Source: a phage. From it: DNA of 64,000 bases. Under the pieces are notes generated by a model, which worked only from the letters and a program-made list of their open reading frames with translations, searched no databases and was not told where the DNA came from. This document shows positions 1 to 64,000 of this stretch, one piece after another. How positions within the stretch are numbered: the stretch's first letter is position 1; each line of letters opens with the position of its first letter. The stretch lies in NCBI GenBank assembly GCA_012813795.1, contig GCA_012813795.1_4087.1. One strand, given 5' to 3'. The translations under genes and the position numbers were made by a program.

Positions 1-34
1 AAAAAAAAAGAGTGACAAAGATATATTGTCACTC
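1..34 (-). terminator. rho-independent terminator downstream of 55..894
   Basis: 8-9 bp inverted repeat GAGTGACAA/TTGTCACTC (10-34) followed on the minus strand by U9 (plus A9 at 1-9). Confidence 0.6.
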
Positions 35-54
35 ATCATTATATCACCAGAAAC

Positions 55-894
55 TTATTTGTCCTGGGTATTTTCAGTAAATTTCTTCCACAGTAGTAAT
101 GTATTTTGACGAATTATTTCAATATGTCTTGAACTAAATTGTCTTTCATTATCGTCCCATAGTGCATCTGAATTCAAAAATGCAAGAAACACAAATGCAA
201 CATCTTCTCGTGGTACATTAAACACTGTATTGTTCGTACATACACGATCCATTGGTACAGGCATACCACCAGTACGATCACTGTACTGTAAGTCACGTGC
301 CACCAGATTTACATCTTTGACGAATTTATGATTGATATAAGGCTTCAGAACGTTAAGGAAGTCATTGTATCCATTATTGTGGTCAATTTCAAACATTACA
401 TGTTCAGTATTGTCCGCGTCTTCACAGTCGTTATTATTGCTATTTTTGAAATCAAAAAATCGCTCACTCATTCTACTGGAGTTTGAAGATGAACAATTGC
501 GTATACCACCAGAACGGCGTTTGAGATTTTCTAAATCTTCATCAGTACTGGAATAATAAGTAAGATCGTATGAATCATTACCAATAATAATACGCTTAGT
601 ATAATGGTTATAAACTATAAAGTCATAATCTTTAATACCAAGTAACATTAACTGGAATACTAATTCATCCGGTACATCAATGAGTGCATGTTCAAAGTCT
701 TCATATCTGGAACGGAATACAACATCATTAAATCCACGGTAGATAATAAAATTACCAAAGTCGTTATAATTTTCATGCATATGGACATTTTCATTTCTGA
801 TGTATTCAGACGAAGCTGGTGCAACACGGTCATCTTCTGATGCGTAATGATCAGTTTCTTTAACATTAAAGTTGATAATAAAATTTAATTTCAT
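55..894 (-). CDS. hypothetical protein, divergent FamA-like
   Basis: 279-aa minus ORF; variant motif DELVFQLMLLGI. Confidence 0.6.
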   Translation of the reverse strand: MKLNFIINFNVKETDHYASEDDRVAPASSEYIRNENVHMHENYNDFGNFIIYRGFNDVVFRSRYEDFEHALIDVPDELVFQLMLLGIKDYDFIVYNHYTKRIIIGNDSYDLTYYSSTDEDLENLKRRSGGIRNCSSSNSSRMSERFFDFKNSNNNDCEDADNTEHVMFEIDHNNGYNDFLNVLKPYINHKFVKDVNLVARDLQYSDRTGGMPVPMDRVCTNNTVFNVPREDVAFVFLAFLNSDALWDDNERQFSSRHIEIIRQNTLLLWKKFTENTQDK

Positions 895-907
895 AGTGCC
901 TCATAGA

Positions 908-933
908 CAAAAAGGCCGAGAATATTCCCGACC
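908..933 (-). terminator. rho-independent terminator (minus strand only)
   Basis: GGUCGGG/CUCGGCC stem is perfect only in the minus-strand RNA (two G-U pairs), followed by U5; lies downstream of 948..1256. Confidence 0.5.
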
Positions 934-947
934 TTTTTTATTATGTA

Positions 948-1256
948 TTAGTTTGAGGTTCCCCAGCAGTAGACTGGTTTCAAATTCTCAAGAGGATTAA
1001 CTTCAGGTTTCAGTACTGTAACGCGAACTTCATAAGTACTTCCATCTGCACGAGTCATTGTTTCATAATGAATACTTTCAATGAACGTTTCATATTCTTC
1101 TTGTGAACGAGCACGAACTGCTGAAGAGTATTTCTTCTTAGTATCCGATTTTAAGGTAACACTTACGAGTTCTGCTTCTTCGCCATTTTCAAGCTTGTTG
1201 AAATCAAACTCTGGTACACCTTCAAACATATCAAATTTCATTCCGTTGTCTTCCAT
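948..1256 (-). CDS. hypothetical protein
   Basis: 102-aa minus ORF in tiled array. Confidence 0.6.
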   Translation of the reverse strand: MEDNGMKFDMFEGVPEFDFNKLENGEEAELVSVTLKSDTKKKYSSAVRARSQEEYETFIESIHYETMTRADGSTYEVRVTVLKPEVNPLENLKPVYCWGTSN

Positions 1257-1310
1257 TTTAAATTCCTTTTTATATAATGTTTAATTAGTTTGTTTTAATA
1301 ATCGGAGATA

Positions 1311-1697
1311 TTACAGTACTTCGTATTGTAGTGTTCCGTGACGGAACTTCTCTAGCTGTGATAGTACTTCTTTACGTTCAACAATCTCTGGTACTTCTTC
1401 TTGAAGTTGATTACACACTTCAACAATGAAATCCCAATCTGAATCACAATTCTGACGAACAGCTTCAATTGTTTTCCAGTCAGTACTGATTTCACCTTCG
1501 TCATTGCGATAGTTAGGCCATGCACGACCGTAGTCACCTACTGTTTTATCATTCAAAACGCGAATTGCATTGAAAATCTGACCAGTACCAAAGAATTTAG
1601 TTTGTTTCATATCTTCTAAACAACATAGTTTTGGTTCACCTTGTACCTCGATGAGAAGTACACCACCAATTGCTTTTAGAATAGAACTTGTATTCAT
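1311..1697 (-). CDS. hypothetical protein
   Basis: 128-aa minus ORF. Confidence 0.6.
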   Translation of the reverse strand: MNTSSILKAIGGVLLIEVQGEPKLCCLEDMKQTKFFGTGQIFNAIRVLNDKTVGDYGRAWPNYRNDEGEISTDWKTIEAVRQNCDSDWDFIVEVCNQLQEEVPEIVERKEVLSQLEKFRHGTLQYEVL

Positions 1698-1763
1698 CTT
1701 TATCTCCGTTTATCAAAAAGATGCGAACATTATATCATTGAATTGTCATATGTCCAGATGATT

Positions 1764-2066
1764 TTAGACAATATTTTCAATCCAATTTTCAAAGTCTTGA
1801 ATTGCAAGGATGAACATATTCTCGTCTTGGAAGTCGAGGATGTGCTCGCTATATAGATAACTGATGTACTTACTGTCCTCTGTCTTTGTATTGTGCTTAC
1901 AGTTCATGATAAGCATTTCAACAGCACGCTCATATGAACATGGATTCAAATACAATTTAGTACCATCAGGGTGAACAACCTCTACTGCTCCTTCAGGAAT
2001 AAAACGTTTCCCAGTATTAGGAGTATATGGTTGTGTCAAAAATTTAATTTCAAATTTAGTATCCAT
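1764..2066 (-). CDS. hypothetical protein
   Basis: 100-aa minus ORF. Confidence 0.55.
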   Translation of the reverse strand: MDTKFEIKFLTQPYTPNTGKRFIPEGAVEVVHPDGTKLYLNPCSYERAVEMLIMNCKHNTKTEDSKYISYLYSEHILDFQDENMFILAIQDFENWIENIV

Positions 2067-2086
2067 ACTAAATCTATCTCCATGTA

Positions 2087-2923
2087 TTAACTTACTCTTT
2101 CAATATTTTCGAGAATAGTATTAACTATACTCATCTTACCACCTAACTGTTGGTAAGTTTTCAACTTATTAACTATGCCTTTACGTAAGATATCAAGAAT
2201 CTCGTACTGCTTAGGGTTCAGTACTAACTCTGCTTGAAATGCTGCCAGAGGATCAAAAATACCAAGCAATGATGCATCAGGTACATCCAGTTCTAATGTA
2301 AACGAATGTCGGTATCCAGCGGTTATAGTGGCGATTGTTTTATCGCCTGTACTAGTGATATCCAAATCACACATTACTGGGCGACCATCATCACTTGTAT
2401 ATCTAAAAAAAGCAACACTACGCATAATAATACCGTCTGATGACAAACGTTCTTGGAGTGTGATGTTGCTTTCTTCTGTACCTTGTGTTAGACGGAAAGT
2501 TGTTTCAAATGATCGTACATTATTTTCAACAGTATATTTTGCAAATCTATCAGTACTGTGAATAGAAACTATACCCTTGGCATTAACTCTACGATTGAAA
2601 ACTATATCATTAATCGTAGTATCTCGGTAACGAATTGTATCTTCTGACTTGTAATAATGGACTGATGGTGTGTTGAATATTTCAGACTTAAGATCTGAAT
2701 CATATTCGTATGATAGTGAAGTTTCATAAGTTTCATTATTACGAATATTAATATCTAGTGTCGAAGGACGGATATTGTTTTTTACAGAAACAGTATATCC
2801 TGTAATGTTATAAACATCATAAGATTCTCCATTTGCTGTTTTAACTGCACCAAATGTTTCAGGATTCTCAGATAGAATCTTGATATGATCAAGTACTGAA
2901 TACTCTTTGAAGTTTAAGAACAT
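2087..2923 (-). CDS. hypothetical protein
   Basis: 278-aa minus ORF. Confidence 0.6.
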   Translation of the reverse strand: MFLNFKEYSVLDHIKILSENPETFGAVKTANGESYDVYNITGYTVSVKNNIRPSTLDINIRNNETYETSLSYEYDSDLKSEIFNTPSVHYYKSEDTIRYRDTTINDIVFNRRVNAKGIVSIHSTDRFAKYTVENNVRSFETTFRLTQGTEESNITLQERLSSDGIIMRSVAFFRYTSDDGRPVMCDLDITSTGDKTIATITAGYRHSFTLELDVPDASLLGIFDPLAAFQAELVLNPKQYEILDILRKGIVNKLKTYQQLGGKMSIVNTILENIERVS

Positions 2924-2945
2924 TTACATTTCCTCGGACAAAAAA

Positions 2946-3083
2946 TTAGTCGAGATAAAATCTCGACTGGTGTTTAATTTTTCCATTTTTGACAGCTTTC
3001 TTGCGGTCCACGTGCACTTGAGCCTTATTAAACTCATTACAGTGCTTTGCAACAAAGTTGTTTACTTTAGATTTCTTAGCCAT
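2946..3083 (-). CDS. small highly basic protein (45 aa), not in ORF track
   Basis: Hand-translated MAKKSKVNNFVAKHCNEFNKAQVHVDRKKAVKNGKIKHQSRFYLD; GGAG SD 5 nt upstream of ATG; fills the gap between neighbours; hairpin GTCGAGAT..ATCTCGAC overlaps the 3' end. Confidence 0.45.
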   Translation of the reverse strand: MAKKSKVNNFVAKHCNEFNKAQVHVDRKKAVKNGKIKHQSRFYLD

Positions 3084-3085
3084 AA

Positions 3086-3559
3086 TTACTCCAGGTATGG
3101 ATCTTTCACTGTAAGGCTCTCGATATCACTTGCATATAGAACTACATTGACTTGCTTCTCAGATACTTTAAAGTCATGATAACTATCTTTGATTATGAAG
3201 TTGTCAAGTAGAAAACCCTTGGTAACGCACATCATAATTTTATCATCTTTAATAGTATATGTATTTTTCTTCTTATGCACTTCACTCTGTGGTGTGATAG
3301 AAGGATCATTACGAACAACACAATCAATATATTCTTCATTTGTATTCATTGGAATACCCATAATAAATGAGTTTTCAGTACTGATAGTTAGTATAAAAAT
3401 ATTAGTACGTGGACAATGGAAATGTTCATACATTGACTTGCTGCACAAGAAAAGGCATTGGATAATGTCTCTTACGTTAAACATTATATCATGCACTTTG
3501 AAAGCGTCCAACTCTAAAATGTCATCAATCTTTCCGTTTTCAACAGTTTTAATCTCCAT
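3086..3559 (-). CDS. hypothetical protein
   Basis: 157-aa minus ORF. Confidence 0.6.
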   Translation of the reverse strand: MEIKTVENGKIDDILELDAFKVHDIMFNVRDIIQCLFLCSKSMYEHFHCPRTNIFILTISTENSFIMGIPMNTNEEYIDCVVRNDPSITPQSEVHKKKNTYTIKDDKIMMCVTKGFLLDNFIIKDSYHDFKVSEKQVNVVLYASDIESLTVKDPYLE

Positions 3560-3599
3560 GATCTATCCTTGATCGTCATCGCACATCCATGTGCTGGTG

Positions 3600-4100
3600 T
3601 TACGACACAGCGTTTTCGTAATATTCTATTGCTTCCGAGATATTTTGAATTGCCTGTGCCTTTAATGATTTGTTATAGCGACCAGTAAATGAACCTAAAT
3701 TCTTAATGAGATCAAGAAATAATGGAAGTACTTCAGATGTATCAGTAAAATCACACTGATATAAAGTTCCCATCTGGAACAATTCACCGCCGTCTACGCA
3801 CAACGTGTTAAAGTCTTTTTGTACTCCCTTTTCTTCATTGAAAATGAAATACGAAGTCCCCATGTGGTGAAGATAAACACCATGTTCATCCTGAACGTGG
3901 CAGGGGGTAATACACATCGCCGTATTGTCAATATTATTTACTATCGTCAAACGGAGGCTATGTAATCCGAAAACTACAGTACTATTGAGTGTACTGCATT
4001 GTAAATGGTCATTGGTGATAGTAACTTTACTTGTCCTTTTGTCATCGAATGAACGTGTAATCAAAGAAATGCAAAGTTTCATATCAGTTGTTAGTTTCAT
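3600..4100 (-). CDS. FamA paralog
   Basis: 166 aa; motif GGELFQMGTLYQ. Confidence 0.65.
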   Translation of the reverse strand: MKLTTDMKLCISLITRSFDDKRTSKVTITNDHLQCSTLNSTVVFGLHSLRLTIVNNIDNTAMCITPCHVQDEHGVYLHHMGTSYFIFNEEKGVQKDFNTLCVDGGELFQMGTLYQCDFTDTSEVLPLFLDLIKNLGSFTGRYNKSLKAQAIQNISEAIEYYENAVS

Positions 4101-4542
4101 CCAAAATACCCTTAATATGTTTGATTAAATTGACTAGTACTGATTTATCAAATGGATTATTTAGACCAATACACTCGTACTGGAATAAGTCACCATCAAG
4201 AATAACATCTAAATCAATATCTAACTTCTTATTGTTGGTATCAAACATAGTAACATTATCAGAAGAAACTGTCAACACTTTTTGTGAATTTTTAATCTTA
4301 TTACTGATATAAACATCAATAAGTAATTTACTGTTCACTGTAACCGTTTCAAAGATGATTTGACTAGTACCGTAAATGTATTTTACTGAATTATGTATTC
4401 GTGAATATTTTAATTTGTATAAATTAATACCATTGTACTTACATTTGGTATCAATTTTTAATTTGCATGATAAGATAGCATTAACTAATTCATTTATATT
4501 AGTTAATCTTGTTTTGGCTATCGATAAAGTTGGTAAATTCAT
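4084..4542 (-). CDS. FamA paralog
   Basis: 152 aa; motif DGDLFQYECIGL; start uncertain (44-nt overlap with upstream gene). Confidence 0.6.
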   Translation of the reverse strand: MNLPTLSIAKTRLTNINELVNAILSCKLKIDTKCKYNGINLYKLKYSRIHNSVKYIYGTSQIIFETVTVNSKLLIDVYISNKIKNSQKVLTVSSDNVTMFDTNNKKLDIDLDVILDGDLFQYECIGLNNPFDKSVLVNLIKHIKGILDETNN

Positions 4543-4963
4543 TATGTAATACCTTTAGGCATTGTAATGTTTCTGACATGATATTTGAATCGAACTCAAT
4601 ACTATCAAATTTGATAAATGTACTTTGTGTGAAGAAGGTAGATTCCACATCGGTTGAATAAAATGATTCATCAAAGAGATTAGTACTGAACATACCAGTT
4701 TTCTTTTTAAAGAACATCATAAATTTTGAATTATAACGAATGACGGCTTCATCTTTATTAATGATTATACGAGAAATCTGTGTTCTCGTTTGGGTGAGAA
4801 TATTGATTTGGAAAACATTTTTCTTAACTTCAACAATATCAACCATATAACCATCCCCACTATAAAAGTTACTTCTAACTTGGATTGGCTTTGATGTGAT
4901 ATTGATAATAGCGTCTTGAATAAAAAAGTTTACCGTATCAATGTTTCCTAAAATGTCTAACAT
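4499..4963 (-). CDS. FamA paralog (divergent)
   Basis: 154 aa; motif STFFTQSTFIKF. Confidence 0.55.
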   Translation of the reverse strand: MLDILGNIDTVNFFIQDAIINITSKPIQVRSNFYSGDGYMVDIVEVKKNVFQINILTQTRTQISRIIINKDEAVIRYNSKFMMFFKKKTGMFSTNLFDESFYSTDVESTFFTQSTFIKFDSIEFDSNIMSETLQCLKVLHNEFTNFIDSQNKIN

Positions 4964-5481
4964 AAATTCTCCTTAATAGCTGTCATATTTACGAGAAATT
5001 CTTCAAGTACTTCCTCTGTAATACGCTCTGTATACCAGAATATCACAATATCTTTTGAAAGACGAACATTCATAAAAATATCTACTAACTCTCTGTAGTA
5101 CTCTAGAGTTTCTAGATCTTTTAGAATTAATGAGTACTGAAACATAGATTCTTCAGTTAACTTAAATTCTGGATATAGTAATTCGTTAAATTCAATTGAT
5201 TCAATCTGTACTTTTATTTCTTTGAAGTTATTGGTTATACAACCTGAATAATTATTTCGGTACAACGCGGCATAATCCAGGAATTGTGCTTTGTGATTAA
5301 AATCAAGAACAGTTTCACCTTTATATGACAATCGGTGGAACGCCGAGAACCTTGTAATTTCCCACGGTTGCTTAATATCTAGTTCTGTAATATCAATTTG
5401 ATTGTGCATAAGATCTGTGAAAATCTCACCAATCTTTAATAGTAACTTAGTACGTACCAGTACTGTCATTGGATCAGTCAT
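4957..5481 (-). CDS. FamA paralog
   Basis: 174 aa; motif EESMFQYSLIL. Confidence 0.65.
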   Translation of the reverse strand: MTDPMTVLVRTKLLLKIGEIFTDLMHNQIDITELDIKQPWEITRFSAFHRLSYKGETVLDFNHKAQFLDYAALYRNNYSGCITNNFKEIKVQIESIEFNELLYPEFKLTEESMFQYSLILKDLETLEYYRELVDIFMNVRLSKDIVIFWYTERITEEVLEEFLVNMTAIKENLC

Positions 5482-5900
5482 TATACACCTTCATATTCAT
5501 CAAGAAAATCTTCGATAATCATTTCAGCTTCATCCATATGCATAGCATCAACTTCAACAATACGAACTTTAGATGTATCCCAAATCATATAACTAGGAAC
5601 ATTGTCCGGCTCGTATTCATTTTTGTACTGAACTGCATCGTAACCTTCAGTATCACAATACTCAATAAGTGATCGCCATTCGTCATCACTACCCAAATCC
5701 TCACACAGAAGCACGTTATCAACGTCAACTTCTAATACATGCAAGTACACTGTGTCAGCATCAACAACGTTCAGTGGGCTTCTCAGCTTGCGTAATGCAG
5801 CCTCAAGAGCACTATGCTTCCCTCCCATATGCAAACCACCATACGGAATGTAGAAGTTGTCAATTTTAACAGTACTTGCATGGTATAGAATCATCATCAA
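5481..5900 (-). CDS. hypothetical protein
   Basis: 139-aa minus ORF; no FamA motif. Confidence 0.6.
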   Translation of the reverse strand: MMMILYHASTVKIDNFYIPYGGLHMGGKHSALEAALRKLRSPLNVVDADTVYLHVLEVDVDNVLLCEDLGSDDEWRSLIEYCDTEGYDAVQYKNEYEPDNVPSYMIWDTSKVRIVEVDAMHMDEAEMIIEDFLDEYEGV

Positions 5901-6496
5901 TCCTCAGTGAGAATACAGTTCAGGTACGAACACAGTTCATCGTAAAAGAGTTTGTCCAGCACTGTAAGATAACAGATACCGTTCTCTTTCATTGCAGCCT
6001 GTATTTTATCATAACCATTCACTGTGTCAAGGATTTCTTGATAAGATAATGCATCATCGTTAACAGTACTGCTCTGGAATGCCATTTCTTCTATGTTATC
6101 GATGGGTTCCTCATCGGAATTTAAGAAGCCTCCATTTTGATATATAATGTAATCTTCATTCCATGATTTAGTGAAACGGAGCAGGATGGGTTCATTAGCG
6201 AACATTTCGATATCGCCACTTTCAATGTCGTATGAACAATATAGATTACAGTCTTCATCTATGAATTCTGCCATAAAGATTGCAGTTCGAGAACCATCAT
6301 ATACATAAACTCCAGTTTTGTTCATCTCAACATCAACTGCCATTCCATTTTTGAATTGCATTCGAATCGTGATTTTAAGACTTTGGAGTATGTTATTTTC
6401 TGTATCTTTAACACTATACAATCCACGATATCGTAACCACAAATCTTTGATAGTACTTAAAGAAATGATTAAGTCTTCATTGGGATCTTTTTTCAT
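5897..6496 (-). CDS. FamA paralog
   Basis: 199 aa; motif EEMAFQSSTVND. Confidence 0.65.
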   Translation of the reverse strand: MKKDPNEDLIISLSTIKDLWLRYRGLYSVKDTENNILQSLKITIRMQFKNGMAVDVEMNKTGVYVYDGSRTAIFMAEFIDEDCNLYCSYDIESGDIEMFANEPILLRFTKSWNEDYIIYQNGGFLNSDEEPIDNIEEMAFQSSTVNDDALSYQEILDTVNGYDKIQAAMKENGICYLTVLDKLFYDELCSYLNCILTED

Positions 6497-7098
6497 TCTG
6501 GAATTACCATGTCCGTAATTAATGTGGGCTGTTCAATACATTCAGGGTTAATAACAATGAACATTTTACGTAAACTTTTCACTTTGTACCAATCATTCAG
6601 TACTGAAACCATCAGCCACAATTCTTCTGGTGTAGTGGTAACTTCACCGAGTACACTCATTTGAAACAAAGCACCCTTGCAATCTTCAAGTGAAGTCAGT
6701 TTTGTTTTGTATCCTGATTCAACATCCATGAATGTTTTTGTCTTAGCATCGTATACGATGTACACACCCTTACCATCATCTAAAGTTAAAAATACCGGAG
6801 AGCCAGTGCTAAATTTACATTCATTAAACTCAGGAAACAGGTCATTAACTTCTTCATCTGGAACTTCTGTCAATTCCAGTGCTGAATAGTCAGTATAGAT
6901 ATTAGTAATCTCAATACTATATTTGTTGTACCAAGTCGCAAATGGTGTAGATTTACCTTTTTTGAATAATTTAAAATCACTTTTTGAACCGTACTTTTGG
7001 AATAGTTCTTTTTTAGCTTTAACTAAATCAGGGGCAATAGCTAATAAATCACGTAGTGCTTTTTCGTATTGTAAGTATTCTTTTCTGATATTACTCAT
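6493..7098 (-). CDS. FamA paralog
   Basis: 201 aa; motif KGALFQMSVLGE. Confidence 0.65.
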   Translation of the reverse strand: MSNIRKEYLQYEKALRDLLAIAPDLVKAKKELFQKYGSKSDFKLFKKGKSTPFATWYNKYSIEITNIYTDYSALELTEVPDEEVNDLFPEFNECKFSTGSPVFLTLDDGKGVYIVYDAKTKTFMDVESGYKTKLTSLEDCKGALFQMSVLGEVTTTPEELWLMVSVLNDWYKVKSLRKMFIVINPECIEQPTLITDMVIPE

Positions 7099-7630
7099 TG
7101 TAACCCTCTAAAAAATAATCTAATGTATCAAGTACATCACTATCAAAAAAGCAATTATTAACTACAACGATACCAGTATTATGTTCTAAATCATAACATT
7201 TATCCAGTACATTGATGCATTCATTGTACTCAATGATATCATGAAGAGTACTGTGCTGAAAGTGTTCTTCTTCAGTGTACTCGCAGTAATTAATATCAAC
7301 ACTGAACGATTGGTCGTTTCTTTTGCACGGATATAATTTAGTAGACTTTCGTCCAGACCATGTAATTGAATAACAACCAATCGAATTCTGTGGGATTTGT
7401 GTACCAGCATGAAGCATAATGTACAGAGCTTGCGAACTGTATGATTCAACGTACAAACGGTTCTTATCTGCATTCATAACACAACCATCAATTGACATGC
7501 TTAGTGAATGTGACATTCTACTGGCTTTCCTGATACCACGGCAGAAATTCACATAACGCTGGCGTAAGCTGTTAACTTTCTCAGGCCATAGCTCAAATTC
7601 TTTAGTATTTGATAATGTTGCAATGTGCAT
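7091..7630 (-). CDS. FamA paralog
   Basis: 179 aa; motif EEEHFQHSTLHD. Confidence 0.65.
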   Translation of the reverse strand: MHIATLSNTKEFELWPEKVNSLRQRYVNFCRGIRKASRMSHSLSMSIDGCVMNADKNRLYVESYSSQALYIMLHAGTQIPQNSIGCYSITWSGRKSTKLYPCKRNDQSFSVDINYCEYTEEEHFQHSTLHDIIEYNECINVLDKCYDLEHNTGIVVVNNCFFDSDVLDTLDYFLEGYNE

Positions 7631-7632
7631 TA

Positions 7633-8235
7633 TTATTCCTTAATAACTGGTATAGCAGACCAAATTCGTTTCATTAGTTCATCTTCTAATACCACATCAG
7701 TACTGATCTTTTTGTAGTTCATTGATAATAGAAAATTACATTTCAGTTCTGATTTTAATTTTTCATAAAGATCAATGTTCATATGCATTTCTTCATATGA
7801 AGGTAAAGAATGAATTAATGTATTTTGAAAATACCATTCTTCGCTGAAATCTTTCACTTCAACACTTTTGATATTCTTAAATGAATCCTTATCAAAATAA
7901 TATGAAACATCAGAACCATTATAATGTGAAAATGTTTTGAATAATTTTATTTCATTTGTACTACGAAGAATTCTTTCATAGGACAGAATTTTACTATCTT
8001 CTAATTCACCATGAAGTATCAGTGAAATATCAAAATCATTTGCAAGTCCAGCACCAAGGCGTTTGAATGCTAGTGTAATTCGTTGTTCACATGCCGAGAT
8101 TTCAATCCTGTAAAAATCAGTTGCATACGTTAACATAGAGTATGGGAGATGCAACTTTTCATTATTAGAAATACTTTTAGCTAACGTAATGACAGGGTTA
8201 AGCATTTTATTAAGAATAGGCATGTCAATGATCAT
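7633..8235 (-). CDS. FamA paralog
   Basis: 200 aa; motif EEWYFQNTLIHS. Confidence 0.65.
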   Translation of the reverse strand: MIIDMPILNKMLNPVITLAKSISNNEKLHLPYSMLTYATDFYRIEISACEQRITLAFKRLGAGLANDFDISLILHGELEDSKILSYERILRSTNEIKLFKTFSHYNGSDVSYYFDKDSFKNIKSVEVKDFSEEWYFQNTLIHSLPSYEEMHMNIDLYEKLKSELKCNFLLSMNYKKISTDVVLEDELMKRIWSAIPVIKE

Positions 8236-8236
8236 A

Positions 8237-8740
8237 TCATAATTCTCTTAGTTTTTTCAATACATAGTGTAGTACTTCATCTTCATTTGCATACGATGTG
8301 TACATGAGAAATTTGCAACAAGTACTGTTAAGATAGCACATGTAGGTGAACATTGCACTATAATTATTCACAGTACTGTTCTGAAATTCAACTTCATCAA
8401 TTTCACCCAATGATACAGGTCGCATGTTGCAATCTACACCATCAATTTTTACAACAGTAGTTCCTGGATGAAAGACTGCGGATTGTGAACCTATGGTGCT
8501 TGTATCGAAACTTGGTGCATCATAGATAGGACTATTGCTATCAAAGAGCATGAAAATGTCATGGTCTAAACCTCTTTTCTGCTCAAATACAACTCGGATC
8601 ATACCATCTTTTTGTATTTTAAGAATAATATCTGGAGCCAGTTCGAATCGACCATATTGTTCATTGATATATTTTTCTTCAAGAATTTTATGTAATTCCA
8701 CAAAGTCTTTAGTACTAAAGTGTTCCATCATATCCCTCAA
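8237..8740 (-). CDS. FamA paralog
   Basis: 167 aa; motif EVEFQNSTVNN. Confidence 0.65.
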   Translation of the reverse strand: MRDMMEHFSTKDFVELHKILEEKYINEQYGRFELAPDIILKIQKDGMIRVVFEQKRGLDHDIFMLFDSNSPIYDAPSFDTSTIGSQSAVFHPGTTVVKIDGVDCNMRPVSLGEIDEVEFQNSTVNNYSAMFTYMCYLNSTCCKFLMYTSYANEDEVLHYVLKKLREL

Positions 8741-9173
8741 CTAATTTTGTAATTTCTGCTCTTCGTACATCAATGTCATGAGCAAATGATATGGATGTGA
8801 AACCACGTTCTGCTGCAATGGCTCGCAACTGTAGGAGAAGTAATAACGGATATATCACTTCATCAGAATACAAAGTACTTAATTGAAATATGGTTGCTTC
8901 ATCAATCTCAGTACTTAAATCTATACTTTTAATATCAATGATTAACTGTGTATTGAAATACCATACATTGTCATTGACATAATCTATAGTAGTATTATCC
9001 ATTACACTATAATCAATGTATCTTTCATTTGACCATAATGTCATCATATCATCGCCGTCTGATGGATAGCTTACATCAAACCATGAACCTGATTTTCGAG
9101 CTTTACCATTATCCAGTTCATTGAGGCAGTACTGGATTAACTTTTTCAGTAATTCGTAATCGTCTTTATTCAT
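8715..9173 (-). CDS. FamA paralog
   Basis: 152 aa; motif EATIFQLSTLYS. Confidence 0.65.
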   Translation of the reverse strand: MNKDDYELLKKLIQYCLNELDNGKARKSGSWFDVSYPSDGDDMMTLWSNERYIDYSVMDNTTIDYVNDNVWYFNTQLIIDIKSIDLSTEIDEATIFQLSTLYSDEVIYPLLLLLQLRAIAAERGFTSISFAHDIDVRRAEITKLVEGYDGTL

Positions 9174-9651
9174 TGCATTTCCAGAATATAGGATGTTTGT
9201 TAAGTGTTTGAAATATCATATCAAATGTAAATTTGTAATAAGAATAAACACCGAAATTAATTGATATAGAATTTAAATTAGTTTCATGCACCATAGCACT
9301 ATGTATCAGTACTGCATTTCTATGAAACTCATTATCAAGGCTCACTTCAGCCATAAAATCATCTAAAGTTCTGTCGCCGTTCTTTTTCTCGTATATGATT
9401 TCACCACTGGGTTCAATGAATACTGAACTTTCCCTTGATAGGATCATGTTTCGTTTCACAATAACATTTTGAGATTCTTGACAGTTGAGTTCACAAAATG
9501 TCCATGAGCCACAGAACACAGATATAATGTCGTTGTTTTTCACGAAGTTAAAGGGAATGCCATCAATCATTATCTGTACTTCGTGCACAAATTTATGAGA
9601 ATACTTCTCAAGAATTTTACAAAATTTAATAACGTCTGCTGGATTTAACAT
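9166..9651 (-). CDS. FamA-like (divergent)
   Basis: 161 aa; degenerate motif DNEFHRNAVLIHS. Confidence 0.55.
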   Translation of the reverse strand: MLNPADVIKFCKILEKYSHKFVHEVQIMIDGIPFNFVKNNDIISVFCGSWTFCELNCQESQNVIVKRNMILSRESSVFIEPSGEIIYEKKNGDRTLDDFMAEVSLDNEFHRNAVLIHSAMVHETNLNSISINFGVYSYYKFTFDMIFQTLNKHPIFWKCNE

Positions 9652-10205
9652 TGGATTGCCTTAATATGTTCAATCATTGCCTTGGAGTTAGTACTCATGT
9701 ACTCAAATATATCATCATTCATGAGTTCTGTCAAGTTCAATTCAACCGTACATCCATCTGGTAAGTTCTTCTGACAGAACGGAGCCAGTACTGCACCGTA
9801 CAGTACATACGGATCATCAATAATTAAACTCTTCTGGAAGCAATCACAATCCATATCTTCTTCATTATCGAAGTAAGTACTGATATCTATTGCAGTACTA
9901 TCTTTACACATCAACTCTACATCACCTTTTTTAATTACTACACGCTTTGTCTTGGTATTGCGTAATCGGGTGTATTCTTTTATGTGTCGTTGTTGTGTAT
10001 TGATTTCAATGATATCTTTGTGGTTGTGCGTTATTGTGAAGTGCATATCATTATTCAAATCACCACTCAGAAAAAAATTAAGATCTCTTAGTACAGTGTG
10101 ATTGACTTTAATGTATTCACCTTCACGAATTAAACTCAGTGCAGCTACACAATCTTCAATGAACTTCTCAAGAAACTTTCCTCTACTGTAAAGACTATAT
10201 TTCAT
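9645..10205 (-). CDS. FamA-like (divergent)
   Basis: 186 aa; degenerate motif DDIFEYMSTNS. Confidence 0.55.
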   Translation of the reverse strand: MKYSLYSRGKFLEKFIEDCVAALSLIREGEYIKVNHTVLRDLNFFLSGDLNNDMHFTITHNHKDIIEINTQQRHIKEYTRLRNTKTKRVVIKKGDVELMCKDSTAIDISTYFDNEEDMDCDCFQKSLIIDDPYVLYGAVLAPFCQKNLPDGCTVELNLTELMNDDIFEYMSTNSKAMIEHIKAIQC

Positions 10206-10780
10206 GAGAACTCCCCAGTATTGTTGATAAGACTGTCCAGACCTTCATGAATTCTTTTAAATTCACTACGTTTAAAACGATGAACAATTTGTTGCAATGG
10301 ACAGTATTTGTCTTTCTTATCCAGTTCATGATTGACGATTGTACTGAAAAGTAATAAATCCAATTCGTTAGTACTGTACATAGTACTTAACTGGAATAGT
10401 TCTTCTTCTATAGTACTACTGTTAAGATTAATCTTTGGAATTTTTTTACCTGAAATAACAATCCCTGCAAATTCACTTGTCCCTGGAACTTCAGCATTTC
10501 CTCCAATAATATAATCGTAGTTAATGTACCCATCGTTATTGGTTAAATCTTCTTTATTGTACTTAATTATCAGAAAGACACGTAGATCATTCATCGAAAC
10601 TACTGCATGATCATACATACCTTCCTGGTCTTTAGTAATCGCCAAACGCATATATGGGAGATTAAATGTCTTTCTTGTTTTACATAAATCACTATTAAGA
10701 ATAGCATTCACTTTCAAAACCATCTTAGTGTAATATTGATACTCTTCGGACATGTAATTATAAAGATTTGAGAAATGCAT
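10202..10780 (-). CDS. FamA paralog
   Basis: 192 aa; motif EEELFQLSTMYS. Confidence 0.65.
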   Translation of the reverse strand: MHFSNLYNYMSEEYQYYTKMVLKVNAILNSDLCKTRKTFNLPYMRLAITKDQEGMYDHAVVSMNDLRVFLIIKYNKEDLTNNDGYINYDYIIGGNAEVPGTSEFAGIVISGKKIPKINLNSSTIEEELFQLSTMYSTNELDLLLFSTIVNHELDKKDKYCPLQQIVHRFKRSEFKRIHEGLDSLINNTGEFS

Positions 10781-11330
10781 TTAATTCCTCCAGTAATTCT
10801 TCTTGTGTTTCAGTACTTTCATTGTATAAATTATTGAAAGCGGAACACTCCCCACTACCAAGTTGCATTGATAGTTGATATACAAAATCAGCTTTAGCTA
10901 TCATATCATAACCTGGGAGCAACGACAACTGGAAAAGATATGCTTCTCGCTCTTCTGGATTTTGTAGCTCAGGTGCAATATGAAGATATTCTTCATCATC
11001 ATAATAATCATCGTACAAATTTCTGACGATTAATTCGTTAGTTTCTTTGAGTTTATTCACAGTAAGACTACAATCAGAAACTGAACCCAGAAATTTACTC
11101 TCTCTGCCTGATGCCACATAAGAAGCATCAACTGACCATATATTTTTGGTTTTATGTTGAATGCAGTGTTGTATTTGGATATTAGCATAACGATACAAAG
11201 TACTGCAATCAAAAACTAATCGGTACATTGGATTGTTGAAGTAATGAAAAATATTCTCAGTTCTTTTTTGTTCATCTAACTTATGAGTAAGTTCTTCTAG
11301 TACTTTAAAAATATCAATTAGTGTTTTCAT
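10758..11330 (-). CDS. FamA paralog
   Basis: 190 aa; motif EAYLFQLSLLPG. Confidence 0.65.
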   Translation of the reverse strand: MKTLIDIFKVLEELTHKLDEQKRTENIFHYFNNPMYRLVFDCSTLYRYANIQIQHCIQHKTKNIWSVDASYVASGRESKFLGSVSDCSLTVNKLKETNELIVRNLYDDYYDDEEYLHIAPELQNPEEREAYLFQLSLLPGYDMIAKADFVYQLSMQLGSGECSAFNNLYNESTETQEELLEELNAFLKSL

Positions 11331-11868
11331 GTTCTTTTCTCGTTTGTGCGTAGTTTTTCAAGTCCTTGAGTAATACTACTAATTGATCATCAGTGAGTAA
11401 TGATGCTGTTGCACTATATGACATATAATAATTATTGAGATTGAAATCAAATTTATAGTTACGTGCTAAAGCTTCAATCGTAAGTGCATCAGTGATTAAT
11501 TTATCGTGAGTTACAGAACTCTGGAAATTTTGTTCTTCTAAATTCTCAGTACTGAACAACGCAATAGGATCATATGATGGTTCTTTGTAATCAACTGCCT
11601 CTTTCATTCGAGGATTACGTGAAATAAAAGCCCAAGTACTGTCATATGAAAAATCAACAACACAGTCTTCCTCATCACCTTCATGTGGATAAATGCACAG
11701 AAAAGTTTTATTTTCTTCTGTGAACATCTGCTGCGTTGCAATACCCTCTCCTGTGTATTCAATTTCATAATCGAAACCGATTCTTAATTTACGTCCCTGT
11801 GAATTACACGTTTCAAGAAGTTTTCCCAGTTCGTTGTAAATTTGTAAGATTAATAGGTAATTGTTCAT
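11314..11868 (-). CDS. FamA paralog
   Basis: Track ORF 11314..11925 trimmed to internal ATG at 11868 (MNNYLLIL...), preceded by GAGGA SD; the discarded N-terminus translates the terminator hairpin; motif EEQNFQSSVTHD. Confidence 0.6.
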   Translation of the reverse strand: MNNYLLILQIYNELGKLLETCNSQGRKLRIGFDYEIEYTGEGIATQQMFTEENKTFLCIYPHEGDEEDCVVDFSYDSTWAFISRNPRMKEAVDYKEPSYDPIALFSTENLEEQNFQSSVTHDKLITDALTIEALARNYKFDFNLNNYYMSYSATASLLTDDQLVVLLKDLKNYAQTRKEHENTN

Positions 11869-11904
11869 ATGATATCCTCGGTTAAATAATATTAAAATAA
11901 TAGC

Positions 11905-11934
11905 AAAGAAAAAAGCCAGAGTCAATACCCTGGC
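11905..11934 (-). terminator. rho-independent terminator of the chemoreceptor cassette
   Basis: GCCAGAG..CCCTGGC hairpin followed on the minus strand by UUUUUUCUUU, directly after the stop of 11942..13354. Confidence 0.6.
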
Positions 11935-11941
11935 TTTAAAA

Positions 11942-13354
11942 TTATTTCACGTTAAAAATCGAAGTGGCTTTTTGTAAAGCATGTACTTCAGACTGTTGAT
12001 TGTCTACCATCATCATTGTGTCCTTTACATGCTCCGCATTTTGCTGTACTGAACGGTCCATCATATTAACACTCTCAGTAACCTGAAGGATTGCAATACT
12101 TTGTTGTTCAGCCATTATAGCTAAATCATCAATGAACTGCAAGAGTGAATCAACATTTTTTACAATAGAATCAATATCACTTGCAGTTTCGTTGATTTGT
12201 TCTATTACTTGGTTGTTGTTTTTTACGGAGTTATCAACGATTTCTTTAATTTCTTTACTACATGCATCACATTTCATTGCTAAGTTACGAACTTCCTGTG
12301 CAACAACAGAGAATCCACGTCCATGTTCACCCGCTTTAGCAGCTTCAATACTGGCATTTAAAGAAAGAATATTAGTCTGGAAAGCAATAGTTTCTATATT
12401 TTTGAGTATAGCAACTATAGCATTAGAATCTTCTTTAATTCTATCCATCTGCTCTTTGCAATTATTGATACTTTCAATTGCATTAGTACTGGATTCTTTT
12501 GTAGTTTTAACCATACTTTTTGCAGTATTGGAGTTATCAGATGTATTTGCAGATGTAGCACTTAATTCTTCCATAGCAGCAGCGATTTGAGTAAGTGCCT
12601 GTCCTTGTGTTTCAGTTCTGAAAGCTAAATCATTACTTTTACTTTCGAGATGATAGGAGTTGCTTTTCATTGACTGAACTGTAATTTGTACTTGTTCAAT
12701 TGCCTCACGCATAGCTGATATTGTTTTACTAAAAGTCTGTGCAAATTCGGAGTTGAAATGATTATTTTGTATTTCTAAAGTAATATTGCCGTCTTCAGAA
12801 TTCACTGATCTTGCAATTCGTTGAATTTCATCTGCTTCATTTGCATCTTTCTCCATAATGTACGCAACGTACATCAGAACTATTGCCTGAACTACTACAT
12901 ATATTGCGTGCTCTATAATGTGCCATAACGAAATATGGTGAAAAGAAAACACAAATAATATTGGAATTCCAGCACCCTGTAACAATCCAAATAATAAATG
13001 ATGTATAGCAATCAGTACTGAACCTGCTAATACACAACGCCAGTCACGCCATACAATCAATAAACTTAAAAAGATAAAAACTGTAAAGTGCCATTCCACC
13101 ATCCCTACACCAAGATGTATTAGTAACGCACTCCAGCACATCACATTTATACTTAACAACGTTCGAGTGAATGCATTACTTTCAACAAATAGTAAAGGAG
13201 TTAGCATTACTAATAATAAAACTGCACCGATTAGTGCAATAATAAAACTACCATGAACAACACCGGAAACTAAAGTAGCAGCAAATAAAGCCCCTATACA
13301 ACATAGTACTAAATTATCGGCTTTTTTGCGTATATTTTCTAAATTACTTTTCAA
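11942..13354 (-). CDS. methyl-accepting chemotaxis protein (MCP)-like polytopic membrane protein
   Basis: 470 aa; N-terminal half has several hydrophobic helices; C-terminal half carries the MCP signalling-domain signature [37 protein letters not shown] (canonical chemoreceptor hairpin-tip motif); no periplasmic sensor or HAMP domain evident. Confidence 0.8.
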
Positions 13355-13899
13355 CGTACTTCTCCATAATTTAAATTATCATCAATGTATTTTTTTAATA
13401 ACAAATGTATTTTCTCTAGTTCCTCTTGGCTTTTGGTAAGTAACTTGTCCATAATTGTAATTTCATAATGATCTTCTAATAACCTAAGTAATTTATAACC
13501 CATTTCTAGCTTATTATAAGTTAATTGATCATATGACATAGCAGCCATGAACATTTGTTCTTTGAAAGTGTTTGAATCAATTTTAGCTACAGCTAACTTC
13601 TCGTCATCTTCATAAGAATGTTTTACCAGTATCTTAGTGTAGCGTGATACATTATATAGACGAATTTCACTATCTCCGCGTAGAATTTCCATCTTGTATT
13701 CTTGTCTACGTTGTGTTGCATTAATGATCTTTACGACATAACCTAAACCACTAATGAACAATGTAATATTAGAATATACTGATGGAGATTCTTTTGGGTT
13801 GATATTTAATTCACCTAACTCAAAATTAACAGTATTATTATCAGGACTGTTTTTAAAAATATAAATCATGCATTCAATAATATTTACAATGCTATCCAT
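13351..13899 (-). CDS. hypothetical protein, first gene of the MCP cassette
   Basis: 182-aa minus ORF overlapping the MCP-like gene by 4 nt (coupled); own promoter upstream. Confidence 0.6.
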
Positions 13900-13930
13900 A
13901 AAATACGCTCTCTTTTAAATAGGTTACAAT

Positions 13931-13959
13931 ATTCTAACATTCTACATTACTAATGTCAA
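13931..13959 (-). promoter_or_regulatory. sigma70-like promoter of the MCP cassette
   Basis: Minus strand reads TTGACA-N17-TAGAAT. Confidence 0.55.
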
Positions 13960-13970
13960 CCTATAAACGA

Positions 13971-13994
13971 AAAAAGACCCATCAGGGTCTTTTA
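13971..13994. terminator. bidirectional rho-independent terminator
   Basis: GACCC-atca-GGGTC hairpin flanked by A5 and T4; contains the stop codon of 13982..14533. Confidence 0.55.
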
Positions 13995-14533
13995 AATGCT
14001 CGTAAGTCTCTCAGAATGTTTGGTAGAGTGCCTTGTTCCATTACGGAATTCAGTACATTAAGATCCATTGTAAGATAGAAACCATCAGGGATGTAATCAC
14101 GAACTAACTTATCCAACTCAATGATATCCATTGTTAACTGATCATATAGAGTACTGTACTGGAAAAGCACCCCATCGTCAACATTTAAATCTATTAAGTT
14201 ATCACCGTGATTGCATTGGCAAAAGTTATTAGCAAGATTTTTATGTTTAATGCTGCTTATGTACACATATGGATAACGTGTGAGTACACGATTCTGTGCC
14301 TCCGAGCATCCATCTTGTATTTCTTCTTCTGATAACTCAGGGTGCAAAAGAAACAATGAACTATCACTAATGTACAAAGTACCGATGCAACCGATTTTAT
14401 TATTACTGTGTCGAATATAACATGAACCAAGATTTGATATAGGTTTTATATCTTGTAGTACAATAGGAAAAAAGTTAATAATAACTTTAGATAGATCTTT
14501 TAGTACTGGGTTTATTGTTAATGGTAGACTCAT
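13982..14533 (-). CDS. FamA paralog
   Basis: 183 aa; motif DGVLFQYSTLYD. Confidence 0.65.
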   Translation of the reverse strand: MSLPLTINPVLKDLSKVIINFFPIVLQDIKPISNLGSCYIRHSNNKIGCIGTLYISDSSLFLLHPELSEEEIQDGCSEAQNRVLTRYPYVYISSIKHKNLANNFCQCNHGDNLIDLNVDDGVLFQYSTLYDQLTMDIIELDKLVRDYIPDGFYLTMDLNVLNSVMEQGTLPNILRDLRAFKRP

Positions 14534-15162
14534 TTCATTATCCTTGAACCGCCTATATAGGTATCGTTAAAATAATTATCATTTTCAAACGCCATGTTAT
14601 TCAAATCAGCAAGGTCATCGAAGTAACCGCCTTCAATACATATTTCTTTGAATACATCACTGTACTTGAATAAATTTACTAAACTAAAGGTAATGTCTGC
14701 TCTTTGAACTTTAGTACCTTTAAGGTGCTCATGTAGATATGGGAAAACAATAGTATATAATAAATCATTCGGTTCATATAATAAACTATATTGAAAGAAT
14801 GATTCTTCTGAATAATCCATATCATTGAGGTTCAATCTAAGTACCTCATTACGATCCAGTACTAATGTTTTATCTGACAAATCGAAGTTCAAGCAGTGCG
14901 TATAAAATGGTCCTAAGTTCCCAACTCTATTTTTATCTGAACCACTAGGACTGAAATCAAGCCATACTTCATTCAACTCACTATCATCTGATTCTATGTA
15001 CTCAAGAACATTGTTATGAAAACGCATGTCATAACATTCAAGGAACTTATCATCCTTCAGACGTGGTAATATGTCCGTTAATGCTCGTGCATACGCAATG
15101 CAGTGCTTATACTCTAGGCGATGAAACACGTACTTTGAAATTGGTTTTCTTTTTGAACTCAT
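14530..15162 (-). CDS. FamA paralog
   Basis: 210 aa; motif EESFFQYSLLYE. Confidence 0.65.
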   Translation of the reverse strand: MSSKRKPISKYVFHRLEYKHCIAYARALTDILPRLKDDKFLECYDMRFHNNVLEYIESDDSELNEVWLDFSPSGSDKNRVGNLGPFYTHCLNFDLSDKTLVLDRNEVLRLNLNDMDYSEESFFQYSLLYEPNDLLYTIVFPYLHEHLKGTKVQRADITFSLVNLFKYSDVFKEICIEGGYFDDLADLNNMAFENDNYFNDTYIGGSRIMK

Positions 15163-15166
15163 TCAA

Positions 15167-15781
15167 TTAATCCCCAATTGAACATATGTTTTCTTCAGTA
15201 ATACTTTTTAATTTAAGTAATAACCCATCCCAGTCCTGTTCTTTGAATATTTCAGGTTCTAATTTGATATACTTTGTCAATGGTAATTTAGGGGATAGAT
15301 TTTTACAAAATTTAATAGCATCAATAACACAGGCGTTGTGAATTAATGAGTACTGAAACAATGTTTCGTCGAGTACATCATCATCTGGAATATCCAGAAA
15401 TTCAGGTTCATGTGTTGTGACATAGTAATCTTCTTCTTCATCCATATCAATGTAGACTTTATTAAGATAATTAAGTCCAGATGAACTAATAAAAATACCA
15501 TCGCTTCTTGAGATACAAATATAAGAACTGGGCATATATATATCTAAATCTCTTGCACTGTTGTGGTCGGTCAATTCTGTTCTTACGCAGATGATAGCTT
15601 TACAATTTTCATCCATTAAATCAAACCATTTGTCACCACGGTCAAATTTGTATGTAGAATTTTGTTCAGTACTGGTATGAAATGAAATAACACGATTTGT
15701 TAGACGCCATGCAAATTCATGAATACGAATTAGTTCTAAACTTATCTGACTAATTTTATCTATTGTTTCGTTTGTCAGCAT
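15167..15781 (-). CDS. FamA paralog
   Basis: 204 aa; motif DETLFQYSLIHN. Confidence 0.65.
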   Translation of the reverse strand: MLTNETIDKISQISLELIRIHEFAWRLTNRVISFHTSTEQNSTYKFDRGDKWFDLMDENCKAIICVRTELTDHNSARDLDIYMPSSYICISRSDGIFISSSGLNYLNKVYIDMDEEEDYYVTTHEPEFLDIPDDDVLDETLFQYSLIHNACVIDAIKFCKNLSPKLPLTKYIKLEPEIFKEQDWDGLLLKLKSITEENICSIGD

Positions 15782-16262
15782 TTTTTAAAATCCTTACCTG
15801 TTTAATAAAGTGCTTCATTGAAGCAAATTCAAAACTAATTCTCTGAAACTCACTATATTTTTTAAAGTACGATAGAATAAACATAGCTTTAAGTTCAGAG
15901 TCATTGTAAATTAATGAATTTTGGAAATAATTTTCATCCGTTAAATCAGTAATGTACGGAAGTATATGATTAATAAATTGTGCTTTTCCTCTTTGGTGTG
16001 AAATATATTTTATATCAGAACCATCTGAACGAAATAGAATATAGTCTGTTTTACCTTTCTCAAACATAGAATGAGCCAGACGATCTTCAGCTTTAGTATG
16101 AAAATATATACAATGAGCACCATGACGTATATTAAAAGACGATTCAGTACTGTGATGGATAGCGAAATATCTATGCAAATTAACTTCATTAACGTACAAA
16201 TAAGTTATTGTATCAAGACAATCCTTTGCGAACTTTATTAGTTCTGATAGTTTCCTCGACAT
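15756..16262 (-). CDS. FamA paralog
   Basis: 168 aa; motif DENYFQNSLIYN. Confidence 0.65.
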   Translation of the reverse strand: MSRKLSELIKFAKDCLDTITYLYVNEVNLHRYFAIHHSTESSFNIRHGAHCIYFHTKAEDRLAHSMFEKGKTDYILFRSDGSDIKYISHQRGKAQFINHILPYITDLTDENYFQNSLIYNDSELKAMFILSYFKKYSEFQRISFEFASMKHFIKQVRILKNADKRNNR

Positions 16263-16271
16263 ATAGCACCT

Positions 16272-16742
16272 TTATAAATGTTCCAAAAAAGTATTAAAGA
16301 AATCCAAATCAATATAAAAGGAATTAAGTCCCTCGCTTCTTAAGTATGTCACAATCACAGATAGTAAAAGTATATTACTTGTATATAATAATGAGTTTTG
16401 AAAGTACATCTCTTCATTACATATTTCAATATGTGAAGGTAATACTTTAAAATCACTGTCATGAACACAAATTTTATCAAGGTATGAATGGTACTGAATA
16501 TAATGGTAATCAAAGCTCATGAATGATTCATCATCACACACTGATTCCCCTATGTTTAAAACTTCAGTACCAGCGTAATACCATGCATTATGAGTATTTG
16601 ATTTTTCAAACACTTTGTCAAATTTACCATTATTACCAGCATGATAAATCTTCATCAAAATCTTTGCAAAATCAATACACGCCGCATATGAATCGTATCG
16701 GATGACATGACCATCCAGTACTAACTCGTCGGATTCTATCAT
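16272..16742 (-). CDS. FamA paralog
   Basis: 156 aa; motif EEMYFQNSLLYT. Confidence 0.65.
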   Translation of the reverse strand: MIESDELVLDGHVIRYDSYAACIDFAKILMKIYHAGNNGKFDKVFEKSNTHNAWYYAGTEVLNIGESVCDDESFMSFDYHYIQYHSYLDKICVHDSDFKVLPSHIEICNEEMYFQNSLLYTSNILLLSVIVTYLRSEGLNSFYIDLDFFNTFLEHL

Positions 16743-17221
16743 AGAGAAAGTTCCTCTGCAAGTAATTCCTCAATAAGTTCAAGATGTACTAAATCCAGAT
16801 AGAAAGCACTGGCATTTACACTATTGAGATATGAATACAACATTATAGCACGAACTGTTTCTTCTGTATAGATCAAAGATAACTGAAAGTGCGTCTCTTC
16901 AGTAGGCTTATAAGAACCTATATTATCAAGTACAATTGTCTCTTCCTCCCATTGGAAGTAACATACAAGTGTATTCCCTGGGGTAAAGGTCATGTACAAA
17001 TCCATTAGATTGTATTCTGAATCATCATAAATCGTAGCGTAGATGGCCTCTCTTTTGGATTTGAATGTAGGTAGTTTTATGACAAATGAACTTTTATCAC
17101 AGCTTTTAATCTTATCGACATATGAACGCTTTTGGAACTCAGTACTTTCCATTATAAGATGAATTTTGTAAATCTTTTTTGCAAAATCAATATCTTCCTG
17201 GAATGTCATTAATCTCTCCAT
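16739..17221 (-). CDS. FamA paralog
   Basis: 160 aa; motif EETHFQLSLIYT. Confidence 0.65.
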   Translation of the reverse strand: MERLMTFQEDIDFAKKIYKIHLIMESTEFQKRSYVDKIKSCDKSSFVIKLPTFKSKREAIYATIYDDSEYNLMDLYMTFTPGNTLVCYFQWEEETIVLDNIGSYKPTEETHFQLSLIYTEETVRAIMLYSYLNSVNASAFYLDLVHLELIEELLAEELSL

Positions 17222-17640
17222 TTTTTTCCTGGGAAATGCTTATCGTAGAACTCATCATCACTAAGCATATAATCAGGAATTTCTCTTTCGATCTTTAAAA
17301 ACTCTACATTAGTTGAAAAATATTCAGGGTTAGACTTAGGCACAAAGTCCATTAAACCCTCCTGAATCTTCTTGAGAAGGTCAATATCACCACGGTAAGG
17401 ACATACTAAGCTGTACTGAAATAGCTCGTCAGGTAGCATTACAGCGAGATTCTCAATGTCATATTGTGAGTTATCTTTGTGAGAATAGATATAGAATTTA
17501 TTCTCCGGTACTGGTTGTGTTACTTTAGAATAATACAATTCGTTATTATCATCCAGCATTACACTATGAGTGCAACCATACGTTTGAAATCTTGTATTAA
17601 GTAAAGCCTTTGATTTAACTTTTATAATTTCAAAATACAT
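17209..17640 (-). CDS. FamA paralog
   Basis: 143 aa; motif DELFQYSLVCP. Confidence 0.65.
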   Translation of the reverse strand: MYFEIIKVKSKALLNTRFQTYGCTHSVMLDDNNELYYSKVTQPVPENKFYIYSHKDNSQYDIENLAVMLPDELFQYSLVCPYRGDIDLLKKIQEGLMDFVPKSNPEYFSTNVEFLKIEREIPDYMLSDDEFYDKHFPGKKWRD

Positions 17641-17978
17641 TAATCCACCTCAAGTGTATATTTGTGCATCATAAATGATTTAACCAGAAATAAATCTTTG
17701 TGTTTTAGTTTCTGAAGAGACTCCAACAAAATATTCTGTACATCTAATAATTCGTATACATCATATTCAAATGCAGTGCTCATTTGAAATAGTTCTTCTT
17801 CACTTAAATTGTAAAGAAGTTCCAAATTCGTATCTTTGTGTTTAGTAGAAATAAAAGATACAATGGATTCATCCTCTTCTACAGAGAAGATAACCCAATG
17901 TCCAGCCTTGCATTCTTTTTGGACAATGAAAATTTCATCACCATCGTGCATGTACTCAATATCAACTACTTTTCCCAT
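17640..17978 (-). CDS. FamA paralog (short)
   Basis: 112 aa; motif EEELFQMSTAFE. Confidence 0.65.
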   Translation of the reverse strand: MGKVVDIEYMHDGDEIFIVQKECKAGHWVIFSVEEDESIVSFISTKHKDTNLELLYNLSEEELFQMSTAFEYDVYELLDVQNILLESLQKLKHKDLFLVKSFMMHKYTLEVD

Positions 17979-18465
17979 TTAGATATCCCTTGCATACTTC
18001 AAAATCATTCAAATCAAAATAGAAGTCAGTTTCAATTTCATGCTTATATCGGAGAAAACTGTAGAGTGTTATGACATTCAATACCAACATATTCATAGTA
18101 GTACTTAACTGAAAGTAATCTTCTTCAGAAATTAGTTTTACATCTTCTTCATTGATACTACTCTTTTTATTACGACCCTTTTCATCACGTAAATCTACTA
18201 CAACTTCACCTTCTTTTGAGTAAGATAGGTAATTCATGCCTACACTATATTCACTATCATCAAATGATTCACAGAAGATTTCCATCATTTCGCCTGATTT
18301 CTGTGTATATGTTAAACAACTTTTCCTATCCCTGTTAAGACTCTTTTTTCGAGAATACATTGAACCAAATGCTGTAGTATTGTTCTTGAATTCATCATAG
18401 ATTTCGTAGATATCTTTTGCGTACTGTTCAATCTCATCGTAATTAAGCTTACTAATATCAGGCAT
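17962..18465 (-). CDS. FamA paralog
   Basis: 167 aa; motif EEDYFQLSTTMN. Confidence 0.65.
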   Translation of the reverse strand: MPDISKLNYDEIEQYAKDIYEIYDEFKNNTTAFGSMYSRKKSLNRDRKSCLTYTQKSGEMMEIFCESFDDSEYSVGMNYLSYSKEGEVVVDLRDEKGRNKKSSINEEDVKLISEEDYFQLSTTMNMLVLNVITLYSFLRYKHEIETDFYFDLNDFEVCKGYLNGKSS

Positions 18466-18962
18466 TACAATTCTCCTACACGATTAATATGATCCAACAT
18501 GATATCATAATCACAAAGGTCAAAGTAAAATTGGGCATCAGGTGGTAATTTTTTATGCAATTCAGATATTGCAGTTAATGCAAAAACCACATCTTCTGAA
18601 TAGATTGTGCAGTACTGAAAGTATTCACACTCATCATTGATATCAATGAGATCTATATCTTCGTACTCCAAAAATTCTTTATAAAAACGAAGTGTACCTT
18701 TCGCTTTCGCATTGAATCCAAAGAATGACGAACCAAGAATTCTTACATTATTATATGCTTCAACTTTGCTGTATAACATATGCATACGAAATGACAGGAC
18801 ACTGGATACCTGTACTGTATCGGTAAACATTTCACCACTTTTGGGGTACACATATGTAACGTCAAAATTAGTTTCAACATCTCTTAAAAAGTTATGAATG
18901 CGAATTAAATTGTCTGCAAAAGTTATAGCATTACTGTATGAGAGTTCAGGATTGAATTGCAT
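18465..18962 (-). CDS. FamA paralog
   Basis: 165 aa; motif ECEYFQYCTIYS. Confidence 0.65.
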   Translation of the reverse strand: MQFNPELSYSNAITFADNLIRIHNFLRDVETNFDVTYVYPKSGEMFTDTVQVSSVLSFRMHMLYSKVEAYNNVRILGSSFFGFNAKAKGTLRFYKEFLEYEDIDLIDINDECEYFQYCTIYSEDVVFALTAISELHKKLPPDAQFYFDLCDYDIMLDHINRVGEL

Positions 18963-19018
18963 GATATGATCCTTTTCGTATTAGATGAAAAAGATTATAT
19001 CATGCACAGAAGGAGGTG

Positions 19019-19555
19019 TCAAGAGGGATTACGAACAAAATTCCAAATTAGATCGTAAAAAGTAAGGTCAACATAAAAAGGAGGGAAGTTATTCTGTTTA
19101 AGCCAAGAGAACATGAATTGTACACCAACTATGTACGGGTCGTCAACAGTACTCATCTGAAAGAACAGTTCTTCGGTAAGTTCTTCTTCGATAAATGGAA
19201 GAACAATGTCAGTATCTACGTAAAAGAACTTTATTCTGTCATAGTAAGGTGAATAACTTAAAAAGCCACCGCTGTATTTTGGATCATATTCAGGGTCATT
19301 AAATTTGTTGATATTGAACATATCAACACTGTACCCGTCATCATCCAGACCTCTTGAACGAATACTGAAGTAATCATAACTTGAATCAATAAATCTGTCA
19401 GATTTTACCCAAATAGAAGTCTCTCTGTTATTACAAATGAACTCATGGATTTGCATAAGATCTTGAGCAGTACTGCGAGCGTGTTCAAAAGTGTCAACCT
19501 TTAAATGGTGAGTACCGTCCCAATCATCTTTCTCTATTCTGTCATAATCTAACAT
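19019..19555 (-). CDS. FamA paralog
   Basis: 178 aa; motif EELFFQMSTVDD. Confidence 0.65.
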   Translation of the reverse strand: MLDYDRIEKDDWDGTHHLKVDTFEHARSTAQDLMQIHEFICNNRETSIWVKSDRFIDSSYDYFSIRSRGLDDDGYSVDMFNINKFNDPEYDPKYSGGFLSYSPYYDRIKFFYVDTDIVLPFIEEELTEELFFQMSTVDDPYIVGVQFMFSWLKQNNFPPFYVDLTFYDLIWNFVRNPS

Positions 19556-19557
19556 AA

Positions 19558-19896
19558 TTAAACCTCTTTGTATTGGACAATAAATTCCAGTTTTCTTTGT
19601 AGTTCACATGGATAGTTATTCATTATATCTTTCATTAGTTGCTGATACTTAATTAACTTTTCAATATCTACAATTCTATTGTACTCCCATACTAATGATT
19701 CCTGAAATAACTCTTCTTCACTATAATCACTGTAATCAAAAATATGAAATACATCTCGTGCTAAATTATTAGTGATTATCTTGAACATATTCTTTTCATA
19801 TGTAAGATAATAAAAATGTTCTTTCTTGTGGTTATAACCTAACTCAATCATTACATAGTACTGATGTTTGGCTATAGTAACTTTTACTAAATCCAT
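19558..19896 (-). CDS. FamA paralog (short)
   Basis: 112 aa; motif EEELFQESLVWE. Confidence 0.65.
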   Translation of the reverse strand: MDLVKVTIAKHQYYVMIELGYNHKKEHFYYLTYEKNMFKIITNNLARDVFHIFDYSDYSEEELFQESLVWEYNRIVDIEKLIKYQQLMKDIMNNYPCELQRKLEFIVQYKEV

Positions 19897-20309
19897 CAGT
19901 ACTCAACCTCTACATGGATAGATTCAGGAAACTTAGTCATATGATCTTCTGGATAGTTCTGCATTGCTTTGATCATTTCTGCCTGTGTAGCACGGACGTA
20001 TTCAATTGGTGCTCCTGGTAAATCCCAGACTGTACTTTCCTGAAAGAATTCCTCTTCTAACAGTACTGTAAGATTTACAAAATCATTACGATAATTTTTT
20101 GAATCATCATATGTGAAGATTTTAAAAGACCCATTTTCATATAGTACAAGAACAAAATGGGAGAATTTTTGTAATGCACCACCCATTTCCACGACCGCAT
20201 GATTCAGTGTACAAATGACCTCTTTTTTCCTCATACCGAATTGGATTCTAATTTCTTTTTTCATAAAATCTCCTTCAGATGAGTACAAAATTTGTACAGT
20301 ATATTGCAA
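19896..20309 (-). CDS. FamA paralog
   Basis: 137 aa; motif EEEFFQESTVWD. Confidence 0.65.
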   Translation of the reverse strand: MQYTVQILYSSEGDFMKKEIRIQFGMRKKEVICTLNHAVVEMGGALQKFSHFVLVLYENGSFKIFTYDDSKNYRNDFVNLTVLLEEEFFQESTVWDLPGAPIEYVRATQAEMIKAMQNYPEDHMTKFPESIHVEVEY

Positions 20310-20911
20310 TCCGCAATGTACAATAACTCAAGAATTTTGGAATTCTGAAATTCCTTGCACAGAACATTAGAACTGTATGTAGCTGCTGAATCCACATCCA
20401 TAATCAAATCCTGTTGGAATGCAACATCAGTACTTGGATTGAGATCCACATCTTGTACTGCACCTTTATTATAAAATGAAGTACCTGTGCCTAAATTCTT
20501 ACCCAATCCAATAATGAAAGAAGTACTGGAATTTAATGTAAGTTGATACAGATTGCTTCTTACATCGTAGAAGAAACGATTTAAATCACGATCAATCTTG
20601 AAATCATCATTGCATTTAATCAAATCACGCTTTGACATATATGGTTTAATATACATAAAGTTCACACCATTATATGAAAGCTCAAAGTCTTTTTGTGTTT
20701 TATTAAATGATTTAACTAAATCACGAAATGTAGAAGGTGATTGACTCAGTACTGTATCGTAATAATATTCAGCAGTACTGATAAGTAGCTTAGCTTTCTC
20801 GTGAATATCAAATGTGGAAGTTTTGTTTAAATTGATCAATTCTTCTCTCCATTTCATCAATACAAGTATCAATGTCTTCATAATTTGCATATACAAATAC
20901 AGGAGCATCAT
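20261..20911 (-). CDS. FamA-like (divergent)
   Basis: 216 aa; motif DVAFQQDLIMD; overlaps upstream gene by ~100 nt, so true start is probably an internal Met (e.g. MKWREEL, ~20857). Confidence 0.5.
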   Translation of the reverse strand: MMLLYLYMQIMKTLILVLMKWREELINLNKTSTFDIHEKAKLLISTAEYYYDTVLSQSPSTFRDLVKSFNKTQKDFELSYNGVNFMYIKPYMSKRDLIKCNDDFKIDRDLNRFFYDVRSNLYQLTLNSSTSFIIGLGKNLGTGTSFYNKGAVQDVDLNPSTDVAFQQDLIMDVDSAATYSSNVLCKEFQNSKILELLYIADCNILYKFCTHLKEIL

Positions 20912-21356
20912 CCCTTAAACGAAGGATATTCCACAAAGAAATACCAAACACTTCAATATCATTGTACACTGTACTTAACTGAAAAACACTTTCTTCATTA
21001 ATTTCAAGGTGTGGTAAATCTATGTGTTTGTCAACATCGCTTAATGATGTAACATCAACTGCACTCGCACCTGCATTAAAAGTATTCAGTACTGTCGAAT
21101 CTTTTCTGTACACTAATCCATACAATTCCCCATTGTTATGGGTGCACATAGATAATTTTCCATTTGTTTCAGGAACAGAACCGAACTTAATAATTGTTCG
21201 GCCTGACGATCTGAAAGACATATACGTTATGGAATCGTTTTGTGAAACAATTAGCTCACTCCTAGAAAGTATACGCTCATCTTGCAGTACTACTTCCGTC
21301 AATTTGGTTAGTGTACTTAACTTATTTGCAAAAGAAATTATCTCATCATAGGTCAT
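20808..21356 (-). CDS. FamA paralog
   Basis: 182 aa; motif EESVFQLSTVYN. Confidence 0.65.
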   Translation of the reverse strand: MTYDEIISFANKLSTLTKLTEVVLQDERILSRSELIVSQNDSITYMSFRSSGRTIIKFGSVPETNGKLSMCTHNNGELYGLVYRKDSTVLNTFNAGASAVDVTSLSDVDKHIDLPHLEINEESVFQLSTVYNDIEVFGISLWNILRLRDDAPVFVYANYEDIDTCIDEMERRIDQFKQNFHI

Positions 21357-21582
21357 AGTGTTCGCTCATTTCATTCATATATTCATAGCACGATAGGTAT
21401 ATAATTTTTTTAATCATAAAAGACATATCAGATTTGTCACTGTCCTCTGCAATACGAAAAATATAACGCATATTAGCAAAGATATAAAGAGGTATATCCG
21501 ATTCTTCAGTACCAGAAAATATATCTATAATAAACCCATAACTAAAATCCGATGCTGGTGCTTGTTCAAAAGTATTGTCCAT
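21346..21582 (-). CDS. hypothetical protein
   Basis: 78-aa minus ORF. Confidence 0.5.
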   Translation of the reverse strand: MDNTFEQAPASDFSYGFIIDIFSGTEESDIPLYIFANMRYIFRIAEDSDKSDMSFMIKKIIYLSCYEYMNEMSEHYDL

Positions 21583-21772
21583 TTTTCATCCTTATAATAC
21601 CCAAAAGATACTTAATATACGTCTCAACTGAAGCCTCCTGGTATTGTGTCCCTATGTACATCAGTAACTGTAATTCCGACACGTCATTTTGATTGGATGA
21701 CCTGATTGCAGTGAACATTTGAGCACTGTATTGGTTAAGAATATCTTGCATGTCTCTGTGTCTTATACCCAC
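21566..21772 (-). CDS. FamB paralog
   Basis: 68 aa; motif LLMYIGTQYQEASV. Confidence 0.6.
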   Translation of the reverse strand: MGIRHRDMQDILNQYSAQMFTAIRSSNQNDVSELQLLMYIGTQYQEASVETYIKYLLGIIRMKNGQYF

Positions 21773-21990
21773 GTGGACTCCCCCTTTCCTTGAACTTTAT
21801 TCTGAATTAATTTCTGAAGGTTAAAAATGTAATCTTTCATCACAACCTCTTGATAATTAGTTCCAAGAAAATGATTCAACTTGTAATCATGATATGGACG
21901 CCTCTTCTTCAAAAGGGGATGAAATGTATTCCATTTTGTGTAAATGTCAGAACACATTCTGTAGTACTGGTGTTTTGGAATATACTTCAT
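21763..21990 (-). CDS. FamB paralog
   Basis: 75 aa; motif HFLGTNYQEVVM. Confidence 0.6.
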   Translation of the reverse strand: MKYIPKHQYYRMCSDIYTKWNTFHPLLKKRRPYHDYKLNHFLGTNYQEVVMKDYIFNLQKLIQNKVQGKGESTWV

Positions 21991-22556
21991 AGTATACCAT
22001 CAACGAATACATCTTCGAATTCAAATGTTGAAGTATCAATGTATAAATTACTTCTGAAGTTCATTTGCATCTCCATATATAGACGCAAGATCATGTACAT
22101 GTCATCTGTACATGACAATTGAAACATCTGCTCTTCAAATGTGTTGTAATTGTATTTTGGGATTTCAATAGTACTACTCTTTACTGTATCCCACCAGTTC
22201 TGAATACCAAAATATAATTCAGTACTTTTTCCTGTATAAAACAAATTCATGATTTGATTTTTTTCATTCAAGTACAAACGGTTCGTGCCGCATACGGCAA
22301 TACCAATACCAATAAGTGTAAGTGCAGGAAGACCGTCACGTAATACACGACAACGATGAAATGTACCACCCTTATAGACTGCCTGTAGGTAGTATCCTTC
22401 TTTAATAATGTCTCGTGATGGAATCAAACCAGTACTACAATCCTTAAGCAAAGGAACTATAATGTTGATTTTACGAGATAATTCCTGCATTTCCTCTGCA
22501 TTGTAAGCATCAATAATCATTTCATGTGCACCTTTTGAATTAATATTACTGTGCAT
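21987..22556 (-). CDS. FamA paralog
   Basis: 189 aa; motif EEQMFQLSCTDD. Confidence 0.65.
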   Translation of the reverse strand: MHSNINSKGAHEMIIDAYNAEEMQELSRKINIIVPLLKDCSTGLIPSRDIIKEGYYLQAVYKGGTFHRCRVLRDGLPALTLIGIGIAVCGTNRLYLNEKNQIMNLFYTGKSTELYFGIQNWWDTVKSSTIEIPKYNYNTFEEQMFQLSCTDDMYMILRLYMEMQMNFRSNLYIDTSTFEFEDVFVDGIL

Positions 22557-22592
22557 TGTAACACAGTACAGGCTCTTGTCAATAGCATGAAC

Positions 22593-23039
22593 TCATTTTT
22601 TAGAACTAATCTTACGTAAGTACTCAAAGTAATCTAAATCAATGTATACCTGATCGTGCTTCAAGTTCATAGTACTAATAAGATAAAACAAACGTAATAC
22701 ATGTAGTTCTTCATGATTCAGTACTGTACTCAATTGAAAGTATCCTTCGTCAGTACCTACACTTTGTATTGTCTCTCTGGTATACACTGTACGGTCATCA
22801 CTACTGTCACGTACCACAATCAACTCGTCTGCCAGTGCATTATAGGAGATGTAATTTGAATAAGAATTGAAAAATGATTGCTCATCAGAGCACCCACCAC
22901 AGAAAGTAAAATATACACACCCACCTTTCTCGTATTCAAGTTCACTACCCAATACTTTAGGATTATCATTGAAGTACTTGATTATTTGTACAATATCCTG
23001 AACCAACTTATCATTTACTTCATAATAATAAAAAAACAT
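22593..23039 (-). CDS. FamA paralog
   Basis: 148 aa; motif DEGYFQLSTVLN. Confidence 0.65.
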   Translation of the reverse strand: MFFYYYEVNDKLVQDIVQIIKYFNDNPKVLGSELEYEKGGCVYFTFCGGCSDEQSFFNSYSNYISYNALADELIVVRDSSDDRTVYTRETIQSVGTDEGYFQLSTVLNHEELHVLRLFYLISTMNLKHDQVYIDLDYFEYLRKISSKK

Positions 23040-23044
23040 TACAA

Positions 23045-23500
23045 TTACCTCTTATATTTCTGTGTCTCTATGTATTCATAATCCATATAGAAACATGTTG
23101 AATCTATACTTTTAAAGTACCACATAATGACCAGAGTATCGAGTTCATGTTCAGTATATACAGTACTTTGCTGAAAGTAATACTCTTCACTATCCCACGG
23201 ACCATCCAGTACTGAAAACGGAATTGTCAAATCTTTAGCATAATAATCAGGGTTGTATACGGTTATATCTGACCCTGGGTAGTAATTGATAAAGTAGTAC
23301 AAAGGGTTATAACCACAATTATCATGATCATAATCATCACATTGCAGTACTAATGTATCAGAACCATCAAAATCCTCAATATTCTTCGTGCAATATTCAG
23401 TCTCTGACATTTTGAAGATACCTGGAATTTCTCCACCTTTGACCTTAATCATGTACTCATGAATCTTCTTTGCTTCTTTCAATGCACTTTGTAACGACAT
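23045..23500 (-). CDS. FamA paralog, MSL-subfamily
   Basis: 151 aa; N-terminus MSLQSALKEAKKIHEYM; motif EEYYFQQSTVYT. Confidence 0.65.
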   Translation of the reverse strand: MSLQSALKEAKKIHEYMIKVKGGEIPGIFKMSETEYCTKNIEDFDGSDTLVLQCDDYDHDNCGYNPLYYFINYYPGSDITVYNPDYYAKDLTIPFSVLDGPWDSEEYYFQQSTVYTEHELDTLVIMWYFKSIDSTCFYMDYEYIETQKYKR

Positions 23501-23943
23501 TACAAATCCCCTGTACTTAAATATTCACATGCTCCCCAGTCAAGAAAGAATGGTTCAAAATTCAATTCCTTAAAGTACCACAACACAACCAAGGAATCAA
23601 GCATTTCTTGGTTAAAAATGAGACTCTGTTGGAAGTAATACTCTTCAGTACCCCACGGGCCATCAAGTACCCCGAAGTCAACAGGTGAATTTGATGTGTC
23701 AAAAGTAATCTTAGTACCTGGAATATATACCATAAAACTAGTATATTGACTACATGAAGAGTACTGTATAGTATTGTCTTTATCATGACCCATAAGTAAA
23801 ATATCAGCAGAGTATGTCTTTATACCTGATAGATAATACTCATTACCAAAAGCACTTACTTTATCACCATAGAACCCACTTTTTATGTTATCGTGGAAGT
23901 GATGTATTTTGTGTGCCAGTTCAAGTGCACTTACTAAACTCAT
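23500..23943 (-). CDS. FamA paralog, MSL-subfamily
   Basis: 147 aa; MSLVSALELAHKIHHF; motif EEYYFQQSLIFN. Confidence 0.65.
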   Translation of the reverse strand: MSLVSALELAHKIHHFHDNIKSGFYGDKVSAFGNEYYLSGIKTYSADILLMGHDKDNTIQYSSCSQYTSFMVYIPGTKITFDTSNSPVDFGVLDGPWGTEEYYFQQSLIFNQEMLDSLVVLWYFKELNFEPFFLDWGACEYLSTGDL

Positions 23944-24410
23944 ATATCCTCTTTTATAACTCGTAATAGATCCAAGTCCATATAGAAGTTAGGACAATCA
24001 GTGTTGTTAAAGTACCACAGAATGACAAGCTTGTCAAGCACATCTTCCTCGTAGATAGTATTCTGCTGGAAGTAGAACTCTTCACTTCCCCAGTCATTAT
24101 CCAGTACTGAATACGGAAGATATACCTCTGGTGCACCTGTTTGAATAAATGAATCTTGGATTAAAATATCAGCATCACGACAGAAGTACATGTAATTATC
24201 TTCCAAATTAACATCACATCCAATGAGTGTTGTTTCAGAATCATCTAAGTTTTCTTCATACATATGAATATATTCACTACTGTCATCGTATATCATTCGA
24301 CAATATGATTTACCTTCCTTGAATAGATATCCATTGAGACAATTTGATACAATTTCTTTGCTGCATAAATCAATTAACTTCGCAATCTCTAATGCTCTTT
24401 CTAAACTCAT
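23940..24410 (-). CDS. FamA paralog, MSL-subfamily
   Basis: 156 aa; MSLERALEIAK; motif EEFYFQQNTIYE. Confidence 0.65.
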   Translation of the reverse strand: MSLERALEIAKLIDLCSKEIVSNCLNGYLFKEGKSYCRMIYDDSSEYIHMYEENLDDSETTLIGCDVNLEDNYMYFCRDADILIQDSFIQTGAPEVYLPYSVLDNDWGSEEFYFQQNTIYEEDVLDKLVILWYFNNTDCPNFYMDLDLLRVIKEDI

Positions 24411-24411
24411 T

Positions 24412-24894
24412 TCAACCCCTGTGAAGTTTATTAATACCGTTATCTACAGTTTTCTTTACGTATCTGTAATCGAAATAGAAGTTCGCAGAACCAATACTTT
24501 TAAAGTACCACATAATTACAATACAATCAAGTTCTTCTTCATTGTATACAGTACTTTGTTGGAAGTAATACTCTTCACTATCCCACGGACCTTCCAGTAC
24601 TGCACACGGAATTATAATGTCATCGGTATCGTGGACAGTACTGTAGATGGTAATATCTCCATCATTAACATAGACCATGTACTCATTATGCATATCAATG
24701 AAACATTCATAATCATTAGGGTCGGTATCTAGTACGCACGTTTCTGTATCTGGGAAGTCATTATCAATGAGGTTATCAGAGACATAATATTGAGTACTTG
24801 TGTCTTTGGAAATACCGTAAACTGAACCTTCTTTTGCCATATTCATGTACTCATGAATCTTCTTTGCTTCTTGTAATGCTCTTTCTAAACTCAT
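24412..24894 (-). CDS. FamA paralog, MSL-subfamily
   Basis: 160 aa; MSLERALQEAKKIHEYM; motif EEYYFQQSTVYN; C-terminal ...LHRG encoded by a repeated junction sequence. Confidence 0.65.
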   Translation of the reverse strand: MSLERALQEAKKIHEYMNMAKEGSVYGISKDTSTQYYVSDNLIDNDFPDTETCVLDTDPNDYECFIDMHNEYMVYVNDGDITIYSTVHDTDDIIIPCAVLEGPWDSEEYYFQQSTVYNEEELDCIVIMWYFKSIGSANFYFDYRYVKKTVDNGINKLHRG

Positions 24895-24895
24895 T

Positions 24896-25078
24896 TCAAC
24901 CCCTGTGAAGTGTCTTAATATATTCTCGGTACGCCCAGAGAATATTAGCTATATACAATTCACTACTATCTCGTGCACCGAAGCTGTCATTTGTAATACA
25001 GTTTTTATGACTAATGTCTTTAACAAAACGACGAATAACTGCGTTTATAAATGATTCCATTTGTTCTTTTTTAAGCAT
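24896..25078 (-). CDS. hypothetical protein, possible duplication remnant
   Basis: 60 aa; shares only the C-terminal LHRG-stop junction with 24412..24894. Confidence 0.4.
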   Translation of the reverse strand: MLKKEQMESFINAVIRRFVKDISHKNCITNDSFGARDSSELYIANILWAYREYIKTLHRG

Positions 25079-25404
25079 CAGTACTCCAGATTAATAGAAT
25101 AAATGCAAGAACGAACTATTTGGTCCTTGTTATCTCTGTAGTACTTTTGTAATGCAAGGTACATAAAGAAATCGATTTCTTTATCCCATACTAATGATTC
25201 CTGAAATATAAAACTTTCATAGTTCTCCATGTATTCGCATTCGATGTAATTAGGAAGCTTATCTGTTTTGGATATGTACTCAATATTACATTCATTGAAA
25301 TCACGAATAATCAATATAGGTGTTTTATTCAATGTAGTAAAAAAGCACGTATAAGTAAAACCACTTCCCATTGTACTTGAAGAAACATATATTTTAGTAT
25401 TCAT
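25078..25404 (-). CDS. FamA paralog (short)
   Basis: 108 aa; motif ESFIFQESLVWD. Confidence 0.6.
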   Translation of the reverse strand: MNTKIYVSSSTMGSGFTYTCFFTTLNKTPILIIRDFNECNIEYISKTDKLPNYIECEYMENYESFIFQESLVWDKEIDFFMYLALQKYYRDNKDQIVRSCIYSINLEY

Positions 25405-25748
25405 TAGAATCTACTCTTAATAAGTTTATTACAGTGCTCATTGTATTCTTCCTCGGAAATAACTTGAGTACTGCTATTGTTGAAATGATTTCTGTAATGA
25501 CCAGTATTCAAACAGAATGATGCGTTGTTACGAGTTATAATGTATTTCACAATTTCTCCGCACCAGACTTCTCCAGTGAAAGTCTTTATTTTAATTTTAG
25601 TACCATTATGTTTTTTCTGTAGTACTACTTTTATTTCTTCGAACATTTCATTAAAGAAAGAAAGACTTGTCCATCCGTGCATTAAATCTTCAATTTCATA
25701 TAATGTATTCTGGAGAAGATCTATTTCACGGTATTCATTGTATGTCAT
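25404..25748 (-). CDS. hypothetical protein
   Basis: 114-aa minus ORF; no FamA motif. Confidence 0.55.
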   Translation of the reverse strand: MTYNEYREIDLLQNTLYEIEDLMHGWTSLSFFNEMFEEIKVVLQKKHNGTKIKIKTFTGEVWCGEIVKYIITRNNASFCLNTGHYRNHFNNSSTQVISEEEYNEHCNKLIKSRF

Positions 25749-25759
25749 AGTTAAGACCC

Positions 25760-26116
25760 CTATAGATTGAAATAGTACTGAACCGTCTTGTGCTTATCTA
25801 GAGTTAATTCCATCATGCACTTCGCAGAGTATTCTTTCATGATATTCTGAATACCAATAACTTCATCTAGTGTACAAATATATTTCTTATCGAACACTAA
25901 TGATTCCTGAAATAGAGTAGCCTCATCCATTTCTGTATAGTCCAGCATAGGTTCATTAACACCACCACCAACTCGACCGTAATCAACAAAAGAAAATCCA
26001 TCTAATGTGTACTTAATATATCGGTCCAACGAATGATTGGTATCCCCCTTAACGAGATTACAATAGAACTCAACCTTTTTGTAGAAAAAACTGTGAATAG
26101 CAAAATCATTGCTCAT
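25760..26116 (-). CDS. FamA paralog (short)
   Basis: 118 aa; motif EATLFQESLVFD. Confidence 0.6.
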   Translation of the reverse strand: MSNDFAIHSFFYKKVEFYCNLVKGDTNHSLDRYIKYTLDGFSFVDYGRVGGGVNEPMLDYTEMDEATLFQESLVFDKKYICTLDEVIGIQNIMKEYSAKCMMELTLDKHKTVQYYFNL

Positions 26117-26316
26117 AATAACCTCTACTATAATTAATAAGGTAAACTACAATATAAGGAGCACGTTCGGCGGCGGGGTATTTTTTGTTTAAGGAAACAT
26201 GAACTGTACTCTGAAAAACACAATATAAAATTTTATATTAAACATATACCTTAACATGTTTTTCAGCGAAAATTTTTTTGACCCCCAAAAACAAGCCTAT
26301 ATTTATCATTTTAAAA

Positions 26317-26883
26317 TTACCCCTTTTCCGCGTCCTTATCAAACACGTACTGTATGTACTGAAGCATTGCAACGAGATCAATATCACGGTCAAATCTCAA
26401 CGTTAACTTCTCCGTTAACTCCCCGAAGGTATCATAATAATGCTTAACAAAATAACGATATCGTATTGAATTATAATCGTGCAATGTACTGTACTGAAAC
26501 ACTACATCAGGACTATATGGCATCAAATCTATAAGCTCACTTACTTTTAATTTCTCATTTTCGCCATTATTTTTAACTGTTATATATTCATTTGAACTGA
26601 ACCATGCACATGATACATCTGAACAAATTGATGTTGTACTGTAAAATCTATCTGTACTCACAAATAATACACTATGTGATTTGTTGGATTTTCTTTCGTA
26701 AATCGATAAATCCGACATAAGCGTAATGATTGGTTCGTGACGAAATTTATCATGCTGGTACGTTTCCTGAAACGCATTCGGATTTTTGTAAATCCTATCT
26801 ACAATTAAATACAACCCCTTGATGTATTCTAAATCATCTTCTATCGCTTTGCATGTACTTTCTATGTCCTGAAGGTCCAGCAT
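26317..26883 (-). CDS. FamA paralog
   Basis: 188 aa; motif PDVVFQYSTLHD. Confidence 0.65.
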   Translation of the reverse strand: MLDLQDIESTCKAIEDDLEYIKGLYLIVDRIYKNPNAFQETYQHDKFRHEPIITLMSDLSIYERKSNKSHSVLFVSTDRFYSTTSICSDVSCAWFSSNEYITVKNNGENEKLKVSELIDLMPYSPDVVFQYSTLHDYNSIRYRYFVKHYYDTFGELTEKLTLRFDRDIDLVAMLQYIQYVFDKDAEKG

Positions 26884-27419
26884 TACTCCCCCTTAATCTC
26901 TTTGAGATCTTTTACTAACCTATCGTACCACGTTAAAGCTAAAAAGAAATTCGTTTTCACATTAGCACGTAATACATTATATACTTGCTGCACCTGTAAA
27001 ACATAAGGATCTTGTACTAAGGACTCCTGAAAATATTCTTCAGGACTCAGGATGTTAGGATTCAAGGTTGCAATATCAACGTGCTTTGTTAAACCAAAAA
27101 AGGTTTCTTCCTCTCTCTTGCTCATATCCAAATAACGAATCCAATTCACTGGAGCGAACTCTTCAGATGCTGATGTAGCCGATGTAATAGCATTGAACAA
27201 AAGACAATACTCTAACTGCATCTTCTCACCTACAGCGTGCATTACCGTATCTCTCCTGTAATACACAATAGAGGGATACTTTTCAATATCGCTCTTAGGC
27301 TCAAGCCATCCTTCCTTGTGCTTAGGATAGATGTGGTCAAAATCCCCAGCCTCAAACGCCTGTACGATTTTTACTAAATTGTCAGCGAACTCGTACTCAA
27401 AATGTTTGTGCTGGATCAT
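26883..27419 (-). CDS. FamA paralog
   Basis: 178 aa; motif PEEYFQESLVQD. Confidence 0.65.
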   Translation of the reverse strand: MIQHKHFEYEFADNLVKIVQAFEAGDFDHIYPKHKEGWLEPKSDIEKYPSIVYYRRDTVMHAVGEKMQLEYCLLFNAITSATSASEEFAPVNWIRYLDMSKREEETFFGLTKHVDIATLNPNILSPEEYFQESLVQDPYVLQVQQVYNVLRANVKTNFFLALTWYDRLVKDLKEIKGE

Positions 27420-27471
27420 CTAAATCACTCCCGTCTTTGTTGTATTGTGTGTTATTGCATGTTATTGCGTA

Positions 27472-28110
27472 TTATAACACAATCTCTTTTAACTTCAAAA
27501 TGAAATCTTCATATACTTTTATCTGAAAATGCGGACTCTGTGCACTGAAACTAAACCCATGTTCAATCAATTTCTTGTACTCATTCGCATATTTGCACAA
27601 CTTCAGGATTTCGGTAGGGTCCACCATATCCTTCTGTACTAAGGACATTTGAAAAAGCACTTCCTCTACACCCTCGTACTCTTGCCCTGCAATGTAACAT
27701 ATGTCATCTTCTAACGATAATGATATGAACGTCTTTGTACTTATTGCATTACCATCTTTTGAAACACCATAATCTGCAACTGAATCCACAAAGGAATCCG
27801 GCTTAGATGAACCTGCTATGTCGCAAATGTACTTGTCAATGTATGTGATGTTATTGTTGTTATCGAATATACCAAATGCTAATGACGTGTCAAATACTTC
27901 CCTGAAACCAATTCTGTCACTACCGATAACTAAAACTAATTTACCACAGGATGCACTGTATCTGGATGCGGAATCAAATGGAATCTCCAATTTTGAATTC
28001 TCAGGGAAAATAGCATTGAACTTCTTTAGCATTTCAAACATATAAGGAACATGAGGCTCCATGAACTTCATCACCTCATACGGTGAAGCATTTCTGGGAA
28101 AATTATTCAT
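27472..28110 (-). CDS. FamA paralog
   Basis: 212 aa; motif EEVLFQMSLVQK. Confidence 0.65.
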   Translation of the reverse strand: MNNFPRNASPYEVMKFMEPHVPYMFEMLKKFNAIFPENSKLEIPFDSASRYSASCGKLVLVIGSDRIGFREVFDTSLAFGIFDNNNNITYIDKYICDIAGSSKPDSFVDSVADYGVSKDGNAISTKTFISLSLEDDICYIAGQEYEGVEEVLFQMSLVQKDMVDPTEILKLCKYANEYKKLIEHGFSFSAQSPHFQIKVYEDFILKLKEIVL

Positions 28111-28627
28111 AGGTTTTTACCCTTAAATTTTCGAAATCCCATACATCGCTGATTGTACCCTCGTGTCTGTAATCATAATATTGTACTAAAACATTATACA
28201 ATAACTTCAACGATACAAATTCATGATTCCACGGAGCTTTATTCTCATGAACACATTTAGAGATATAAGGTATCATATATAAAGCAACCATCTCTAATGG
28301 TTCATGTACACATTGCTTTTGAAAATATTCTTCTTCTTGCATACAATGCTCAGGAATAATTAGATCATCATGTTTACCGAAGACATATGAACCTACTGTG
28401 TATTTTTTCACATCGCAAGCGAACCATATTGTACTATCCGAAACAAATGGAATGATACCATTATTGTTTGCAATGTACATCATATGGTAAGAGCTATTTG
28501 GCTTGTTAAATACCTCTATACTTTTAATATTACTACAAATCGCGTATTCAATACAATCAATAATCTTATCTTTAAATGCACCAATTTCATTGAATGTCAT
28601 TGCTTTCTGTATTGTTGAACTGCTCAT
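28103..28627 (-). CDS. FamA-like
   Basis: 174 aa; motif EEEYFQKQCVHE. Confidence 0.6.
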   Translation of the reverse strand: MSSSTIQKAMTFNEIGAFKDKIIDCIEYAICSNIKSIEVFNKPNSSYHMMYIANNNGIIPFVSDSTIWFACDVKKYTVGSYVFGKHDDLIIPEHCMQEEEYFQKQCVHEPLEMVALYMIPYISKCVHENKAPWNHEFVSLKLLYNVLVQYYDYRHEGTISDVWDFENLRVKTYE

Positions 28628-29148
28628 ATGTTCTCCTTAAAAAAATCCAAATACTCTTCATTGAAAGCATAGGTATCATCTTTTTTGTTATGCACAATGT
28701 AATCATAAAGAGCAATGAATGCAGGGATTATGATCTTACATGATTTATTATTGTATTTGTGCTGCTCCAAATCAACGGTGTTCAATTTAGCAATAAGCAT
28801 AGCAGCAAAGATATCTTCATGGTGGTGTACTGTGCTGTACTGAAAATATTCATCCTCTCCAATATCGGGTTGATTTAATTGTATATCCAAATAATCATGC
28901 TCATTGGACCTTGTTATATTATATCTTTGTAATGCGACTGAATGCATGAACCACAATCTATCTTCTTTGAAATATGGAAAAATCGTTTGTTCTGTGCTAA
29001 CAAAAATTTCCTCATTTTTATCATATTTCACAAGAGGTGCATACATTTTATTTTTTGATGCACTAATAATTAAATTAAAAATATAATGAACCTTATACAC
29101 TGCACTTGATGCATCTTCGTATGTACTTGGGATCATGAAACTCGCCAT
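28624..29148 (-). CDS. FamA paralog
   Basis: 174 aa; motif EDEYFQYSTVHH. Confidence 0.65.
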   Translation of the reverse strand: MASFMIPSTYEDASSAVYKVHYIFNLIISASKNKMYAPLVKYDKNEEIFVSTEQTIFPYFKEDRLWFMHSVALQRYNITRSNEHDYLDIQLNQPDIGEDEYFQYSTVHHHEDIFAAMLIAKLNTVDLEQHKYNNKSCKIIIPAFIALYDYIVHNKKDDTYAFNEEYLDFFKENI

Positions 29149-29228
29149 AAATGTCTCCTTTAAAATGAATACACATGATAACAGCTTTGGTCTTCTATGT
29201 CAATACCAAAACAAAAAAAGCCCATATC

Positions 29229-29726
29229 TTACGATACAGGCTCGGTTGGGTAAAAGGACTCATATACATTTTTCATTTGCTGGAAATAAAAATATACATG
29301 ATTCTTAAGCACACCATTCTCATAAAGCATCTTATATATTGCGTAGAAAAAGATATCAATTTCTTCATACAATGTACTGTACTGGAACCACAATTCCGGT
29401 GTCAAGGGTTCTGTACTGTATTTGATTTCCAACAAAGCATCATCCATTGGTTTATCACGTCCTGGATACGTATACCAAAGGTCATCTCTTTCCAGACGAA
29501 GATCATTTTCATCAGGATATACATTGTCAGGAGCAAAATTTAAAAAACTAAAAAGCACTTTACCTGAATTTGATTCTTCTAACTGATTGTTGATGTAATC
29601 ATATTTGTGATTTATTGAAGCATATCCTTTTCCTTCATATGCTTTCATTATATTGTATACACCTTCAATGTACTTAACGTACTGTACAGCACTCTCTAAA
29701 CTAAATTCCACTTTACATTTTTGCAT
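29229..29726 (-). CDS. FamA paralog
   Basis: 165 aa; motif PELWFQYSTLYE. Confidence 0.65.
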   Translation of the reverse strand: MQKCKVEFSLESAVQYVKYIEGVYNIMKAYEGKGYASINHKYDYINNQLEESNSGKVLFSFLNFAPDNVYPDENDLRLERDDLWYTYPGRDKPMDDALLEIKYSTEPLTPELWFQYSTLYEEIDIFFYAIYKMLYENGVLKNHVYFYFQQMKNVYESFYPTEPVS

Positions 29727-30058
29727 AATAAAATAATCTCAACTAAAGCAAGAACTGTATTGAATTCAAAACACCCTGTGATTCCTTGAATGCTCATGTA
29801 CTTTGCTATTACATATTTCTGTACTAAATTATCATTCTTCTTGAATTCATCAAACGCATCATTACAACGTGTCATGTATTCTGTACTCAAAAATATCTTA
29901 TGCATCTCTAATGCACTCTGATAATATGCGTACAACTCACGAATATCTATACTACGCAAATCACTTTGTTCGTACTTATGATACGGAATAGCTTCAATTT
30001 CAATATTATAAAACCATTCTGTTAACTTATTAATATCAAATGTATTATTCAGCTTCAT
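29696..30058 (-). CDS. hypothetical protein
   Basis: 120-aa minus ORF; no FamA motif. Confidence 0.55.
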   Translation of the reverse strand: MKLNNTFDINKLTEWFYNIEIEAIPYHKYEQSDLRSIDIRELYAYYQSALEMHKIFLSTEYMTRCNDAFDEFKKNDNLVQKYVIAKYMSIQGITGCFEFNTVLALVEIILLCKNVKWNLV

Positions 30059-30623
30059 AACTCAATATCTCCATTAAGCACTCATAAACACCATCAATCG
30101 CATAAGCACAAAAATTGAAATTAATTTTGTGATTCTTGTGTAATGGACTATTGTGTACTGTACTCAACATAACACTATAAAACAAAGAACGTTCATGGGT
30201 AAATAATGATTCCTGAAAAAATGCTTCCTCTGATTTAATTTTATTATATTCAATCGGTTGATCATTAGAATAAAATGAATCTTGATTTGAATTGTACCAT
30301 GTGCAATCCAAATCATTCTTTGATATAACTGGTGTTGGATTAAACTGTAAAAGACTAATAACACTACGGGCATTCGGTGTATCAGGTGTATTGAATCGTT
30401 TGTCAAAATGACGTGTGCACGCAATATGTGAATCAAAATCAGATGGTTTAAACCCTATGCACGCGTTAATGATTCTTGTATATGGTTTTTTATTATGTGC
30501 TGCTTTCTGTACATTATATAAGGCTGCAACAATACAAGCTAACTTTTGTCCCATAAGGATTGCATTAGCATAGGTGTACTGAATATCCTTACTTTCATTA
30601 TACTCATTGTACTTCGAGGTCAT
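30045..30623 (-). CDS. FamA paralog
   Basis: 192 aa; motif EEAFFQESLFTH. Confidence 0.65.
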   Translation of the reverse strand: MTSKYNEYNESKDIQYTYANAILMGQKLACIVAALYNVQKAAHNKKPYTRIINACIGFKPSDFDSHIACTRHFDKRFNTPDTPNARSVISLLQFNPTPVISKNDLDCTWYNSNQDSFYSNDQPIEYNKIKSEEAFFQESLFTHERSLFYSVMLSTVHNSPLHKNHKINFNFCAYAIDGVYECLMEILSYEAE

Positions 30624-30912
30624 AATATTTCCTTTCCCATTCGGTTACATGTGCATTAAAATTCATAACAGCTTTCTGTATCTTTTTTAATAATAACACA
30701 TCATATCCACCTGTGTCAATCACTAATTGCTGTTGAAACAATTCTTCGTCGGATAATGTATTGAAATCTACAAAATAATCTGTGACTTCGTTATCATTTA
30801 AATGTGCCATGTACCAACCTGAACTACATGAATAAATCAAATTCCAACCGTCTTCATCGCCTTCTAATTCAACATAAATCATATCTTTGGTATAGAGCAT
30901 TCTATACTTCAT
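30604..30912 (-). CDS. FamA-like (short)
   Basis: 102 aa; motif DEELFQQQLVID. Confidence 0.6.
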   Translation of the reverse strand: MKYRMLYTKDMIYVELEGDEDGWNLIYSCSSGWYMAHLNDNEVTDYFVDFNTLSDEELFQQQLVIDTGGYDVLLLKKIQKAVMNFNAHVTEWERKYYDLEVQ

Positions 30913-31417
30913 AACTATATCCTTGCATCAAAATATCATAAACTGCTTGAATGTCAGGAACTTTTATATAAAATTTAAAACCCTTAATTAAAGGATTCGC
31001 GTACAATGAACTGAATAACTTTAGATAATGCATTTGACGAGGACTATATAATAACGATTTCTGAAATAATTCAGCACTACAATCTGTACTAATATCAATT
31101 AAATCAATTCGTTCTTCTACTTCATCATCTTGTTTCAAATCATAAAAGAAATAATCGTTTGTGTTTACCCACAAATACCCTTCTTTATTTTCGTATACAA
31201 CAGGAGATGTTTGTACTGGATTGGCTTGGGTAAATGCTGCAATACAAACGTTAACATTCCCTGCATTATTTGCATTGTGAAACATAAACGATAATTTACC
31301 ATGCCTATCTTCTATGCGTAATTCACGTATATCAATGTACTTATGTATAGGATGATTATTTTTGAGCATAAGCATTATTGTACTAATCTTGTGCGTTAAT
31401 AATTCAATTTCATTCAT
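30902..31417 (-). CDS. FamA paralog
   Basis: 171 aa; motif SAELFQKSLLYS. Confidence 0.65.
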   Translation of the reverse strand: MNEIELLTHKISTIMLMLKNNHPIHKYIDIRELRIEDRHGKLSFMFHNANNAGNVNVCIAAFTQANPVQTSPVVYENKEGYLWVNTNDYFFYDLKQDDEVEERIDLIDISTDCSAELFQKSLLYSPRQMHYLKLFSSLYANPLIKGFKFYIKVPDIQAVYDILMQGYSYEV

Positions 31418-31423
31418 ATATTA

Positions 31424-31789
31424 TTACCTATAGCATTTGAGCACTGTAACCAATCCCTCTGCATTCTTGAAATGCATTAAAGACAATGAACTATCAACGT
31501 ACTGCAATGATATAATTACATCCTGATTGGTGTGTTTGAATAAAAATTCCTGTACTGAATTCGTACCATAATACATGTACTTCGTTGCTTCAATCTGCAA
31601 ATAAGGTACTTCTGTATTGTGTAAAAAGATATTGATTATTTCATTATTCTGCAATCTGCAATCAAATTTGTATGTTTCATATAACGGTACATCCGATGAT
31701 GCCTGTGCTGTATGTGCGGTGTTTATAAATGATAAAAACACAAATGTTAAAATGAATATGATTTTATTGAACATGTTTTGTTTCCTCAA
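31424..31789 (-). CDS. secreted (signal-peptide) protein
   Basis: 121 aa; N-terminal hydrophobic stretch FILTFVFLSFINTAHTAQA|SS with AxA-type signal-peptidase site. Confidence 0.6.
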   Translation of the reverse strand: MRKQNMFNKIIFILTFVFLSFINTAHTAQASSDVPLYETYKFDCRLQNNEIINIFLHNTEVPYLQIEATKYMYYGTNSVQEFLFKHTNQDVIISLQYVDSSLSLMHFKNAEGLVTVLKCYR

Positions 31790-31983
31790 TAATGTTTGTA
31801 CTTGTGTAAAATTCTATCCTGTACTGAAAGATGCTCAAATACAATTAAACTCAAATAATAATTGTAATCATTGATACCACCCCTCAAATGCATATTGTAA
31901 TACAGCTTAATACTATCTAATAATGAATCCTGTAATGCATGTAATGCATTTAATGTCTTTGCATCTATCATCATCTTTCCCAT
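31786..31983 (-). CDS. hypothetical small protein
   Basis: 65-aa minus ORF. Confidence 0.5.
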   Translation of the reverse strand: MGKMMIDAKTLNALHALQDSLLDSIKLYYNMHLRGGINDYNYYLSLIVFEHLSVQDRILHKYKHY

Positions 31984-32372
31984 TTAATAGGGTATTCCGT
32001 TTCATTTACTACATACGACATAATCCATCCGTAATGGATAGGATGATATTTGTCTGAATCAGGAATAAAATATAAAGCTGTACTGGGATTATAACTGAAG
32101 AAATCCCTCTCGTCAAATGTTAATCTGGCTAACTTAATTTTCCTTGGAATTGCATGAGGACGAACTGTATTCTTTACACAGAATATACCATCCTTGTATT
32201 TTGGTACTATAACATCCAATGCACTCTGGATTAACTCCTGAAAGACTAAATTGATTTGTGCAAATGAATCCTTCTTGTTATGCATTTCGTGCCATAAATC
32301 TCGTCTTGCATTTAACATCATTATTACTGGTCTAAGATCCTGTACTACTGTTAGATTCTGCATTGTATTCAT
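31971..32372 (-). CDS. hypothetical protein
   Basis: 133-aa minus ORF. Confidence 0.55.
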   Translation of the reverse strand: MNTMQNLTVVQDLRPVIMMLNARRDLWHEMHNKKDSFAQINLVFQELIQSALDVIVPKYKDGIFCVKNTVRPHAIPRKIKLARLTFDERDFFSYNPSTALYFIPDSDKYHPIHYGWIMSYVVNETEYPIKWER

Positions 32373-32589
32373 TTATCTCATTCTGTAACTTAACAACCAA
32401 AATTTGCGTATGAATTTTTCGTTCAAGGTGCTTGATAAATTTCTGTACCATTTCTTCTTGTACTGATGTACCAAGATAAAATAACATATTAAATTCCGAT
32501 AATCGCAAAGCAAAATCTTCATCGCCCCCTTGTAAACAAAAATCCCTGTACTTTGATGCGTACAAATGATGGTTTACATTTTTGTACAT
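32332..32589 (-). CDS. FamB paralog
   Basis: 85 aa; motif MLFYLGTSVQEEMV. Confidence 0.6.
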   Translation of the reverse strand: MYKNVNHHLYASKYRDFCLQGGDEDFALRLSEFNMLFYLGTSVQEEMVQKFIKHLERKIHTQILVVKLQNEINEYNAESNSSTGS

Positions 32590-32792
32590 TTAGACTCCTT
32601 TGGTGTGCATACTATCTCTGTTCGTAAAGCCCTTATGTATGCATCAACAAATTGTGGCTGTGCTCTCGTTCCTAGATAAAATAATAAATCGAACTCTGCC
32701 ATTTTAACATTAAAAGGATCTGAATCTACATTTCGAATAAAATGTCTGTACTTCAATTCATATCCGTTAGGCATCTTCTTGTATACTATCAT
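32574..32792 (-). CDS. FamB paralog
   Basis: 72 aa; motif LLFYLGTRAQPQFV. Confidence 0.6.
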   Translation of the reverse strand: MIVYKKMPNGYELKYRHFIRNVDSDPFNVKMAEFDLLFYLGTRAQPQFVDAYIRALRTEIVCTPKESKCTKM

Positions 32793-33102
32793 ATTCTATA
32801 CAATCACCTCTTTTAATCGAATCCCAAACTTCCTTCATCTTCTTCTGTAATGCAATCATAATATCTATATCAAACATATAAGGGTCATGAATTAGACTGT
32901 ACTGAAATAATTCATCTTCCTGCATAAGAGAAAGATCCTGAAGCAACTCGTACTTACCTAAACTCCTGGGACTCAAATAAGCAAAATATTCTTTACCGTC
33001 CTCAAAAACATAATGTACTTCATGATTCATGTACTTCTTGTAATTCTCATGCGTATAAGCAAATATACAACCGGAATTAATTCTATGAATGTTGAATTTC
33101 AT
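32767..33102 (-). CDS. FamA paralog (short)
   Basis: 111 aa; motif EDELFQYSLIHD. Confidence 0.65.
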   Translation of the reverse strand: MKFNIHRINSGCIFAYTHENYKKYMNHEVHYVFEDGKEYFAYLSPRSLGKYELLQDLSLMQEDELFQYSLIHDPYMFDIDIMIALQKKMKEVWDSIKRGDCIEYDSIQEDA

Positions 33103-33109
33103 ATATCCC

Positions 33110-33445
33110 CTATATTACAATTCTATGCACATCTTGAATGAAATGCTTTGGAAGATTACTATACGATATCATCTGCCTTTGTACTTCCTTCATTTCATTG
33201 AACGTAAATCCAAAAGAATCATCGTGTACTAAACTGTACTGAAACTCTTCTTCTTCAGAGATATCAACTAGATTCGGTACTGCAATCTTGTTTCCTGTGG
33301 ATTTTACACCGTCTACCCAATAGAAACAATTATCAACTTTATTGTACTCAAATACCTTAACCCCAGAACCGCTCTGGAAATTGGACAACGCAATGAAACA
33401 GATTTTATCTCTGACAATACAATTGAATTTACGTGTCATCTCCAT
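33110..33445 (-). CDS. FamA paralog (short)
   Basis: 111 aa; motif EEEFQYSLVHD. Confidence 0.65.
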   Translation of the reverse strand: MEMTRKFNCIVRDKICFIALSNFQSGSGVKVFEYNKVDNCFYWVDGVKSTGNKIAVPNLVDISEEEEFQYSLVHDDSFGFTFNEMKEVQRQMISYSNLPKHFIQDVHRIVI

Positions 33446-33681
33446 CTCTCTCCGTCATCGCAAGAGTACTGGTACGTTGTCGTTAGGGTAGGAACCATGT
33501 TTGTAATCGGCATGTTATTCACAATAACCGTTACGGGCATCATAACCGTCTCTTTTCTACTCTGTCCTGTCTTTGTGCAATTCATCTTGTGCATTTCATC
33601 TGAATCCAGATACGCTAATACAAACGGTGCAATCCCAAGAACAATACACAAGACGATAAGGAAATTTAAAAATTTTAACAT
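33436..33681 (-). CDS. small membrane-anchored protein
   Basis: 81 aa; N-terminal hydrophobic segment FLNFLIVLCIVLGIAPFVLAYL. Confidence 0.55.
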   Translation of the reverse strand: MLKFLNFLIVLCIVLGIAPFVLAYLDSDEMHKMNCTKTGQSRKETVMMPVTVIVNNMPITNMVPTLTTTYQYSCDDGERWR

Positions 33682-33719
33682 AATCTGTACCCTATGATTA
33701 ACGTTAGTGTACTATAGCA

Positions 33720-33950
33720 CTACATTAGAGTACTGTCAACTGCTTTGTTCTCTATTATGCTCATTAAACCCCAAATTAGATAACGAACACTATCAGCTTG
33801 ATAGTTAGTACCTACTGTGCATTTTAAAATTAACTCATCTTTCAGTACTGCACGTTCTTCTTGGGGTATAGGAAGAGAATTTATTTGTTGTATTTGTGGT
33901 TGTAAAGTATTAATAAGCTTACAGTACTCTTCGAATGATAATCTTTTCAT
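33720..33950 (-). CDS. FamB paralog
   Basis: 76 aa; motif CTVGTNYQADSV. Confidence 0.6.
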   Translation of the reverse strand: MKRLSFEEYCKLINTLQPQIQQINSLPIPQEERAVLKDELILKCTVGTNYQADSVRYLIWGLMSIIENKAVDSTLM

Positions 33951-33962
33951 GGTTCAGTACTC

Positions 33963-34304
33963 TTAATACTCAATAATGTGTTCTTCATAAGCATCACGAG
34001 GCTCCTGTTTAGTTTCTTTCATTAGTACTATCATTTTATGTACTAAGGGCATAGGAAACTCTAAATCCCATACTAATGATTCCTGAAAGTATTCCTCTTC
34101 TGATAAAGTACTTAAATCTTCAATGTCAATGTGTTCGTACATATTATTTTCGTAATTAGCAAAAGATATATATAAACCTCCTGTGGAACTGTAAGTAACT
34201 GTGAATGGCGTACCCTTGTAGTCCATTACATCTTTACATAGACTACTTTTGATGTATATATTTTCATACGATATGTATACCTTGAGTTGAATATTAGTTT
34301 TCAT
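33963..34304 (-). CDS. FamA paralog (short)
   Basis: 113 aa; motif EEEYFQESLVWD. Confidence 0.65.
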   Translation of the reverse strand: MKTNIQLKVYISYENIYIKSSLCKDVMDYKGTPFTVTYSSTGGLYISFANYENNMYEHIDIEDLSTLSEEEYFQESLVWDLEFPMPLVHKMIVLMKETKQEPRDAYEEHIIEY

Positions 34305-34306
34305 TT

Positions 34307-34528
34307 TTAAACACCTATTCCATTAGCAATAGCATCACGTAAAGCTGTCAAATACTTCTGTACTGCTTGCTCTTGATGATTTGTATCTAAAAGTATATAC
34401 ATCCATAATTCACTGTAATGTACATCTTGTGTATAAGGGTCATTGTAACTTTTTGATAATATAGCATCAAATTCAGATGCATGAACCCTTGTGAACTTAA
34501 GAATATCTTTTTGTGTTATGATTCTCAT
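34307..34528 (-). CDS. FamB paralog
   Basis: 73 aa; motif ILLDTNHQEQAV. Confidence 0.6.
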   Translation of the reverse strand: MRIITQKDILKFTRVHASEFDAILSKSYNDPYTQDVHYSELWMYILLDTNHQEQAVQKYLTALRDAIANGIGV

Positions 34529-34740
34529 ATCTTTTCCTGTACTATCTTTATAAGAATCTCAATATATGAATTAACAGTTATTTCTTGATGCTGTGTTCCT
34601 AAGAGTAGCAGTACTATCATCTCTGAACGCAAAAGATTTTTTTCAAGTTCCCCTATATCAGTTCTTGTATCAAGTACAATAAATTCTTTCTTATTTTTTC
34701 TGAATAGTGCCAAGTACTCTTGGTTTGATATTTCCTTCAT
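34525..34740 (-). CDS. FamB paralog
   Basis: 71 aa; motif LLLGTQHQEITV. Confidence 0.6.
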   Translation of the reverse strand: MKEISNQEYLALFRKNKKEFIVLDTRTDIGELEKNLLRSEMIVLLLLGTQHQEITVNSYIEILIKIVQEKI

Positions 34741-34967
34741 AGTTTATCCCTGATGCCATTTAAAAGTGCTCTAATATGCTCCTGTACGAATTGGTACTGA
34801 CTGTCTGTTCCTAGAGTGAGTAACAATCTTAAATCTGAACTTTTGATATGATATTCTAAATCATTATTTGATTCTTGCATCAGTTTCTTAAAGGATGAGA
34901 AGTTTGCTGCCATTAGTTCAATGTATTCTGCTGTTCCTAGGGGTTTGTGTATGTGCTGTCTGTGCAT
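34737..34967 (-). CDS. FamB paralog
   Basis: 76 aa; motif LTLGTDSQYQFV. Confidence 0.6.
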   Translation of the reverse strand: MHRQHIHKPLGTAEYIELMAANFSSFKKLMQESNNDLEYHIKSSDLRLLLTLGTDSQYQFVQEHIRALLNGIRDKL

Positions 34968-35179
34968 TTTAATTGTATTACCCTTTTGAGTGTATTAATG
35001 TAATTATAAACATTGGCTTCTTGATAGTTAGTTCCTAGAGTAGCTTGAACGTAGATTTCATTTAACTTAATAATTTTATCCGTATCTGGTAGTTTTGATG
35101 TGTTAATGGCAAATAACTTCAAAAACAGTCCATTTATGATTGTTCGGTATTCTTCTCCGGTAATGATTCGCATTTGCAT
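34937..35179 (-). CDS. FamB paralog
   Basis: 80 aa; motif ATLGTNYQEANV; start may be Met3. Confidence 0.6.
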   Translation of the reverse strand: MQMRIITGEEYRTIINGLFLKLFAINTSKLPDTDKIIKLNEIYVQATLGTNYQEANVYNYINTLKRVIQLKCTDSTYTNP

Positions 35180-35379
35180 TGGATAGACCTTTGGAGTGTA
35201 TTAAGATAATCCACGATGATGTGTTCTTGATAGTTAGTTCCTATAGTAGCTAGAACATAGATTTCACTTATTAGAATATTTTTTTCATCCTGTGATAATT
35301 CTTCTGACCAGCTACGATGCAACTTTGGAATTAAACTACTTAATAGTTGGTTGTATTCAGTAGGTGAAATGATTTTCAT
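35134..35379 (-). CDS. FamB paralog
   Basis: 81 aa; motif ATIGTNYQEHII. Confidence 0.6.
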   Translation of the reverse strand: MKIISPTEYNQLLSSLIPKLHRSWSEELSQDEKNILISEIYVLATIGTNYQEHIIVDYLNTLQRSIQCKCESLPEKNTEQS

Positions 35380-35591
35380 TTACATCTTCTCAGTACTGAT
35401 TCTTTAAGTTCATCGATGTAGTCCTCAACAAATTGTTCTTGTAGGTTTGTTCCGAGATGTAACAGTACTCTTAAATCTGCTCTCAGTACTTCTTTGTCAT
35501 CTTCATCTATATCAGACAGTGATATGTTTAAGAATTTACTTGAATTCTCTATAAGTAATATTACTTCATCACCTTCGCTTAAAATTTTCAT
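35376..35591 (-). CDS. FamB paralog
   Basis: 71 aa; motif LHLGTNLQEQFV. Confidence 0.6.
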   Translation of the reverse strand: MKILSEGDEVILLIENSSKFLNISLSDIDEDDKEVLRADLRVLLHLGTNLQEQFVEDYIDELKESVLRRCK

Positions 35592-35797
35592 AATCTTTGT
35601 GTTTTCCTCGACAGTAGATACAGGTAACGTTCAGTGCATTGTTCTTGATAGTTTGTTCCTAATAAATGAACTAATTGTTGTTCAGCTATAGAAAGCTGTT
35701 TATCTTCATAACAAGCGTATCGTTGTTTCCTATGGTATTCTTTATTGATAACATCAAGGATGATAACACCGTATTCGTCATCGGTCAAGTGTTTCAT
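35588..35797 (-). CDS. FamB paralog
   Basis: 69 aa; motif HLLGTNYQEQCT. Confidence 0.6.
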   Translation of the reverse strand: MKHLTDDEYGVIILDVINKEYHRKQRYACYEDKQLSIAEQQLVHLLGTNYQEQCTERYLYLLSRKTQRL

Positions 35798-36035
35798 GTG
35801 CTTTTCTTTTTCTTATATGTTTAGTTAAAAGGTATATTAGTTTTCTTACGTACTCGTCTTGATAGTTAGTCCCTAATAGTGCAAGAAGTTTTGCTTCAAC
35901 TAAAGCTAATTGTCGTTCTTCAAATGTGTGTTCCAGAATGTACTTGGGGTTTGATTTTTTAGAAATTGCACTATTAGTCTTCATTATAATCTTATGATAT
36001 TCATTGACCGTCAAGATTTTTATATTCTTGATCAT
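35778..36035 (-). CDS. FamB paralog
   Basis: Track ORF 35778..36146 trimmed to internal Met (MIKNIKILTVNEY) to remove overlap with the next paralog; motif ALLGTNYQDEYV. Confidence 0.5.
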   Translation of the reverse strand: MIKNIKILTVNEYHKIIMKTNSAISKKSNPKYILEHTFEERQLALVEAKLLALLGTNYQDEYVRKLIYLLTKHIRKRKAHETLDR

Positions 36036-36255
36036 ATATCTTTTCCTTAATAGTAATTTTAAGATATCTAAGAATCGATCGAACATAATAATCCTGTCTA
36101 TCGGTTCCAAGAAAGTACAGGAGTTGTTGATATAATACTTCTGCACTCCTTGCAGCAGGGGTTTGGTTTGGGTCTTTTGGAAGTTGATTTGTATGTTTTC
36201 TGGATTTAATTATTCTTTCTTTTATTTCATCGTCTGTTAAGTATATCATTTGCAT
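36001..36255 (-). CDS. FamB paralog
   Basis: Track ORF 36001..36291 trimmed to internal Met (MQMIYLTDDEI); motif YFLGTDRQDYYV. Confidence 0.5.
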   Translation of the reverse strand: MQMIYLTDDEIKERIIKSRKHTNQLPKDPNQTPAARSAEVLYQQLLYFLGTDRQDYYVRSILRYLKITIKEKIYDQEYKNLDGQ

Positions 36256-36482
36256 TTTATGTTCCTCACATGAATTGTTTGGATTAAACATTCAATCCAA
36301 GATGTAACATATCTTGTTTGATATTGTGTGCCTAAGAGACTCTGCATTTTAAACTCTGCTTCAAGTTCATATCTCTTTTCTATCGTAAAGCTTAAATGAC
36401 CATATTCTGCATCGTATCTTCTCAGTGATTCCCCAATTCTAGTAAATCTTTCTGCTAAGTTGATGTTATTCACAGTATTCAT
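36246..36482 (-). CDS. FamB paralog
   Basis: 78 aa; motif SLLGTQYQTRYV. Confidence 0.6.
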   Translation of the reverse strand: MNTVNNINLAERFTRIGESLRRYDAEYGHLSFTIEKRYELEAEFKMQSLLGTQYQTRYVTSWIECLIQTIHVRNIKCK

Positions 36483-36742
36483 CGATCAGTACACCTCAGT
36501 GGTTGGGTCATTTGATAAAAGTACAGCTTACCTCTGATTTCCATTAACAACTCGGCGATGACGCGATTTACTTCTGTCTCTTGATAGTTTGTTCCTAAGA
36601 AGACACCCATCTTTAACTCACGATGCATAATCATCTTCTTACTGTGTTGAATTTCTTGGCTGTAATAGATTGCATTACGTTTAGGTGAGATTTTTGCTAG
36701 TCGCTCGTTATATTCATCTTGACTTAAATTGATCATTTGCAT
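36479..36742 (-). CDS. FamB paralog
   Basis: 87 aa; motif VFLGTNYQETEV. Confidence 0.6.
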   Translation of the reverse strand: MQMINLSQDEYNERLAKISPKRNAIYYSQEIQHSKKMIMHRELKMGVFLGTNYQETEVNRVIAELLMEIRGKLYFYQMTQPLRCTDR

Positions 36743-36957
36743 TTACTTTGGACCTCATTTTGAAGTGCATTAATGACCTTCAGTACAGCACTCGCTTGAT
36801 AGTTTGTTCCTAAGACTGAAAGCATCTTGATCTCATTTACTACAATCCACTTATTTGATTGTTCAATAATGTAACTTTCATAAATGGCCTTGCGTAATGA
36901 ATAAGTTTTTGCAAGACGTACATAATATTCATCTTTACTTAAATTAATCATTTGCAT
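36733..36957 (-). CDS. FamB paralog
   Basis: 74 aa; motif SVLGTNYQASAV. Confidence 0.6.
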   Translation of the reverse strand: MQMINLSKDEYYVRLAKTYSLRKAIYESYIIEQSNKWIVVNEIKMLSVLGTNYQASAVLKVINALQNEVQSKCK

Positions 36958-37166
36958 TTACTTTTAACCTCTTTCTGGAGTGCATCAATCCATAGGTCTA
37001 TATACGTTTGTTGATAGTTTGTGCCTAAGAGTGCCTCTACATAGAGTTCAGCTACCTTTGCGTGCTTTAGGTCAACAGGGATGCTCTTATCGCTTGATAA
37101 CATTCTCCTTCTGCTGGTGCATGTTTTCAGAAGCCTGATGTATTCAACACCTTGTAATTTTCTCAT
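36948..37166 (-). CDS. FamB paralog
   Basis: 72 aa; motif ALLGTNYQQTYI. Confidence 0.6.
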   Translation of the reverse strand: MRKLQGVEYIRLLKTCTSRRRMLSSDKSIPVDLKHAKVAELYVEALLGTNYQQTYIDLWIDALQKEVKSKCK

Positions 37167-37378
37167 TCTCTGGATATCACCTTGTTACGTAGACTTGCTA
37201 ACCATGCGTCAGTATAGATGTTTTGATAGTTTGTCCCAATGAAGATAGATAGCTTCATTTCAGTTATTATAACACATTTGTCCACTTGTGCAATAGATTT
37301 GTTTAAAGAAATACTAGAAACTTTTGCTTGTATAGTTCGCAACAGCCTGTAATATTCATACCCACTAAGGATTTTCAT
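37163..37378 (-). CDS. FamB paralog
   Basis: 71 aa; motif IFIGTNYQNIYT. Confidence 0.6.
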   Translation of the reverse strand: MKILSGYEYYRLLRTIQAKVSSISLNKSIAQVDKCVIITEMKLSIFIGTNYQNIYTDAWLASLRNKVISRE

Positions 37379-37625
37379 TCTCTCGTCTCCAGACTTCCGT
37401 TCTTATATGTTGTTGATATGCTTCCAGATAGTTCTCTATTGCCTTAGCGATTGTTTGTGTATCGTCTCCCGTCATCAGTACAAGCATCTCTGCTTCACAG
37501 TGAATAAGTCTGCTGATATCATTAGTGAGTTTATCAGATACTGTATCATAGTGTTTGTGGATTAGTTTCTGAAATAGTTTAACGTACATGATGTGATTTA
37601 TTCTGGATCGCATTGTCTTTTCCAT
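37365..37625 (-). CDS. FamB-like (divergent)
   Basis: 86 aa; degenerate motif LVLMTGDDTQTIA. Confidence 0.5.
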   Translation of the reverse strand: MEKTMRSRINHIMYVKLFQKLIHKHYDTVSDKLTNDISRLIHCEAEMLVLMTGDDTQTIAKAIENYLEAYQQHIRTEVWRRENENP

Positions 37626-37849
37626 TCTCTTTTGGTCTGGCGGGTTTTATATGCTACAAGGTTTCTTAGTGCATTGATATAACGATCAGTGAAGATATCT
37701 TGTTTATTAGTTCCAACGAATTTAAGAAGAAACACGTCACCATTAACTACATCATTCTCAGGGGAAGGATAAAGTTCATTGTTCTTGCGAAGGGTGTTTA
37801 GTAAAGAGAATAGGGCAGATTGATACTCAGTGCTTGATAATACTTTCAT
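37598..37849 (-). CDS. FamB paralog
   Basis: 83 aa; motif KFVGTNKQDIFT. Confidence 0.6.
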   Translation of the reverse strand: MKVLSSTEYQSALFSLLNTLRKNNELYPSPENDVVNGDVFLLKFVGTNKQDIFTDRYINALRNLVAYKTRQTKREWKRQCDPE

Positions 37850-38073
37850 TAGTTCATTCCCTTTCTTTCTATATGTTTCATAAGAACATTAAGATACTCA
37901 CCCACAAACCTATTCTGATACTGCGTCCCCATGAATTCAAACAGCCATACTTCAGCAACCATTTCTTCAATTTCATTCCAAGATAAGTACATCATAGTGA
38001 AGTAAATGTGGTTCTCTTTTTGAGATGCACACCTTGAGCGAGCCTCGTATTCAAAGTTATTAATGCAGTTCAT
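37849..38073 (-). CDS. FamB paralog
   Basis: 74 aa; motif EFMGTQYQNRFV. Confidence 0.6.
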   Translation of the reverse strand: MNCINNFEYEARSRCASQKENHIYFTMMYLSWNEIEEMVAEVWLFEFMGTQYQNRFVGEYLNVLMKHIERKGMN

Positions 38074-38282
38074 AGTTTACTCCTGATGTATTTCTCAAGA
38101 GCTATTAGATACTCTTGGACATAAGATTTCTGGTGGTCAGTTCCTAAGAAGACACCCATAAGTAATTCTTTTTCCATAACTTTTGATAAGTGTACATCAT
38201 CACGGTCTGCATATATCAGCAAGATTTCAATCTGCTTAGAATTGTAACGTTTCCTATATTGCTCTGGTGTTAATATAATCAT
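38070..38282 (-). CDS. FamB paralog
   Basis: 70 aa; motif VFLGTDHQKSYV. Confidence 0.6.
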   Translation of the reverse strand: MIILTPEQYRKRYNSKQIEILLIYADRDDVHLSKVMEKELLMGVFLGTDHQKSYVQEYLIALEKYIRSKL

Positions 38283-38497
38283 AGTTTACTCTTTATATCT
38301 TCAATTAAAAATCCAATCCAATCATTGACATACTCTTCCTGAAAGTTTGTGTCCAGTACAGCCATCATGCGATATTCTGCTCTTTTGGCGTCGATTACAG
38401 TTTTAGGGAGGTCACCATGTATATCTATCATGTCATCAAGGTATTTCAATATACGACCAAATGCTTGTGTCTGTGTTATGATTTTCAATGTTTGCAC
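38279..38497 (-). CDS. FamB paralog
   Basis: 72 aa; motif AVLDTNFQEEYV. Confidence 0.6.
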   Translation of the reverse strand: MQTLKIITQTQAFGRILKYLDDMIDIHGDLPKTVIDAKRAEYRMMAVLDTNFQEEYVNDWIGFLIEDIKSKL

Positions 38498-38685
38498 CTC
38501 GCTCGTATGTCAGCTTTCAAAGATTCCAAATAGTGAGTTATCCACACTTCCTGATAGTTGGTTCCCATCGCAATCAACAGGTACAACTCAACTCTTTCTA
38601 AGTGCACATTGCTTTGGTAAATCCTTGCCGTGTTTTTACGTAGTATATGATGATATTCATCTTGGGTTAATGTACGCATTTTCAT
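38485..38685 (-). CDS. FamB paralog
   Basis: 66 aa; motif IAMGTNYQEVWI. Confidence 0.6.
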   Translation of the reverse strand: MKMRTLTQDEYHHILRKNTARIYQSNVHLERVELYLLIAMGTNYQEVWITHYLESLKADIRARCKH

Positions 38686-38879
38686 AGTTTACCATTTATC
38701 TCTAAACATAACTCTTTTACATATAGTTTAACATATTCATTTTGTAAGTTAGTTCCTAAGAATAGTTCCATAACTAATTCACGTTTATAGGCATTACCAC
38801 GTTTATGAGACTTATACATTATCATAGCCATGTTATTGATAAGTCTTTCGTGATGCTCTTCTTGGGTTAAAATACGCAT
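38682..38879 (-). CDS. FamB paralog (first of array)
   Basis: 65 aa; motif LFLGTNLQNEYV. Confidence 0.6.
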   Translation of the reverse strand: MRILTQEEHHERLINNMAMIMYKSHKRGNAYKRELVMELFLGTNLQNEYVKLYVKELCLEINGKL

Positions 38880-38913
38880 AGGGTAAATTCCATAGGTTCA
38901 TATATGAAAAAAC

Positions 38914-38942
38914 ATCATACCCCATACGAGGCATGATGTCAA
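38914..38942 (-). promoter_or_regulatory. sigma70-like promoter heading the FamB array
   Basis: Minus strand reads TTGACA-N17-TATGAT; overlaps palindrome CATCAT..ATGATG. Confidence 0.5.
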
Positions 38943-38949
38943 GTAGAAC

Positions 38950-39372
38950 TTATTTTTTCAAATAATTACATATATCGTTAATACTCATATTTTCTTGTTT
39001 AGTATATGGCCTGGTGTTTTCATATAAATCCCCAGATACACCGTTGTCATGTGGAACAGATAAATTACCCACATCAAACGAACTAATTACTGTATTTGAT
39101 ACATCAAGAAGGTTGAATTTATATTGGTTACTGGGTGTATCTAAAACAAATTGACCTTTATAATCTGAATATTCAATGTTAAATATTTCAGAATCATCAC
39201 TTATGAAATAAACACTTGAACGCATAACATCTTCATTCTTATTAACACAATTAATCAACATAGAATTCGATAGTATATGATAACTGAATGACATTTTTAG
39301 TAAGTTTTTTGGAAATTGAACATTTGCATCCATTTGTATATTAGAATTATAATCAACTTTAAATTTAATCAT
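38950..39372 (-). CDS. hypothetical protein
   Basis: 140-aa minus ORF. Confidence 0.6.
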   Translation of the reverse strand: MIKFKVDYNSNIQMDANVQFPKNLLKMSFSYHILSNSMLINCVNKNEDVMRSSVYFISDDSEIFNIEYSDYKGQFVLDTPSNQYKFNLLDVSNTVISSFDVGNLSVPHDNGVSGDLYENTRPYTKQENMSINDICNYLKK

Positions 39373-39482
39373 TGGTTTCTCCTTATGTTATTTGTTATGA
39401 TTATAGCATACGAAACATTTTTGTCCCACCCATGAACCCCTTCACACGAGCTAAGCAATTACCCGCCCCTAGTTGCCCTAAG

Positions 39483-39503
39483 TTATAATAACAGGTCGTT
39501 ATT
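39483..39503. repeat. perfect 8-bp-stem palindrome
   Basis: ATAATAAC-aggtc-GTTATTAT in the non-coding interval 39373-39607. Confidence 0.6.
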
Positions 39504-39537
39504 ATCACTGGGGTTATAAGGTATTGGTTCATTTTTT

Positions 39538-39584
39538 AATTGAGTCAATTATTTTTTGACTCAATTATTTTCTGACTAATAGTT
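39538..39584. repeat. tandem direct repeats (candidate operator/regulatory site)
   Basis: TTGAGTCAATTATTTT / TTGACTCAATTATTTT / cTGACTAATAGTTTT; each unit has a TGA(G/C)TCA half-palindrome. Confidence 0.6.
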
Positions 39585-39607
39585 TTAGTACTGAATCATT
39601 TAATTCA

Positions 39608-39817
39608 TTAATCATTACTTACTGCAATGATAATCTGCGTATCCGCGTAGTCCTGCCAGACTTCACCGCCAGCCTTTGCCCTGGTTAGTCGTGCTGTCAT
39701 CTGCTTAATAGTCTTAGGCTTTAGTGGAACCTGTTGCAGTACTGTACGCATAGCATCATCGACGTTATAGTGTACGCCTGCAATAGTACCTAGAACGCTG
39801 TATACTGTATAGTTCAT
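39608..39817 (-). CDS. hypothetical protein
   Basis: 69-aa minus ORF. Confidence 0.55.
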   Translation of the reverse strand: MNYTVYSVLGTIAGVHYNVDDAMRTVLQQVPLKPKTIKQMTARLTRAKAGGEVWQDYADTQIIIAVSND

Positions 39818-39885
39818 GTGTATGTACTCCTGATATAGTTAAGGCCGCTAGAGAGCGGCCTATGATGTTTGGTGATGTGTAACGC

Positions 39886-40287
39886 TTACAACCCTAAGAT
39901 AGTACGGGCTTCGTTACGCTCCTTAGTCTGCTGCATGATGTAAGCGAGCAAGTCCTTACTAATGTATCCCGTGCCCATAGCTTCACGGATGGATACATCA
40001 TAAGCACCGAACCCCGTGCGAACGATACGCACATCATTCAGGTTAGTGTTATAGATACCGCCGAGGTCAACGGCTTCAAATACTGCATCAACAGTATATT
40101 CATTGTTACCATCATTGAAGTTTTCCAGTTCAATAGTATTGTTAGTTGCCCAACGTTTACAGCTTCCAATGATGCGGCAATATTCAGGGTGCATGTGACC
40201 ATTGTTTACAGCATACTCCATGCCAGCTTTACCAAAAGTCCGAGCCAGTACTAAAACGTCAGCGTAGGAAGTGATTGAGAAAGTCAT
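39886..40287 (-). CDS. hypothetical protein
   Basis: Track ORF 39886..40350 trimmed to ATG at 40287 (MTFSITSYADV...) preceded by AAGGAG SD; the extension translates the promoter/hairpin module. Confidence 0.65.
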   Translation of the reverse strand: MTFSITSYADVLVLARTFGKAGMEYAVNNGHMHPEYCRIIGSCKRWATNNTIELENFNDGNNEYTVDAVFEAVDLGGIYNTNLNDVRIVRTGFGAYDVSIREAMGTGYISKDLLAYIMQQTKERNEARTILGL

Positions 40288-40341
40288 GGTAGTACTCCTT
40301 AAGTTAGGAGGGAGAACCATTTCCCCCTCTCTATGTAAAAC

Positions 40342-40369
40342 ATTATACACTTTACTAAGTACTATGCAA
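40342..40369 (-). promoter_or_regulatory. sigma70-like early promoter (module copy)
   Basis: Minus strand TTGCAT-N16-TATAAT, then GGGGG..CCCC 5'-UTR hairpin, then SD. Confidence 0.55.
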
Positions 40370-40376
40370 GTACTTT

Positions 40377-40709
40377 TTACATTTTAATACCTGGATTCAG
40401 GTAGCGGTGAGATCCATATTCTGGATCGGTTTCGGTCCAGTACTGTAAATCGATAGTACCTTTAGCGTTAATCTTGTCTACCAGCTTATTCATCTTAGCG
40501 TATACTACGTCCGCATCGATGCGTTTAAAGCCAGTAGCTTTAGTGTAGTAGTAGTGATTTGCTTCGCTATCATTGAGGATATACCGAGCACCGTTTGCAG
40601 TTTGTGCGATAATGATTGAGTATTCTACTTCCCGATCCAGCCCGTCAATGAATACAGATGAAACATTGGTACGGATGAAAGCGTTTACGATAGCGATTGA
40701 AGTACTCAT
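40377..40709 (-). CDS. hypothetical protein
   Basis: Track ORF trimmed to ATG at 40709 (MSTSIAIVNAF...) with AGGAG SD. Confidence 0.6.
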   Translation of the reverse strand: MSTSIAIVNAFIRTNVSSVFIDGLDREVEYSIIIAQTANGARYILNDSEANHYYYTKATGFKRIDADVVYAKMNKLVDKINAKGTIDLQYWTETDPEYGSHRYLNPGIKM

Positions 40710-40860
40710 TTGTGAATCTCCTAACTTTGTGGGCCGTCGCACCATTGCCGCCCTACGAGATACATTATTGCAGTACTGCTATACTTTGTCAATAGTTTTT
40801 TATTAATAGTTTTCCACTCCACCAGCAGATAGTTACTCACCGTTATTAACTATATATTTT

Positions 40861-40950
40861 AGATACACCTATGCACCCTGTGGGCTAGTTTTTGTCTATG
40901 CGTATATAATAGCAAAGGGACTGACCGGAGTCAATCCCTTTTTTTATTCT
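40861..40950. repeat. conserved inter-gene boundary element, copy 1
   Basis: ~90-bp unit: GATACAC..GCACCC-N3-GGGC box, TATATAAT, then GGGACTGAC-cgga-GTCAATCCC hairpin and T-run; near-identical copies at 43931, 47245, 49700. Confidence 0.6.
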
Positions 40951-40956
40951 TTTTTG

Positions 40957-41157
40957 TTAGATGATCTTCCAATCTTCCACGATCATTGTAAGATACCGAA
41001 CCATCGATTCGAGTGATTCGAATTCACGATAATCTGTCGCCCCACCAGCGGTACAAGTACAACCGATTAAGCCATTTTGCAATTCCTTAATCTGTACATC
41101 GATAAGGTTAGCTTTAGCTTCTTTCAGTACTTCAACCAGTGCGATAGCGATAGACAT
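40957..41157 (-). CDS. hypothetical protein
   Basis: 66-aa minus ORF with promoter module upstream. Confidence 0.6.
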   Translation of the reverse strand: MSIAIALVEVLKEAKANLIDVQIKELQNGLIGCTCTAGGATDYREFESLESMVRYLTMIVEDWKII

Positions 41158-41246
41158 AATGTTTTACTCCAAACTATTGGCGGGAGAACTATTCCCCCGC
41201 TCTATGTAAAACATTATACACTATAGGATAGTACTGTCAAATAGTT

Positions 41247-41504
41247 TTATGAGATATCCTCGATATAGTCGGCCCATTTCATTTTTTCAGTACTGTCAAT
41301 GGCTACCGGATTATTTGGATCAAACCATTCACCATTACCGCAATACATCCCCACGGCAACGGTTTTATATCCATCCTGGGCCGTATTCCAGGCAAGGCCA
41401 CGATAGATACGGCCTTTAACTGGTTGCAGTACTGGTAACGTTTTATGGTCTTCTACGTAGGCCATAGCTTGAGGATTTACCCGATATTGTGTGAATTGTT
41501 CCAT
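41247..41504 (-). CDS. hypothetical protein (paralog of 41585..41851)
   Basis: 85 aa; shares V.P..G..Y....W.....Y....G.W.DP..P pattern with neighbour. Confidence 0.6.
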   Translation of the reverse strand: MEQFTQYRVNPQAMAYVEDHKTLPVLQPVKGRIYRGLAWNTAQDGYKTVAVGMYCGNGEWFDPNNPVAIDSTEKMKWADYIEDIS

Positions 41505-41584
41505 GATGTTTCCCCTTTTAATATTGGGGGAGTATTCCCCCTATGCAAAACATTATACACTATCAGTTAGTACTGTCAATACTA

Positions 41585-41851
41585 TCAATTAAATTTAGGA
41601 TGTATTTCAATGTAGTCACAATAAGGAAAATATTCAATATAACGCGTAGTGATTGGATGTAACGGATCGGACCATACACCGCTACCCTCATAGCGTGCTA
41701 GTGGGCCTTTTAAGTACTTTTGTTGTTTCCTTGACCAGTATATGGATTGATAGACTACACCAACGGCAGGGACAACGAGCGGGAGCATAGAGTGATCTAA
41801 TACAACGGATTGATAATTTTTATTATAGCGATATGTTGTTTTCTTTTTCAT
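41585..41851 (-). CDS. hypothetical protein (paralog of 41247..41504)
   Basis: 88-aa minus ORF. Confidence 0.6.
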   Translation of the reverse strand: MKKKTTYRYNKNYQSVVLDHSMLPLVVPAVGVVYQSIYWSRKQQKYLKGPLARYEGSGVWSDPLHPITTRYIEYFPYCDYIEIHPKFN

Positions 41852-41903
41852 TGTTAACCTATTATAGAAATTATTAAGGGGATATTATCATCCCCTTTTA
41901 TTG

Positions 41904-42128
41904 TTATACTAGATTATTTAATCCTCTTATGGTTGATGCTTTTTCTTCTTTCTCCCATTGACGGTAATACTTCCATGCTTCGTGATAGGTGGCGATCAGT
42001 TCATCTTTTTGATCCTGATTACATGCCAGTACTGAATCACGGAAAGCGGTGTTATAGATAGAATCGAATGATTTCTTTTCTGCCGCCAGGTTAGATACTT
42101 CCCGAATCAGTTCATCATGATTAGCCAT
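41904..42128 (-). CDS. hypothetical protein
   Basis: Track ORF trimmed to ATG at 42128 (MANHDELIREV...). Confidence 0.6.
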   Translation of the reverse strand: MANHDELIREVSNLAAEKKSFDSIYNTAFRDSVLACNQDQKDELIATYHEAWKYYRQWEKEEKASTIRGLNNLV

Positions 42129-42196
42129 CGTAGTACTCCTTATTAGTGGGGGAGGATATCTCCCCCTATGCAAAACATTATACTTTGTTTTACTTA

Positions 42197-42460
42197 CTAT
42201 GCAAGTACTTTTTTCATATAAACATTAAATTCTACACCGCCGTAACCTTCTACGATGATATGTTTTGCGTTATCACGCTTGCACATAGTGAAACCGTTGT
42301 TGATATGTTCTGCATTTTCCAGGGATACATCACCGATAGCGGCACATACGGCACTTATAACAGTATTCCGCAAAGTACTGGTATCGTTAGCGGTCATAGT
42401 AGTTTGCAGTACTACGTTGTCGTATACGTGTGCATTGATAGTGATTTCAATAGCGTTCAT
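42197..42460 (-). CDS. hypothetical protein
   Basis: Track ORF trimmed to ATG at 42460 (MNAIEITINAH...); discarded MFYIERGKWFPL is translated promoter/hairpin. Confidence 0.6.
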   Translation of the reverse strand: MNAIEITINAHVYDNVVLQTTMTANDTSTLRNTVISAVCAAIGDVSLENAEHINNGFTMCKRDNAKHIIVEGYGGVEFNVYMKKVLA

Positions 42461-42547
42461 GGTGTATCTCCTGGACTTGAGGGGAAACCATTTCCCCCTC
42501 TCGATATAAAACATTATACGTTGATCTAACTACAATGCAAGTACTTT

Positions 42548-42739
42548 TTAAATTTTATTTCCGATATAGTCCGGCCTATTCTTTTCGGTCATACGCTTTG
42601 CTAATGTTTGCATATGGCTTATCGCGTTTAAGGTGTCTTCCTCCAGGGATGAATCAACATAATCAGGATCATTCTTCACCTTACAATGATTATGATAGCG
42701 TAGTACTGCCAGTACTTTTTTAACTTCTTCAACTGTCAT
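42548..42739 (-). CDS. hypothetical protein
   Basis: 63 aa; ATGA start/stop overlap with the upstream gene (translational coupling). Confidence 0.55.
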   Translation of the reverse strand: MTVEEVKKVLAVLRYHNHCKVKNDPDYVDSSLEEDTLNAISHMQTLAKRMTEKNRPDYIGNKI

Positions 42740-43008
42740 AATAAGTATTCCACTTCGTTAGCTTTCAGGTTAGTATCAATCATCAGTGGATTTTTGTAGT
42801 TCACAAAACGATTAGTTTTCTCGATAGCGAATCCCATATAATCCAGCTTACTAACAGTACATTCATTCTTAAAAACTTCTTTCGCTGCATCGATGGCTGA
42901 TTGCATGGATAACCGACCATCTAAATTAATGTTTCCAAATGATCCACCAGCAGAAGTAGGATTACCGTTCATATCTTTAATGATCATAGTAGCGGAGTAG
43001 CTAGACAT
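42736..43008 (-). CDS. hypothetical protein
   Basis: 90-aa minus ORF with promoter module upstream. Confidence 0.6.
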   Translation of the reverse strand: MSSYSATMIIKDMNGNPTSAGGSFGNINLDGRLSMQSAIDAAKEVFKNECTVSKLDYMGFAIEKTNRFVNYKNPLMIDTNLKANEVEYLL

Positions 43009-43061
43009 AATTTTGTTTCCTTTTAGTATCGGGGAGAACTATTCTCCCCTTGATGTAAACT

Positions 43062-43089
43062 ATTATACAGTACTGATATACTTTGTCAA
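43062..43089 (-). promoter_or_regulatory. sigma70-like early promoter (module copy)
   Basis: Minus strand TTGACA-N16-TATAAT; 5'-UTR hairpin GGGGAGAA..TTCTCCCC; module duplicated ~exactly at 43504-43586. Confidence 0.6.
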
Positions 43090-43095
43090 ATACTT

Positions 43096-43503
43096 TTATT
43101 CGCCCATATAGATTAGATTATCATCGCCTACATAGGGATCGCAAACGTTGATTTCTTCGCAGTACTTAGTGAATACATCGTCATAGTGACCGATATCACG
43201 ATCCCAAAAGCCAGTGCCGTGACCTTCGCGAGTAAGAAAGAGATCATGACCTGCATGATTATAAGTATAATCAGGATTATGGTGTTTTTGTACTGTTTCC
43301 ATATCTTCACCATGTACAGCAAGGAAACGTGAACATGCAATCACTGCCGCTTGATGGGCTTGCTCTGATAATTCATAATCTTCCAGGTAATCGCCGTTCT
43401 CATTGTATACAGTACTGAATTGCATAGCTTCAATGTAACCAGCGACCATTGCAGCATGATTTTTATCGTTGGTGATGTTCCGAGCTTGATTAGTAGTAGT
43501 CAT
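43096..43503 (-). CDS. hypothetical protein
   Basis: 135-aa minus ORF. Confidence 0.6.
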   Translation of the reverse strand: MTTTNQARNITNDKNHAAMVAGYIEAMQFSTVYNENGDYLEDYELSEQAHQAAVIACSRFLAVHGEDMETVQKHHNPDYTYNHAGHDLFLTREGHGTGFWDRDIGHYDDVFTKYCEEINVCDPYVGDDNLIYMGE

Positions 43504-43555
43504 GTTTTTATTCCTTTTAGTATCGGGGAGAACTATTCTCCCCTTGATGTAAACT

Positions 43556-43583
43556 ATTATACAGTACTGATATACTTTGTCAA
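43556..43583 (-). promoter_or_regulatory. sigma70-like early promoter (module copy)
   Basis: Minus strand TTGACA-N16-TATAAT; duplicate of the 43062 module. Confidence 0.6.
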
Positions 43584-43586
43584 TAC

Positions 43587-43808
43587 TTAATTACGTTTAA
43601 AATGATATGTGCCTTTATCATCCTGAACGCCCCATACTGATTTACCATCAACACCAGTGAAGCCGGATTGTAATTCAATATGGAAACCATTATTATCAAC
43701 TACAAAAACTTTTTTATTTTCATCCCGATAACATTGATATTCTGAATCAACATTAAAGGCCGCATCATTCAGAAGATTGGAAGCGTAAATGCAAGTCATT
43801 GTAGTCAT
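43587..43808 (-). CDS. hypothetical protein
   Basis: Track ORF trimmed to ATG at 43808 (MTTMTCIYASN...) with AAGGA SD. Confidence 0.6.
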   Translation of the reverse strand: MTTMTCIYASNLLNDAAFNVDSEYQCYRDENKKVFVVDNNGFHIELQSGFTGVDGKSVWGVQDDKGTYHFKRN

Positions 43809-43930
43809 GATTTTATTCCTTATTGCCAGGGAGAACCGTTTCCCCCTCTCGATATAAAACATTATACTTGATTCTAAGTACAATGCAAGTACTTTTTAAA
43901 AATAGTTTTCAGTACTCAATCATTATACAA

Positions 43931-44020
43931 TAGATACACTCCCGCACCCTATGGGTCAGTGAGCTATCTCTCAATGAATATATAATAGCAAAGGGACTGA
44001 CCGGAGTCAATCCCTTTTTT
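43931..44020. repeat. conserved inter-gene boundary element, copy 2
   Basis: Same unit as 40861..40950, directly 3' of the kinase-like gene. Confidence 0.6.
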
Positions 44021-44028
44021 AATCTTTT

Positions 44029-44613
44029 TTATCGTGTTATAGTTACGGCTTTTACGTCGCGTTGTTTATAGTACTGATTCCAAATATTGCGGGTTAAACC
44101 GTAATCAAGTACTTTAATCAGGCCATTGCGATCCTCGCCTATGTTCTGCTTTCTGATATCTCTTATCGTTAGTGTTGATAAGGTATCATCAACGTGTTGT
44201 AGTGCATCAGCGAAATGGTGTTGGCGTTCAATAGTGTTACGTTTAACATTGTACTTTAATTCATTGCAAGCGTTAACGTGCTTTACACTGCCTTTGCTTG
44301 CAGTACTCAAACGATCCATAACAATAAACATATTATCAGGATCGCTTAAATGCATATGCACTTTCGCAAAGAACTGTTTCAACCGAGGACGGTCATAATC
44401 TAAAAAATTCCATACCTTACATTCTGTTTCATTTTGTTCTACGCCAGCATCACAATTCGCGACCTTAATCACTAACCGATCATTTAAAGCGAATACGATA
44501 CGGGATGATCCGGCCCCGATGATTTCAAGTCCAGCCAACCGACAAACTGTAAGGATCTCTTTGTTAGTTTCCATTTCTGCCAGTGCCCGGATGAATTTAG
44601 TATAGTTACGCAT
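44029..44613 (-). CDS. protein kinase-like protein (T7 gp0.7-type Ser/Thr kinase fold suspected)
   Basis: 194 aa; glycine-rich loop IGAGSSRIVF, conserved lysine context LVIKVA, catalytic-loop-like DIRKQNIG, DFG-like VLDYG; AAGGAG SD. Confidence 0.55.
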   Translation of the reverse strand: MRNYTKFIRALAEMETNKEILTVCRLAGLEIIGAGSSRIVFALNDRLVIKVANCDAGVEQNETECKVWNFLDYDRPRLKQFFAKVHMHLSDPDNMFIVMDRLSTASKGSVKHVNACNELKYNVKRNTIERQHHFADALQHVDDTLSTLTIRDIRKQNIGEDRNGLIKVLDYGLTRNIWNQYYKQRDVKAVTITR

Positions 44614-44664
44614 TGCATTTACTCCTTAAGATAGCAGGGAGGTATTCCCTGCCTTGATGTGACT

Positions 44665-44693
44665 ATTATATGTTAGTACTAATTAGATTGCAA
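44665..44693 (-). promoter_or_regulatory. sigma70-like promoter of the kinase-like gene
   Basis: Minus strand TTGCAA-N17-TATAAT. Confidence 0.55.
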
Positions 44694-44910
44694 CAGTTTT
44701 ATTTGCAATTACTGAATGAATTGCGGTTTTACCTGATTTAGTACTGAATACATTAGCACGACCATTTTCAATAGTGATGCGGTATTCACCTTTACTATCA
44801 ATGAGGTTGATAAATTCAGGAGTACTAAACCGAGTTACTTTAAAAGTCAGTACATTGAGCAGGTCCACCAGCGTAGTAGTTTCTTTGATGCGTTCTAAGA
44901 TATTAATCAT
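44683..44910 (-). CDS. hypothetical protein
   Basis: 75-aa minus ORF. Confidence 0.55.
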   Translation of the reverse strand: MINILERIKETTTLVDLLNVLTFKVTRFSTPEFINLIDSKGEYRITIENGRANVFSTKSGKTAIHSVIANKTVAI

Positions 44911-44975
44911 TTTGTTTCTCCAGTTATTCCGTGTTGGTATAGATACATAGTACTAAAACATTTGAGTACTGTCAA

Positions 44976-45194
44976 TTAGATAATTGCATATTTCTTTAAA
45001 GATAATGCGTCTTGTGTTGGCTGATACTCCACGCCGTTACCGTTATCTACTTTAACTAATAAACCTTTGTCAATTAGTTTTTTAATAGTCCGTTGGCCTT
45101 GTTGAAAATTGGTAAAGTGTGAATCATTACGAAAGGTGTAACCATGTTGGATAGCTACATCAATAGTTTTCTTTTCGACTTTAGATAAATTCAT
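44976..45194 (-). CDS. hypothetical protein, possible small DNA-binding protein
   Basis: 72 aa; basic, ...RTIKKLIDKGLLVKV... reminiscent of a winged-helix recognition helix (weak). Confidence 0.45.
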   Translation of the reverse strand: MNLSKVEKKTIDVAIQHGYTFRNDSHFTNFQQGQRTIKKLIDKGLLVKVDNGNGVEYQPTQDALSLKKYAII

Positions 45195-45248
45195 TTTGTT
45201 ACTCCCCGTGTTGGTATGTACATATAGTACTAAAACATTTGAGTACTG

Positions 45249-45503
45249 TCAACGTGATATTAGTTTTATTTTCTTATTATATTGTTGGTGTTCATAGAGG
45301 TTCATCTTTCCGGTATTCTCGATTACTATCCTGTTGTTAGTGTCCACATCGATTACACGCAGTTTTCCGTTGCTTAACTTCCTCGGTAATAGATTACCAT
45401 TAATAAACTCATTAGCGAGCGTGACGGCCTTTGTGATGATTCTCTGAGGGGCTTTATAGTGTACCCGCAAGATATTATCTTTAGATAGTTGTACCTTAAT
45501 CAT
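45249..45503 (-). CDS. hypothetical protein
   Basis: 84-aa minus ORF. Confidence 0.55.
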   Translation of the reverse strand: MIKVQLSKDNILRVHYKAPQRIITKAVTLANEFINGNLLPRKLSNGKLRVIDVDTNNRIVIENTGKMNLYEHQQYNKKIKLISR

Positions 45504-45516
45504 TTTAGTTTATCCT

Positions 45517-45543
45517 ATAAAAAAGGCGGGAACTGATCCCGCC
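45517..45543 (-). terminator. rho-independent terminator
   Basis: GGCGGGA-actga-TCCCGCC hairpin followed on the minus strand by UUUUUUAU; downstream of 45566..45970. Confidence 0.65.
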
Positions 45544-45565
45544 GTGTTGTTAGTACTGCAAGTTA

Positions 45566-45970
45566 TTAGATAACCTGGCGGCGTTTACTGAATACTGTTA
45601 CACGATTACCCTTACGATCATGTCGGATCTCTTTCTGGTTGCGAACCAGTTCACTTGGACGCTTGAGGTTTGCCAGGTGATCCGCGTGAGTCCAAGCGGT
45701 ATGGTTTGCCTGTACTTTGATATCAGAACCAGCGATAAACTCATCTTGTGCGTCAAGTATTGCCGCCAGCATATCCGCTCGTTTTAGTTCTGCTGCTGTC
45801 AGTACTGGTTCAGGTGAATTCACAATATCAGAGATTTCTTTGAACTGTACGGCCCAGCGTTGGCCTTTCGGTGCTGTCGTTCCCATGTCTTTAAATGCTG
45901 CTCCTTCCTCGCGTGCAACAATACGGGCAGCTTCACGGGTAGCGTAGAATTTAGTAATCATGGTATACAT
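45566..45970 (-). CDS. hypothetical protein (paralog of 56881..57147)
   Basis: 134 aa; shares FxTREqAR..A...GA.FKDMG and IKHDRKGNRVTV with 56881..57147. Confidence 0.6.
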   Translation of the reverse strand: MYTMITKFYATREAARIVAREEGAAFKDMGTTAPKGQRWAVQFKEISDIVNSPEPVLTAAELKRADMLAAILDAQDEFIAGSDIKVQANHTAWTHADHLANLKRPSELVRNQKEIRHDRKGNRVTVFSKRRQVI

Positions 45971-46056
45971 CCTATTAGTTAAGTTAGTACTACAAGTTAG
46001 AGTCTATTATAAAGTACTATCTGGGCAATGTCAAATAGTACTTTAAATGGATTCTA

Positions 46057-46380
46057 TTACATGTCTTTCTTACGTTTTACATCGTTGTAGCGAACTGTTA
46101 TTTCTTTGTTGATCTCTTTTTCTATTTGATGAATAACTTTTTCTTTCGGGTTGAAACCTATAACGGTTTCTTTAATGATCTCCAAGCCTGTGTATTCGCC
46201 TTGTGTGCCGTAACCGTAAGTAAAGGTTTCATGTCCTAAATCCTCCCAGCGATCACCAATCAAAGCAGACACGTAGCAAGAGTGGTAAGTATTGCCGTGT
46301 GAATCAGTCCACCGATTAACATTAATGTCAAAGGAAGTAATAATTTTCAGTTCTACTTTCTGGGTGAGGATCATAGCCAT
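46057..46380 (-). CDS. hypothetical protein (paralog of 51661..51984)
   Basis: Track ORF trimmed to internal Met (MAMILTQKVEL); shares RWTDSxGNTYHSC.VS...FTYGY...NVKRKKD with 51661..51984. Confidence 0.6.
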   Translation of the reverse strand: MAMILTQKVELKIITSFDINVNRWTDSHGNTYHSCYVSALIGDRWEDLGHETFTYGYGTQGEYTGLEIIKETVIGFNPKEKVIHQIEKEINKEITVRYNDVKRKKDM

Positions 46381-46468
46381 TTTTATTTCTCTCTCTTTGT
46401 TAGGAGGGGAACCGTTTCCCCTCACTTGATGTAAACTATTATACAGTACTAAGATACTTTGTCAATAC

Positions 46469-46651
46469 TTATTTTTTGGAAAGTTTACGCATTAATTCTA
46501 CGCTTTCTTGTGAACGTTTTGCTACCTGGCAATCTGCATGGGCAGTAAACATTTTTGTATAGTCTGACGCTTTGCCACCGAACCGAGCGGCACGTTCACG
46601 GGCACTTGGAACTAATACGATTTCTTTCTTACAGATAGTGCACTTAGCCAT
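46469..46651 (-). CDS. small Cys/His-containing protein
   Basis: Track ORF trimmed to MAKCTICKKEIV...; CxxC...HxxC spacing suggests possible Zn binding; the upstream ~90-bp promoter module is identical to that of 46057..46380. Confidence 0.5.
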   Translation of the reverse strand: MAKCTICKKEIVLVPSARERAARFGGKASDYTKMFTAHADCQVAKRSQESVELMRKLSKK

Positions 46652-46739
46652 TTTTATTTCTCTCTCTTTGTTAGGAGGGGAACCGTTTCCCCTCACTTGA
46701 TGTAAACTATTATACAGTACTAAGATACTTTGTCAATAC

Positions 46740-47015
46740 TTAAGTATTGTAAATGTCGTGAATAGTGATAAAGTTTTTACGACCGTAAACCTGTAAATCA
46801 GTATCAATGTAGTGCTTATCAAGTACATCCTCGACGCTTAACGCGGTGTCGTGAATATCTTCGTAGAATTGAGGATCTACAATCTTGCTTAAGTCATCCG
46901 GCGTTAACTTATCGTTAAGCCATTGAACCGCCTGGATATCTGCATCACGTTTCCAGTCTTGCAGGTTAGTAGTAAGTACTTGTTCGATTTCGTTAGCTGT
47001 CAGTAGAATCCGCAT
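46740..47015 (-). CDS. hypothetical protein
   Basis: 91-aa minus ORF. Confidence 0.6.
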   Translation of the reverse strand: MRILLTANEIEQVLTTNLQDWKRDADIQAVQWLNDKLTPDDLSKIVDPQFYEDIHDTALSVEDVLDKHYIDTDLQVYGRKNFITIHDIYNT

Positions 47016-47244
47016 TTTATGTTTCCTTCTCAGTGGTTGATGTAAGTATTATACTCGTTTACTTTCTATTGTCAAACTATTTTATCAGGGGAGTTTTTCG
47101 TGTGCCTTACTCCTGGGCTACTTAACGGGGTTACTTGTTTCATTCCCCGTCCTGATGTAAAACATTATACTTGATTCTAAGTACAATGCAAGTACTTTTT
47201 TATAATAGTTTTCAGTACTAGATAATACGTCCACCAGCATATAA

Positions 47245-47335
47245 TAGATACATTTATGCACCCTGTGGGCTGATTTGTTTCTATGCGTATATAATAGCAA
47301 AGGGACTGACCGGAGTCAATCCCTTTTTCAATTAT
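47245..47335. repeat. conserved inter-gene boundary element, copy 3
   Basis: Same unit as 40861..40950. Confidence 0.6.
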
Positions 47336-47337
47336 TT

Positions 47338-47487
47338 TTAAACTTCTTTTGGGTTGCGATATGTGATAGCGTTAGGGTACATTTTCTTTAAGTTATTCCA
47401 TGCCTGGTTAAGACTATAACCGCTGGATCTTACTAGTTGGTGCATACCTTGCCCCAAAAATGTAACTTCGAATAAGTATTCTTTCAT
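47338..47487 (-). CDS. small protein (49 aa), not in ORF track
   Basis: Hand-translated MKEYLFEVTFLGQGMHQLVRSSGYSLNQAWNNLKKMYPNAITYRNPKEV; GAGGTG SD; ATGA overlap with the upstream gene. Confidence 0.45.
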   Translation of the reverse strand: MKEYLFEVTFLGQGMHQLVRSSGYSLNQAWNNLKKMYPNAITYRNPKEV

Positions 47488-47657
47488 GCTTGCACCTCGC
47501 GATCTGCTTTGCCTTTACGCCAGGCCGTTGCTAATTGTTCGCGTTGCCATACATCCAGCGATACGTAAAGTTTTGCGGTATCACCTTTCGGATATTCGCC
47601 AGTAGTACCCATCCGATAAAACAGATCTTTCAGTACTGTCAATTCTACCTGGATCAT
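47484..47657 (-). CDS. small protein (57 aa), not in ORF track
   Basis: Hand-translated MIQVELTVLKDLFYRMGTTGEYPKGDTAKLYVSLDVWQREQLATAWRKGKADREVQA; AAGGA SD; promoter module upstream. Confidence 0.45.
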   Translation of the reverse strand: MIQVELTVLKDLFYRMGTTGEYPKGDTAKLYVSLDVWQREQLATAWRKGKADREVQA

Positions 47658-47744
47658 GTTACTTTCCTTTTTGTTAGGAGGGGAACTATTCCCCTCTCTA
47701 TGTAAAACATTATACTTGATTCTAAGTACTACACAAGTACTTTT

Positions 47745-47957
47745 TTAATCTTTCAGCCAATGATCTTGGATGAATTTTTCACCGAAGCCTTGCTGCATGG
47801 ATTGTAACAGGCGTTCACGGTGAGCGGCGGCAAATTGCTCAGTACTATGCGTTACACCTGGTTGATATCTGGATTCACCATTGGGGGCGATGTATTGTAC
47901 ATCCCACGGTTTAGCGTTAGTATCAGACCATTTACGAACGATTAGTTGACCTTGCAT
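47745..47957 (-). CDS. hypothetical protein
   Basis: Track ORF trimmed to internal Met (MQGQLIVRKWSD). Confidence 0.55.
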   Translation of the reverse strand: MQGQLIVRKWSDTNAKPWDVQYIAPNGESRYQPGVTHSTEQFAAAHRERLLQSMQQGFGEKFIQDHWLKD

Positions 47958-48043
47958 TTTTCTTTCCTCAGTACTGGGGAGAATCATTTCTCCCCTTCAT
48001 GTAACTTATTATACAGTACTATAATCTATTGTCCAGTACTTTT

Positions 48044-48232
48044 TTAAAGTTTATGAATTAATTCTTTATCTAAACGATAGCGTACATTATTAATTGTAAC
48101 AGCATTGTTTTTAATGCTACGCTGTACAGGTCCACCAGCAATAACAAACGTTGCCTTATTACCCCGAACAATGATAGCACTTCCTGGATTGCCGTATTCA
48201 TCTTGTACTAAAATACTTGATAATTGTTCCAT
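48044..48232 (-). CDS. hypothetical protein
   Basis: 62-aa minus ORF with promoter module (TTGACA-N16-TATAAT) upstream. Confidence 0.55.
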   Translation of the reverse strand: MEQLSSILVQDEYGNPGSAIIVRGNKATFVIAGGPVQRSIKNNAVTINNVRYRLDKELIHKL

Positions 48233-48393
48233 TTTGTTTTCCTCAGTACTGGGAAGGGTTATCCTCCCCTTGATATAAAATATTATACACTATCTATCAG
48301 TACTGTCAATACTTTTTAGTACTTATTTAAACGCTCTCAAACGCATTCTAACGAGCTAATCTATTTTGTAGTACTATCGGATAGGTATATACT

Positions 48394-48422
48394 AAAAAGC
48401 CCACCAGCGTTAACCAGTGGGC
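48394..48422 (-). terminator. rho-independent terminator
   Basis: GCCCAC..GTGGGC hairpin followed on the minus strand by UUUUUAGU. Confidence 0.55.
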
Positions 48423-48428
48423 TATAAT

Positions 48429-48572
48429 CTTACATCTTGCGGATAATCTTAACAGTATCTTTCACCGATTTACCGTCTTGCTGGCATTGTTCGATCATTG
48501 CGTATTGTTCTGTGGTCAGATCTTCGCCAGTTTTTTCCAGTACTGCTTCGATGAATGAATCCAGTGCGATCA
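48429..48572 (-). CDS. small protein (47 aa), not in ORF track
   Basis: Hand-translated MIALDSFIEAVLEKTGEDLTTEQYAMIEQCQQDGKSVKDTVKIIRKM; promoter TTGACT-N16-TATAAT upstream, terminator downstream. Confidence 0.45.
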
Positions 48573-48663
48573 TTTTCTTTCTCTCTTAGGTTAAGTTAAC
48601 TACTGTTTATAAAACTTATTATACAGTACTATCGTATAGAGTCAATAGTACTGGTAATATATT

Positions 48664-48843
48664 TTAGCGGTAGTCGTCGTATGCTTTATTCAACTGGCGA
48701 ATGTAACTTTCAAAGGCTTCGTCTACCGTTTCATACTCCAGAACATAATCACCATAGGAAACTACATACATACCTTTTTGATCTTCAAACGTCATGATGA
48801 TAGAATCCAGACCAACGATTTCAGTTTTTGCGATGATAGCCAT
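48664..48843 (-). CDS. hypothetical protein
   Basis: Track ORF trimmed to MAIIAKTEIVG...; extension translates a promoter module repeated four times in the window. Confidence 0.55.
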   Translation of the reverse strand: MAIIAKTEIVGLDSIIMTFEDQKGMYVVSYGDYVLEYETVDEAFESYIRQLNKAYDDYR

Positions 48844-48925
48844 TTTTAATTCCTTAGTAGTGTAGTTGATAAAATCTATTATGCCAGTACTATCAATCTT
48901 TGTCAATAGTACTGTGATAATATTT

Positions 48926-49138
48926 TTAGTTAATGATAGTCAGTGTAAAATTGTAATCCCCTGCCTGGTATAGTATTTTGTCGCCGAACGTACCAACACG
49001 TTTCATATTGCAATAGATACCCATAACATTTTTTACATCTTTGATATTCCGAACGCCTGTGATATCCTTGTTGAAATTTTCATGATCAGAAAATAAAACT
49101 TGTTTTGCATTTTTCAGTACAGTGCAGATATTAGCCAT
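48926..49138 (-). CDS. hypothetical protein
   Basis: Track ORF trimmed to internal Met (MANICTVLKNAKQ). Confidence 0.55.
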   Translation of the reverse strand: MANICTVLKNAKQVLFSDHENFNKDITGVRNIKDVKNVMGIYCNMKRVGTFGDKILYQAGDYNFTLTIIN

Positions 49139-49217
49139 TTTGTTTTCCTTAGTTGTCTTGATAAAATCTATTATGCCAGTACTATCAATCATTGTCAATA
49201 GTACTGTGATAATAATT

Positions 49218-49577
49218 TTAATCCTGTAAACCGTTCGGGAAGAAATCGAGGCGATCATCGTCGTTCTCGCGTTCGGCGTAAGCACTTTCTAACGCCTCGC
49301 CAGTGTGATCATCAGTTAGATAATCATCCTCATAGTTCACATCCACACCAGTGATGAAAAACTGGCTATCGTCTGGATCATTGAAATTAATTTTCTGAAT
49401 GTTTACAATAACTGTATTGATTCCCAGGACACCGCCATCAGCCGTTACAAAGTACTGATAGTTTTCACATCCACCACTATTGAAACCGTAATTGATTTCG
49501 GCCCGACCATCATTTAAACGCAGTGCCTGGGCGATGATTTCGTTTTCAAAGTTAGATTGAGCAATTGAGATAGTCAT
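49218..49577 (-). CDS. hypothetical protein
   Basis: Track ORF trimmed to MTISIAQSNF... Confidence 0.6.
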   Translation of the reverse strand: MTISIAQSNFENEIIAQALRLNDGRAEINYGFNSGGCENYQYFVTADGGVLGINTVIVNIQKINFNDPDDSQFFITGVDVNYEDDYLTDDHTGEALESAYAERENDDDRLDFFPNGLQD

Positions 49578-49699
49578 GATTCGTTTCCTTATTACCAGGG
49601 GAAACCGTTTCCCCTCTCGATGTAAAACATTATACGCCAATTGAGATAGTTTGCAAGTACTTTTTAAAAATAGTTTTCAGTACTCAATACTTATATAAT

Positions 49700-49800
49700 A
49701 GATACACTTATGCACCCGGTGGGCTAGTGAGCTATCTCTCAATGAATATATAATAGCAAAATGGCTGACCGAAGTCAACCACTTTTTTCATTTATTTTTT
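49700..49800. repeat. conserved inter-gene boundary element, copy 4
   Basis: Same unit; the hairpin here shows compensatory substitutions (TGGCTGAC..GTCAACCA) relative to copies 1-3, consistent with selection for the structure. Confidence 0.6.
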
Positions 49801-49926
49801 AGCTTTTAGAATCGCCGCCTTTCGCGTCATGCCTTGCTTGATGTACTCCTTTACTTTCGCTTTACGTGCTTTCGCTTTATCTGCTTTCGTTTTAGGAGTA
49901 CTGTAAATTAAACCGTTAGGATTCAT
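49792..49926 (-). CDS. small Lys-rich basic protein (44 aa), not in ORF track
   Basis: Hand-translated MNPNGLIYSTPKTKADKAKARKAKVKEYIKQGMTRKAAILKAKK; TAAATG junction with the upstream small gene. Confidence 0.4.
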   Translation of the reverse strand: MNPNGLIYSTPKTKADKAKARKAKVKEYIKQGMTRKAAILKAKK

Positions 49927-50016
49927 TTAAATCACCATAAAGAATAGATATGTTACTAACAATACCGCGATCAATGCACCGCCCAGGGCCGAACTGTAAT
50001 AAGCTAATGATTTCAT
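49927..50016 (-). CDS. small hydrophobic peptide (29 aa), not in ORF track
   Basis: Hand-translated MKSLAYYSSALGGALIAVLLVTYLFFMVI, a single predicted TM helix; ATGA overlap with the upstream gene. Confidence 0.35.
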   Translation of the reverse strand: MKSLAYYSSALGGALIAVLLVTYLFFMVI

Positions 50017-50165
50017 TTTTTAGCCTGAAAATAATGTTTAATTTGAGCGGCGGTCAGTGCACAATTACGCAGGAAGTTTTCTGTATAACTGCGGCGAGTA
50101 CTGAAAGAAAATTGACCTTTGCCGTTGCCGATAGTAACATCAAACCGAGCATTATATTGTTTCAT
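50013..50165 (-). CDS. small protein (50 aa), not in ORF track
   Basis: Hand-translated MKQYNARFDVTIGNGKGQFSFSTRRSYTENFLRNCALTAAQIKHYFQAKK; AAGGAGA SD; promoter module upstream. Confidence 0.45.
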   Translation of the reverse strand: MKQYNARFDVTIGNGKGQFSFSTRRSYTENFLRNCALTAAQIKHYFQAKK

Positions 50166-50247
50166 TTTGATTCTCCTTGTATCAGGGGAGAACCATTTCC
50201 CCCCTCTATGTAAAACATTATACAGTACTAAAAACTAATTGCAAGTA

Positions 50248-50394
50248 TTATTTTTTAGATTTACGCAAACTTTCTACCATCTCAGGAGTAAGGCCCGGCG
50301 GGTAGGAAACCACTTCATCAACGAAACGTAAAGGGAATACCCCAGCGAAAGGTGAACATGCTTTCTTGGTATTACTCTTTTTTGATGCTTTCAT
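50248..50394 (-). CDS. small protein (48 aa), not in ORF track
   Basis: Hand-translated codon by codon: MKASKKSNTKKACSPFAGVFPLRFVDEVVSYPPGLTPEMVESLRKSKK; AAGGA SD. Confidence 0.45.
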   Translation of the reverse strand: MKASKKSNTKKACSPFAGVFPLRFVDEVVSYPPGLTPEMVESLRKSKK

Positions 50395-50476
50395 TTCATA
50401 TTCCTTAATTAGTGGGGAGAACCATTTCTCCCCTCTATGTAAAACATTATACAGTACTGAAAACTAATTGCAAGTA

Positions 50477-50719
50477 TTATTTTAAACTTTGTGCGACTAA
50501 TTTCGCACGGTCAATCATATACTGCCATTTTTGGATCTCTTCTGGTAGAAAACGATATTCACCAATAACAATAGTGATACACTTTTCAGCCTGGTCAATG
50601 TATGTAGTATCAATCTCGACTTGAACGGGTACACGTTCGCCGTATTCAGTTCCTGGGATAATACAATCATTATCATAAGTAACAGTAGTTGCAGTGTCTT
50701 TGATTAAAATGGTTTCCAT
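50477..50719 (-). CDS. hypothetical protein
   Basis: Track ORF trimmed to METILIKDTA... Confidence 0.6.
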   Translation of the reverse strand: METILIKDTATTVTYDNDCIIPGTEYGERVPVQVEIDTTYIDQAEKCITIVIGEYRFLPEEIQKWQYMIDRAKLVAQSLK

Positions 50720-50771
50720 TATACTTTCCTCGTTAGGTGTAAGGGGAAAAAGTTTCCCCTCTATGTAAAAC

Positions 50772-50799
50772 ATTATACAGTACTGAAAACTAATTGCAA
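50772..50799 (-). promoter_or_regulatory. sigma70-like early promoter (module copy)
   Basis: Minus strand TTGCAA-N16-TATAAT, then GGGGAAAC..TTTCCCC hairpin, then GAGGAA SD. Confidence 0.6.
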
Positions 50800-50999
50800 G
50801 TATTATTTTCTAAAAAATGATTGTATGCTGCATCAACCACTCTTTCGATAACATACGCCATCGGCACGTATCCAACTACATGACTACAATAGAAAGGACT
50901 ACGATTAGAATCATCGTATGCAAATACTTTTTCAGGATCTGCATCAATCACATACATATTAACTTTGAGTATGTCAATCTTATCCTGTACAGTAAGCAT
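50790..50999 (-). CDS. hypothetical protein
   Basis: 69-aa minus ORF. Confidence 0.55.
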   Translation of the reverse strand: MLTVQDKIDILKVNMYVIDADPEKVFAYDDSNRSPFYCSHVVGYVPMAYVIERVVDAAYNHFLENNTCN

Positions 51000-51004
51000 A
51001 TTAA

Positions 51005-51259
51005 TTAACCTTTTAAGTACTGGCTCAAATAGTCTTTTTGTTCTTCGGTGATTGGCGGCATCTTCCCTAGTACTGGATTGATGATATAATCCCCTGTAAC
51101 GTCATGATCCGCGTTCTCAGTACTAGCAACCGGACGAATACGGGCCATCGCCTGGGCTTGTTCTACGCTGTATTGTTCGTATAGTCTGCATTCTTCCGGT
51201 GTAGGCATTACATCGCTACGCTGCATAGGTTTAATGATGCTTTCTTGATTAACGTTCAT
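51005..51259 (-). CDS. hypothetical protein
   Basis: 84-aa minus ORF. Confidence 0.55.
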   Translation of the reverse strand: MNVNQESIIKPMQRSDVMPTPEECRLYEQYSVEQAQAMARIRPVASTENADHDVTGDYIINPVLGKMPPITEEQKDYLSQYLKG

Positions 51260-51310
51260 GGTATTATCCTCAATATTAGCGGCCTAAATCGACCGCTAAC
51301 GATGTTTTGA

Positions 51311-51580
51311 TTAATAGGTGTATGGTTGACGCTCAAACAATGATTGCACGTTGTACGCCCCGCTAATGGGCTTCGCTGGCAAATCAATTTTATATTGCTC
51401 ACGCTTAAAGATGATAAAACGACAATTGTTCTTAATATCAAAATTGATTGAACGTTCCAGGAGTTTTCCATCGTGCACAAATACAAGATAACCGCTTGCT
51501 ACTTGTTTTGTAGTACTGGTTGCAACCATCGACCGACGAACATGCGTACCTGCATCGATTAAAGTACTGATATTTTTCAT
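51311..51580 (-). CDS. hypothetical protein
   Basis: 89 aa; preferred over overlapping 51256..51486 because of AAGAGGA SD. Confidence 0.55.
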   Translation of the reverse strand: MKNISTLIDAGTHVRRSMVATSTTKQVASGYLVFVHDGKLLERSINFDIKNNCRFIIFKREQYKIDLPAKPISGAYNVQSLFERQPYTY

Positions 51581-51660
51581 TTTACTATCCTCTTAATTTG
51601 ATTTAATTTCTTTCCCCTATGCAGACACTATATCAAAGTATCTGCATAAAGTAAAGCTAA

Positions 51661-51984
51661 TTAAAGATCTTTTTTGCGTTTAACATTCTGTACAGTACAA
51701 TGCAACGGGATAGACAAATCATTACACAAACGATAGAGGGAGGTTTCAACAGTATCAAGCCCGTCTACTGATTCCTTTAAGAGATCTAACGCCGTTTGTT
51801 GATATGCATCTTCATAGCCATAAGTAAATGATTCAACCGCCAGATCATTCACACCGTTATCCAGTTCAACGCTTACATGACAAGAATGATAAGTATTGCC
51901 ATATGAATCAGTCCAACGTTTACCGTCAACATTGATTGCACGGATTGCAGCCAGGGAAACGGTGTTAATGATAGTTTTAGCCAT
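51661..51984 (-). CDS. hypothetical protein (paralog of 46057..46380)
   Basis: 107 aa. Confidence 0.6.
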   Translation of the reverse strand: MAKTIINTVSLAAIRAINVDGKRWTDSYGNTYHSCHVSVELDNGVNDLAVESFTYGYEDAYQQTALDLLKESVDGLDTVETSLYRLCNDLSIPLHCTVQNVKRKKDL

Positions 51985-52075
51985 TTTAGTATTCCTTAAA
52001 TTAATATGCGTTGTCTTGATAAAATCTATTATGCCAGTACTATCAAACTATGTCAATAGTACTGTGATAATATTT

Positions 52076-52288
52076 TTACTTACTTTCTTTAGCTGCTTTA
52101 TGTGCTTCCACTGCCATAACCACATCAGCACGAACAAAGTTAGCAACCGTATCAGTGTAATATTTGATTGCATCGTCAACTTCTGCGAACGTCCGATACA
52201 TACCACACCAAGATACTTTATAACCTGCTTTCACTTGTTCCAGCTTAACCAGTGATTTGTTTACTTTGATTTTAGTAATGATAGCCAT
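52076..52288 (-). CDS. hypothetical protein
   Basis: 70-aa minus ORF. Confidence 0.55.
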   Translation of the reverse strand: MAIITKIKVNKSLVKLEQVKAGYKVSWCGMYRTFAEVDDAIKYYTDTVANFVRADVVMAVEAHKAAKESK

Positions 52289-52370
52289 TTTTTGTTTCCT
52301 CTTAGTTGTCTTGATAAAATCTATTATGCCAGTACTATCAAACTATGTCAATAGTACTGTGATAATATTT

Positions 52371-52514
52371 TTACTTACTTTTTGCTTTCTTTGATGCTTC
52401 AACCTGGTCAGCCCACTCTTTACCCCATACTTGAGCATTATAGTGATACTGACAAAGAGCAACGCCCCGCTTTAAACCAGTAATAGATTTTTTACCACAT
52501 TGACAAGTTTTCAT
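52371..52514 (-). CDS. small Cys-containing protein (47 aa), not in ORF track
   Basis: Hand-translated MKTCQCGKKSITGLKRGVALCQYHYNAQVWGKEWADQVEASKKAKSK; GAGGAA SD; promoter module upstream. Confidence 0.45.
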   Translation of the reverse strand: MKTCQCGKKSITGLKRGVALCQYHYNAQVWGKEWADQVEASKKAKSK

Positions 52515-52600
52515 TTTTCGTTTCCTCTTAGTGGGGAGAATCATTTCTCCCCTTGATGTAATGTATTATACTTTATCCGATTTACTTTGCAAGTACTTTT

Positions 52601-52828
52601 TTAATTTAATTCATCTAGGCAAAGGATACGATCTACACCTAAATCAGTTAAGCTAATAGACGGCACTTGATAGGTTTCAATGTATGCTACATCGGCCCAC
52701 TGACCGAACTCACCTGCCGCCCAGTTATACATTGCAAAATGTAATTCCGCACCTTTCTTATTAGTAATTACAGCAACAGTAGAAGAATTGCCAGTAGTAC
52801 CAGTTACGCGAGTGATTACGATAGCCAT
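52601..52828 (-). CDS. hypothetical protein
   Basis: 75-aa minus ORF. Confidence 0.55.
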   Translation of the reverse strand: MAIVITRVTGTTGNSSTVAVITNKKGAELHFAMYNWAAGEFGQWADVAYIETYQVPSISLTDLGVDRILCLDELN

Positions 52829-52898
52829 TGTTTTGATTCCTATTCAGTAGTTGATGTATGTATTATGTCAGTACTTAAAACTATTGTCAAACTATTTT

Positions 52899-53051
52899 TT
52901 AAAGTTTATCAATGATTGATGCCGTTTCATTGATAGTCTTGCCGTGTTTTGCACACGCGATAACTGCTTTAAATTCCTTTGATGACCAATCTTTTTTCCT
53001 GCATACTGACATTACTTGTAAAGTGAAACAATCCAGTTCATAAGTATTCAT
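52899..53051 (-). CDS. small protein (50 aa), not in ORF track
   Basis: Hand-translated MNTYELDCFTLQVMSVCRKKDWSSKEFKAVIACAKHGKTINETASIIDKL; GAGGA SD; promoter TTGCAC-N16-TATAAT. Confidence 0.45.
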   Translation of the reverse strand: MNTYELDCFTLQVMSVCRKKDWSSKEFKAVIACAKHGKTINETASIIDKL

Positions 53052-53220
53052 CTTTATATCCTCAGTTAGTTAAGGTGTCTCGCCTTGATGTAATTAATTA
53101 TACGCTAATCTCTTAATCGTGCAAGTACTTTTTATTAGTTTTTATAAAATACTTTTAACGCTCTCAATCGCATTCTAACGGCCTTAACGCCACCAGCTAG
53201 GGCGATGTATCACATAAACG

Positions 53221-53254
53221 AAAAAAGCCCGTAGAATTGATTCTACGAGCTTTT
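53221..53254. terminator. bidirectional rho-independent terminator
   Basis: GCCCGTAGA..TCTACGAGC hairpin flanked by A6 and T4; 3' of the lipoprotein gene. Confidence 0.55.
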
Positions 53255-53270
53255 AAGCTGGTTGATTGTA

Positions 53271-53678
53271 TTACTTACAGTTATAGACTATGATCCCGAC
53301 CGTCCCGTGTCCAATGACTTCAACGTTATACACTAACTTGCCATTTACACGCTCGCGAGCATAAAAAACGCGTTCATTCTCGGCATCGCGATACGCTGAT
53401 AAAAATTTACGGTTTGGATACGCTTTCAGTACTGGCGACTCAGTGAAAAAGTCACCGATAACTACACTAAAATGATCCCCGTGTTCTGTTAATGGTATAC
53501 TACGCGGATCAGTAAATTGCGGACGGTTATCAATAACAAAATATGGATTCACTGTACAAATCTTATCGCCCATCTCTGAATAAGTTGGCTTAGGATCATT
53601 AGCCTGGATGGATGATTTAGGGGCCGTACATCCCACCGCCAACAGTACACAACTAATAACCGCAATTTTTTTAAACAT
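53271..53678 (-). CDS. lipoprotein (candidate superinfection-exclusion or receptor-blocking factor)
   Basis: 135 aa; signal peptide MFKKIAVISCVLLAVG|C with lipobox LLAVGC. Confidence 0.65.
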   Translation of the reverse strand: MFKKIAVISCVLLAVGCTAPKSSIQANDPKPTYSEMGDKICTVNPYFVIDNRPQFTDPRSIPLTEHGDHFSVVIGDFFTESPVLKAYPNRKFLSAYRDAENERVFYARERVNGKLVYNVEVIGHGTVGIIVYNCK

Positions 53679-53742
53679 AATGTTTACTCCTATAAAATTG
53701 TATTTAAAAGAAAATCCCCTAGCAATCAGGGGATTCGTTTGA

Positions 53743-54225
53743 TTATGCTACATCTTTACGGTGAGCTTCGATCCATTCCTCGCGAGTCATACCGCTGGCG
53801 TTAATCGCGTCCAGTACTACGGCAATGCAGTTACCGCGTACTGGTACAGTGTATTCCTCGCCATTATCCAGTACTACCGTGACACGTTCTTGAATCCATT
53901 TTTTAGCTTTTACTTCTGGCTTGTCTTCCCCGTATTTCGCTGCCAGGGCTTTACGGGCCATTTCGGTAACTACTTCCAGATCAAGCCCAGCGACGGCGGC
54001 GTTAATATCTTCAATCGTTTTCTGCAATTCTGCTTCGCGTGCTGCCTTCTCTGCTTCAATTGCCGCCGCTTTATTAGCTTGCAGTTCTTTCGCTTCGCTG
54101 TACGCAATGTTAAAATTGTTGCGTACTGCTTTCATGGTATCGCTATCCAGTTCAGCCAGGATCTCTGCCGCTACATTAGTTTCATTTGCTACCAGTGCTT
54201 TGATGAATGATTTTACGTTAGCCAT
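53743..54225 (-). CDS. hypothetical Ala/Glu-rich coiled-coil protein
   Basis: Track ORF begins at a TTG; ATG at 54225 (MANVKSFIKAL...) has GAGGAA SD; central AAAIEAEKAAREAELQK heptad-like region. Confidence 0.6.
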   Translation of the reverse strand: MANVKSFIKALVANETNVAAEILAELDSDTMKAVRNNFNIAYSEAKELQANKAAAIEAEKAAREAELQKTIEDINAAVAGLDLEVVTEMARKALAAKYGEDKPEVKAKKWIQERVTVVLDNGEEYTVPVRGNCIAVVLDAINASGMTREEWIEAHRKDVA

Positions 54226-54424
54226 TATGTAATTCCTCAATTAAAGTTTAGTTTACGTTAGATAGTGTATCAAAGTTTTCTCGACGTGTCCAGTTTTTCG
54301 TTCGACTTACTGGCGGTCTACTTAGTGCTCCCCGTCTTGATGTAATACATTCTACGCCTTTTTGTGGTAATGTCAACTACTTTTTTAAAACTATTTTCAA
54401 AGTATTCCAGTACTACGATACTAC

Positions 54425-54451
54425 AAAAACAAAAAAGCCCACCAGGTGGGC
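54425..54451 (-). terminator. rho-independent terminator
   Basis: GCCCACC-a-GGTGGGC hairpin followed on the minus strand by UUUUUUGUUUUUG; 3' of 54459..54689. Confidence 0.65.
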
Positions 54452-54458
54452 TATGTAC

Positions 54459-54689
54459 TTAATCAGTAAGTAAAATATTAAACACTTTGCCATTTAACGT
54501 TATTGGTGTACTGCTACCAGGCTTGAGATCAGTTAGTACACCTGCAATAGCTTTTTCATTGGCGACCTTTCCAGTGTCCAATAGTACTACAGTACTGATA
54601 AGATTAACGCTCGTTTCAATATCATAATGCACGGCGTTAAGGAGTTGTGTAGTACTTCCAGCGTTAAGTAAAACTATTCGCTTAGTCAT
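54459..54689 (-). CDS. hypothetical protein
   Basis: 76-aa minus ORF. Confidence 0.55.
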   Translation of the reverse strand: MTKRIVLLNAGSTTQLLNAVHYDIETSVNLISTVVLLDTGKVANEKAIAGVLTDLKPGSSTPITLNGKVFNILLTD

Positions 54690-54767
54690 GGTATTACCCC
54701 TTATACCAGGGGAACCGTTCCCCCTATGTAAAACATTATACGCGTTTAAAAACTATTGTATAGTACT

Positions 54768-55004
54768 TTATGATTTTTTATAAAACATTTCAGCAGTGAT
54801 ATTTTTACCCGTTGGTTGTACTTTATCCAGAATTTTTTGATGTCCAGGGCGACCAAATGAATAAGATCCGTAAACCGTAAACCAGTAGTTACCCTCAGTG
54901 TTTACATGTACAGCACAATAGGGAACGCCCCGCGATTCATCACTAGTAAAGTGTGCTACCGTTCCCGTTACATTCGAAGACGTTGATTTGATTTGTTCGA
55001 CCAT
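54768..55004 (-). CDS. hypothetical protein (paralog of 56154..56387)
   Basis: 78 aa; shares GVPYCAVHVNT.G.YW.TVYG.YSF.RP.H.KIL with 56154..56387. Confidence 0.6.
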   Translation of the reverse strand: MVEQIKSTSSNVTGTVAHFTSDESRGVPYCAVHVNTEGNYWFTVYGSYSFGRPGHQKILDKVQPTGKNITAEMFYKKS

Positions 55005-55112
55005 TTTCTTATTCCTTAGTTACCAGGGGAACCGCTCCCCCTATGCAAAACATTATACGCGTTTAAAAACTAATAGCAAGTATTTTAATAAAAAGTATTT
55101 GGAAAATAATTG

Positions 55113-55255
55113 TTGACAAGTGCATCCAGTACTGGCATAATTACTACATCAAGACGAAACAGTCACTAACCCACCGGGTGCCGAGATCCGTCTATTAAAT
55201 GATTCAGTACTGAAAAAGTAACGGGGAGTTATTATCTCCCCGCGTTGTTATTTTG
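55113..55255 (+). ncRNA. candidate plus-strand small RNA (box-containing)
   Basis: Only plus-strand unit with promoter-like TTGACA-N17-CATAAT (55113-55141); no ORF; contains conserved CCCACCGGGTGC box; ends at GGGGAG..CTCCCC hairpin (55223-55241). Confidence 0.35.
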
Positions 55256-55469
55256 TAAGGTATAAACAGAAGTCACCTTTATTTGCTACGCCGCCAGTGT
55301 AACGCGATGAATAGTTAGTAACGTCCTGGACTTCTGCTATTACCAGTGTATCATCATTCAATTCGTCGCAGAAGCAAACGGCTGGATCTTTTACGCCGAT
55401 ATTGTCGGCATGTTCCCGCATAGATTTAACCAGTGCTTCAAGTTGGGAAAGGGTAGTAATGTTAGCCAT
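55248..55469 (-). CDS. hypothetical protein
   Basis: Track ORF trimmed to MANITTLSQLE... Confidence 0.55.
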   Translation of the reverse strand: MANITTLSQLEALVKSMREHADNIGVKDPAVCFCDELNDDTLVIAEVQDVTNYSSRYTGGVANKGDFCLYLTK

Positions 55470-55555
55470 TGTATTTTCCTCATTACCAGGGAGAACCATT
55501 TCTCCCCTTGATGTAAACTATTATACAGTACTAAAAACTAATTGCAAGTACTTTT

Positions 55556-55759
55556 TTAATTTAATTGCTTTAACACATAATCATAAACACCACGCACATC
55601 ATTGATCATCGCCTCACGGTTAGCAGGTAACGCAGAAGGATCGCCACTATCCCAGGCATTGATAAAACTCCCCAAATCATGATAGATTTTATTTTGTAAG
55701 CCGATCAACTGTAATTCTTTTTCTTCAAGCTCTTTGATACGGTCGATTAAATCACTCAT
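55556..55759 (-). CDS. hypothetical protein
   Basis: 67 aa; SD GAGGATTATCTA shared with the upstream gene. Confidence 0.55.
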   Translation of the reverse strand: MSDLIDRIKELEEKELQLIGLQNKIYHDLGSFINAWDSGDPSALPANREAMINDVRGVYDYVLKQLN

Positions 55760-55776
55760 TAGATAATCCTCAGTAC

Positions 55777-56064
55777 TTAATTGTAAGATCCGCAGCGGTT
55801 GCAGTAGTTCCCGTCTTCCTCGTCATCGTCAACGAATTGACCGACGAAATGATCTACTTTCTCTTTGAGGCTTTTATAATCCTCTTCTACTTCCTTTAAA
55901 CGTTTCTGGTAGTATTCCAGGGCTTGCACATACGCCGCCTCAGCAGTTTTCTCCCGCATAGCTAAATTCATGCCGCGTGTTTCATCATAAAGCCAATAAC
56001 CATCGGTGCACTGGCTGATAGAAAATGATTTGGTTAACACTTTATAGTCAATTACTTTGCTCAT
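55777..56064 (-). CDS. hypothetical protein with C-terminal Cys pair
   Basis: 95 aa; acidic stretch then ...YCNRCGSYN. Confidence 0.55.
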   Translation of the reverse strand: MSKVIDYKVLTKSFSISQCTDGYWLYDETRGMNLAMREKTAEAAYVQALEYYQKRLKEVEEDYKSLKEKVDHFVGQFVDDDEEDGNYCNRCGSYN

Positions 56065-56153
56065 TAGATAATCCTCTGTAAATGCAGGGGAACCATTTCC
56101 CCCGCCTCGATATAAAGTATTATACTCGTTTAAACTTAGTATGCAAGTACTTT

Positions 56154-56387
56154 TTAGTGCTTAGTAAAATATTTTTCTGCGGTGATATCCTTTCCGGTAG
56201 GCTTCACTACTTCCAGGATCTTACTATGTGCCGGACGAGCAAACGAATACCCCCCGTATACAGTTAACCAATAGTCACCGTCAGTGTTTACGTGTACAGC
56301 ACAATAGGGTACACCTTTATCAGTATCAGCGATGGAATGTACTTTCGTTCCGGTCCGGCTTGTAGTCGTTTGAATTTGTTCGATCAT
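56154..56387 (-). CDS. hypothetical protein (paralog of 54768..55004)
   Basis: 77-aa minus ORF. Confidence 0.6.
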   Translation of the reverse strand: MIEQIQTTTSRTGTKVHSIADTDKGVPYCAVHVNTDGDYWLTVYGGYSFARPAHSKILEVVKPTGKDITAEKYFTKH

Positions 56388-56444
56388 GATGCTTACTCCT
56401 GGTTATAGGCGGGAACCACTCCCGCCATTGATTCAGTACTGAAA

Positions 56445-56675
56445 TTACATTCCAACCATTGCCGCACGAATTGCAGTAGTGCTATACTTAAAGCCGTCCG
56501 GCGTTGACTGACCGCGTAAAGTATCCATCATTAGCCGGGCGGCGGCATCGCGGTTATTTGTCTCATTGATGCAATCCAGGGCGTGACGATACAACCAGCT
56601 ATCATTGTTAATCCAAAGGCTTACATTCCAATGAGTTTTGTTTTTGTGACCTAAGAACATTTTTGATTTAGCCAT
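56445..56675 (-). CDS. hypothetical protein (paralog of 57230..57469)
   Basis: 76 aa; shares GHKNKT.WNVSLWINND..LYR and PDGFKYSTTAIRAAMVGM with 57230..57469. Confidence 0.6.
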   Translation of the reverse strand: MAKSKMFLGHKNKTHWNVSLWINNDSWLYRHALDCINETNNRDAAARLMMDTLRGQSTPDGFKYSTTAIRAAMVGM

Positions 56676-56880
56676 TTTGAAAATCCTCGTTTGATTTGAG
56701 CGGGGAACTATTCCCCGTCCTGATGTAAAACATTATACGCCTTTAAACATAGTTTGCAAGTACTTTTTAAAAATAGTTTTAATCACTTTCCTATAGATAC
56801 ACTCCCGCACCCTATGGGCTATCGCCTTGTATCCGGCTTGTAAGTATTATCTCACTAAGCCGGATAATGGTCAAGTACTT

Positions 56881-57147
56881 TTATTCAAGTACTGCAATCT
56901 TTTTAGTACGGTACACAGTAACACGGTTGCCCTTGCGGTCGTGCTTTATTTCTACCACTCGACGCGATACACTATCAGGACTTTTTAACGCCGATAACCA
57001 GTACTGTAACGATCTGGCGGTGCTACGCTTTACAATGACCCAACGTTCACCCCTGGCTGATTGTACGCCCATATCTTTAAACGTTGCACCGTCAACCTTT
57101 GCCGCTTGCCGAGCTTGTTCACGCGTTTCAAAGTATATAATATTCAT
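56881..57147 (-). CDS. hypothetical protein (paralog of 45566..45970)
   Basis: Track ORF trimmed to MNIIYFETREQARQ... Confidence 0.6.
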   Translation of the reverse strand: MNIIYFETREQARQAAKVDGATFKDMGVQSARGERWVIVKRSTARSLQYWLSALKSPDSVSRRVVEIKHDRKGNRVTVYRTKKIAVLE

Positions 57148-57229
57148 GCTGATACCCCATCGTTGATGTATGAATAAAATCCTATTATAAAGTACTATCA
57201 CCGTGCAATAGTACTTTAAATCTATTCTC

Positions 57230-57469
57230 TTACATTCCAACCATCGCGGCACGGATCGCCGTAGTGCTATACTTGAATCCGTCTGGAGTTTTATCTTGTC
57301 CAGTTTGCTCTAAAAATAGCATCATATGACGGGCCGCATCATTACGATTAGTATTAGCGTCGATAAATTCTTTCGCCAGACGATACAATGACTCATCGTT
57401 ATTAATCCAAAGGCTTACATTCCACTGAGTTTTGTTTTTGTGACCGTTGAAAGTTTTAGTAGTAGCCAT
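57230..57469 (-). CDS. hypothetical protein (paralog of 56445..56675)
   Basis: 79-aa minus ORF. Confidence 0.6.
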   Translation of the reverse strand: MATTKTFNGHKNKTQWNVSLWINNDESLYRLAKEFIDANTNRNDAARHMMLFLEQTGQDKTPDGFKYSTTAIRAAMVGM

Positions 57470-57554
57470 AATTAAAAATCCTCTTAATTATAGTGGGGAA
57501 CTATTCCCCACCTGATAGAAAGTATTATACGCCTTTAAACTTAGTTTGCAAGTA

Positions 57555-57788
57555 CTATTTTTTCAGTACTGGTAAACCTTTGATCTCACCTGGCTGTACT
57601 TCCTCAAAGGTCGCCGCCATCATACGGCTATCATCTTCCTTGCACTCTTCCATTGCATCACAAAAATGATTAATAACGTCCGGTGCAACGTCAACCACAT
57701 CAAACAAGCCAACCTCAGTGCAACGGCTTAAAGCGTTTAACAGGTCAGTCAGTGCAACGGATTGAGAAACAGTTAAGATAGTACTCAT
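57555..57788 (-). CDS. hypothetical protein
   Basis: 77-aa minus ORF. Confidence 0.55.
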   Translation of the reverse strand: MSTILTVSQSVALTDLLNALSRCTEVGLFDVVDVAPDVINHFCDAMEECKEDDSRMMAATFEEVQPGEIKGLPVLKK

Positions 57789-57882
57789 AAAATTAATCTC
57801 TTAATTATAGTGGGGAACTATTCCCCACCTGATAGAAAGTATTATACGCCTTTAAACTTAGTATGCAAGTACTTTTTAAAAC

Positions 57883-58245
57883 TTATTCGTAAATCTTGCC
57901 ACTGTCAGCCCATACCAGGAAACGCGGCATATTATCCCATGCATCTTGTTTCAAGTTTAAGCCGTGCAATACTTCTGTACTTTCCATCCCTGGTACTGGT
58001 TTACTATACACCGCAAACATTTCGCCCATGTACTGATACGCCATCGTTAAATCACTGGCGATCATCTTATGGATCATCGCATCAAGCATCACAGTAGCGG
58101 CGTATTGTTCACGCTTAAGCGGCAACATTGCAATCAATTCCCGATAAGCTGAAATATGAATCTTTACAGTCTCAGCCGGAAGATCTTTCATCTCTTCGCG
58201 AAAGTTAACCAGGTTAGCAATGATTTTAGTGATTTGAGTCGCCAT
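57883..58245 (-). CDS. hypothetical protein
   Basis: 120-aa minus ORF; last gene before the non-coding hub. Confidence 0.6.
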   Translation of the reverse strand: MATQITKIIANLVNFREEMKDLPAETVKIHISAYRELIAMLPLKREQYAATVMLDAMIHKMIASDLTMAYQYMGEMFAVYSKPVPGMESTEVLHGLNLKQDAWDNMPRFLVWADSGKIYE

Positions 58246-58564
58246 CGTTTTAATTCCTATTAAAGTGAGTTAGGAGCGTTTCCCCCGTCTCGATGTAAAA
58301 CATTATACGCCGTTAAACATAGTATGCAAATACTTTCTGCAAATACTTTTAAAATAGTTTTCTTTCTATATAGGAGTACTATCATTCAGTACTGAATCAA
58401 TCCAGGGAGTACAATTATTCAGTACTATACCCTCAAAACGTCCTCAGTCGCTTTCTAACGCATTAATACACCTAAGCTATACATTTGCACCACTCCCAAC
58501 AATCCAGGGCTTTACGGGCCGTTTAAACGCGTTAAATTATTTTCAATTATTTTGTTTTTAGCTA

Positions 58565-58592
58565 TTGACTCAGTACAGAAAAAGCGTATAAT
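58565..58592 (+). promoter_or_regulatory. plus-strand sigma70-like promoter in the non-coding hub
   Basis: TTGACT-N16-TATAAT; downstream non-coding sequence carries the conserved CCCCAGGGGGTGC box. Confidence 0.45.
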
Positions 58593-58779
58593 TACTACAT
58601 AGACGCGAGAAAGCGGATACCCCAGGGGGTGCGGAACTACGCCCAAAATTCAGTAAATTTAAAAAGGATACACTCCCGCACCCTAGCAGGTCAAAGCACT
58701 TTCTCAGTACTGAATCATAGTACCATAGTACGCCCCATGATAGCAAGCAAATTAATTAAAACTTTTTGCATCCAGGGTA

Positions 58780-58807
58780 TTGCTTTATTTTTCCAGTACT
58801 GTATAAT
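58780..58807 (+). promoter_or_regulatory. plus-strand sigma70-like promoter in the non-coding hub
   Basis: TTGCTT-N16-TATAAT; downstream non-coding sequence carries the CCCAACGGGTGC box. Confidence 0.4.
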
Positions 58808-58904
58808 AGTTCCATCAAGTCGAGAAAGACTCAAGCCCAACGGGTGCATAGTTACGCCCAAAATTCAGTACTAGATTATTTTTTAAAAATATTCATCCAG
58901 GCGG

Positions 58905-58933
58905 TTGACATTGCCCCCAGTTTATTAGATAAT
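58905..58933 (+). promoter_or_regulatory. plus-strand sigma70-like promoter in the non-coding hub
   Basis: TTGACA-N17-GATAAT, followed by GGGGAAACCATCCCC hairpin. Confidence 0.45.
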
Positions 58934-59030
58934 GATTCCAGATTCAGAAAAATCTAACTCCAGATACTGCGGGGAAACCATCCCCACGCGGTAGGGGAAC
59001 TAATGGAAAAAACAGTATAAAATTTTGATT

Positions 59031-59170
59031 TAGCCGTCTATACATCCAGACGTTTAGCCGTCCAAACGTCTAGCGGTACAGCCATCTAGCAGTACAGCCA
59101 TCTAGCCACCTAGAGGGATAGCCATCTTTACTTCCAGACTTCTGGAGGGCTAGACATCTCTACGTCCAAA
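59031..59170. repeat. iteron-like cluster (candidate origin, packaging or partition site)
   Basis: Reiterated ~11-bp units TAGCCGTCTA / TAGCCGTCCA / CAGCCATCTAGC x2 / TAGCCACCTAG / TAGCCATCTT / GGCTAGACATCTC plus palindrome CCAGACTTCTGG. Confidence 0.55.
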
Positions 59171-60000
59171 ATCCACACAGGGTTACTACGCCCAAAATCC
59201 GTCAGTACTATACCATAGATCTATCTTTGAGAAGGGAGTATTCAGTACTGCCATCATAGTCCTCACTATGTTACCCTAGGAGGATGAAGACTATCATGTA
59301 GTACTGAATACTTTTAAGGGGAATATCATCACATTGCGTGATGCATTATATATTAGATTAATATCAGTACTGCTACCATTCTGTTAATAACAGTACTGTT
59401 TATATTACGAAAAAAAGAGGTTGTCAAAGATGAACCACTACATAGGAGGATTCAATCTCTTCTGTACTGTCTCACGACAGGGGGAATAAGGCTCTGAATT
59501 GTTTGCGGCAATCCATCACTCTATGTAGAACATTATACAGTACTGAATCATAATGTCAATAACTTTCTTACATTTGCAGTACTAAAATCGTATCTTCTGT
59601 ATCTCTTCAAAACTCATTATATCCCAATAATCCTATATGTCCCAACGTGAATTCCAACTTTCGAAGATCCAACTTTTATTTCATAGGTACTCCAAAATTT
59701 TTACGATCCAGATTTACGATGGAGTACTAACCAACTTTTTGCTGGAGCCTCAAGGGGTATTCGGAATTTTCCCCAATGGGTAATCGGGATTTTTGACGAA
59801 GGGTAAATTGAACTTTTTTGAATAGGTGATTGGGAGTTTTCAGTACTGGTCATTCCGTGATTACTTTTGATTACATTTGACATGTTATGCAAAGTTGCAG
59901 TACGGTAAAAATATGTAAATTTTGGGCGACTTCATTTGCCTACTTAGTGGGATATCAGTACTGAATCATATAGGGGTAATCCTTCAGTACTGAATACTTT

Positions 60001-60120
60001 CCTGTACTCTAGTACACTCTATTACACTCTAGTACTCAATACTAATCACTACTAACCACTACAATGATTATAAATGATTACTTAAATGTTTATATATGAT
60101 TACTTATGACTACCTATGAT
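60001..60120. repeat. short direct-repeat cluster
   Basis: TACACTCT x2, TAATCACTAC/TAACCACTAC, ATGATTAC x4. Confidence 0.5.
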
Positions 60121-60163
60121 TACGGGGTTTAGCCTGGGGAGAATCCTAGTGATCGCATTTGTC

Positions 60164-60228
60164 CAGGCTGAATTTTAACAATTCAGACGTCGAGCAGGCT
60201 GAATTTTAACATATGCAACATATGTTAA
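60164..60228. repeat. 17-bp direct repeat plus 10-bp inverted repeat
   Basis: CAGGCTGAATTTTAACA x2 (60164-60180, 60194-60210) and TTAACATATG-caa-CATATGTTAA (60206-60228). Confidence 0.6.
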
Positions 60229-60270
60229 AGCCTGTATAATGCTTACACTACGGAGCTTCCCCTAGCTATA

Positions 60271-60513
60271 TTACTTCCTATATATAAGCATTAAGATATA
60301 GTAGTACTGATTGTACTGATTGTACTGATTGTACTGATTGTACTGATTGTACTGATTGTACTGTACATTCTCTTTAACAGGACAAGGGTCTATTGCTATA
60401 TTAGTACATCTATACAATTCATATCTATTAAAGGGTAGTTCTATGAGAGATTTAATCCATACTTGTTCATTCTCTTTGAGTTTACTTATATAGAAGTCTT
60501 TATGATTATCCAT
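60271..60513 (-). CDS. FamC paralog with internal (YNQ)n repeat
   Basis: 80 aa; MDNHKDFYISKL...; C-terminal YNQYNQYNQYNQYNQYNQYYYILMLIYRK encoded by the 9-bp tandem repeat. Confidence 0.6.
   Translation of the reverse strand: MDNHKDFYISKLKENEQVWIKSLIELPFNRYELYRCTNIAIDPCPVKENVQYNQYNQYNQYNQYNQYNQYYYILMLIYRK
60301..60363. repeat. 9-bp tandem repeat (x7) inside a coding region
   Basis: TGTACTGAT x7 on the plus strand, i.e. (CAG TAC AAT)n = (QYN)n on the coding strand. Confidence 0.8.
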
Positions 60514-60706
60514 AGATATATATTAACAACATTAGGTTAGAGTATAGTGCTTTAGTGTCATCTTGTTCTAGAGCTTCAATTGAGTTCGTTGTAGCTTTCC
60601 TAAAGCACATTTTTGCGTATGCACTTTTTGGATTAACGGGGGCGGTGGCTTCGCACCAGATTCTTTCGGTGGTTGATAGTTTACTCATATAGTATTCTTT
60701 ATACAT
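60506..60706 (-). CDS. FamC paralog
   Basis: 66 aa; MYKEYYMSKL...LMLLIYIYG. Confidence 0.6.
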   Translation of the reverse strand: MYKEYYMSKLSTTERIWCEATAPVNPKSAYAKMCFRKATTNSIEALEQDDTKALYSNLMLLIYIYG

Positions 60707-60707
60707 A

Positions 60708-60896
60708 TTAGTACCTGAATATAAGTAGTATAATGTTATAGTACTGATTAGTACTGCTAAGATTCTCTATAGAGCGAATAACAGTTAGGGAGTAGTTATA
60801 CTTGGAGTATGCATTATCCAGTGGGACTTTATATTGAGCACTAAGTGATAGTTCTGTAGGGAGAGTACTTAAGTAGAATTCTTTATGGTTTTGCAT
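60708..60896 (-). CDS. FamC paralog
   Basis: 62 aa; MQNHKEFYLSTL...ILLIFRY. Confidence 0.6.
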   Translation of the reverse strand: MQNHKEFYLSTLPTELSLSAQYKVPLDNAYSKYNYSLTVIRSIENLSSTNQYYNIILLIFRY

Positions 60897-60897
60897 A

Positions 60898-61086
60898 TTA
60901 GTACCTGAATGTTAGCATTGTTATGTAGTACAGCATATATGGATTGTCATCGTATATTAGGGTGTACTTAGTACATTGTTGGAACATTATTTTTGCATGA
61001 TCTTTTATGCCAATAGGTTTTGTTGGCACATGGTGTTGGAGATGCATTGGGAGATGATCTTTATAAAATTCTTTATAGTTGTTCAT
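60898..61086 (-). CDS. FamC paralog
   Basis: 62 aa; MNNYKEFYKDHL...ITMLTFRY. Confidence 0.6.
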   Translation of the reverse strand: MNNYKEFYKDHLPMHLQHHVPTKPIGIKDHAKIMFQQCTKYTLIYDDNPYMLYYITMLTFRY

Positions 61087-61087
61087 A

Positions 61088-61273
61088 TTAGTACTTATAT
61101 ATTAGTAAAAGGATGTGATACAGTACTCGATTATAGTCGTCAATATCTATCGAGGATTTAGTGCACTTAACGAAGTAGTCTTTTTCGTAGTCTTTTTCTA
61201 TACCCAATGGTTCTGTTGGTACAAGGTATTGTAGATGCATTGGGAGTTTATCTATGTAGTATTCTTTATACAT
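61088..61273 (-). CDS. FamC paralog
   Basis: 61 aa; MYKEYYIDKL...LLLIYKY. Confidence 0.6.
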   Translation of the reverse strand: MYKEYYIDKLPMHLQYLVPTEPLGIEKDYEKDYFVKCTKSSIDIDDYNRVLYHILLLIYKY

Positions 61274-61288
61274 ATTAGTCCTTAGTCC

Positions 61289-61489
61289 TTAGTACTGGAA
61301 CGCGAGATACAGGGTGTGGTACAGTTGTACTTGAGAATTGTTTTCATTAACTTCTTCATTAAGTACTTGTTCAGTACAATTGCGGAAGTAATCAGCTTCA
61401 TATATACAGTTAATGTCGCGAGGTTCATCATCTAATAGATTGCCTTGTAGAAACTTTGGTAGTTCTTTAATATAGAATTCTTTATACAT
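61289..61489 (-). CDS. FamC paralog
   Basis: 66 aa; MYKEFYIKEL...LYLAFQY. Confidence 0.6.
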   Translation of the reverse strand: MYKEFYIKELPKFLQGNLLDDEPRDINCIYEADYFRNCTEQVLNEEVNENNSQVQLYHTLYLAFQY

Positions 61490-61497
61490 ATTAGTCC

Positions 61498-61692
61498 TTA
61501 GTACACGAACGTGAGGTACAGGGTGTGGTATAGTGCTCGATGATAGCTATCATAATCTTGTATACATGCTTTAGTGCACATAATGAATCTTGCTTTATTA
61601 ATCTCTGTGTTTAAGTTTCTAGGATGTTCTAGGTGATCGATTATGTACTGTGGGAAAAATTTTAGGTATAGTTCTTTGTGTTCATTTTTCAT
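61498..61692 (-). CDS. FamC paralog
   Basis: 64 aa; MKNEHKELYLKF...LYLTFVY. Confidence 0.6.
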   Translation of the reverse strand: MKNEHKELYLKFFPQYIIDHLEHPRNLNTEINKARFIMCTKACIQDYDSYHRALYHTLYLTFVY

Positions 61693-61693
61693 A

Positions 61694-61876
61694 TTAGTAC
61701 CTGTATATAAGTGTTAGTACATTGTACAGGTTATAGATATCATCTTCATTTATTGCAGATTCTGTTTGATATCGGTAGAATATAGTTTGGCTCTTATCTT
61801 TGAAATCTACAGGTTCGCGGGGAATAAGCTTTTGTAGATCAATACTAAGAAAACTTATGTAGTATTCTTTATACAT
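61694..61876 (-). CDS. FamC paralog
   Basis: Track ORF 61694..61939 trimmed to MYKEYYISFL...; ends ...LTLIYRY. Confidence 0.55.
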   Translation of the reverse strand: MYKEYYISFLSIDLQKLIPREPVDFKDKSQTIFYRYQTESAINEDDIYNLYNVLTLIYRY

Positions 61877-62540
61877 AGTTTGTAATATACGTAATGAGGT
61901 GATGAATTTTCTTATTAGTACTGATAAGTTCATGTACATGTTTTGTTAGATTGTACGCGTTTTTGTACAGTACAGGGTTATCGATTACAGTACTGTACAT
62001 GAATAGTTCTTCTTCTGATAATTCTTTGCCTTGTAGTTCTTTGAGGAATTCTACAATTGATTTAGTTTCTTCTGTACGTTGTGCTTGCCAGAAGTGCATA
62101 TTCTCGTGTATTTCTTCTGCACCCATACTGTATATGCCACCCATTTGGAATTGTGCTGTATTGACATCGTGGGAGGTGTTACAATTCCCGAAGAAGTATG
62201 TATTCCCGAAGTATAGCATTAAAGTGCACGGGGTATTATCCAACTGCATATGGATGATGAAGGATGCGTTCTTTAGTACCTTCATGCTCGTATTAGTACT
62301 CAATACTTTTAAATCAGTATTATAGATATTCATATAATGAACAGCTATATTATTTTTCTTCATGTACAATTCAAGGTTCTTTGATACGTTAACTCCATTT
62401 GTACTGGTTTTTTTACTTTTCTTTAGGTTCTTTAGTACATTAGGATGATAAGTATATGCATTAGTGGTAGATTCAGCCTGGATTGATTGCAGGTACTTAA
62501 AGTGCTGTAGGTATCGTTTGCTTTGTGGATTAAGTTTCAT
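61869..62540 (-). CDS. FamA-like protein embedded in the FamC array
   Basis: 223 aa; variant motif EEELFMYSTVID. Confidence 0.6.
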   Translation of the reverse strand: MKLNPQSKRYLQHFKYLQSIQAESTTNAYTYHPNVLKNLKKSKKTSTNGVNVSKNLELYMKKNNIAVHYMNIYNTDLKVLSTNTSMKVLKNASFIIHMQLDNTPCTLMLYFGNTYFFGNCNTSHDVNTAQFQMGGIYSMGAEEIHENMHFWQAQRTEETKSIVEFLKELQGKELSEEELFMYSTVIDNPVLYKNAYNLTKHVHELISTNKKIHHLITYITNYV

Positions 62541-62551
62541 TTGGTTTCCTT

Positions 62552-62590
62552 AAATTGCTTATACTGCTTATACTGTTTATACTGTTACAA
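62552..62590. repeat. 9-bp tandem repeat (x3-4), intergenic
   Basis: TGCTTATAC TGCTTATAC TGTTTATAC TGTT just upstream of the 61869..62540 start. Confidence 0.6.
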
Positions 62591-62756
62591 GCGAGATTAT
62601 TTCTCTGTATGGGTTATTTTTTGTCAGGACGTGATGAATGCAGCTATTGAGATTAATAGTTTTAGTACTTTTTGTTCCCAGGTTGTAGTACTTCACGAAG
62701 GTGTCGTACATGAAACGATCCTTAGTACTGAGATTATCGGTGTAGTACTCTAGCAT
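62577..62756 (-). CDS. small Tyr-rich protein (59 aa), not in ORF track
   Basis: Hand-translated codon by codon: MLEYYTDNLSTKDRFMYDTFVKYYNLGTKSTKTINLNSCIHHVLTKNNPYREIISLVTV; AAGGAAT SD. Confidence 0.5.
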   Translation of the reverse strand: MLEYYTDNLSTKDRFMYDTFVKYYNLGTKSTKTINLNSCIHHVLTKNNPYREIISLVTV

Positions 62757-62766
62757 AGTTTATTCC

Positions 62767-62946
62767 TTATATAGAGATAAGTTTCAGTACTTCATTATAT
62801 GTGAACATTTCGTCCTGTGCCAATTTAGTACAATTCAGGAGTAATTTTCTTTGTTTTCTTTGCGAACTACAATGATAGCTCATTGAGAAGTAATTGAAGC
62901 CGTATCTATCTTCTGGGTAAATTACGCTTAGGTAGTATTCTAGCAT
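62767..62946 (-). CDS. small Tyr-rich protein (59 aa), not in ORF track; paralog of 62577..62756
   Basis: Hand-translated MLEYYLSVIYPEDRYGFNYFSMSYHC...; same MLEYY N-terminus; frame checked only at start and stop. Confidence 0.4.
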   Translation of the reverse strand: MLEYYLSVIYPEDRYGFNYFSMSYHCSSQRKQRKLLLNCTKLAQDEMFTYNEVLKLISI

Positions 62947-62954
62947 TGTATTCT

Positions 62955-63140
62955 CTACATTTCAATAAGTTTAAGTACTGCTCTGTACGTGTACTTAGTT
63001 GTTAGTGTTTCTTTTATAGCAGTACAGAAGTAATGTTGTTTGTCTCTAATACTGCCGCGTTTGTAGTACCATACATGGGAGTTGTGGCTGTACTTGTCTC
63101 TGTCGGATAGTTTTTGGTAATAGTAGCTTTTATGATTCAT
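62955..63140 (-). CDS. FamC paralog
   Basis: 61 aa; MNHKSYYYQKL...AVLKLIEM. Confidence 0.6.
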   Translation of the reverse strand: MNHKSYYYQKLSDRDKYSHNSHVWYYKRGSIRDKQHYFCTAIKETLTTKYTYRAVLKLIEM

Positions 63141-63349
63141 TGTAATGTAATTAGCCTTACTATATTAAAGTACTCGGTCCCTGTTGCACCTTGTAGAATA
63201 TTACGCACGACATGTTTGTGGTGCTGGATGATTGCTGAAGGTGCGGTTCTTTTAAGTTTTTTAAAAGTACTGAATTCTTGTTTAAGGATGAACTGTATAT
63301 CTTTAGGGAGAATATCTATGTAGTACTGATGAATGTTCATAGTTTTCAT
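63137..63349 (-). CDS. FamC paralog
   Basis: 70 aa; MKTMNIHQYYIDIL...IVRLITLQ. Confidence 0.6.
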   Translation of the reverse strand: MKTMNIHQYYIDILPKDIQFILKQEFSTFKKLKRTAPSAIIQHHKHVVRNILQGATGTEYFNIVRLITLQ

Positions 63350-63359
63350 ATAGCACCTT

Positions 63360-63551
63360 TTAGAACTTAAAGATGAGGTACATGATAGATAGGTACTTAG
63401 TTTCAGTAAACTGTTGTTCTATTGCATAACGTGTCTCCAACCTGAAATCGTAATTATAAAAGGGACTATTCTTTCTCATAGGTTCTTGAGGGAATGAGTC
63501 CCTGTATTGTTCGTGTAGTTTACTACAGTAGAAATCTTTATGATTATTCAT
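63360..63551 (-). CDS. FamC paralog
   Basis: 63 aa; MNNHKDFYCSKL...IMYLIFKF. Confidence 0.6.
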   Translation of the reverse strand: MNNHKDFYCSKLHEQYRDSFPQEPMRKNSPFYNYDFRLETRYAIEQQFTETKYLSIMYLIFKF

Positions 63552-63753
63552 AGAAGTATATTAGTCCGATTAAACTTGAGTACTGCATATTTTTGTTATT
63601 GCATTCAATAGCTTCTAGAGTACTACGTATACAATTATTAAAGCAATTCCTGGTGTTGGGTGTGTCTATACTTACAGGTGGTACACTCCTTAGAAACATT
63701 TGTTCTTCGTTGCTGAGGTATTTGGTGTAGAATTCTTTATGTTCAGTTTTCAT
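63544..63753 (-). CDS. FamC paralog
   Basis: 69 aa; MKTEHKEFYTKYL...LIGLIYFYE. Confidence 0.6.
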   Translation of the reverse strand: MKTEHKEFYTKYLSNEEQMFLRSVPPVSIDTPNTRNCFNNCIRSTLEAIECNNKNMQYSSLIGLIYFYE

Positions 63754-63754
63754 A

Positions 63755-63955
63755 TTAGTACTCCAATAGTAGTGTTAAGATGAAATAGTACTGCATACTT
63801 TCGTTACCTTCTATTGCATTCCAGATGAGGTTATTCCTGTTTGAGTTCAGGAGTCCTGGTATGCGTTTAGCATTTTTCAGTACTGTTTTTTGGTTCTTCA
63901 TTGCATCTTGTAGGCCAGGGTGCAATGCATTGATGTAGTACGGGTTAATGTTCAT
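63755..63955 (-). CDS. FamC paralog
   Basis: 66 aa; MNINPYYINAL...FILTLLLEY. Confidence 0.6.
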   Translation of the reverse strand: MNINPYYINALHPGLQDAMKNQKTVLKNAKRIPGLLNSNRNNLIWNAIEGNESMQYYFILTLLLEY

Positions 63956-64000
63956 ATAGCCACTAGTACTAAGATATTTAAAAATTGTTTACGGGTATCC

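Follow-up and report, generated by a model that had tools for sequence, protein, structure and literature searches.

The stretch of DNA analysed here (64,000 nt, referred to below as the window) was assigned by megablast to the Asteriusvirus group, the ~350-kb jumbo phages of E. coli that include PBECO4, 121Q and G17; phage A4 is its closest record. The interval 39373-39607 had been described as non-coding, and it is the exact gap separating two minus-strand ORFs (38950-39372 and 39608-39817). All genes around it lie on the minus strand. The original prediction placed it between arrays of paralogs and an early-gene block, and both sides bear this out. On its left (36.2-38.9 kb) genes of 65-90 aa form an array, in which 12 of 13 small ORFs are mutual paralogs; on its right a block of small genes carries 10 perfect TTGACA-16/17-TATAAT promoters, all on the minus strand. 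Promoter-like sites in this right-hand block number 114, against 65.8±8.1 in shuffles. The part of the window that we predict below to be a direct terminal repeat (DTR) has a GC content of 38.8%, against 33.1% to its left, and the sign of the GC skew switches at about 60 kb.

The gene immediately to the right of the interval specifies a protein of 69 aa with homologs EcMJ_053, WPEC3_CDS001, G17_00001 and A4_315. Searches of Pfam and PHROGs with the flanking proteins gave no informative function, except for an endonuclease-like match to the gene which A4 carries in place of the 140-aa gene on the left. A small minus-strand ORF (39401-39532, 43 aa) was rejected as a gene: it spans the predicted DTR edge and its ATG is missing in the Klebsiella RaK2 group of phages. 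The features discussed in this report are listed in the table.

Table. Features of the interval 39373-39607 and of the predicted direct terminal repeat (the caret marks the predicted cut)
Coordinates	Strand	Feature	Basis or remark
38950..39372	-	140-aa orphan gene, 26% GC, first gene outside the DTR	moron-like cargo
39373..39399	-	5' leader of the 140-aa cargo gene with ribosome-binding site AAGGAG	outside the DTR
39400..39427	-	predicted sigma-70-type promoter, GGGACA-16 nt-TATAAT, extended -10 TG	10/12 match
39450..39456	.	predicted terminus/DTR boundary GCTA^AGC, cut 39453^39454	homology to relatives' termini
39459..39468	+	TTACCCGCCC, end motif common to G17-type Asteriusviruses	unique in the window
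39481..39509 (core 39485-39505)	.	8+5+8 palindrome ATAATAAC aggtc GTTATTAT	inverted-repeat scan
39515..39529	+	conserved block TATAAGGTATTGGTT	unique in the window; kept in Muenster, RaK2, RCIP0023
39537..39567	.	perfect 12-bp inverted repeat TAATTGAGTCAA-ttatttt-TTGACTCAATTA (N7 spacer)	inverted-repeat scan
39540..39587	+	16-bp tandem units, two good and one degenerate	TRF
39543-39561		19-mer AGTCAATTATTTTTTGACT, conserved core of the inverted repeat	six-sequence alignment
39584..39599	+	TTTAGTACTGAATCAT, copy of the genome-wide AGTACT motif	+134 from the end
39608..39817	-	last DTR gene, 69 aa, phrog_17833, function unknown	ORF call and PHROGs
39454..59944	.	single copy of the predicted long DTR, ~20,491 bp	early-gene block; minus-strand genes throughout
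59938..59951	-	other DTR edge, CCCACTA^AGTAGGC, cut 59945^59944	CAGTACTG 9 nt outside

The palindrome claimed for the interval is present, and its pairing extends to 12-nt arms (39481-39492 and 39498-39509) with 92% complementarity. It does not, however, stand out as a special feature. Palindromes with 8-bp arms are common in the window (45 observed, 15.5 in shuffles), and the 8+5+8 palindrome is therefore unremarkable on its own, its rarity being not beyond chance.

Three tandem units of ~16 bp had also been proposed. TRF finds a repeat of period 16 at 39540-39577 (2.4 copies, 90% matches), which extends to 39541-39586 (2.9 copies at 83%). The period and the first two units (TTGAGTCAATTATTTT and TTGACTCAATTATTTT) are as described, but the third (CTGACTAATAGTTTTA) is degenerate. 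Each unit includes the odd palindrome TTGA(G/C)TCAA, and the two good units therefore also form the perfect 12-bp inverted repeat; the tandem units and the inverted repeat are the same DNA. This is the sole perfect inverted repeat in the window with arms of at least 12 bp and a loop of 3-10, and shuffles gave 0.05. Within the 64 kb TTGASTCAA occurs only at 39540 and 39556, and a pair of the form AGTCAA-N≤60-TTGACT only once. Compared with shuffles the interval folds strongly (z = -4.1 as RNA, -5.5 as DNA); no Rfam covariance model matched positions 39000-40000 even at a permissive threshold (E≤1).

The records of related phages suggest what sort of boundary this is. In megablast the homology of most relatives to the right-hand side breaks off abruptly at window 39584-39606, and several of their records begin or end about 130-150 nt past that point. 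The "Direct Terminal Repeats" feature annotated in vB_Ec-M-J (1..21525) runs to 152 nt beyond the stop codon of the homolog of the 69-aa gene. The same base, at AGGTTACCCGCCC, is the start of the G17 and WPEC3 records and the end of the fEgEco12 and BF17 records, and the opposite end of the G17 record is base 1 of vB_Ec-M-J. The termini of fEgEco12 were determined with PhageTerm and restriction digests, giving a DTR of 20,993 bp (PMC13070987), while the ~20-kb repeat of G17 was inferred from coverage (PMC6563267).

In the window the boundary reads GAGCTA^AGCAATTACCCGCCCC (39448-39469), written from outside to inside. The corresponding sequences are GTGCTA^AGCC in Klebsiella phage Muenster (Alcyoneusvirus), TGGCTA^AGGC in fENko-Kae01 (Kae01) and TCGCTA^AGCG in Pectobacterium phage CBB (Mimasvirus). 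The homologous base is a terminus in G17, WPEC3, fEgEco12, BF17, vB_Ec-M-J, Muenster, Kae01 and CBB, as judged by PhageTerm (Muenster and Kae01), by coverage (CBB) or, for the others, by the end of the record or the DTR annotation. The AGTACTGAATCAT motif seems at first sight to be inverted in the G17-type phages relative to the window; this was discounted, the motif being a near-palindrome that aligns directly.

From homology to the determined ends of these relatives we predict the termini of the window phage, base ~39454 being one end of its chromosome. The predicted DTR is 20,491 bp long; those of relatives range from 19.7 to 22.5 kb. The window contains one copy, with unique DNA on either side, and would therefore derive from a collapsed or permuted assembly. 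We consider it very probable that the interval is the junction of a ~20.5-kb DTR with the unique DNA of an Asteriusvirus-like jumbo phage, and hence a physical genome end. The original prediction had called it a transcriptional module boundary. The boundary between modules is real, but it appears to be primarily one between DTR and unique DNA rather than a transcriptional one.

The other edge of the DTR was located in the same relatives. Base 76 of vB_Ec-M-J aligns to window 59880, which puts its base 1 at 59944/59945, and the final 22 nt of the Muenster record match window 59966-59945. Both edges are written here with the outer DNA first, on the strand that would supply the 5' end of the virion DNA. 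The right-type edge is GCTA^AG in the window, Muenster, Kae01 and CBB and GCTAA^AG in the G17-type phages. The left-type edge is CACTA^AG in the window (longer, CCACTA^AGTAGG) and in Muenster (CCACTA^AGTCC), CACTAA^AG in the G17-type phages (CACTAA^AGTAGG in vB_Ec-M-J) and CGCTA^TA in both Kae01 and CBB (CCGCTA^TATC). In the window, Muenster and vB_Ec-M-J, that is, in Asteriusvirus and the RaK2 group, CTA(A)^AG is present in inverted orientation at both DTR edges, the cut register of the G17-type phages being shifted by one A. In Kae01 and CBB, which are more distant lineages, CTA^ is kept at both edges and TA replaces AG at the left-type edge. The two edges of vB_Ec-M-J agree at 9 of 10 bases (GTCGCTAAAG and GTCACTAAAG), and CAGTACT sits 9-13 nt outside the cut in five of five left-type edges. 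The edge motif that is shared is short, at 5-6 nt.

The last ~155 bp of the DTR are a single-copy non-coding block which holds the repeats that first drew attention to the interval. With the interval alone as query, sensitive blastn matched only A4 and the Klebsiella RaK2 group. Positions 39515-39604 are about 79-80% identical to the RaK2-group phages, and the match in Muenster begins 60 nt inside its PhageTerm boundary, an offset identical to that in the window. The adjacent protein (window 39886-40350 against the final DTR gene of the RaK2-group phages) shows only 40% identity, so that the non-coding block, at ~80%, is better conserved than the neighbouring gene. In the A4 and RaK2-group genomes, too, the block is present in a single copy.

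We aligned six sequences, among them the window, A4, Muenster, RaK2 and RCIP0023. GCTAAGC at the edge is invariant. The conserved block at 39515 aligns, in the G17-type phages and CBB, with AAGGGATTACC. The 19-mer at the core of the inverted repeat is invariant, spacer included, in 6 of 6 sequences, and is followed by AGTACTGAA. Comparative conservation had been suggested as a check on the original prediction, and it separates the two elements: the inverted core is invariant across genera, but the palindrome is not conserved, the RaK2 group keeping its left arm and TATAAT and not its right arm. At the same offset KP13-7 carries a 16-bp palindrome of another sequence (GTGAATAATTATTCAC). The TGA(G/C)TCA 9-mers are found in the window and A4 only.

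The stem of the inverted repeat is 12 bp in the window and 6 bp in the RaK2 group, and no compensatory changes were seen in the alignment. Because the 19-mer is invariant, spacer and all, while stem length is not conserved, the alignment argues for recognition of the DNA sequence over an RNA hairpin. The inverted core has been kept across genera, which makes it plausible that the DNA works in a sequence-specific way, probably by binding a protein. An exact scan of IMG/VR for the 19-mer gave 10 loci, among which RaK2 is the only true relative; the remaining loci are unrelated, most of them apparently inside coding sequence.

The G17-type Asteriusviruses, Kae01 and CBB have a diverged yet alignable version of the block. 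An inverted pair AGTCAA...TTGAC(T/C), its halves 7, 23, about 27 or 44 nt apart, is found in all five lineages between +64 and +125; the second half is TTGACC in CBB, and in every lineage it lies within or beside a T-rich stretch. The window, Muenster, vB_Ec-M-J and G17 all have AGTACT at +132 to +134. This motif is hyper-abundant genome-wide (12-fold excess) and also flanks both ends. The genes flanking the block in the window and A4 are G17-like, while their version of the block is common to the Klebsiella phages. A Klebsiella-type block amid G17-like genes suggests that the block may have been exchanged between lineages as a module.

Just outside the edge, 27-54 nt from it, lies a predicted promoter that precedes the first gene beyond the DTR. 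It is identical in A4 despite a different downstream gene. Leftward of about 39395 the two sequences diverge, and in A4 a 272-aa endonuclease-like gene fills the slot; in the window this is occupied by the 140-aa orphan, with a promoter of its own and a terminator downstream at 38940-38911. In vB_Ec-M-J there is no gene in the slot, and reading of its sequence indicates that it likewise has a fresh promoter just outside the DTR. Because these three phages differ in this way, the slot adjoining the DTR edge is, as judged from their sequences, a variable cargo site and a hotspot for the exchange of cargo genes. We also inspected by eye, on both strands and in four lineages, the possibility that TTGACT serves as the -35 element of a sigma-70 promoter and rejected it, there being no acceptable -10 at 16-18 nt; the only match was a weak one on the plus strand (TTGACT-16-AATAGT, 9/12). 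Matches by eye of the 19-mer to the IHF and Fis consensus sequences were too weak to claim.

Overall we lean towards the view that the interval is a DTR junction and genome end whose terminal block serves as a signal for end recognition or processing. The interval would then have three parts: the promoter and leader outside, the cut motif GCTA^AG at the edge, and the ~155-bp terminal block inside. At either edge of a single DTR copy in replicated DNA, a phage endonuclease or terminase would cut just after CTA, on one strand at one edge and on the opposite strand at the other. Cleavage during packaging would leave both 5' ends of the virion DNA beginning with AG. The terminal block, with its AGTCAA...TTGACT pair and flanking A/T tracts, would be the site at which the end-processing machinery recognizes the DNA and assembles, and the 12-bp arms and TGA(G/C)TCA tandem would be a lineage-specific elaboration of the conserved core.

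From these arrangements we infer that the nicking is strand-specific, that the block binds protein and that it has a role in packaging. That the block acts in cis in genome-end recognition or processing we advance tentatively, as something close to an even call, because it is unique, lies at a fixed distance from the cut, is conserved above the neighbouring gene and has a cos-like layout. As a counterpoint, most Asteriusviruses, those of the G17 type, carry a strongly diverged block, presumably together with a near-identical terminase; recognition would therefore rest on the few elements which the two versions share. What is known of the block would fit end protection, a pause in injection or termination as well as a role in packaging.

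The closest published analogue of the inverted edge motifs is, by resemblance, found in the Twort-like and SPO1-like phages (Herelleviridae), whose LTRs are bracketed by 12-bp inverted repeats, TAAGTACCTGGG and CCCAGGTACTTA (PMC7596081). Both systems have multi-kilobase exact direct terminal repeats which encode early host-takeover genes, and in both the same short sequence is inverted at the two edges, here CTA(A)^AG with up to 9/10 bases in vB_Ec-M-J. The motif here is nevertheless different and shorter. A search of the boundary sequences did not find the Twort-like 12-mer, and only TAAG(T) is in common. The phages described here belong to a lineage unrelated to the Twort-like phages, the T4-related RaK2-like jumbo phages of enterobacteria, with a DTR of about 20 kb rather than about 8-13 kb and, in addition, the conserved ~155-bp terminal block.

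Other parallels lie with the packaging sites of better known phages. In phage lambda, cos consists of the nick site cosN and adjacent terminase-binding repeats, cosB; the nicks are 12 nt apart and produce cohesive ends. As in lambda cos, and in the pac sites of SPP1 and P22, the interval combines a predicted cleavage point with a region rich in repeats and A/T tracts within about 150 bp on the packaged side, and as in lambda the nicking would be symmetric and on opposite strands. From its position, uniqueness and conservation we infer that the block may be a cos/pac-type terminase recognition site. Unlike those of lambda, the cut sites here would lie ~20.5 kb apart and need duplication of the intervening DNA. 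T7 and T3 form a short exact DTR by staggered nicks and strand-displacement synthesis; the T7 repeat is 160 bp and its formation is coupled to T7 RNA polymerase. The resemblance lies in the exact, non-permuted ends: the inverted CTA^AG motifs match what DTR formation by staggered nicking and strand displacement would predict, namely sequence-specific nicks on opposite strands, one at each edge of the repeat. There is no sequence similarity to T7 or T3.

Among the alternatives, the one that survives best, though we consider it unlikely, is that the AGTCAA...TTGACT stem and its T-run form an intrinsic terminator or insulator at the DTR edge which halts RNA polymerase. It could separate early transcription of the DTR from that of the unique region, or block inward antisense transcription from the unique region or the DNA end. 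The scan flagged 39537-39567 on the plus strand, where the 12-bp stem is followed by TTTTCT, and TTGAC(T/C) lies in or beside a T-rich stretch on this strand in five of five lineages. The good folding of the interval and the fresh promoters just outside the DTR in the window and vB_Ec-M-J are in keeping with it, and so are the arms, whose complementarity has been lengthened in different ways, to 12 bp in the window and to 13 bp in G17, a hint that pairing is under selection. The genes are, however, all on the minus strand, where the hairpin is trailed by AAAAAATG (AAAAAAUG) and not by a U-tract. A G+C-rich stem with a U-tract on the transcribed strand, as in Rho-independent terminators, was not found, the plus strand alone passing the scan, and 3 of the 12 pairs in the stem are G-C. 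In the RaK2 group the stem is only 6 bp, with an invariant loop and no compensatory changes or covariation, while loops of 23-44 nt (Kae01, CBB and G17) would make poor terminators. In Muenster a canonical terminator already precedes the block, and no plus-strand gene or conserved promoter leads into the hairpin.

The original prediction read the interval as an operator or regulator-binding array. In this view a phage or host transcription factor would bind the TGA(G/C)TCA repeats, the palindrome or both and control the adjacent promoter or the early-to-middle switch. The repeats are non-random; their service as an array of operators for early promoters appears quite unlikely. Dyad-symmetric and tandem architecture is typical of the sites of dimeric DNA-binding proteins, the core is conserved across genera, and there is a predicted promoter about 110 nt away. 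Yet the motif recurs nowhere else in the 64 kb, despite ~20 kb of promoter-dense early region, and does not overlap the -35 or -10 of any predicted promoter. The sole nearby promoter is about 110-160 nt off, across the DTR edge, and drives variable, dispensable cargo that is absent in vB_Ec-M-J, although the block is conserved. The second copy of the DTR would place the motif at the end of the DNA with nothing downstream, and the palindrome, as noted, is not conserved.

Still less probable, in our estimate, is that the block is a T5-like injection stop, at which transfer of a DTR that enters first pauses until early proteins act, or else an end-protection site. In T5 the non-coding repeat region 3/injection stop signal (iss) of the left terminal repeat shows stronger conservation than the genes beside it (bioRxiv 10.1101/866236). 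Position and context do match those of T5: a cluster of repeats and palindromes at the inner end of a DTR that carries pre-early genes driven by host promoters, here with many consensus sigma-70 promoters, and a non-coding stretch which is better conserved than the flanking ORFs. The T5 region is, however, 8-10 times longer (about 1.2-1.7 kb, against the ~155-bp block), overruns the LTR edge and has about 8 DnaA boxes, in pairs, and the two share no sequence similarity. DnaA boxes (TTWTNCACA) number 13 in the window, with 12.3 expected, and none is in or near the interval. The literature holds no report of two-step transfer for RaK2-like phages.

Least probable is an iteron-type replication origin, with direct repeats that bind an initiator, or a hairpin primer formed when the inverted repeat snaps back to prime DTR synthesis: 2.4-2.9 tandem 16-bp units in very AT-rich DNA, strong DNA hairpins and the palindrome-primed step proposed for processing of the T7 concatemer junction speak for it, but the tandem is confined to the window and A4 while other lineages keep inverted half-sites at variable spacing, and there is neither an adjacent initiator gene nor a DnaA box in the interval.

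Returning to the end-forming signal, a wider proposal may be offered, as speculation that we would not rate as likely. The RaK2-like jumbo phages (Asteriusvirus, Alcyoneusvirus, Mimasvirus and the Kae01 group) might share one system for forming the ends of their ~20-kb exact terminal repeats, in which a site-specific nick falls after CTA at two inverted sites ~20 kb apart under the guidance of a conserved ~155-bp block with an AGTCAA/TTGACT dyad. The block would exist as two exchangeable "alleles" that cross genera, one in the window, A4 and the Klebsiella RaK2 group and the other in the G17-type phages, Kae01 and CBB. It could double as a T5-like entry pause, and the excess of AGTACT could be a further part of this system for handling the DNA.

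Long DTRs of about 20 kb have already been published for the RaK2-like clade (PMC13070987, PMC6563267), but termini are known for only five phages of the group, and many genomes have been deposited with arbitrary start points (PMC13070987). Neither the boundary motif nor the terminal block was described in the literature that we searched. The AGTCAA/TTGACT block and the two edges, one with GCTA^AG and one with CAGTACT-N9-13-CTA^, together make up a conserved boundary signature, from which true ends and the set of early (DTR) genes would be predictable straight from sequence, as was done for the window. The slot just outside the DTR marks a hotspot for cargo-gene exchange, and the edge motifs and block provide concrete cis-elements with which to study how a T4-related packaging machine may make exact 20-kb repeats.

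The most frequent hexamer of the 64 kb window is AGTACT, with 258 copies by whole-window count against approximately 21 expected, while its extended form CAGTACTRA is present 82 times as compared with 1.2 in shuffled sequences. Within coding DNA the copies are spread over all three reading frames (77/34/62), and their density is roughly threefold higher in non-coding than in coding sequence (8.8 vs 3.2 per kb). The hexamer is also enriched 10–30 fold in most of the loci examined from phages A4, vB_Ec-M-J, the Klebsiella RaK2 group and CBB. This pattern points to selection at the DNA level. Querying the literature for AGTACT in connection with jumbo phages gave no match.

Two stretches, 26000–32000 and 36000–38000, contain no AGTACT whatsoever, in contrast to its abundance elsewhere in the window. 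The latter is the array of small paralogous ORFs. The former is 98% identical to A4, where a DNA ligase gene is among the features annotated in the matching part; other Asteriusviruses cover this stretch at only about 45–50%.

The early promoters of the predicted direct terminal repeat (DTR, 39454–59944) fall into recurring classes with AGTACT embedded in them (Table), and intergenic cassettes of 70–100 nt recur whole many times throughout the DTR. In addition, a hairpin, AAAGGGATTGACTCCGGTCAGTCCCTTT, is present in 3–4 copies; a TTGACT -35 box lies within its 5' arm, with TATTAT 17 nt downstream. This pairing of a terminator-like stem-loop with a promoter is reminiscent of the "PeSL" shuffling modules of T4.

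Table. Sequence features within and around the predicted DTR
Feature	Sequence	Position	Strand or detail
AGTACT, example sites	AGTACT	39587, 59957, 59986	
Early promoter class	AAAAAGTACTTGCA-N17-GTATAAT	40–59 kb	minus
Early promoter class	TTGACAaagtatnt-AGTACTGTATAAT	40–59 kb	minus
Early promoter class	cAGTACTATTGACA...gatAGTACTGGCATAAT	40–59 kb	minus
Early promoters, examples		43062–43089, 46438–46465, 50217–50244, 52028–52056	minus
Hairpin copies	AAAGGGATTGACTCCGGTCAGTCCCTTT	40914–40941, 43990–44017, 47299–47326, 49758–49785	minus
Tandem repeat	ACTCTAGTAC	in 59945–60363	x3
Tandem repeat	TCACTACTAA	in 59945–60363	x2.7
Tandem repeat	AATGATTATA	in 59945–60363	x3.8
Tandem repeat	TATGATTACC	in 59945–60363	x2.9
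Tandem repeat	GTACTGATT	in 59945–60363	x6.7
Slot cargo, window		38950–39372	140-aa orphan, 26% GC
Slot cargo, A4		locus L003, 2047–2865	272-aa protein

Directly outside the other DTR edge (59944|59945), short tandem repeats of 9–10 bp period are densely packed. They are part of a region of some 2 kb (about 58250–60270) which spans this edge and in which no convincing gene was found, only short unconserved ORFs. Because the repeats are in helical phase and adjoin the predicted genome end, we suggest that they are a candidate protein-binding array.

Close relatives differ in the cargo carried at the slot directly outside the DTR, which in vB_Ec-M-J is empty. The A4 protein weakly resembles an endonuclease family (phrog_681, E = 3e-10), and the predicted cargo promoter is common to A4 and the window. 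The terminal block, that is, the non-coding last 155 bp or so of the DTR (39454–39607), exists in two versions which do not divide along genus lines: one is found in the window, A4 (an Asteriusvirus) and the RaK2 group, the other (CATAGTCCAATC, AAGGGATTACCTATGCATTTTT) in G17-type Asteriusviruses, fENko-Kae01 and CBB. This distribution across genus boundaries suggests that genome-end modules have been exchanged by recombination.

Follow-up and report, generated by a model that had tools for sequence, protein, structure and literature searches.

The window, by which we mean the whole stretch of 64,000 nucleotides that was analysed, comes from a 121Q/Rak2-like jumbo coliphage of E. coli, a relative of Asteriusvirus. 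About 20 kb of it is tiled by some 46 near-copies of a unit made of a promoter, with or without an RNA hairpin, and a ribosome site, which precedes most of the small early genes. By type these are 31 type A units, 11 hairpin-less units and four terminator/promoter composites (type B). The region that holds them was delimited from related phages.

39457..60041, unstranded: module field, about 50 small genes on the minus strand; corresponds to the direct terminal repeat (DTR) in related phages, from the relatives' DTR

In the relative vB_Ec-M-J, 'Direct Terminal Repeats' are annotated at 1-21525, with ends that map to about 39456 and 60041 here; the field coincides with this DTR (~20.6 kb), and the record of JP4 shows a tandem period of 20,114 bp. 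The DTR-equivalent span contains every module found. The initial annotation had placed a module in front of nearly every early gene between 39800 and 58330. The minus-strand field is real, but that end is too early, since modules reach 59573, and a module of their own stands before about 40 of the 50 predicted genes, a majority but not nearly all. Modules recur once per 230-1800 bp as direct repeats of ~100 nt with 70-95% identity. The genes lie close together, and the interval from a stop codon to the following promoter holds no terminator; about 12 genuine terminators, each with a T-run, occur elsewhere in the field.

Census and architecture of the modules

The window has 11 matches to the promoter pattern TTGACA-N15-19-TATAAT, where shuffling predicts 0.40 (highest single shuffle, 2), and 10 of the 11 are on the minus strand, from 41213 to 59559. 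A repeat search of the window returned one family of 23 copies, which served as seed for an nhmmer census (E<1e-3). This gave 31 minus-strand type A copies between 40281 and 59573 and a single plus-strand copy (58778-58827); positions 1-40000 had none. With the stem included, in a covariance model, 27 of the 31 are retrieved, and relatives carry 21-34 copies each. Pattern, repeat family and HMM all confirm the repeated module, and the expectation of more than 25 minus-strand modules of shared architecture is borne out. Type A copies consist, in order, of an A-tract, TTGACA or TTGCAA, 16 nt, TATAAT, the conserved GTTTTACAT, a G/C hairpin of 7-9 bp, a Shine-Dalgarno (SD) sequence and ATG. The canonical TGn is absent, the TG being displaced by one position, and a second palindrome, AGTACT, is strongly enriched within and around these promoters. 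The spacer was said usually to end in CAGTACTG; this does not hold for the source phage (10 of 31 type A copies), whereas nearly all copies in K64-1 and Hallingskeid end this way. The copies below were found by nhmmer and the covariance model except where indicated.

59513..59573, minus: type A promoter (TTGACA-16-TATAAT), atypical long leader; first promoter of the field (nhmmer)
58239..58345, minus: type A module, gene 58245..57883
57781..57885, minus: type A module, gene 57788..57555, a polymorphic cassette missing from JP4
57462..57563, minus: type A module, gene 57469..57230; 90% identity to neighbour module
56669..56776, minus: type A module, gene 56675..56445
56061..56163, minus: type A module, gene 56064..55777
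55464..55563, minus: type A module; start 55469 (73 aa, stop 55248) or, alternatively, upstream ATG 55499
54999..55090, minus: type A module, gene 55004..54768
54683..54774, minus: type A module, gene 54689..54459; extra 316-bp cassette here in relatives
54329..54393, minus: type A-like promoter TTGACA-16-TAGAAT, weak hairpin, no adjacent start codon (nhmmer)
53042..53138, minus: type A-like module, degenerate hairpin, gene 53051..52899 (nhmmer)
52506..52608, minus: type A module; start 52514 (47 aa, stop 52371) or, alternatively, upstream ATG 52544
50711..50813, minus: type A module, gene 50719..50477 (polymorphic cassette)
50388..50489, minus: type A module, gene 50394..50248 (polymorphic cassette)
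50161..50256, minus: type A module, gene 50165..50013
49569..49673, minus: type A module, gene 49577..49218; long-ORF artefact from 49640
48226..48325, minus: type A module, gene 48232..48044
47960..48051, minus: type A module; start 47957 (70 aa, stop 47745) or, alternatively, upstream ATG 47987
47652..47751, minus: type A module, gene 47657..47484
47139..47208, minus: type A promoter, long-loop hairpin, no adjacent start codon; followed by hairpin-less promoter 47075-47048 (nhmmer)
46646..46741, minus: type A module, gene 46651..46469, a polymorphic cassette missing from JP4 and 121Q; GTG artefact 46696
46374..46474, minus: type A module, gene 46380..46057; 95% identity to neighbour module; GTG artefact 46425
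44617..44693, minus: type A module, 17-nt spacer; nearest start 44618 (44-aa ORF) or gene 44613..44029 (194 aa)
43800..43905, minus: type A module, gene 43808..43587
43494..43593, minus: type A module, gene 43503..43096, a polymorphic cassette present in the source phage and A4, missing from five relatives
43006..43099, minus: type A module, gene 43008..42736; direct repeat of module 43494..43593 (repeat search and covariance model)
42452..42557, minus: type A module, gene 42460..42197 (cassette missing from 121Q); long-ORF artefact from 42514
42121..42221, minus: type A module, gene 42128..41904
41500..41586, minus: type A module, gene 41504..41247
41151..41256, minus: type A module, gene 41157..40957
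40281..40385, minus: type A module, gene 40320..39886

The remaining units are the hairpin-less promoters, among them those of type C, and the type B composites.

52862..52890, minus: type C promoter TTGACA-17-TGaCATAAT, short unstructured leader, no hairpin
52323..52351, minus: type C promoter, four-copy family
52028..52056, minus: type C promoter, four-copy family; flanks polymorphic cassette 52086-52305
49170..49198, minus: type C promoter, four-copy family
48878..48906, minus: type C promoter, four-copy family
48618..48645, minus: hairpin-less promoter TTGACT-16-TATAAT
47048..47075, minus: hairpin-less promoter, gene 47015..46740
46006..46034, minus: hairpin-less promoter, gene 45961..45566
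45224..45252, minus: hairpin-less promoter (TTGACAGTACT...TACTAT), gene 45194..44976, a cassette missing from ELP-22
44947..44975, minus: hairpin-less promoter, near-copy of 45224..45252, gene 44910..44683
40764..40792, minus: hairpin-less promoter, gene 40745..40377
49750..49785, minus: type B composite: 12-bp UNCG-loop hairpin with T-run (terminator), TTGACT in its 5' arm, TGcTATTAT 17 nt downstream
47291..47326, minus: type B terminator/promoter composite
43982..44017, minus: type B terminator/promoter composite
40906..40941, minus: type B terminator/promoter composite

The near-duplicate pairs reported at 43010/43504 and 46382/46652 are real: 43011-43089 and 43505-43583 share 97% identity over 79 nt while standing before unrelated genes, and 46374-46482 and 46645-46753 share 96% over 109 nt. 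In the proposed four-copy set (48825/49117/51975/52270) the repeats are genuine, at 71-85% identity across 112 nt, but the hairpin is absent from it, as it is from about seven further promoters. The 11 hairpin-less modules drive similar genes, and the hairpin is therefore dispensable for expression.

Several longest-ORF calls start inside modules, as had been suspected. The MFYIERGK ORF begins at an ATG created by TATAATG (42514), the LAYNVLHREG ORF begins at 49640, and VRGNGSPPNKEREIK begins at a GTG internal to the hairpin, giving two unrelated proteins an identical prefix (46696 and 46425). Annotations of relatives use the short SD-preceded versions, such as those of 324, 183 and 408 nt in A4.

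Gene-cassette turnover at the modules

Between relatives, gene cassettes are inserted, deleted and replaced at the positions of modules. The synteny comparison put forward in the initial annotation gave this result, with boundaries of gain, loss and replacement at modules and direct-repeat signatures present. When six relatives were compared, 27 of 48 unique homology breakpoints fell inside modules against 8.9 expected (p<=5e-5), as did 77 of 122 chain ends, modules making up 18.6% of the field. Several one-gene indels have their junction within a shared module. In at least 8 cases, the alignments flanking a cassette overlap in the genome that lacks it by 55-107 nt, which is exactly the module length, and at the base level a module-gene-module of the window corresponds to one chimeric-flank module in JP4 and 121Q. 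The adjacent module pairs around polymorphic cassettes are the most similar ones (0.95, 0.92, 0.90, 0.88, 0.80 and 0.70), compared with ~0.72 for the remaining adjacent pairs (Mann-Whitney p=0.002). The cassette genes are ORFans, nine of ten having no Pfam match. Breakpoints in intergenic modules would likewise be expected if selection spares only intact gene units.

It is possible, but in our view unlikely, that the likeness of modules reflects selection for strong early promoters and ribosome sites, with cassettes moved by illegitimate recombination and intact gene units then selected. Strong sigma-70 promoters do converge on one consensus, and 16 of the 48 unique breakpoints miss every promoter element, most of these sitting, on inspection, near other gene ends or terminators. 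However, the likeness also covers non-consensus positions in the spacer, start region, hairpin and linker (reaching 97% across 79 nt before unrelated genes), and both the overlapping flanks at indels and the greater similarity of pairs around polymorphic cassettes speak against it. We favour homologous recombination between modules, either in one genome or between genomes that co-infect a cell, which would delete, insert or swap 'module + gene' cassettes.

The type A hairpin

A hairpin of -10 to -17 kcal/mol begins 10-15 nt after the -10 element in 28 of the 31 window copies, and one is present in 103 of 119 distinct copies pooled from relatives. Asteriusvirus has 61 distinct hairpin sequences, with a modal start 13-14 nt past the -10. 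The energy averages -11.8 kcal/mol, compared with -4.5 for shuffles. Across five phage lineages the hairpin keeps its structure and its distance from the -10, with stem sequences that differ, as in K64-1, Hallingskeid, A5-4 and nepoznato; the stems of K64-1, A5-4 and nepoznato are unrelated in sequence, with the pairing kept. The sense strand folds more stably than the antisense strand in 76 cases and less stably in 37, and the stem interior holds 39 G.U pairs against 16 A.C mismatches (stem position 4: GC 50, GU 22, AU 28). In the covariance-model alignment of 107 distinct rows there are 60 double-sided compensatory cells against 13.7 for shuffles (0/500), and the covariation score is 0.325, compared with 0.24 for shuffles and 0.20 for slid controls. 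Paired cells amount to 91.1% in register versus 84.6-95.6% at slides of -1 to -3. The G-rich and C-rich arms still pair when slid, and the covariation is moderate. Most stem changes are transitions, which could reflect shared descent.

Because of the compensatory changes, the excess of G.U pairs, the lack of a T-run after the hairpin in any type A module of the field, and the start 10-15 nt past the -10, the type A inverted repeat is, judged from its sequence, an RNA hairpin of the 5' UTR, as opposed to a terminator; its placement inside the transcript follows from sigma-70 spacing rules, that is, from a predicted start.

We think it improbable that the hairpin is an attenuator or terminator blocking upstream read-through, with each gene driven by its own promoter alone. 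Some insulation would be useful among packed genes without intervening terminators, and the PeSL stem-loop of RB49/phi1, of like GGGG...CCCC composition, lowered expression of a downstream lacZ to the same degree as rrnB T1 (PMC2839356). Yet the field uses T-run terminators elsewhere, and a terminator at this site, past the predicted start of the module, would cut short the very transcript that the module initiates. In RB49 the stem-loop instead precedes the start: it either occupies the -35/-10 spacer or overlaps the -10 (-18..0 or -10..+11, counted from the -10). The position of the type A hairpin, fixed relative to the -10, suggests a 5'-end role, and the hairpin itself lacks terminator features.

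Least likely of all is that the inverted repeat acts as DNA, either as an operator at which a dimeric phage regulator would shut off early promoters or as a target for a recombination protein: a near-perfect palindrome just past the promoter occupies the classical repressor position, AGTACT is a further palindrome enriched at promoters, and Arbiol et al. speculated that a recombination protein might bind GGGG...CCCC stem-loops (PMC2839356), but stems that differ this widely with pairing retained argue against a sequence-specific protein site, which would conserve sequence over complementarity, and the G.U excess and better sense-strand folding point to RNA of the transcribed sense.

Proposed function and known counterparts

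On balance, we consider it fairly probable that the type A module is an early expression unit whose 5' RNA hairpin is a stabiliser or insulator, and which doubles as a recombination repeat for cassettes. Host sigma-70 RNA polymerase would read each module as a self-contained early unit, with the A-tract as a UP-like element and transcription probably starting at the A of CAT in the GTTTTACAT region. At its 5' end the mRNA would fold, over ~30 nt, into the G/C-clamped hairpin of 7-9 bp, followed by an A-rich linker, the SD sequence and ATG. Lying close to the 5' end, the hairpin may guard the mRNA against 5'-end-dependent decay and make the ribosome site that follows independent of context, and therefore any small gene placed behind a module would be expressed.

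In E. coli, the ompA 5' UTR stem-loop reportedly stabilises mRNA (Emory, Bouvet and Belasco, 1992). Such stabilisers resemble type A in having a stable hairpin near the mRNA 5' end, then an accessible ribosome-binding site, with structure kept and not sequence. They are said to tolerate only about 2-4 unpaired 5' nucleotides, whereas about 5 separate the predicted transcript start from the core stem here, beyond the reported optimum; outer pairs able to close this ~5-nt gap occur in some copies only. The type A hairpin also differs in being a multi-copy, modular element of putative function.

Morons and integron cassettes offer a parallel, as small accessory genes that move as units between short conserved flanks. 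Morons of lambdoid phages have their own promoter and terminator but no repeat in common. Integron cassettes lack a promoter and require an integrase acting on folded attC sites, whereas no recombinase is implicated for the module cassettes. The pre-early genes of T5 sit in its terminal repeat, a location that the field shares. T4 early 'uber' promoters combine UP, -35, TGn and -10 elements (Hinton 2010, PMC2988021). Both T4 early and T5 pre-early regions, like the modules, have very strong host-type promoters and many small early host-takeover genes; the modules differ in their 16-nt spacer, lack of a canonical TGn, conserved start region TTACAT, 5'-UTR hairpin and one promoter per gene.

The principle has already been described, in the PeSLs (promoter-early stem-loops) of the T4-like phages RB49/phi1, PST and nt-1 (Arbiol et al. 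2010, PMC2839356; Comeau et al. 2014, PMC4122927); what we describe is a different layout in other phage lineages. PeSLs share with the modules a strong sigma-70-like promoter, A/T-rich upstream sequence, a G-run...C-run stem-loop and a 3' SD with start codon, and they too occur as many direct copies in an ORFan-rich hyperplastic region, with indel and replacement boundaries in the elements between close relatives. In contrast, the type A hairpin lies downstream of the -10, in the predicted transcript and without a T-run, whereas the RB49 stem-loop is a reported terminator (PMC2839356). Sequence homology is lacking: the module HMM had no match in the RB49 hyperplastic region, and RB49/phi1 were absent among the BLAST matches listed for the module. 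The host genome is that of a Rak2-like jumbo phage, with the field in its terminal-repeat region. The match to PeSLs drawn in the initial annotation thus stands for promoter, hairpin and SD units at gene turnover boundaries, as a functional likeness only, the phage not being T4-type. A true PeSL-like layout, with the stem-loop overlapping the promoter, is limited to the four type B elements.

The layout is also found in Klebsiella phage K64-1, Erwinia phage Hallingskeid, and rV5-like and phAPEC8-like phages. Individual cassettes are common to the source phage and the rV5-like or phAPEC8-like phages at 84-90% nucleotide identity; one of these cassettes, which belong to unrelated phage families, comes with its module: module 52506..52608 and its gene have 84% identity to the rV5-like phage A5-4.

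Promoter modules in a terminal-repeat field

Megablast placed the sequence in the 121Q/PBECO4 group of Rak2-like jumbo coliphages (Asteriusvirus). Its closest relatives, JP4, ELP-22, CRJP21, A4, WPEC5 and 121Q, align at ~90% identity over just 28-70% of positions 38000-60500, and this interval is therefore a mosaic; the top relative covers 70% of it at ~90% identity and spans 77% of the region equivalent to the direct terminal repeat (DTR). Such a repeat is annotated at 1-21525 in vB_Ec-M-J, its ends corresponding to ~39456 and 60041 of the window, and in the JP4 record the matching block occurs twice with a period of 20,114 bp. The region singled out in the initial annotation is therefore the DTR-equivalent early field. 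That the early field lies entirely within the terminal repeat bears on genome-entry order and early expression. In JP4 (our locus L001, PQ330092.1 136149-162785) the two blocks adjoin in tandem and sit mid-record, which suggests a permuted or concatemer-style assembly whose record ends are not true termini.

The string TTGACA-N15-19-TATAAT was found 11 times in the window against 0.4 expected, 10 of these on the minus strand at 41.2-59.6 kb. A repeat search of the window returned a 23-copy family, and an HMM built from it detected 31 copies on the minus strand (40281-59573) and one on the plus strand (58778-58827), with no match in 1-40000. The repeated promoter/hairpin/SD modules reported for the minus strand were thus confirmed, as were the duplicated pairs, which the repeat search also recovered. 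The field had been drawn at 39800-58330; its upper end has to be moved, since modules reach 59573. The module alignment gives the following order for the main class, type A.

Parts of the type A module, 5' to 3' on the minus strand (module alignment)
A-tract, often AAAAAGTAC
TTGCAA, TTGCAT or TTGACA
16-nt spacer
TATAAT
(G/A)TTTTACAT(A/C)(G/A)(A/G)
hairpin of 7-9 bp, GGGGAGAA-loop-TTCTCCCC type
8-14 A-rich nt
SD
ATG, 45-57 nt past the -10

The hairpin, initially ascribed to every module, is present at -10 to -17 kcal/mol in 28 of the 31 type A copies; a four-copy set at 48.9/49.2/52.0/52.3 kb and about seven other promoters have a short unstructured leader instead. The spacer was said usually to end in CAGTACTG, which does not hold for this phage (10/31). 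An SD-preceded ATG lies 45-57 nt past the -10 in 25/31 modules and three further modules also have one; no start codon was found near the remaining three. About 40 of the 50 predicted genes have a module of their own, which falls somewhat short of the "nearly every early gene" first proposed.

A third class, type B, occupies four longer intergenic gaps.

Type B elements
49750..49785, minus strand, terminator/promoter composite
47291..47326, minus strand, terminator/promoter composite
43982..44017, minus strand, terminator/promoter composite
40906..40941, minus strand, terminator/promoter composite

Here a 12-bp UNCG-loop hairpin, AAAGGGATTGAC-TCCG-GTCAGTCCCTTT, is followed by a T-run; TTGACT lies within its 5' arm and TGcTATTAT follows 17 nt later. 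The stem-loop thus overlaps the promoter, and judged by this layout type B would be a genuine composite of terminator and promoter.

The warning that longest-ORF calls start inside modules was borne out for the ORFs named. MFYIERGK starts at an ATG created by TATAATG, LAYNVLHREG starts in the -10 region, and VRGNGSPPNKEREIK, a prefix that two unrelated proteins would then have in common, starts at a GTG within the hairpin. For annotation, the start is to be taken as the SD-preceded ATG 45-57 nt past the -10, and ORFs starting in TATAATG or in the hairpin are to be disregarded. The ~46 predicted units, with and without a 5' hairpin, appear to be strong, compact natural expression units; they amount to a ready-made natural experiment on what a 5'-UTR hairpin does, and phage engineering could draw on them as a list of parts.

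Directly downstream of the module field, at ~36500-39400, relatives annotate some 20-30 tightly overlapping genes of ~70 aa (loci of relatives: L002 1-3813; L003 1-2897; L006 3952-8753). This array is without intergenic promoters, in sharp contrast to the one-promoter-per-gene module field. A tRNA search returned none.

Module boundaries and the exchange of small genes

BLAST alignments of the field against six relatives were chained, and chain ends were taken as breakpoints. Modules make up 18.6% of the sequence and hold 77 of the 122 chain ends. Of the 48 unique breakpoints, type A modules contain 27, where 8.9 would be expected (p<=5e-5), so that the synteny breaks suggested as a check came out in favour of the modules; five more lie in other promoter elements and the remainder, by inspection, mostly near gene ends or terminators.

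Selection to keep genes intact would also place breakpoints between genes, and to this extent the distribution is also expected under that explanation. It would, however, yield neither overlaps of module length nor an association with module identity, and both were observed. In at least eight one-gene indels, the alignments on either side of the cassette (the module-plus-gene unit) overlap by 55-107 nt in the genome without it, and these overlaps show the signature of direct-repeat recombination. At one site, compared at base level, the window and A4 carry module, gene 43503..43096 and module, where only one module is present in JP4 and 121Q; its left flank matches the upstream copy of the window and its right flank the downstream copy. 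Adjacent module pairs around polymorphic cassettes are also the most similar ones (0.95, 0.92, 0.90, 0.88, 0.80 and 0.70; Mann-Whitney p=0.002), and identical modules precede unrelated genes.

None of ten cassette proteins scored above threshold in Pfam, and nine had no match at all. The largest gene of the field (44029-44613, minus strand, 194 aa) has a weak, sub-threshold Pkinase similarity (17.6 bits against a cut-off of 31.7). The breakpoint evidence suggests a general turnover route for the early host-takeover and anti-defence ORFans of large virulent phages.

The type A hairpin and its relation to PeSLs

Modules from the window and six relatives were pooled (197, of which 119 distinct). 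At least six Watson-Crick pairs form in 103 of the distinct modules, giving 61 distinct hairpin sequences, and the hairpin starts 10-15 nt past the -10 hexamer, most often at 13-14 nt. Folding energy averages -11.8 kcal/mol, where shuffles reach -4.5; the transcribed sense folds more stably than the antisense in 76 cases against 37; internal G.U pairs outnumber A.C mismatches by 39 to 16, one stem position reading GC 50, GU 22 and AU 28. MAFFT with RNAalifold on the raw module alignment gave a stem of 5 bp only, because variable loop lengths misalign the arms, and the raw alignment was replaced by a loop-anchored per-sequence analysis and a covariance-model alignment. In the latter (107 distinct rows) 91% of cells are paired, double-sided changes number 60 cells against 13.7 in shuffles (0/500), and covariation scores 0.325, with shuffles at 0.24 and slid controls at 0.20. 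Since this alignment was fitted to the model, and since G-rich arms pair promiscuously with C-rich ones, the covariation evidence is moderate and not overwhelming. The hairpin is conserved at the RNA level in the transcribed sense, as expected of a 5'-terminal mRNA-stabilising stem-loop.

The core stem begins ~5 nt downstream of the predicted start, or 0-3 nt where outer pairs form, which is seen in some copies only; pairing of the 5'-terminal nucleotides with sequence 3' of the hairpin is likewise confined to some copies. A 5' stabiliser has its hairpin a few nucleotides from the 5' end and lengthens the half-life of the mRNA; a predicted 5' overhang of ~5 nt exceeds the classical optimum for such elements.

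A role in termination has to be weighed against this. The same field does contain about a dozen canonical terminators (type B and ~8 other sites), and in type B the 12-bp stem and T-run argue in favour of such a role. The terminator scan of the field found no T-run after type A hairpins, whereas an intrinsic (Rho-independent) terminator has a G/C-rich hairpin with an immediate T-run, and this sequence argues against termination by type A. Moreover, the hairpin lies downstream of its module's own predicted start, and a terminator there would therefore be self-defeating. Given the missing T-run and the position past the predicted start, we take the type A hairpin to be an RNA element of the 5' UTR; its most likely role is that of a 5'-proximal stabiliser or insulator. 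Expression can do without it, since hairpin-less modules exist. Rfam returned no family for it at E<=1 over 38000-64000. Other candidates were rejected from the sequence: an RNase III site (stems too short), a T4 RegB GGAG target (GGAG is missing from some stems and is paired), an SD/anti-SD switch (the 3' arm is sequestered and lies too near the SD) and a CsrA site (no GGA loops).

The modules had been interpreted as promoter-early stem-loops (PeSLs), described in the T4-like phages RB49 and phi1 as a sigma-70-like promoter with a GGGG...CCCC stem-loop, usually between -35 and -10 or over the -10, with terminator activity (Arbiol et al. 2010, PMC2839356; Comeau et al. 2014, PMC4122927). Mini-circles of excised cassettes are a further PeSL trait. 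The likeness is considerable. Both have a near-consensus sigma-70 promoter with A/T-rich upstream sequence (here TTGACA/TTGCAA-16-TATAAT after AAAAAGTAC), an adjacent stable G-run...C-run stem-loop (28/31 copies here), and the SD and start codon of the next gene at the 3' end; both cluster before ORFans in a hyperplastic region, here a 20-kb mosaic field holding all modules, and in both the indel and replacement boundaries of close relatives fall within the elements. However, the PeSL stem-loop precedes the transcription start, whereas the type A hairpin lies 10-15 nt past the -10, and only the four type B elements share the PeSL layout, as far as their predicted promoters indicate. Our own scan of the RB49 hyperplastic region found AAAAAGTTGTTGACA-GGGGATCACCGATCCCC-TATAAT, where the stem-loop occupies -18..0 or -10..+11 as counted from the -10; nhmmer with the module HMM gave no match there, and neither RB49 nor phi1 was among the 40 best of the 60 records matching a single module by BLAST. 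Type A modules are therefore PeSL analogues and not members. The functional analogy is supported, but the sequences are unrelated and the genome is that of an Asteriusvirus relative, not a T4-type phage. Modular shuffling by promoter and stem-loop, described for T4-like phages, is extended with quantitative breakpoint evidence to jumbo phages and to at least two further families.

Other phage lineages and accompanying elements

Used as a BLAST query, one module matched 711 places in 60 phage records. K64-1 (Alcyoneusvirus, Klebsiella) gave 22 HMM matches and Erwinia phage Hallingskeid 16, in 28 kb. All three module classes are present in both, with hairpins at the same position and of unrelated sequence, e.g. 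GGGAAUGAAUGAUUCAUUCCC and GGAGAUUCCAGAAUAAUGGAAUCUCC. Unexpectedly, the rV5-like A5-4 (Vequintavirinae) and Phapecoctavirus nepoznato also carry a module-like unit before each small gene, UP-TTGACA-N16/17-(TAAACT/TATAAT)-GTATTACAT-GC hairpin-SD-ATG, and share single genes with the window at 84-90% nucleotide identity.

Window genes shared with A5-4 and nepoznato (84-90% nucleotide identity)
52015-52354
52375-52678, including its module
55772-56093
57230-57472

No prior description of the modules was found in the literature on Asteriusvirus, Rak2, 121Q, rV5 or phAPEC8; the CBB, PA5oct and rV5 papers give predicted sigma-70 promoters only and leave the modules undescribed. A tentative and rather doubtful proposal is that the promoter-TTACAT-hairpin-SD unit is a 'plug-and-play' expression standard of several unrelated large virulent enterobacterial phage families (Rak2-like jumbo phages of three genera, rV5-like Vequintavirinae and phAPEC8-like Stephanstirmvirinae). 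Through its sequence similarity, co-infecting phages of different families could swap small early genes, probably directed against the host or its defences, by way of homologous recombination; this would be a recombinase-free, integron-like cassette pool across families in which the hairpin would both protect the 5' end of the mRNA and act as a crossover hotspot.

Among the hexamers of the window the palindrome AGTACT (extended cAGTACTg) is the commonest, with 258 copies against ~19 expected from dinucleotides (~13-fold over-representation) and 48 from trinucleotides. It is densest at 39457-64000; the DTR holds 130 copies, enriched in intergenic DNA, and those in promoters do not keep to one register, lying at -27, -17/-16 and -7 as counted from the -10. 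The copies of 1-39456 are intragenic and use all three frames; 26000-32000 and 36000-38000 have none. Enrichment (4-6.6 per kb) is confined to the Rak2-like clade: loci of Asteriusvirus, K64-1 and Hallingskeid share it, and rV5-like and phAPEC8-like loci lack it. Our guess is a binding site of a clade-specific dimeric DNA-binding protein. The core resembles the E. coli SlmA-binding site, GTGAGTACTCAC; the flanks differ. A literature search on AGTACT and on CAGTACTG found nothing relevant.

A small, multi-copy, promoter-driven structured RNA candidate, which we call the box RNA, has the invariant core CCCACAGGGUGC.

Box RNA core starts
40884, 43955, 47269, 49723 and 56818, minus strand
55170, plus strand, with promoter 55113-55141 and terminator 55222-55242
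58620, plus strand, variant

Its promoter is strong, may belong to any class and may lie on either strand. Some 7-12 nt past the promoter comes a short hairpin whose stems covary (GCC/GGC, GAC/GUC, AGAC/GUCU, ACCAC/GUGGU and others) and whose loops are rich in purines (AGAUAA, AGAACAA, GAGAAA); the invariant (A/G)CCCA(C/U)NGGGUGC core is next, and then UGUAUCUAU or CCGUCC. This first hairpin has at least 3 bp in 28/31 distinct copies against 59% of shuffles. Each Asteriusvirus terminal repeat has 5-8 copies, and the element also occurs in K64-1 and Hallingskeid. No Rfam family was found for it at E<=1 (38000-64000). An sRNA family is one possibility, a promoter-proximal (nut/put-like) antitermination element another.

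The sole Rfam match at E<=1 over 38000-64000 was sub-threshold, to CyaR/RyeE sRNA at 53221-53303 on the minus strand (37.7 bits against a gathering score of 47, full model length). Its terminator hairpin is intact and its first hairpin broken, and it overlaps the 3' end of ORF 53678..53271 at a cassette boundary.

The first ~1.6 kb of the DTR-equivalent region (58400-60041) is without convincing ORFs, is dense in AGTACT and holds a variant box RNA. It could be the seat of the genome terminus or of regulatory RNAs.

Promoter-like sites in 58400-60041
58565-58592, plus strand
58778-58827, plus strand
58905-58933, plus strand

Follow-up and report, generated by a model that had tools for sequence, protein, structure and literature searches.

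What are the conserved non-coding elements that recur beside the genes of this phage, in which direction are they read, and does the conserved part act as DNA or as RNA? The window, i.e. the whole stretch of 64,000 nucleotides that was analysed, comes from an Asteriusvirus-like jumbo phage, one of the Rak2-like jumbo coliphages. Each element is very probably a small non-coding transcription unit, in which host RNA polymerase would start at a sigma-70 promoter and produce a conserved 5' RNA of 50-60 nt.

Nine units in the direct terminal repeat

A covariance model of the element, applied without filters to all 64 kb of the window, gave exactly nine matches, all between 40.8 and 58.9 kb and inside the direct terminal repeat (DTR). 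Eight had E-values from 1e-15 to 2e-4 and the ninth, at 58662-58702 on the minus strand, had E = 0.036. The motif GCACCC-N3-GGG occurs 8 times in the window (0.02 expected), on the plus strand at 40873, 43944, 47258, 49712 and 56807 and on the minus strand at 55170, 58621 and 58836. Early genes, all on the minus strand, crowd the DTR, which in addition to the nine units contains over 25 early promoters close to genes, with hairpins in their 5' UTRs. Directions below refer to these genes.

38980-59930, no strand: DTR, ~21 kb; boundaries approximate, taken over by homology from the annotated DTR of phage vB_Ec-M-J
40859-40941, minus: unit 1, sense, short class, 38.9 bits; terminator/promoter hairpin 40914-40941, -35 TTGACT 40929-40934, -10 TATTAT 40906-40911; predicted start A 40899, box 40873-40884, S3 GUAUCU 40861-40866
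43930-44017, minus: unit 2, sense, long class, 58.5 bits; terminator/promoter hairpin 43990-44017, -35 44005-44010, -10 43982-43987; predicted start A 43975, P1 UGAG-AGAUAG-CUCA, box 43944-43955, S3 43932-43937
47244-47326, minus: unit 3, sense, short class, 34.8 bits; terminator/promoter hairpin 47299-47326, -35 47314-47319, -10 47291-47296; predicted start A 47284, box 47258-47269, S3 47246-47251
49698-49785, minus: unit 4, sense, long class, 60.3 bits; terminator/promoter hairpin 49758-49785, -35 49773-49778, -10 49750-49755; predicted start A 49743, P1 UGAG-AGAUAG-CUCA, box 49712-49723, S3 49700-49705
56793-56874, minus: unit 5, sense, 37.3 bits over the full model length; own promoter TTGACC 56869-56874 / GATAAT 56846-56851, no terminator hairpin; predicted start A 56839, P1 GCC-GGAUACAA-GGC, box 56807-56818, S3 56795-56800
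55113-55250, plus: unit 6, antisense, solitary, 37.0 bits, predicted small RNA of ~100 nt; promoter TTGACA 55113-55118 / CATAAT 55136-55141 (spacer 17); predicted start A 55148, P1 GAC-GAAACA-GUC, box 55170-55181, S3 CCGUCU 55188-55193; intrinsic (bidirectional) terminator 55222-55242, both strands, from the terminator scan
58565-58646, plus: unit 7, outward-pointing, ~1.3 kb from the inferred left genome end, 23.4 bits; promoter TTGACT 58565-58570 / TATAAT 58587-58592 (spacer 16); predicted start A 58599, P1 CGC-GAGAAA-GCG, box CCCCAGGGGGUGC 58621-58632, S3 ACGCCC 58639-58644
58780-58861, plus: unit 8, outward-pointing, 46.1 bits; promoter TTGCTT 58780-58785 / TATAAT 58802-58807 (spacer 16); predicted start A 58814, P1 AGUC-GAGAAA-GACU, box 58836-58847, S3 ACGCCC 58854-58859
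58662-58702, minus: unit 9, decayed convergent partner of unit 7, 15.8 bits

The unit copies are 82-100 % identical over 100-200 nt (families D15 and D17). Unit 9 has a degenerate box (CUGCUAGGGUGC), and its anti-box begins 45 nt past the box of unit 7, the spacing of intact convergent pairs. Its P3 followed by UUUU resembles a terminator-like site.

All eight coordinates given in the initial annotation were confirmed, but the five main copies had been read on the plus strand, as a box followed by TATATAAT and by a hairpin with a T-run, whereas the genes are all on the minus strand. In the true orientation the hairpin comes first and is the terminator of the preceding gene, with a -35 TTGACT; TATATAAT is the reverse complement of the -10 TATTAT(ATA), and the box and GATACAC both lie in the putatively transcribed leader. 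The copy at 56803, regarded as partial, carries a complete RNA module (unit 5), from which only the terminator hairpin is absent and for which the promoter differs. As a whole, this first interpretation was partly supported.

Promoter, terminator hairpin and leader

All eight full units have a sigma-70-type promoter upstream, with the pattern TTGACx-16/17-TAtaAT. The plus-strand relatives of the box had correctly been placed behind promoters, which are strong and read TTGACA-17-CATAAT, TTGACT-16-TATAAT and TTGCTT-16-TATAAT. In 87 unique instances across relatives, counted with the -10 ending 20-29 nt upstream of the box, the box was always oriented as CCC-N3-GGGTGC downstream of that -10, and the promoter matched at 10 or more of 12 positions in 72, compared with 0.9 % of random positions. 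A conserved C(-1)A(+1) puts the predicted start at an A exactly 7 nt after the -10, and the box at +15 to +35 of the predicted transcript.

Of the window's five sense units, four have their -35 TTGACT in the stem of the hairpin that terminates the preceding gene, and the terminator scan lists all four hairpins (40941-40914, 44017-43990, 47326-47299 and 49785-49758, minus strand). An A-run lies upstream of the hairpin. Since it also serves as promoter spacer and -10, the U-tract of the sense direction is interrupted (UUUGCUAUUAU). The hairpin, AAGGGACTGACCGGAGTCAATCCCTT, is the same in units 1-3; in unit 4 a G-C pair has become U-A and an A-U pair has become G-C, both of them compensatory double changes that leave a 12-bp stem and an intact TTGACT. 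These changes had been noted as a covarying hairpin of the element, and they are real, but they belong to the terminator/promoter hairpin and not to the RNA module, whose own, much stronger covarying hairpin (P1) had been missed. Among relatives, 25 of 45 sense copies have a stem of 9-13 bp with a UUCG/UCCG loop, enclosing TTGAC, with 93.9 % of cells paired and three pairs changing on both sides, whereas such a stem is absent from all 22 antisense copies.

The predicted 5' RNA consists of an A-rich stretch (AGAACAA, GNGAAA or AGAUAA), a linker of 4-5 nt and the invariant box. The A-rich stretch usually forms the loop, of 6-8 nt, of P1, a covarying hairpin of 3-5 bp which is found in all 60 long-class copies with 26 distinct stems and is absent from 22 of 82 copies. 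Unit 1 (leader AUAGACAAAAACUAG) has no P1 stem. P1 scored 5.1 against 2.19 ± 0.25 for shuffled sequences. On the model alignment each of its four pairs varies on both sides (150 cells) and 92.7 % of cells are paired, compared with at most 53 % in slid controls.

The box is an invariant element of 12 bases, CCC-AYN-GGGUGC, whose 10 core bases are absolutely invariant across five lineages. Its GGGUG can pair upstream with CCC (P2) or downstream with YRYCY (P3), at about equal energies (averages -3.8 and -3.3 kcal/mol, respectively). P2 has the form R-CCC/GGG-U with a loop of either 3 or 4 nt, the base 5' of CCC is always a purine, opposite U, and one CCU/AGG double change keeps the pairing; these features point to an RNA hairpin rather than to a DNA site of fixed spacing. 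The inner five pairs of P3 are 97.6-97.8 % paired (at most 67 % in slid controls), varying only between GU and GC and between UA and UG. Since GGGUGC is invariant, neither P2 nor P3 has statistical covariation, and the invariance would suit recognition as DNA equally well.

Distribution and arrangement of copies

The initial proposal of a conserved non-coding family was borne out beyond this genome: the covariance model gave 105 matches in relatives, and about 190 instances are spread across five Rak2-like lineages which have only a minority of genes in common. The 69 phage records bearing the module are all Rak2-like, and every relative examined has it. The module was absent from all 5,426 E. 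coli genomes, and no unit matched a covariance model of Rfam 15 at E ≤ 1 over 38-64 kb, where only an unrelated CyaR-like locus matched. The literature that could be searched contained neither a description of the module nor transcript data for any Rak2-like phage. The promoter-to-box core of unit 7 is the best conserved of all copies (92-94 % identical in distant genera), and individual units have stayed at orthologous positions in different genera.

About one third of the copies are antisense or outward-pointing; beyond the antisense and the outward terminal ones no gene follows. In each of the four lineages with solitary antisense copies (Asteriusvirus, Alcyoneusvirus, the unclassified SE_PL locus and Eneladusvirus), an intrinsic terminator lies 33-39 nt past the box of these copies, which predicts RNAs of ~100 nt. 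The initial annotation had rightly listed small RNAs and a bidirectional terminator among its candidates. Sense copies directly follow a terminator and precede stretches with more plain terminators; a sense copy lacks its own terminator and reaches another promoter after 37-80 nt, which is awkward for a discrete small RNA. Overall, units continue into another promoter, a terminator or a convergent partner, the convergent pairs having a fixed spacing of 45 nt. Only two copies in relatives lead directly into a Shine-Dalgarno sequence and ATG. The two loci at which the module itself forms the immediate 5' UTR of a gene are L006 23662 and L021 12617.

Proposed function and alternatives

The reading that we tentatively prefer is that the RNA or leader itself is the product, that the box docks a conserved factor and that the P2/P3 alternative gates access to it. 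An abundant immediate-early RNA would be made within seconds of infection from roughly nine copies in each of the two repeats of a genome. Free RNAs of ~60-110 nt would come from antisense, convergent and terminal copies, and in sense copies the RNA would lead into the next early mRNA as its 5' leader. One conserved protein, of host or phage, would dock at the invariant box, P2/P3 switching would control access, and the factor would be titrated or early transcripts marked. Pfam searches gave no candidate binding protein among 20 ORFs of the DTR. The retention of single copies at orthologous positions looks more like a local, cis role, which counts against the preferred reading, as does the presence in the terminal region of two S3-like ACG(Y)CCAAAAT sequences without a box. 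One unassigned ORF of the DTR (52371-52544) encodes a basic, Cys-rich peptide of 57 amino acids.

CsrB/C, Qrr1-5 and LhrC1-5 are multicopy sibling regulatory or decoy RNAs whose partners are CsrA, or Hfq and target RNAs. The units likewise are paralogous copies with one strictly conserved short motif, their own promoters and in some cases terminators, but the copy number is higher and many copies lie inside mRNA leaders; the box is not a CsrA GGA motif. Small RNAs of the Hfq type combine a single-stranded ARN-rich segment with a U-tailed terminator hairpin; here A-rich ARN-like loops occur in nearly all copies, and U-tailed terminators only in the solitary antisense ones. A precedent for the preferred reading is provided by PA5oct, a jumbo myovirus and distant relative of the Rak2 group, which has two highly transcribed non-coding RNAs, the single-copy ncRNA001 and ncRNA002 of 236-451 nt, in its long terminal repeat (PMC7318152). 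The units differ from these in being multicopy and shorter, and PA5oct has no sequence or model similarity to them (best R1 match E = 0.56).

It is possible, if doubtful, that the units are the RNA part of a hitherto undescribed system for early takeover, common to all Rak2-like jumbo phages, a two-state promoter-proximal RNA encoded by ~20 gene copies on the first-entering DNA, which would load a factor on host RNA polymerase or titrate a conserved host RNA-binding or defence protein. Factor loading, if true, would add a third type to the phage antitermination signals, after nut and put.

The main rival to the docking-RNA reading, although itself rather unlikely, is elongation control in cis, in which the module or a bound phage factor would make polymerase resistant to terminators or pauses; transcripts from module promoters would read through the terminator-rich early region, and the antisense cassettes would give short RNAs until the factor appears. 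Lambda nutL and nutR (boxA + boxB) and HK022 putL and putR are promoter-proximal antitermination RNAs. Nut combines boxA, (C/U)GCUCUU(U)A, with boxB, a 5-bp stem with a GNRA-like GARRA pentaloop, and requires a cognate N-type arginine-rich antiterminator protein, while the nascent put RNA, with its two stem-loops, binds to RNA polymerase and needs no protein factor to suppress termination. The units resemble these in being short structured RNAs behind early promoters, in several lineage-specific copies per phage, with a purine-rich-loop hairpin beside an invariant linear element; the promoter-proximal position, the single orientation, the box at +15 to +35, the terminators before and ahead of sense copies, the orthologous positions and the two direct 5' UTRs would also fit. 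However, the units face both ways, a third of them with nothing to express beyond, may meet a terminator at once, and form convergent pairs whose fixed spacing is senseless for read-through. P1 is dispensable in a quarter of the copies, boxA (GCTCTT) and a boxB-type hairpin were each found in 0 of 82 leaders, and no N-, Q- or NusG-like protein or relevant Pfam match was found among 20 ORFs of the DTR. Lambda PR'-qut-tR', the source of 6S RNA, similarly joins a strong constitutive promoter to an initially transcribed region that is conserved, with a terminator ~100-200 nt downstream, giving a short non-coding RNA, but it is a single copy directed toward the late genes, compared with 8-11 units per repeat and nothing coding beyond the terminators of antisense units.

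Recognition at the DNA level is less probable still. A protein would then read the bases of the box directly, either as double-stranded DNA, as an operator or roadblock past some early promoters, or as a non-template-strand hairpin in the transcription bubble, as in ops/RfaH or sigma-dependent pausing; a CCC-N3/4-GGG hairpin of 9-10 nt would fit a bubble in size. The invariance of 10 core bases without covariation in five lineages, the strict orientation and position in the early-elongation zone, and YRTCYA-like motifs repeated in the terminal iteron region are in agreement with this. It is opposed by the -10 to box distance of 20 to 29 nt, without helical phasing, by the variable P2 loop and the double change that still pairs, by the purine opposite U and the GU/GC and UA/UG alternation, which are an RNA wobble signature, and by the adjacent P1, which covaries as RNA. 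RfaH loads at ops, GGCGGTAGnnTG in the non-template strand of a leader, but no leader contains this sequence, nor does either strand of the window.

Promoter-early stem-loop (PeSL) cassettes of the T4-like phages RB49/phi1, PST and nt-1 are intergenic, many times repeated among small ORFan early genes and provide homology for shuffling; they have a strong sigma-70 promoter, an A/T-rich upstream region and a GC-rich stem-loop, between or over the hexamers, that terminates the upstream gene, and end in a Shine-Dalgarno sequence and start codon without a conserved transcribed RNA motif (PMC2839356, PMC4122927). The units share the promoter, the A/T-rich tract, the terminating stem-loop over the promoter, exactly as described for PeSLs (PMC2839356), the intergenic, repeated location in small-ORFan early-gene regions and the homology, but their promoter drives a non-coding leader (P1 + invariant box), behind which a second promoter, proximal to the gene, usually lies; apart from two copies in relatives they do not end in a Shine-Dalgarno sequence and start codon, and one third are antisense or convergent copies without the stem-loop. 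That the units are PeSL-type cassettes only, which terminate the upstream gene, restart, insulate and shuffle while the leader serves just promoter escape and 5' stability, is improbable despite the overlap of hairpin and promoter, the identity between copies and an indel beside unit 5: a 12-nt box invariant in ~190 instances, in phages with a minority of genes in common, exceeds the needs of a homology tract or promoter escape, the more than 25 ordinary early promoters of the same DTR have no box, and antisense and terminal copies neither terminate nor restart a gene.

The earlier suggestion of recombination hot spots gained little from a comparison with vB_Ec-M-J, in which one of ~13 breakpoint regions flanks a unit and ~12 lie elsewhere. 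The former is an indel with breakpoints at 56771 and 56872, 50 nt either side of unit 5. The DTR has eight co-oriented Chi sites, and a Chi site at 47238 lies immediately downstream of unit 3.

Strand and promoters of the repeated units

The box family proposed in the initial annotation is real: GCACCC-N3-GGG was found eight times in the window, compared with 0.02 expected, at the positions claimed, and the longer GATACA...box pattern was exact in all five copies described in plus-strand coordinates. The hairpin was the same in copies 1-3, and the compensatory changes reported for copy 4 consist of two double changes which retain the 12-bp stem. A covariance model of the module (R1), built from 24 copies of relatives with the pairings P1 and P2 (described below), was used to search the whole window with filters off, and gave nine matches, all at 40.8-58.9 kb and none elsewhere. 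A further 105 R1 matches were found in relatives. The units of the window are:

40873, minus strand: copy 1
43944, minus strand: copy 2
47258, minus strand: copy 3
49712, minus strand: copy 4
56807, minus strand: copy 5
55170, plus strand: antisense unit
58621, plus strand: outward terminal unit
58836, plus strand: plus-strand unit
58662-58702, minus strand: ninth match (E = 0.036), a decayed partner 45 nt from the 58621 unit

Instances were anchored on the box read as CCC-N3-GGGTGC and collected from eight annotated relatives and from IMG/VR loci, giving 87 unique instances. A sigma-70 promoter scoring at least 9/12 was present in 81 of these and one scoring at least 10/12 in 72, the -10 ending 20-29 nt upstream of the box, whereas random positions of these regions reached 10/12 in only 0.9% of cases. 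Exactly 7 nt past the -10 is a CA dinucleotide. Because the promoters are consistently upstream of the box read in this direction, the five main copies belong to the minus strand, and their earlier reading on the plus strand was not borne out. The sequence TATATAAT, taken as a motif of the plus-strand unit, corresponds to the -10 (TATTAT) seen from the opposite strand, and the hairpin that had been placed after the box is upstream of it in the minus-strand reading, where it contains the -35 (TTGACT; spacer of 17 nt). A plus-strand reading with TATATAAT as the -10 for a hairpin RNA of ~35 nt was rejected, since no -35 is present and the plus-strand TATAAT is not kept in other genera, unlike TTGACT-17-TATTAT of the minus strand.

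The hairpin around the -35 comes directly after the stop codon of the upstream gene, also on the minus strand, and scored as a terminator. It was present in 25 of 45 sense copies and in none of 22 antisense copies. Its 22 distinct versions keep TTGAC constant while the outer stem varies (GGGA/UCCC, GUGG/CCAU, GGGG/CCCC, GUAC/GUAC, AGGA/UCCU); in their alignment 93.9% of cells are paired, three pairs have changed on both sides, and many pairs are G.U, valid in the sense RNA only. The same arrangement is found in the PeSL cassettes of T4-like phages, in which a stem-loop overlaps the promoter hexamers or occupies the space between them (PMC2839356, PMC4122927), and the terminator/promoter composite is of the PeSL kind.

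Two further motifs were observed near promoters. Some module promoters of several genera have a conserved AAATCTTTACAAA motif, a candidate UP element or site for a regulator, immediately upstream of the -35 (loci of relatives L002, 5290-5310, 8380-8400 and 12200-12225; L001, ~21960-21990; L003, ~3690-3705; L004, ~23200-23215). The window contains 258 copies of the palindrome AGTACT (often as cAGTACTg), compared with ~20 expected, within and outside the repeat (e.g. 55204-55209 and 58574-58579). It adjoins -35 hexamers (AAAAAGTACTTGCA) and occurs in promoter spacers (CCAGTACTGGCATAAT), 3' of modules (UUCAGUACUGAA) and, at 60-64 kb, before start codons; it may bind a factor, undergo modification or act as a promoter element.

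Structure of the predicted leader RNA

The predicted leader RNA of the long-class copies contains P1, a hairpin of 3-5 bp which ends 3-5 nt upstream of the box in 60 of 60 copies. It is formed by 26 different stems with A-rich loops (AGAACAA, GAGAAA, GCGAAA, AGAUAA), and its mean score was 5.1, compared with 2.19 ± 0.25 for shuffles. The model-based alignment of the 105 further R1 matches, which was fitted to the structure and is biased toward P1, contained both-sided changes in all four pairs (150 cells) and was 92.7% paired, compared with 20-53% in slid controls; the independent scan for P1 agrees with it. The 22 short-class copies have no P1 stem and retain a GAAAACAA-like sequence.

Ten core bases of the box were invariant in 82 aligned copies, which had been selected by exact box match; among the 105 R1 matches three of the ten core positions never vary and the other seven deviate in one to five copies each. 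The box CCC can pair with GGG and the preceding purine with U (pairing P2, 99% of cells paired), around a loop of 3 or 4 nt, with CCU/AGG in one copy. The GGGUG of the box can also pair with YRYCY six nt downstream (pairing P3, 97.6-97.8% paired, slid controls at most 67%), the variation being limited to GU/GC and UA/UG. P2 and P3 are mutually exclusive and of roughly the same stability, with means of -3.8 and -3.3 kcal/mol, respectively; P3 is the better fold in 50 of the 82 copies, and one GGA variant has P2 broken and P3 intact. Since GGGUGC does not vary in the 82 exact-box copies, neither pairing is able to show true covariation, and the alignments are consistent with alternative pairing of P2 and P3 but do not prove it. 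The module is the strongest non-coding conservation found in the repeat region, among phages which share a minority of genes.

Three other leader features were considered and rejected. The start codon and frame of a mini-ORF (AUGAAAACAAGCUAA, in some short-class copies) are not conserved, a long-range helix between the 5' end and the downstream P3 strand, present in the minimum free energy fold of unit 6 (55113-55250), is inconsistent between copies, and a U-run follows the P3 strand in a few copies only, which argues against P3 as a general attenuator.

Terminal repeat and distribution among relatives

To our knowledge, Rak2-like jumbo phages (121Q, PBECO4, RaK2, K64-1, GAP32, CBB) have no phage RNA polymerase and use that of the host, and we know of no study of the immediate-early expression layout of their ~21 kb terminal repeats. 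The Asteriusvirus jumbo coliphages A4, WPEC5, 121Q, PBECO4 and slurp01 have ~90% identity with the window over long stretches. The region of the vB_Ec-M-J record homologous to the window's repeat is annotated as a direct terminal repeat (DTR) of 21,525 bp, and the DTR of fEgEco12 is 20,993 bp, confirmed by PhageTerm and restriction mapping (PMC13070987). Placed by homology, the DTR of the window spans ~38,980-59,930, bounds with which the increase in G+C at 40 kb and the switch in GC-skew sign at 60 kb agree.

Every plausible gene in 38-64 kb is on the minus strand, and the DTR contains more than 25 gene-proximal early promoters, downstream of which come a 5'-UTR hairpin and then a Shine-Dalgarno sequence. 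These promoters (40300-59600, minus strand; AAAAAGTACTTGCA/TTGACA-16-TATAAT; e.g. 43842-43897, 47145-47200, 52546-52601) have a conserved start, ACATCRAG, and a GC-clamped hairpin, GGGGAGAAccatTTCTCCCC, and such PeSL-like cassettes precede nearly all small early genes of the repeat. Eight Chi sites (GCTGGTGG) were found on the minus strand (40826, 41049, 42951, 44872, 47238, 48139, 48408, 53197), all within the repeat and on the gene-sense strand, where each strand of the entire window would be expected to have ~0.2. Several module promoters of relatives have Chi or its complement within their spacers, co-oriented with the genes every time. This pattern suggests RecBCD protection of the repeat entered from one genome end. 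Just beyond the repeat edge, at the junction where the GC-skew changes sign, are a 9-bp sequence repeated perfectly in tandem (GTACTGATT x 6.7, 60304-60363) and several 10-bp repeat arrays (ACTCTAGTAC, AATGATTATA; 60006-60123).

Sense copies of the module are preceded by a terminator, and the next gene has its ordinary early promoter 37-80 nt beyond them; at the loci of two relatives the sense copy leads directly into a Shine-Dalgarno sequence and ATG. Solitary antisense copies (e.g. 55113-55250) have an intrinsic bidirectional terminator 33-39 nt past the box, from which an RNA of ~100 nt is predicted. Box and anti-box of convergent pairs are exactly 45 nt apart in Asteriusvirus and Mimasvirus, while elsewhere the distance is 56 or 63 nt; the pairs are near the genome end and, in CBB, near the inner DTR boundary. 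The outward terminal copy (58621) has 92-94% identity in Salmonella Munch, Klebsiella fENko-Kae01, Erwinia Hallingskeid and Xanthomonas XbC2, and is ~1.05 kb from the genome end in the four with records beginning there.

Other elements were observed in this terminal region:

58950-59260: irregular iteron-type array, TAGCC(G/A)TCTA / TCCAGAC, also at L001 24540-24740 and L007 20300-20450; non-coding, ~0.7-1 kb from the genome end
58639, 58854, 59162, 59188: ACG(Y)CCAAAAT motifs, two of the four being downstream P3 strands of modules
58905-58990, plus strand: third strong outward promoter, without a box (TTGACA-17-GATAAT), then the hairpin AGAU-UCAGAAAA-AUCU and a GGGGAAACCAUCCCC hairpin

The iterons and the ACG(Y)CCAAAAT motifs may be packaging, replication or end-processing signals. 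Relatives of the Klebsiella, Salmonella and Serratia types have Fur-box-like sequences (e.g. GAGAATGATAATCATTTAC), with 2-4 mismatches to the 19-bp consensus, in their terminal regions (L002, 3985-5381; L005, 269-1645; L006, 9154-9178, 10721-10739 and 15688-15706; L008, 1014; L021, 6091; L023, 958-1304), in four cases within the gap of a convergent module pair (L006 15688, L008 1014, L021 6091, L023 1286); none was found in the window, CBB or GAP32.

The module was found in 69 of 50,697 phage records, every one Rak2-like (Asteriusvirus, Alcyoneusvirus, Mimasvirus, Eneladusvirus and the Munch group). Records with both DTR copies had twice as many BLAST places as one-copy records (8 vs 4, 6 vs 3), which fits a module confined to the DTR. 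The units had no Rfam match at E ≤ 1, PA5oct had no match to the module, and the module is not described in the published accounts of CBB, fEgEco12, Sharanji and PA5oct; some GenBank records label the hairpins merely as terminators or stem-loops. Neither Rfam nor the literature that could be searched describes the leader module.

Possible roles of the module

The orientation and distance of the promoters, the covariation of P1, the wobble-type variation and the variable loop length indicate that the module is probably an element acting at the RNA level. Our tentatively favoured reading is that the free or leader RNA would dock a conserved factor. In its favour are the antisense copies that end at a terminator, the terminal copies that point outward and serve no gene, the many copies on a duplicated, first-entering part of the genome and an invariant motif amid variable surroundings, with the abundant DTR ncRNAs of PA5oct as precedent (PMC7318152). 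No homology to these ncRNAs was found.

Control of elongation in cis, as by nut, put or Q-like elements, would suit a module which is strictly promoter-proximal, is placed after terminators and has individual copies kept at orthologous sites, but the antisense, convergent and terminal copies, the lack of boxA and boxB in the leaders and the dispensable P1 stem weigh heavily against it and make it rather unlikely. Recognition of the box as DNA, to which the RNA-level features are opposed, appears improbable. A purely PeSL-like role is very doubtful, and a role in recombination is doubtful, the breakpoints being mostly away from the units. Host mimicry was rejected, the module being unmatched in 5,426 E. 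coli genomes, as were a CRISPR-repeat mimic, ToxI, a CsrA GGA site, a tRNA-like element and small ribozymes, none of which fits the invariant positions or the Rfam result.

The module is a candidate new RNA family, with precise predictions that can be tested for start sites, for RNA lengths and for pairing mutants; a new mechanism behind the units is possible, if somewhat doubtful. Rak2-like phages include many therapy candidates, and identifying the partner of the module could expose a new phage means of controlling host transcription or neutralising a host factor, and would also account for the non-coding transcription units in long terminal repeats, seen but unexplained in PA5oct. A Pfam search for a partner protein among 20 DTR ORFs was unsuccessful, with matches limited to DUF7249, ParE-like and weak kinase-like domains. 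Among the early proteins encoded in the repeat (45249-45503 and 44029-44613, minus strand) are one with a toxin domain of the ParE type (E = 2e-10) and one whose match to protein kinases is weak and below Pfam cut-offs, annotated as a Ser/Thr kinase in relatives. The repeat also contains a CyaR/RyeE-like small RNA candidate (53221-53303, minus strand; RF00112; 37.7 bits, gathering score 47; local E = 1e-5), which has its own strong terminator (53223-53254) and a diverged seed region (AACCAGCUU vs AACCACCUCCU in CyaR).
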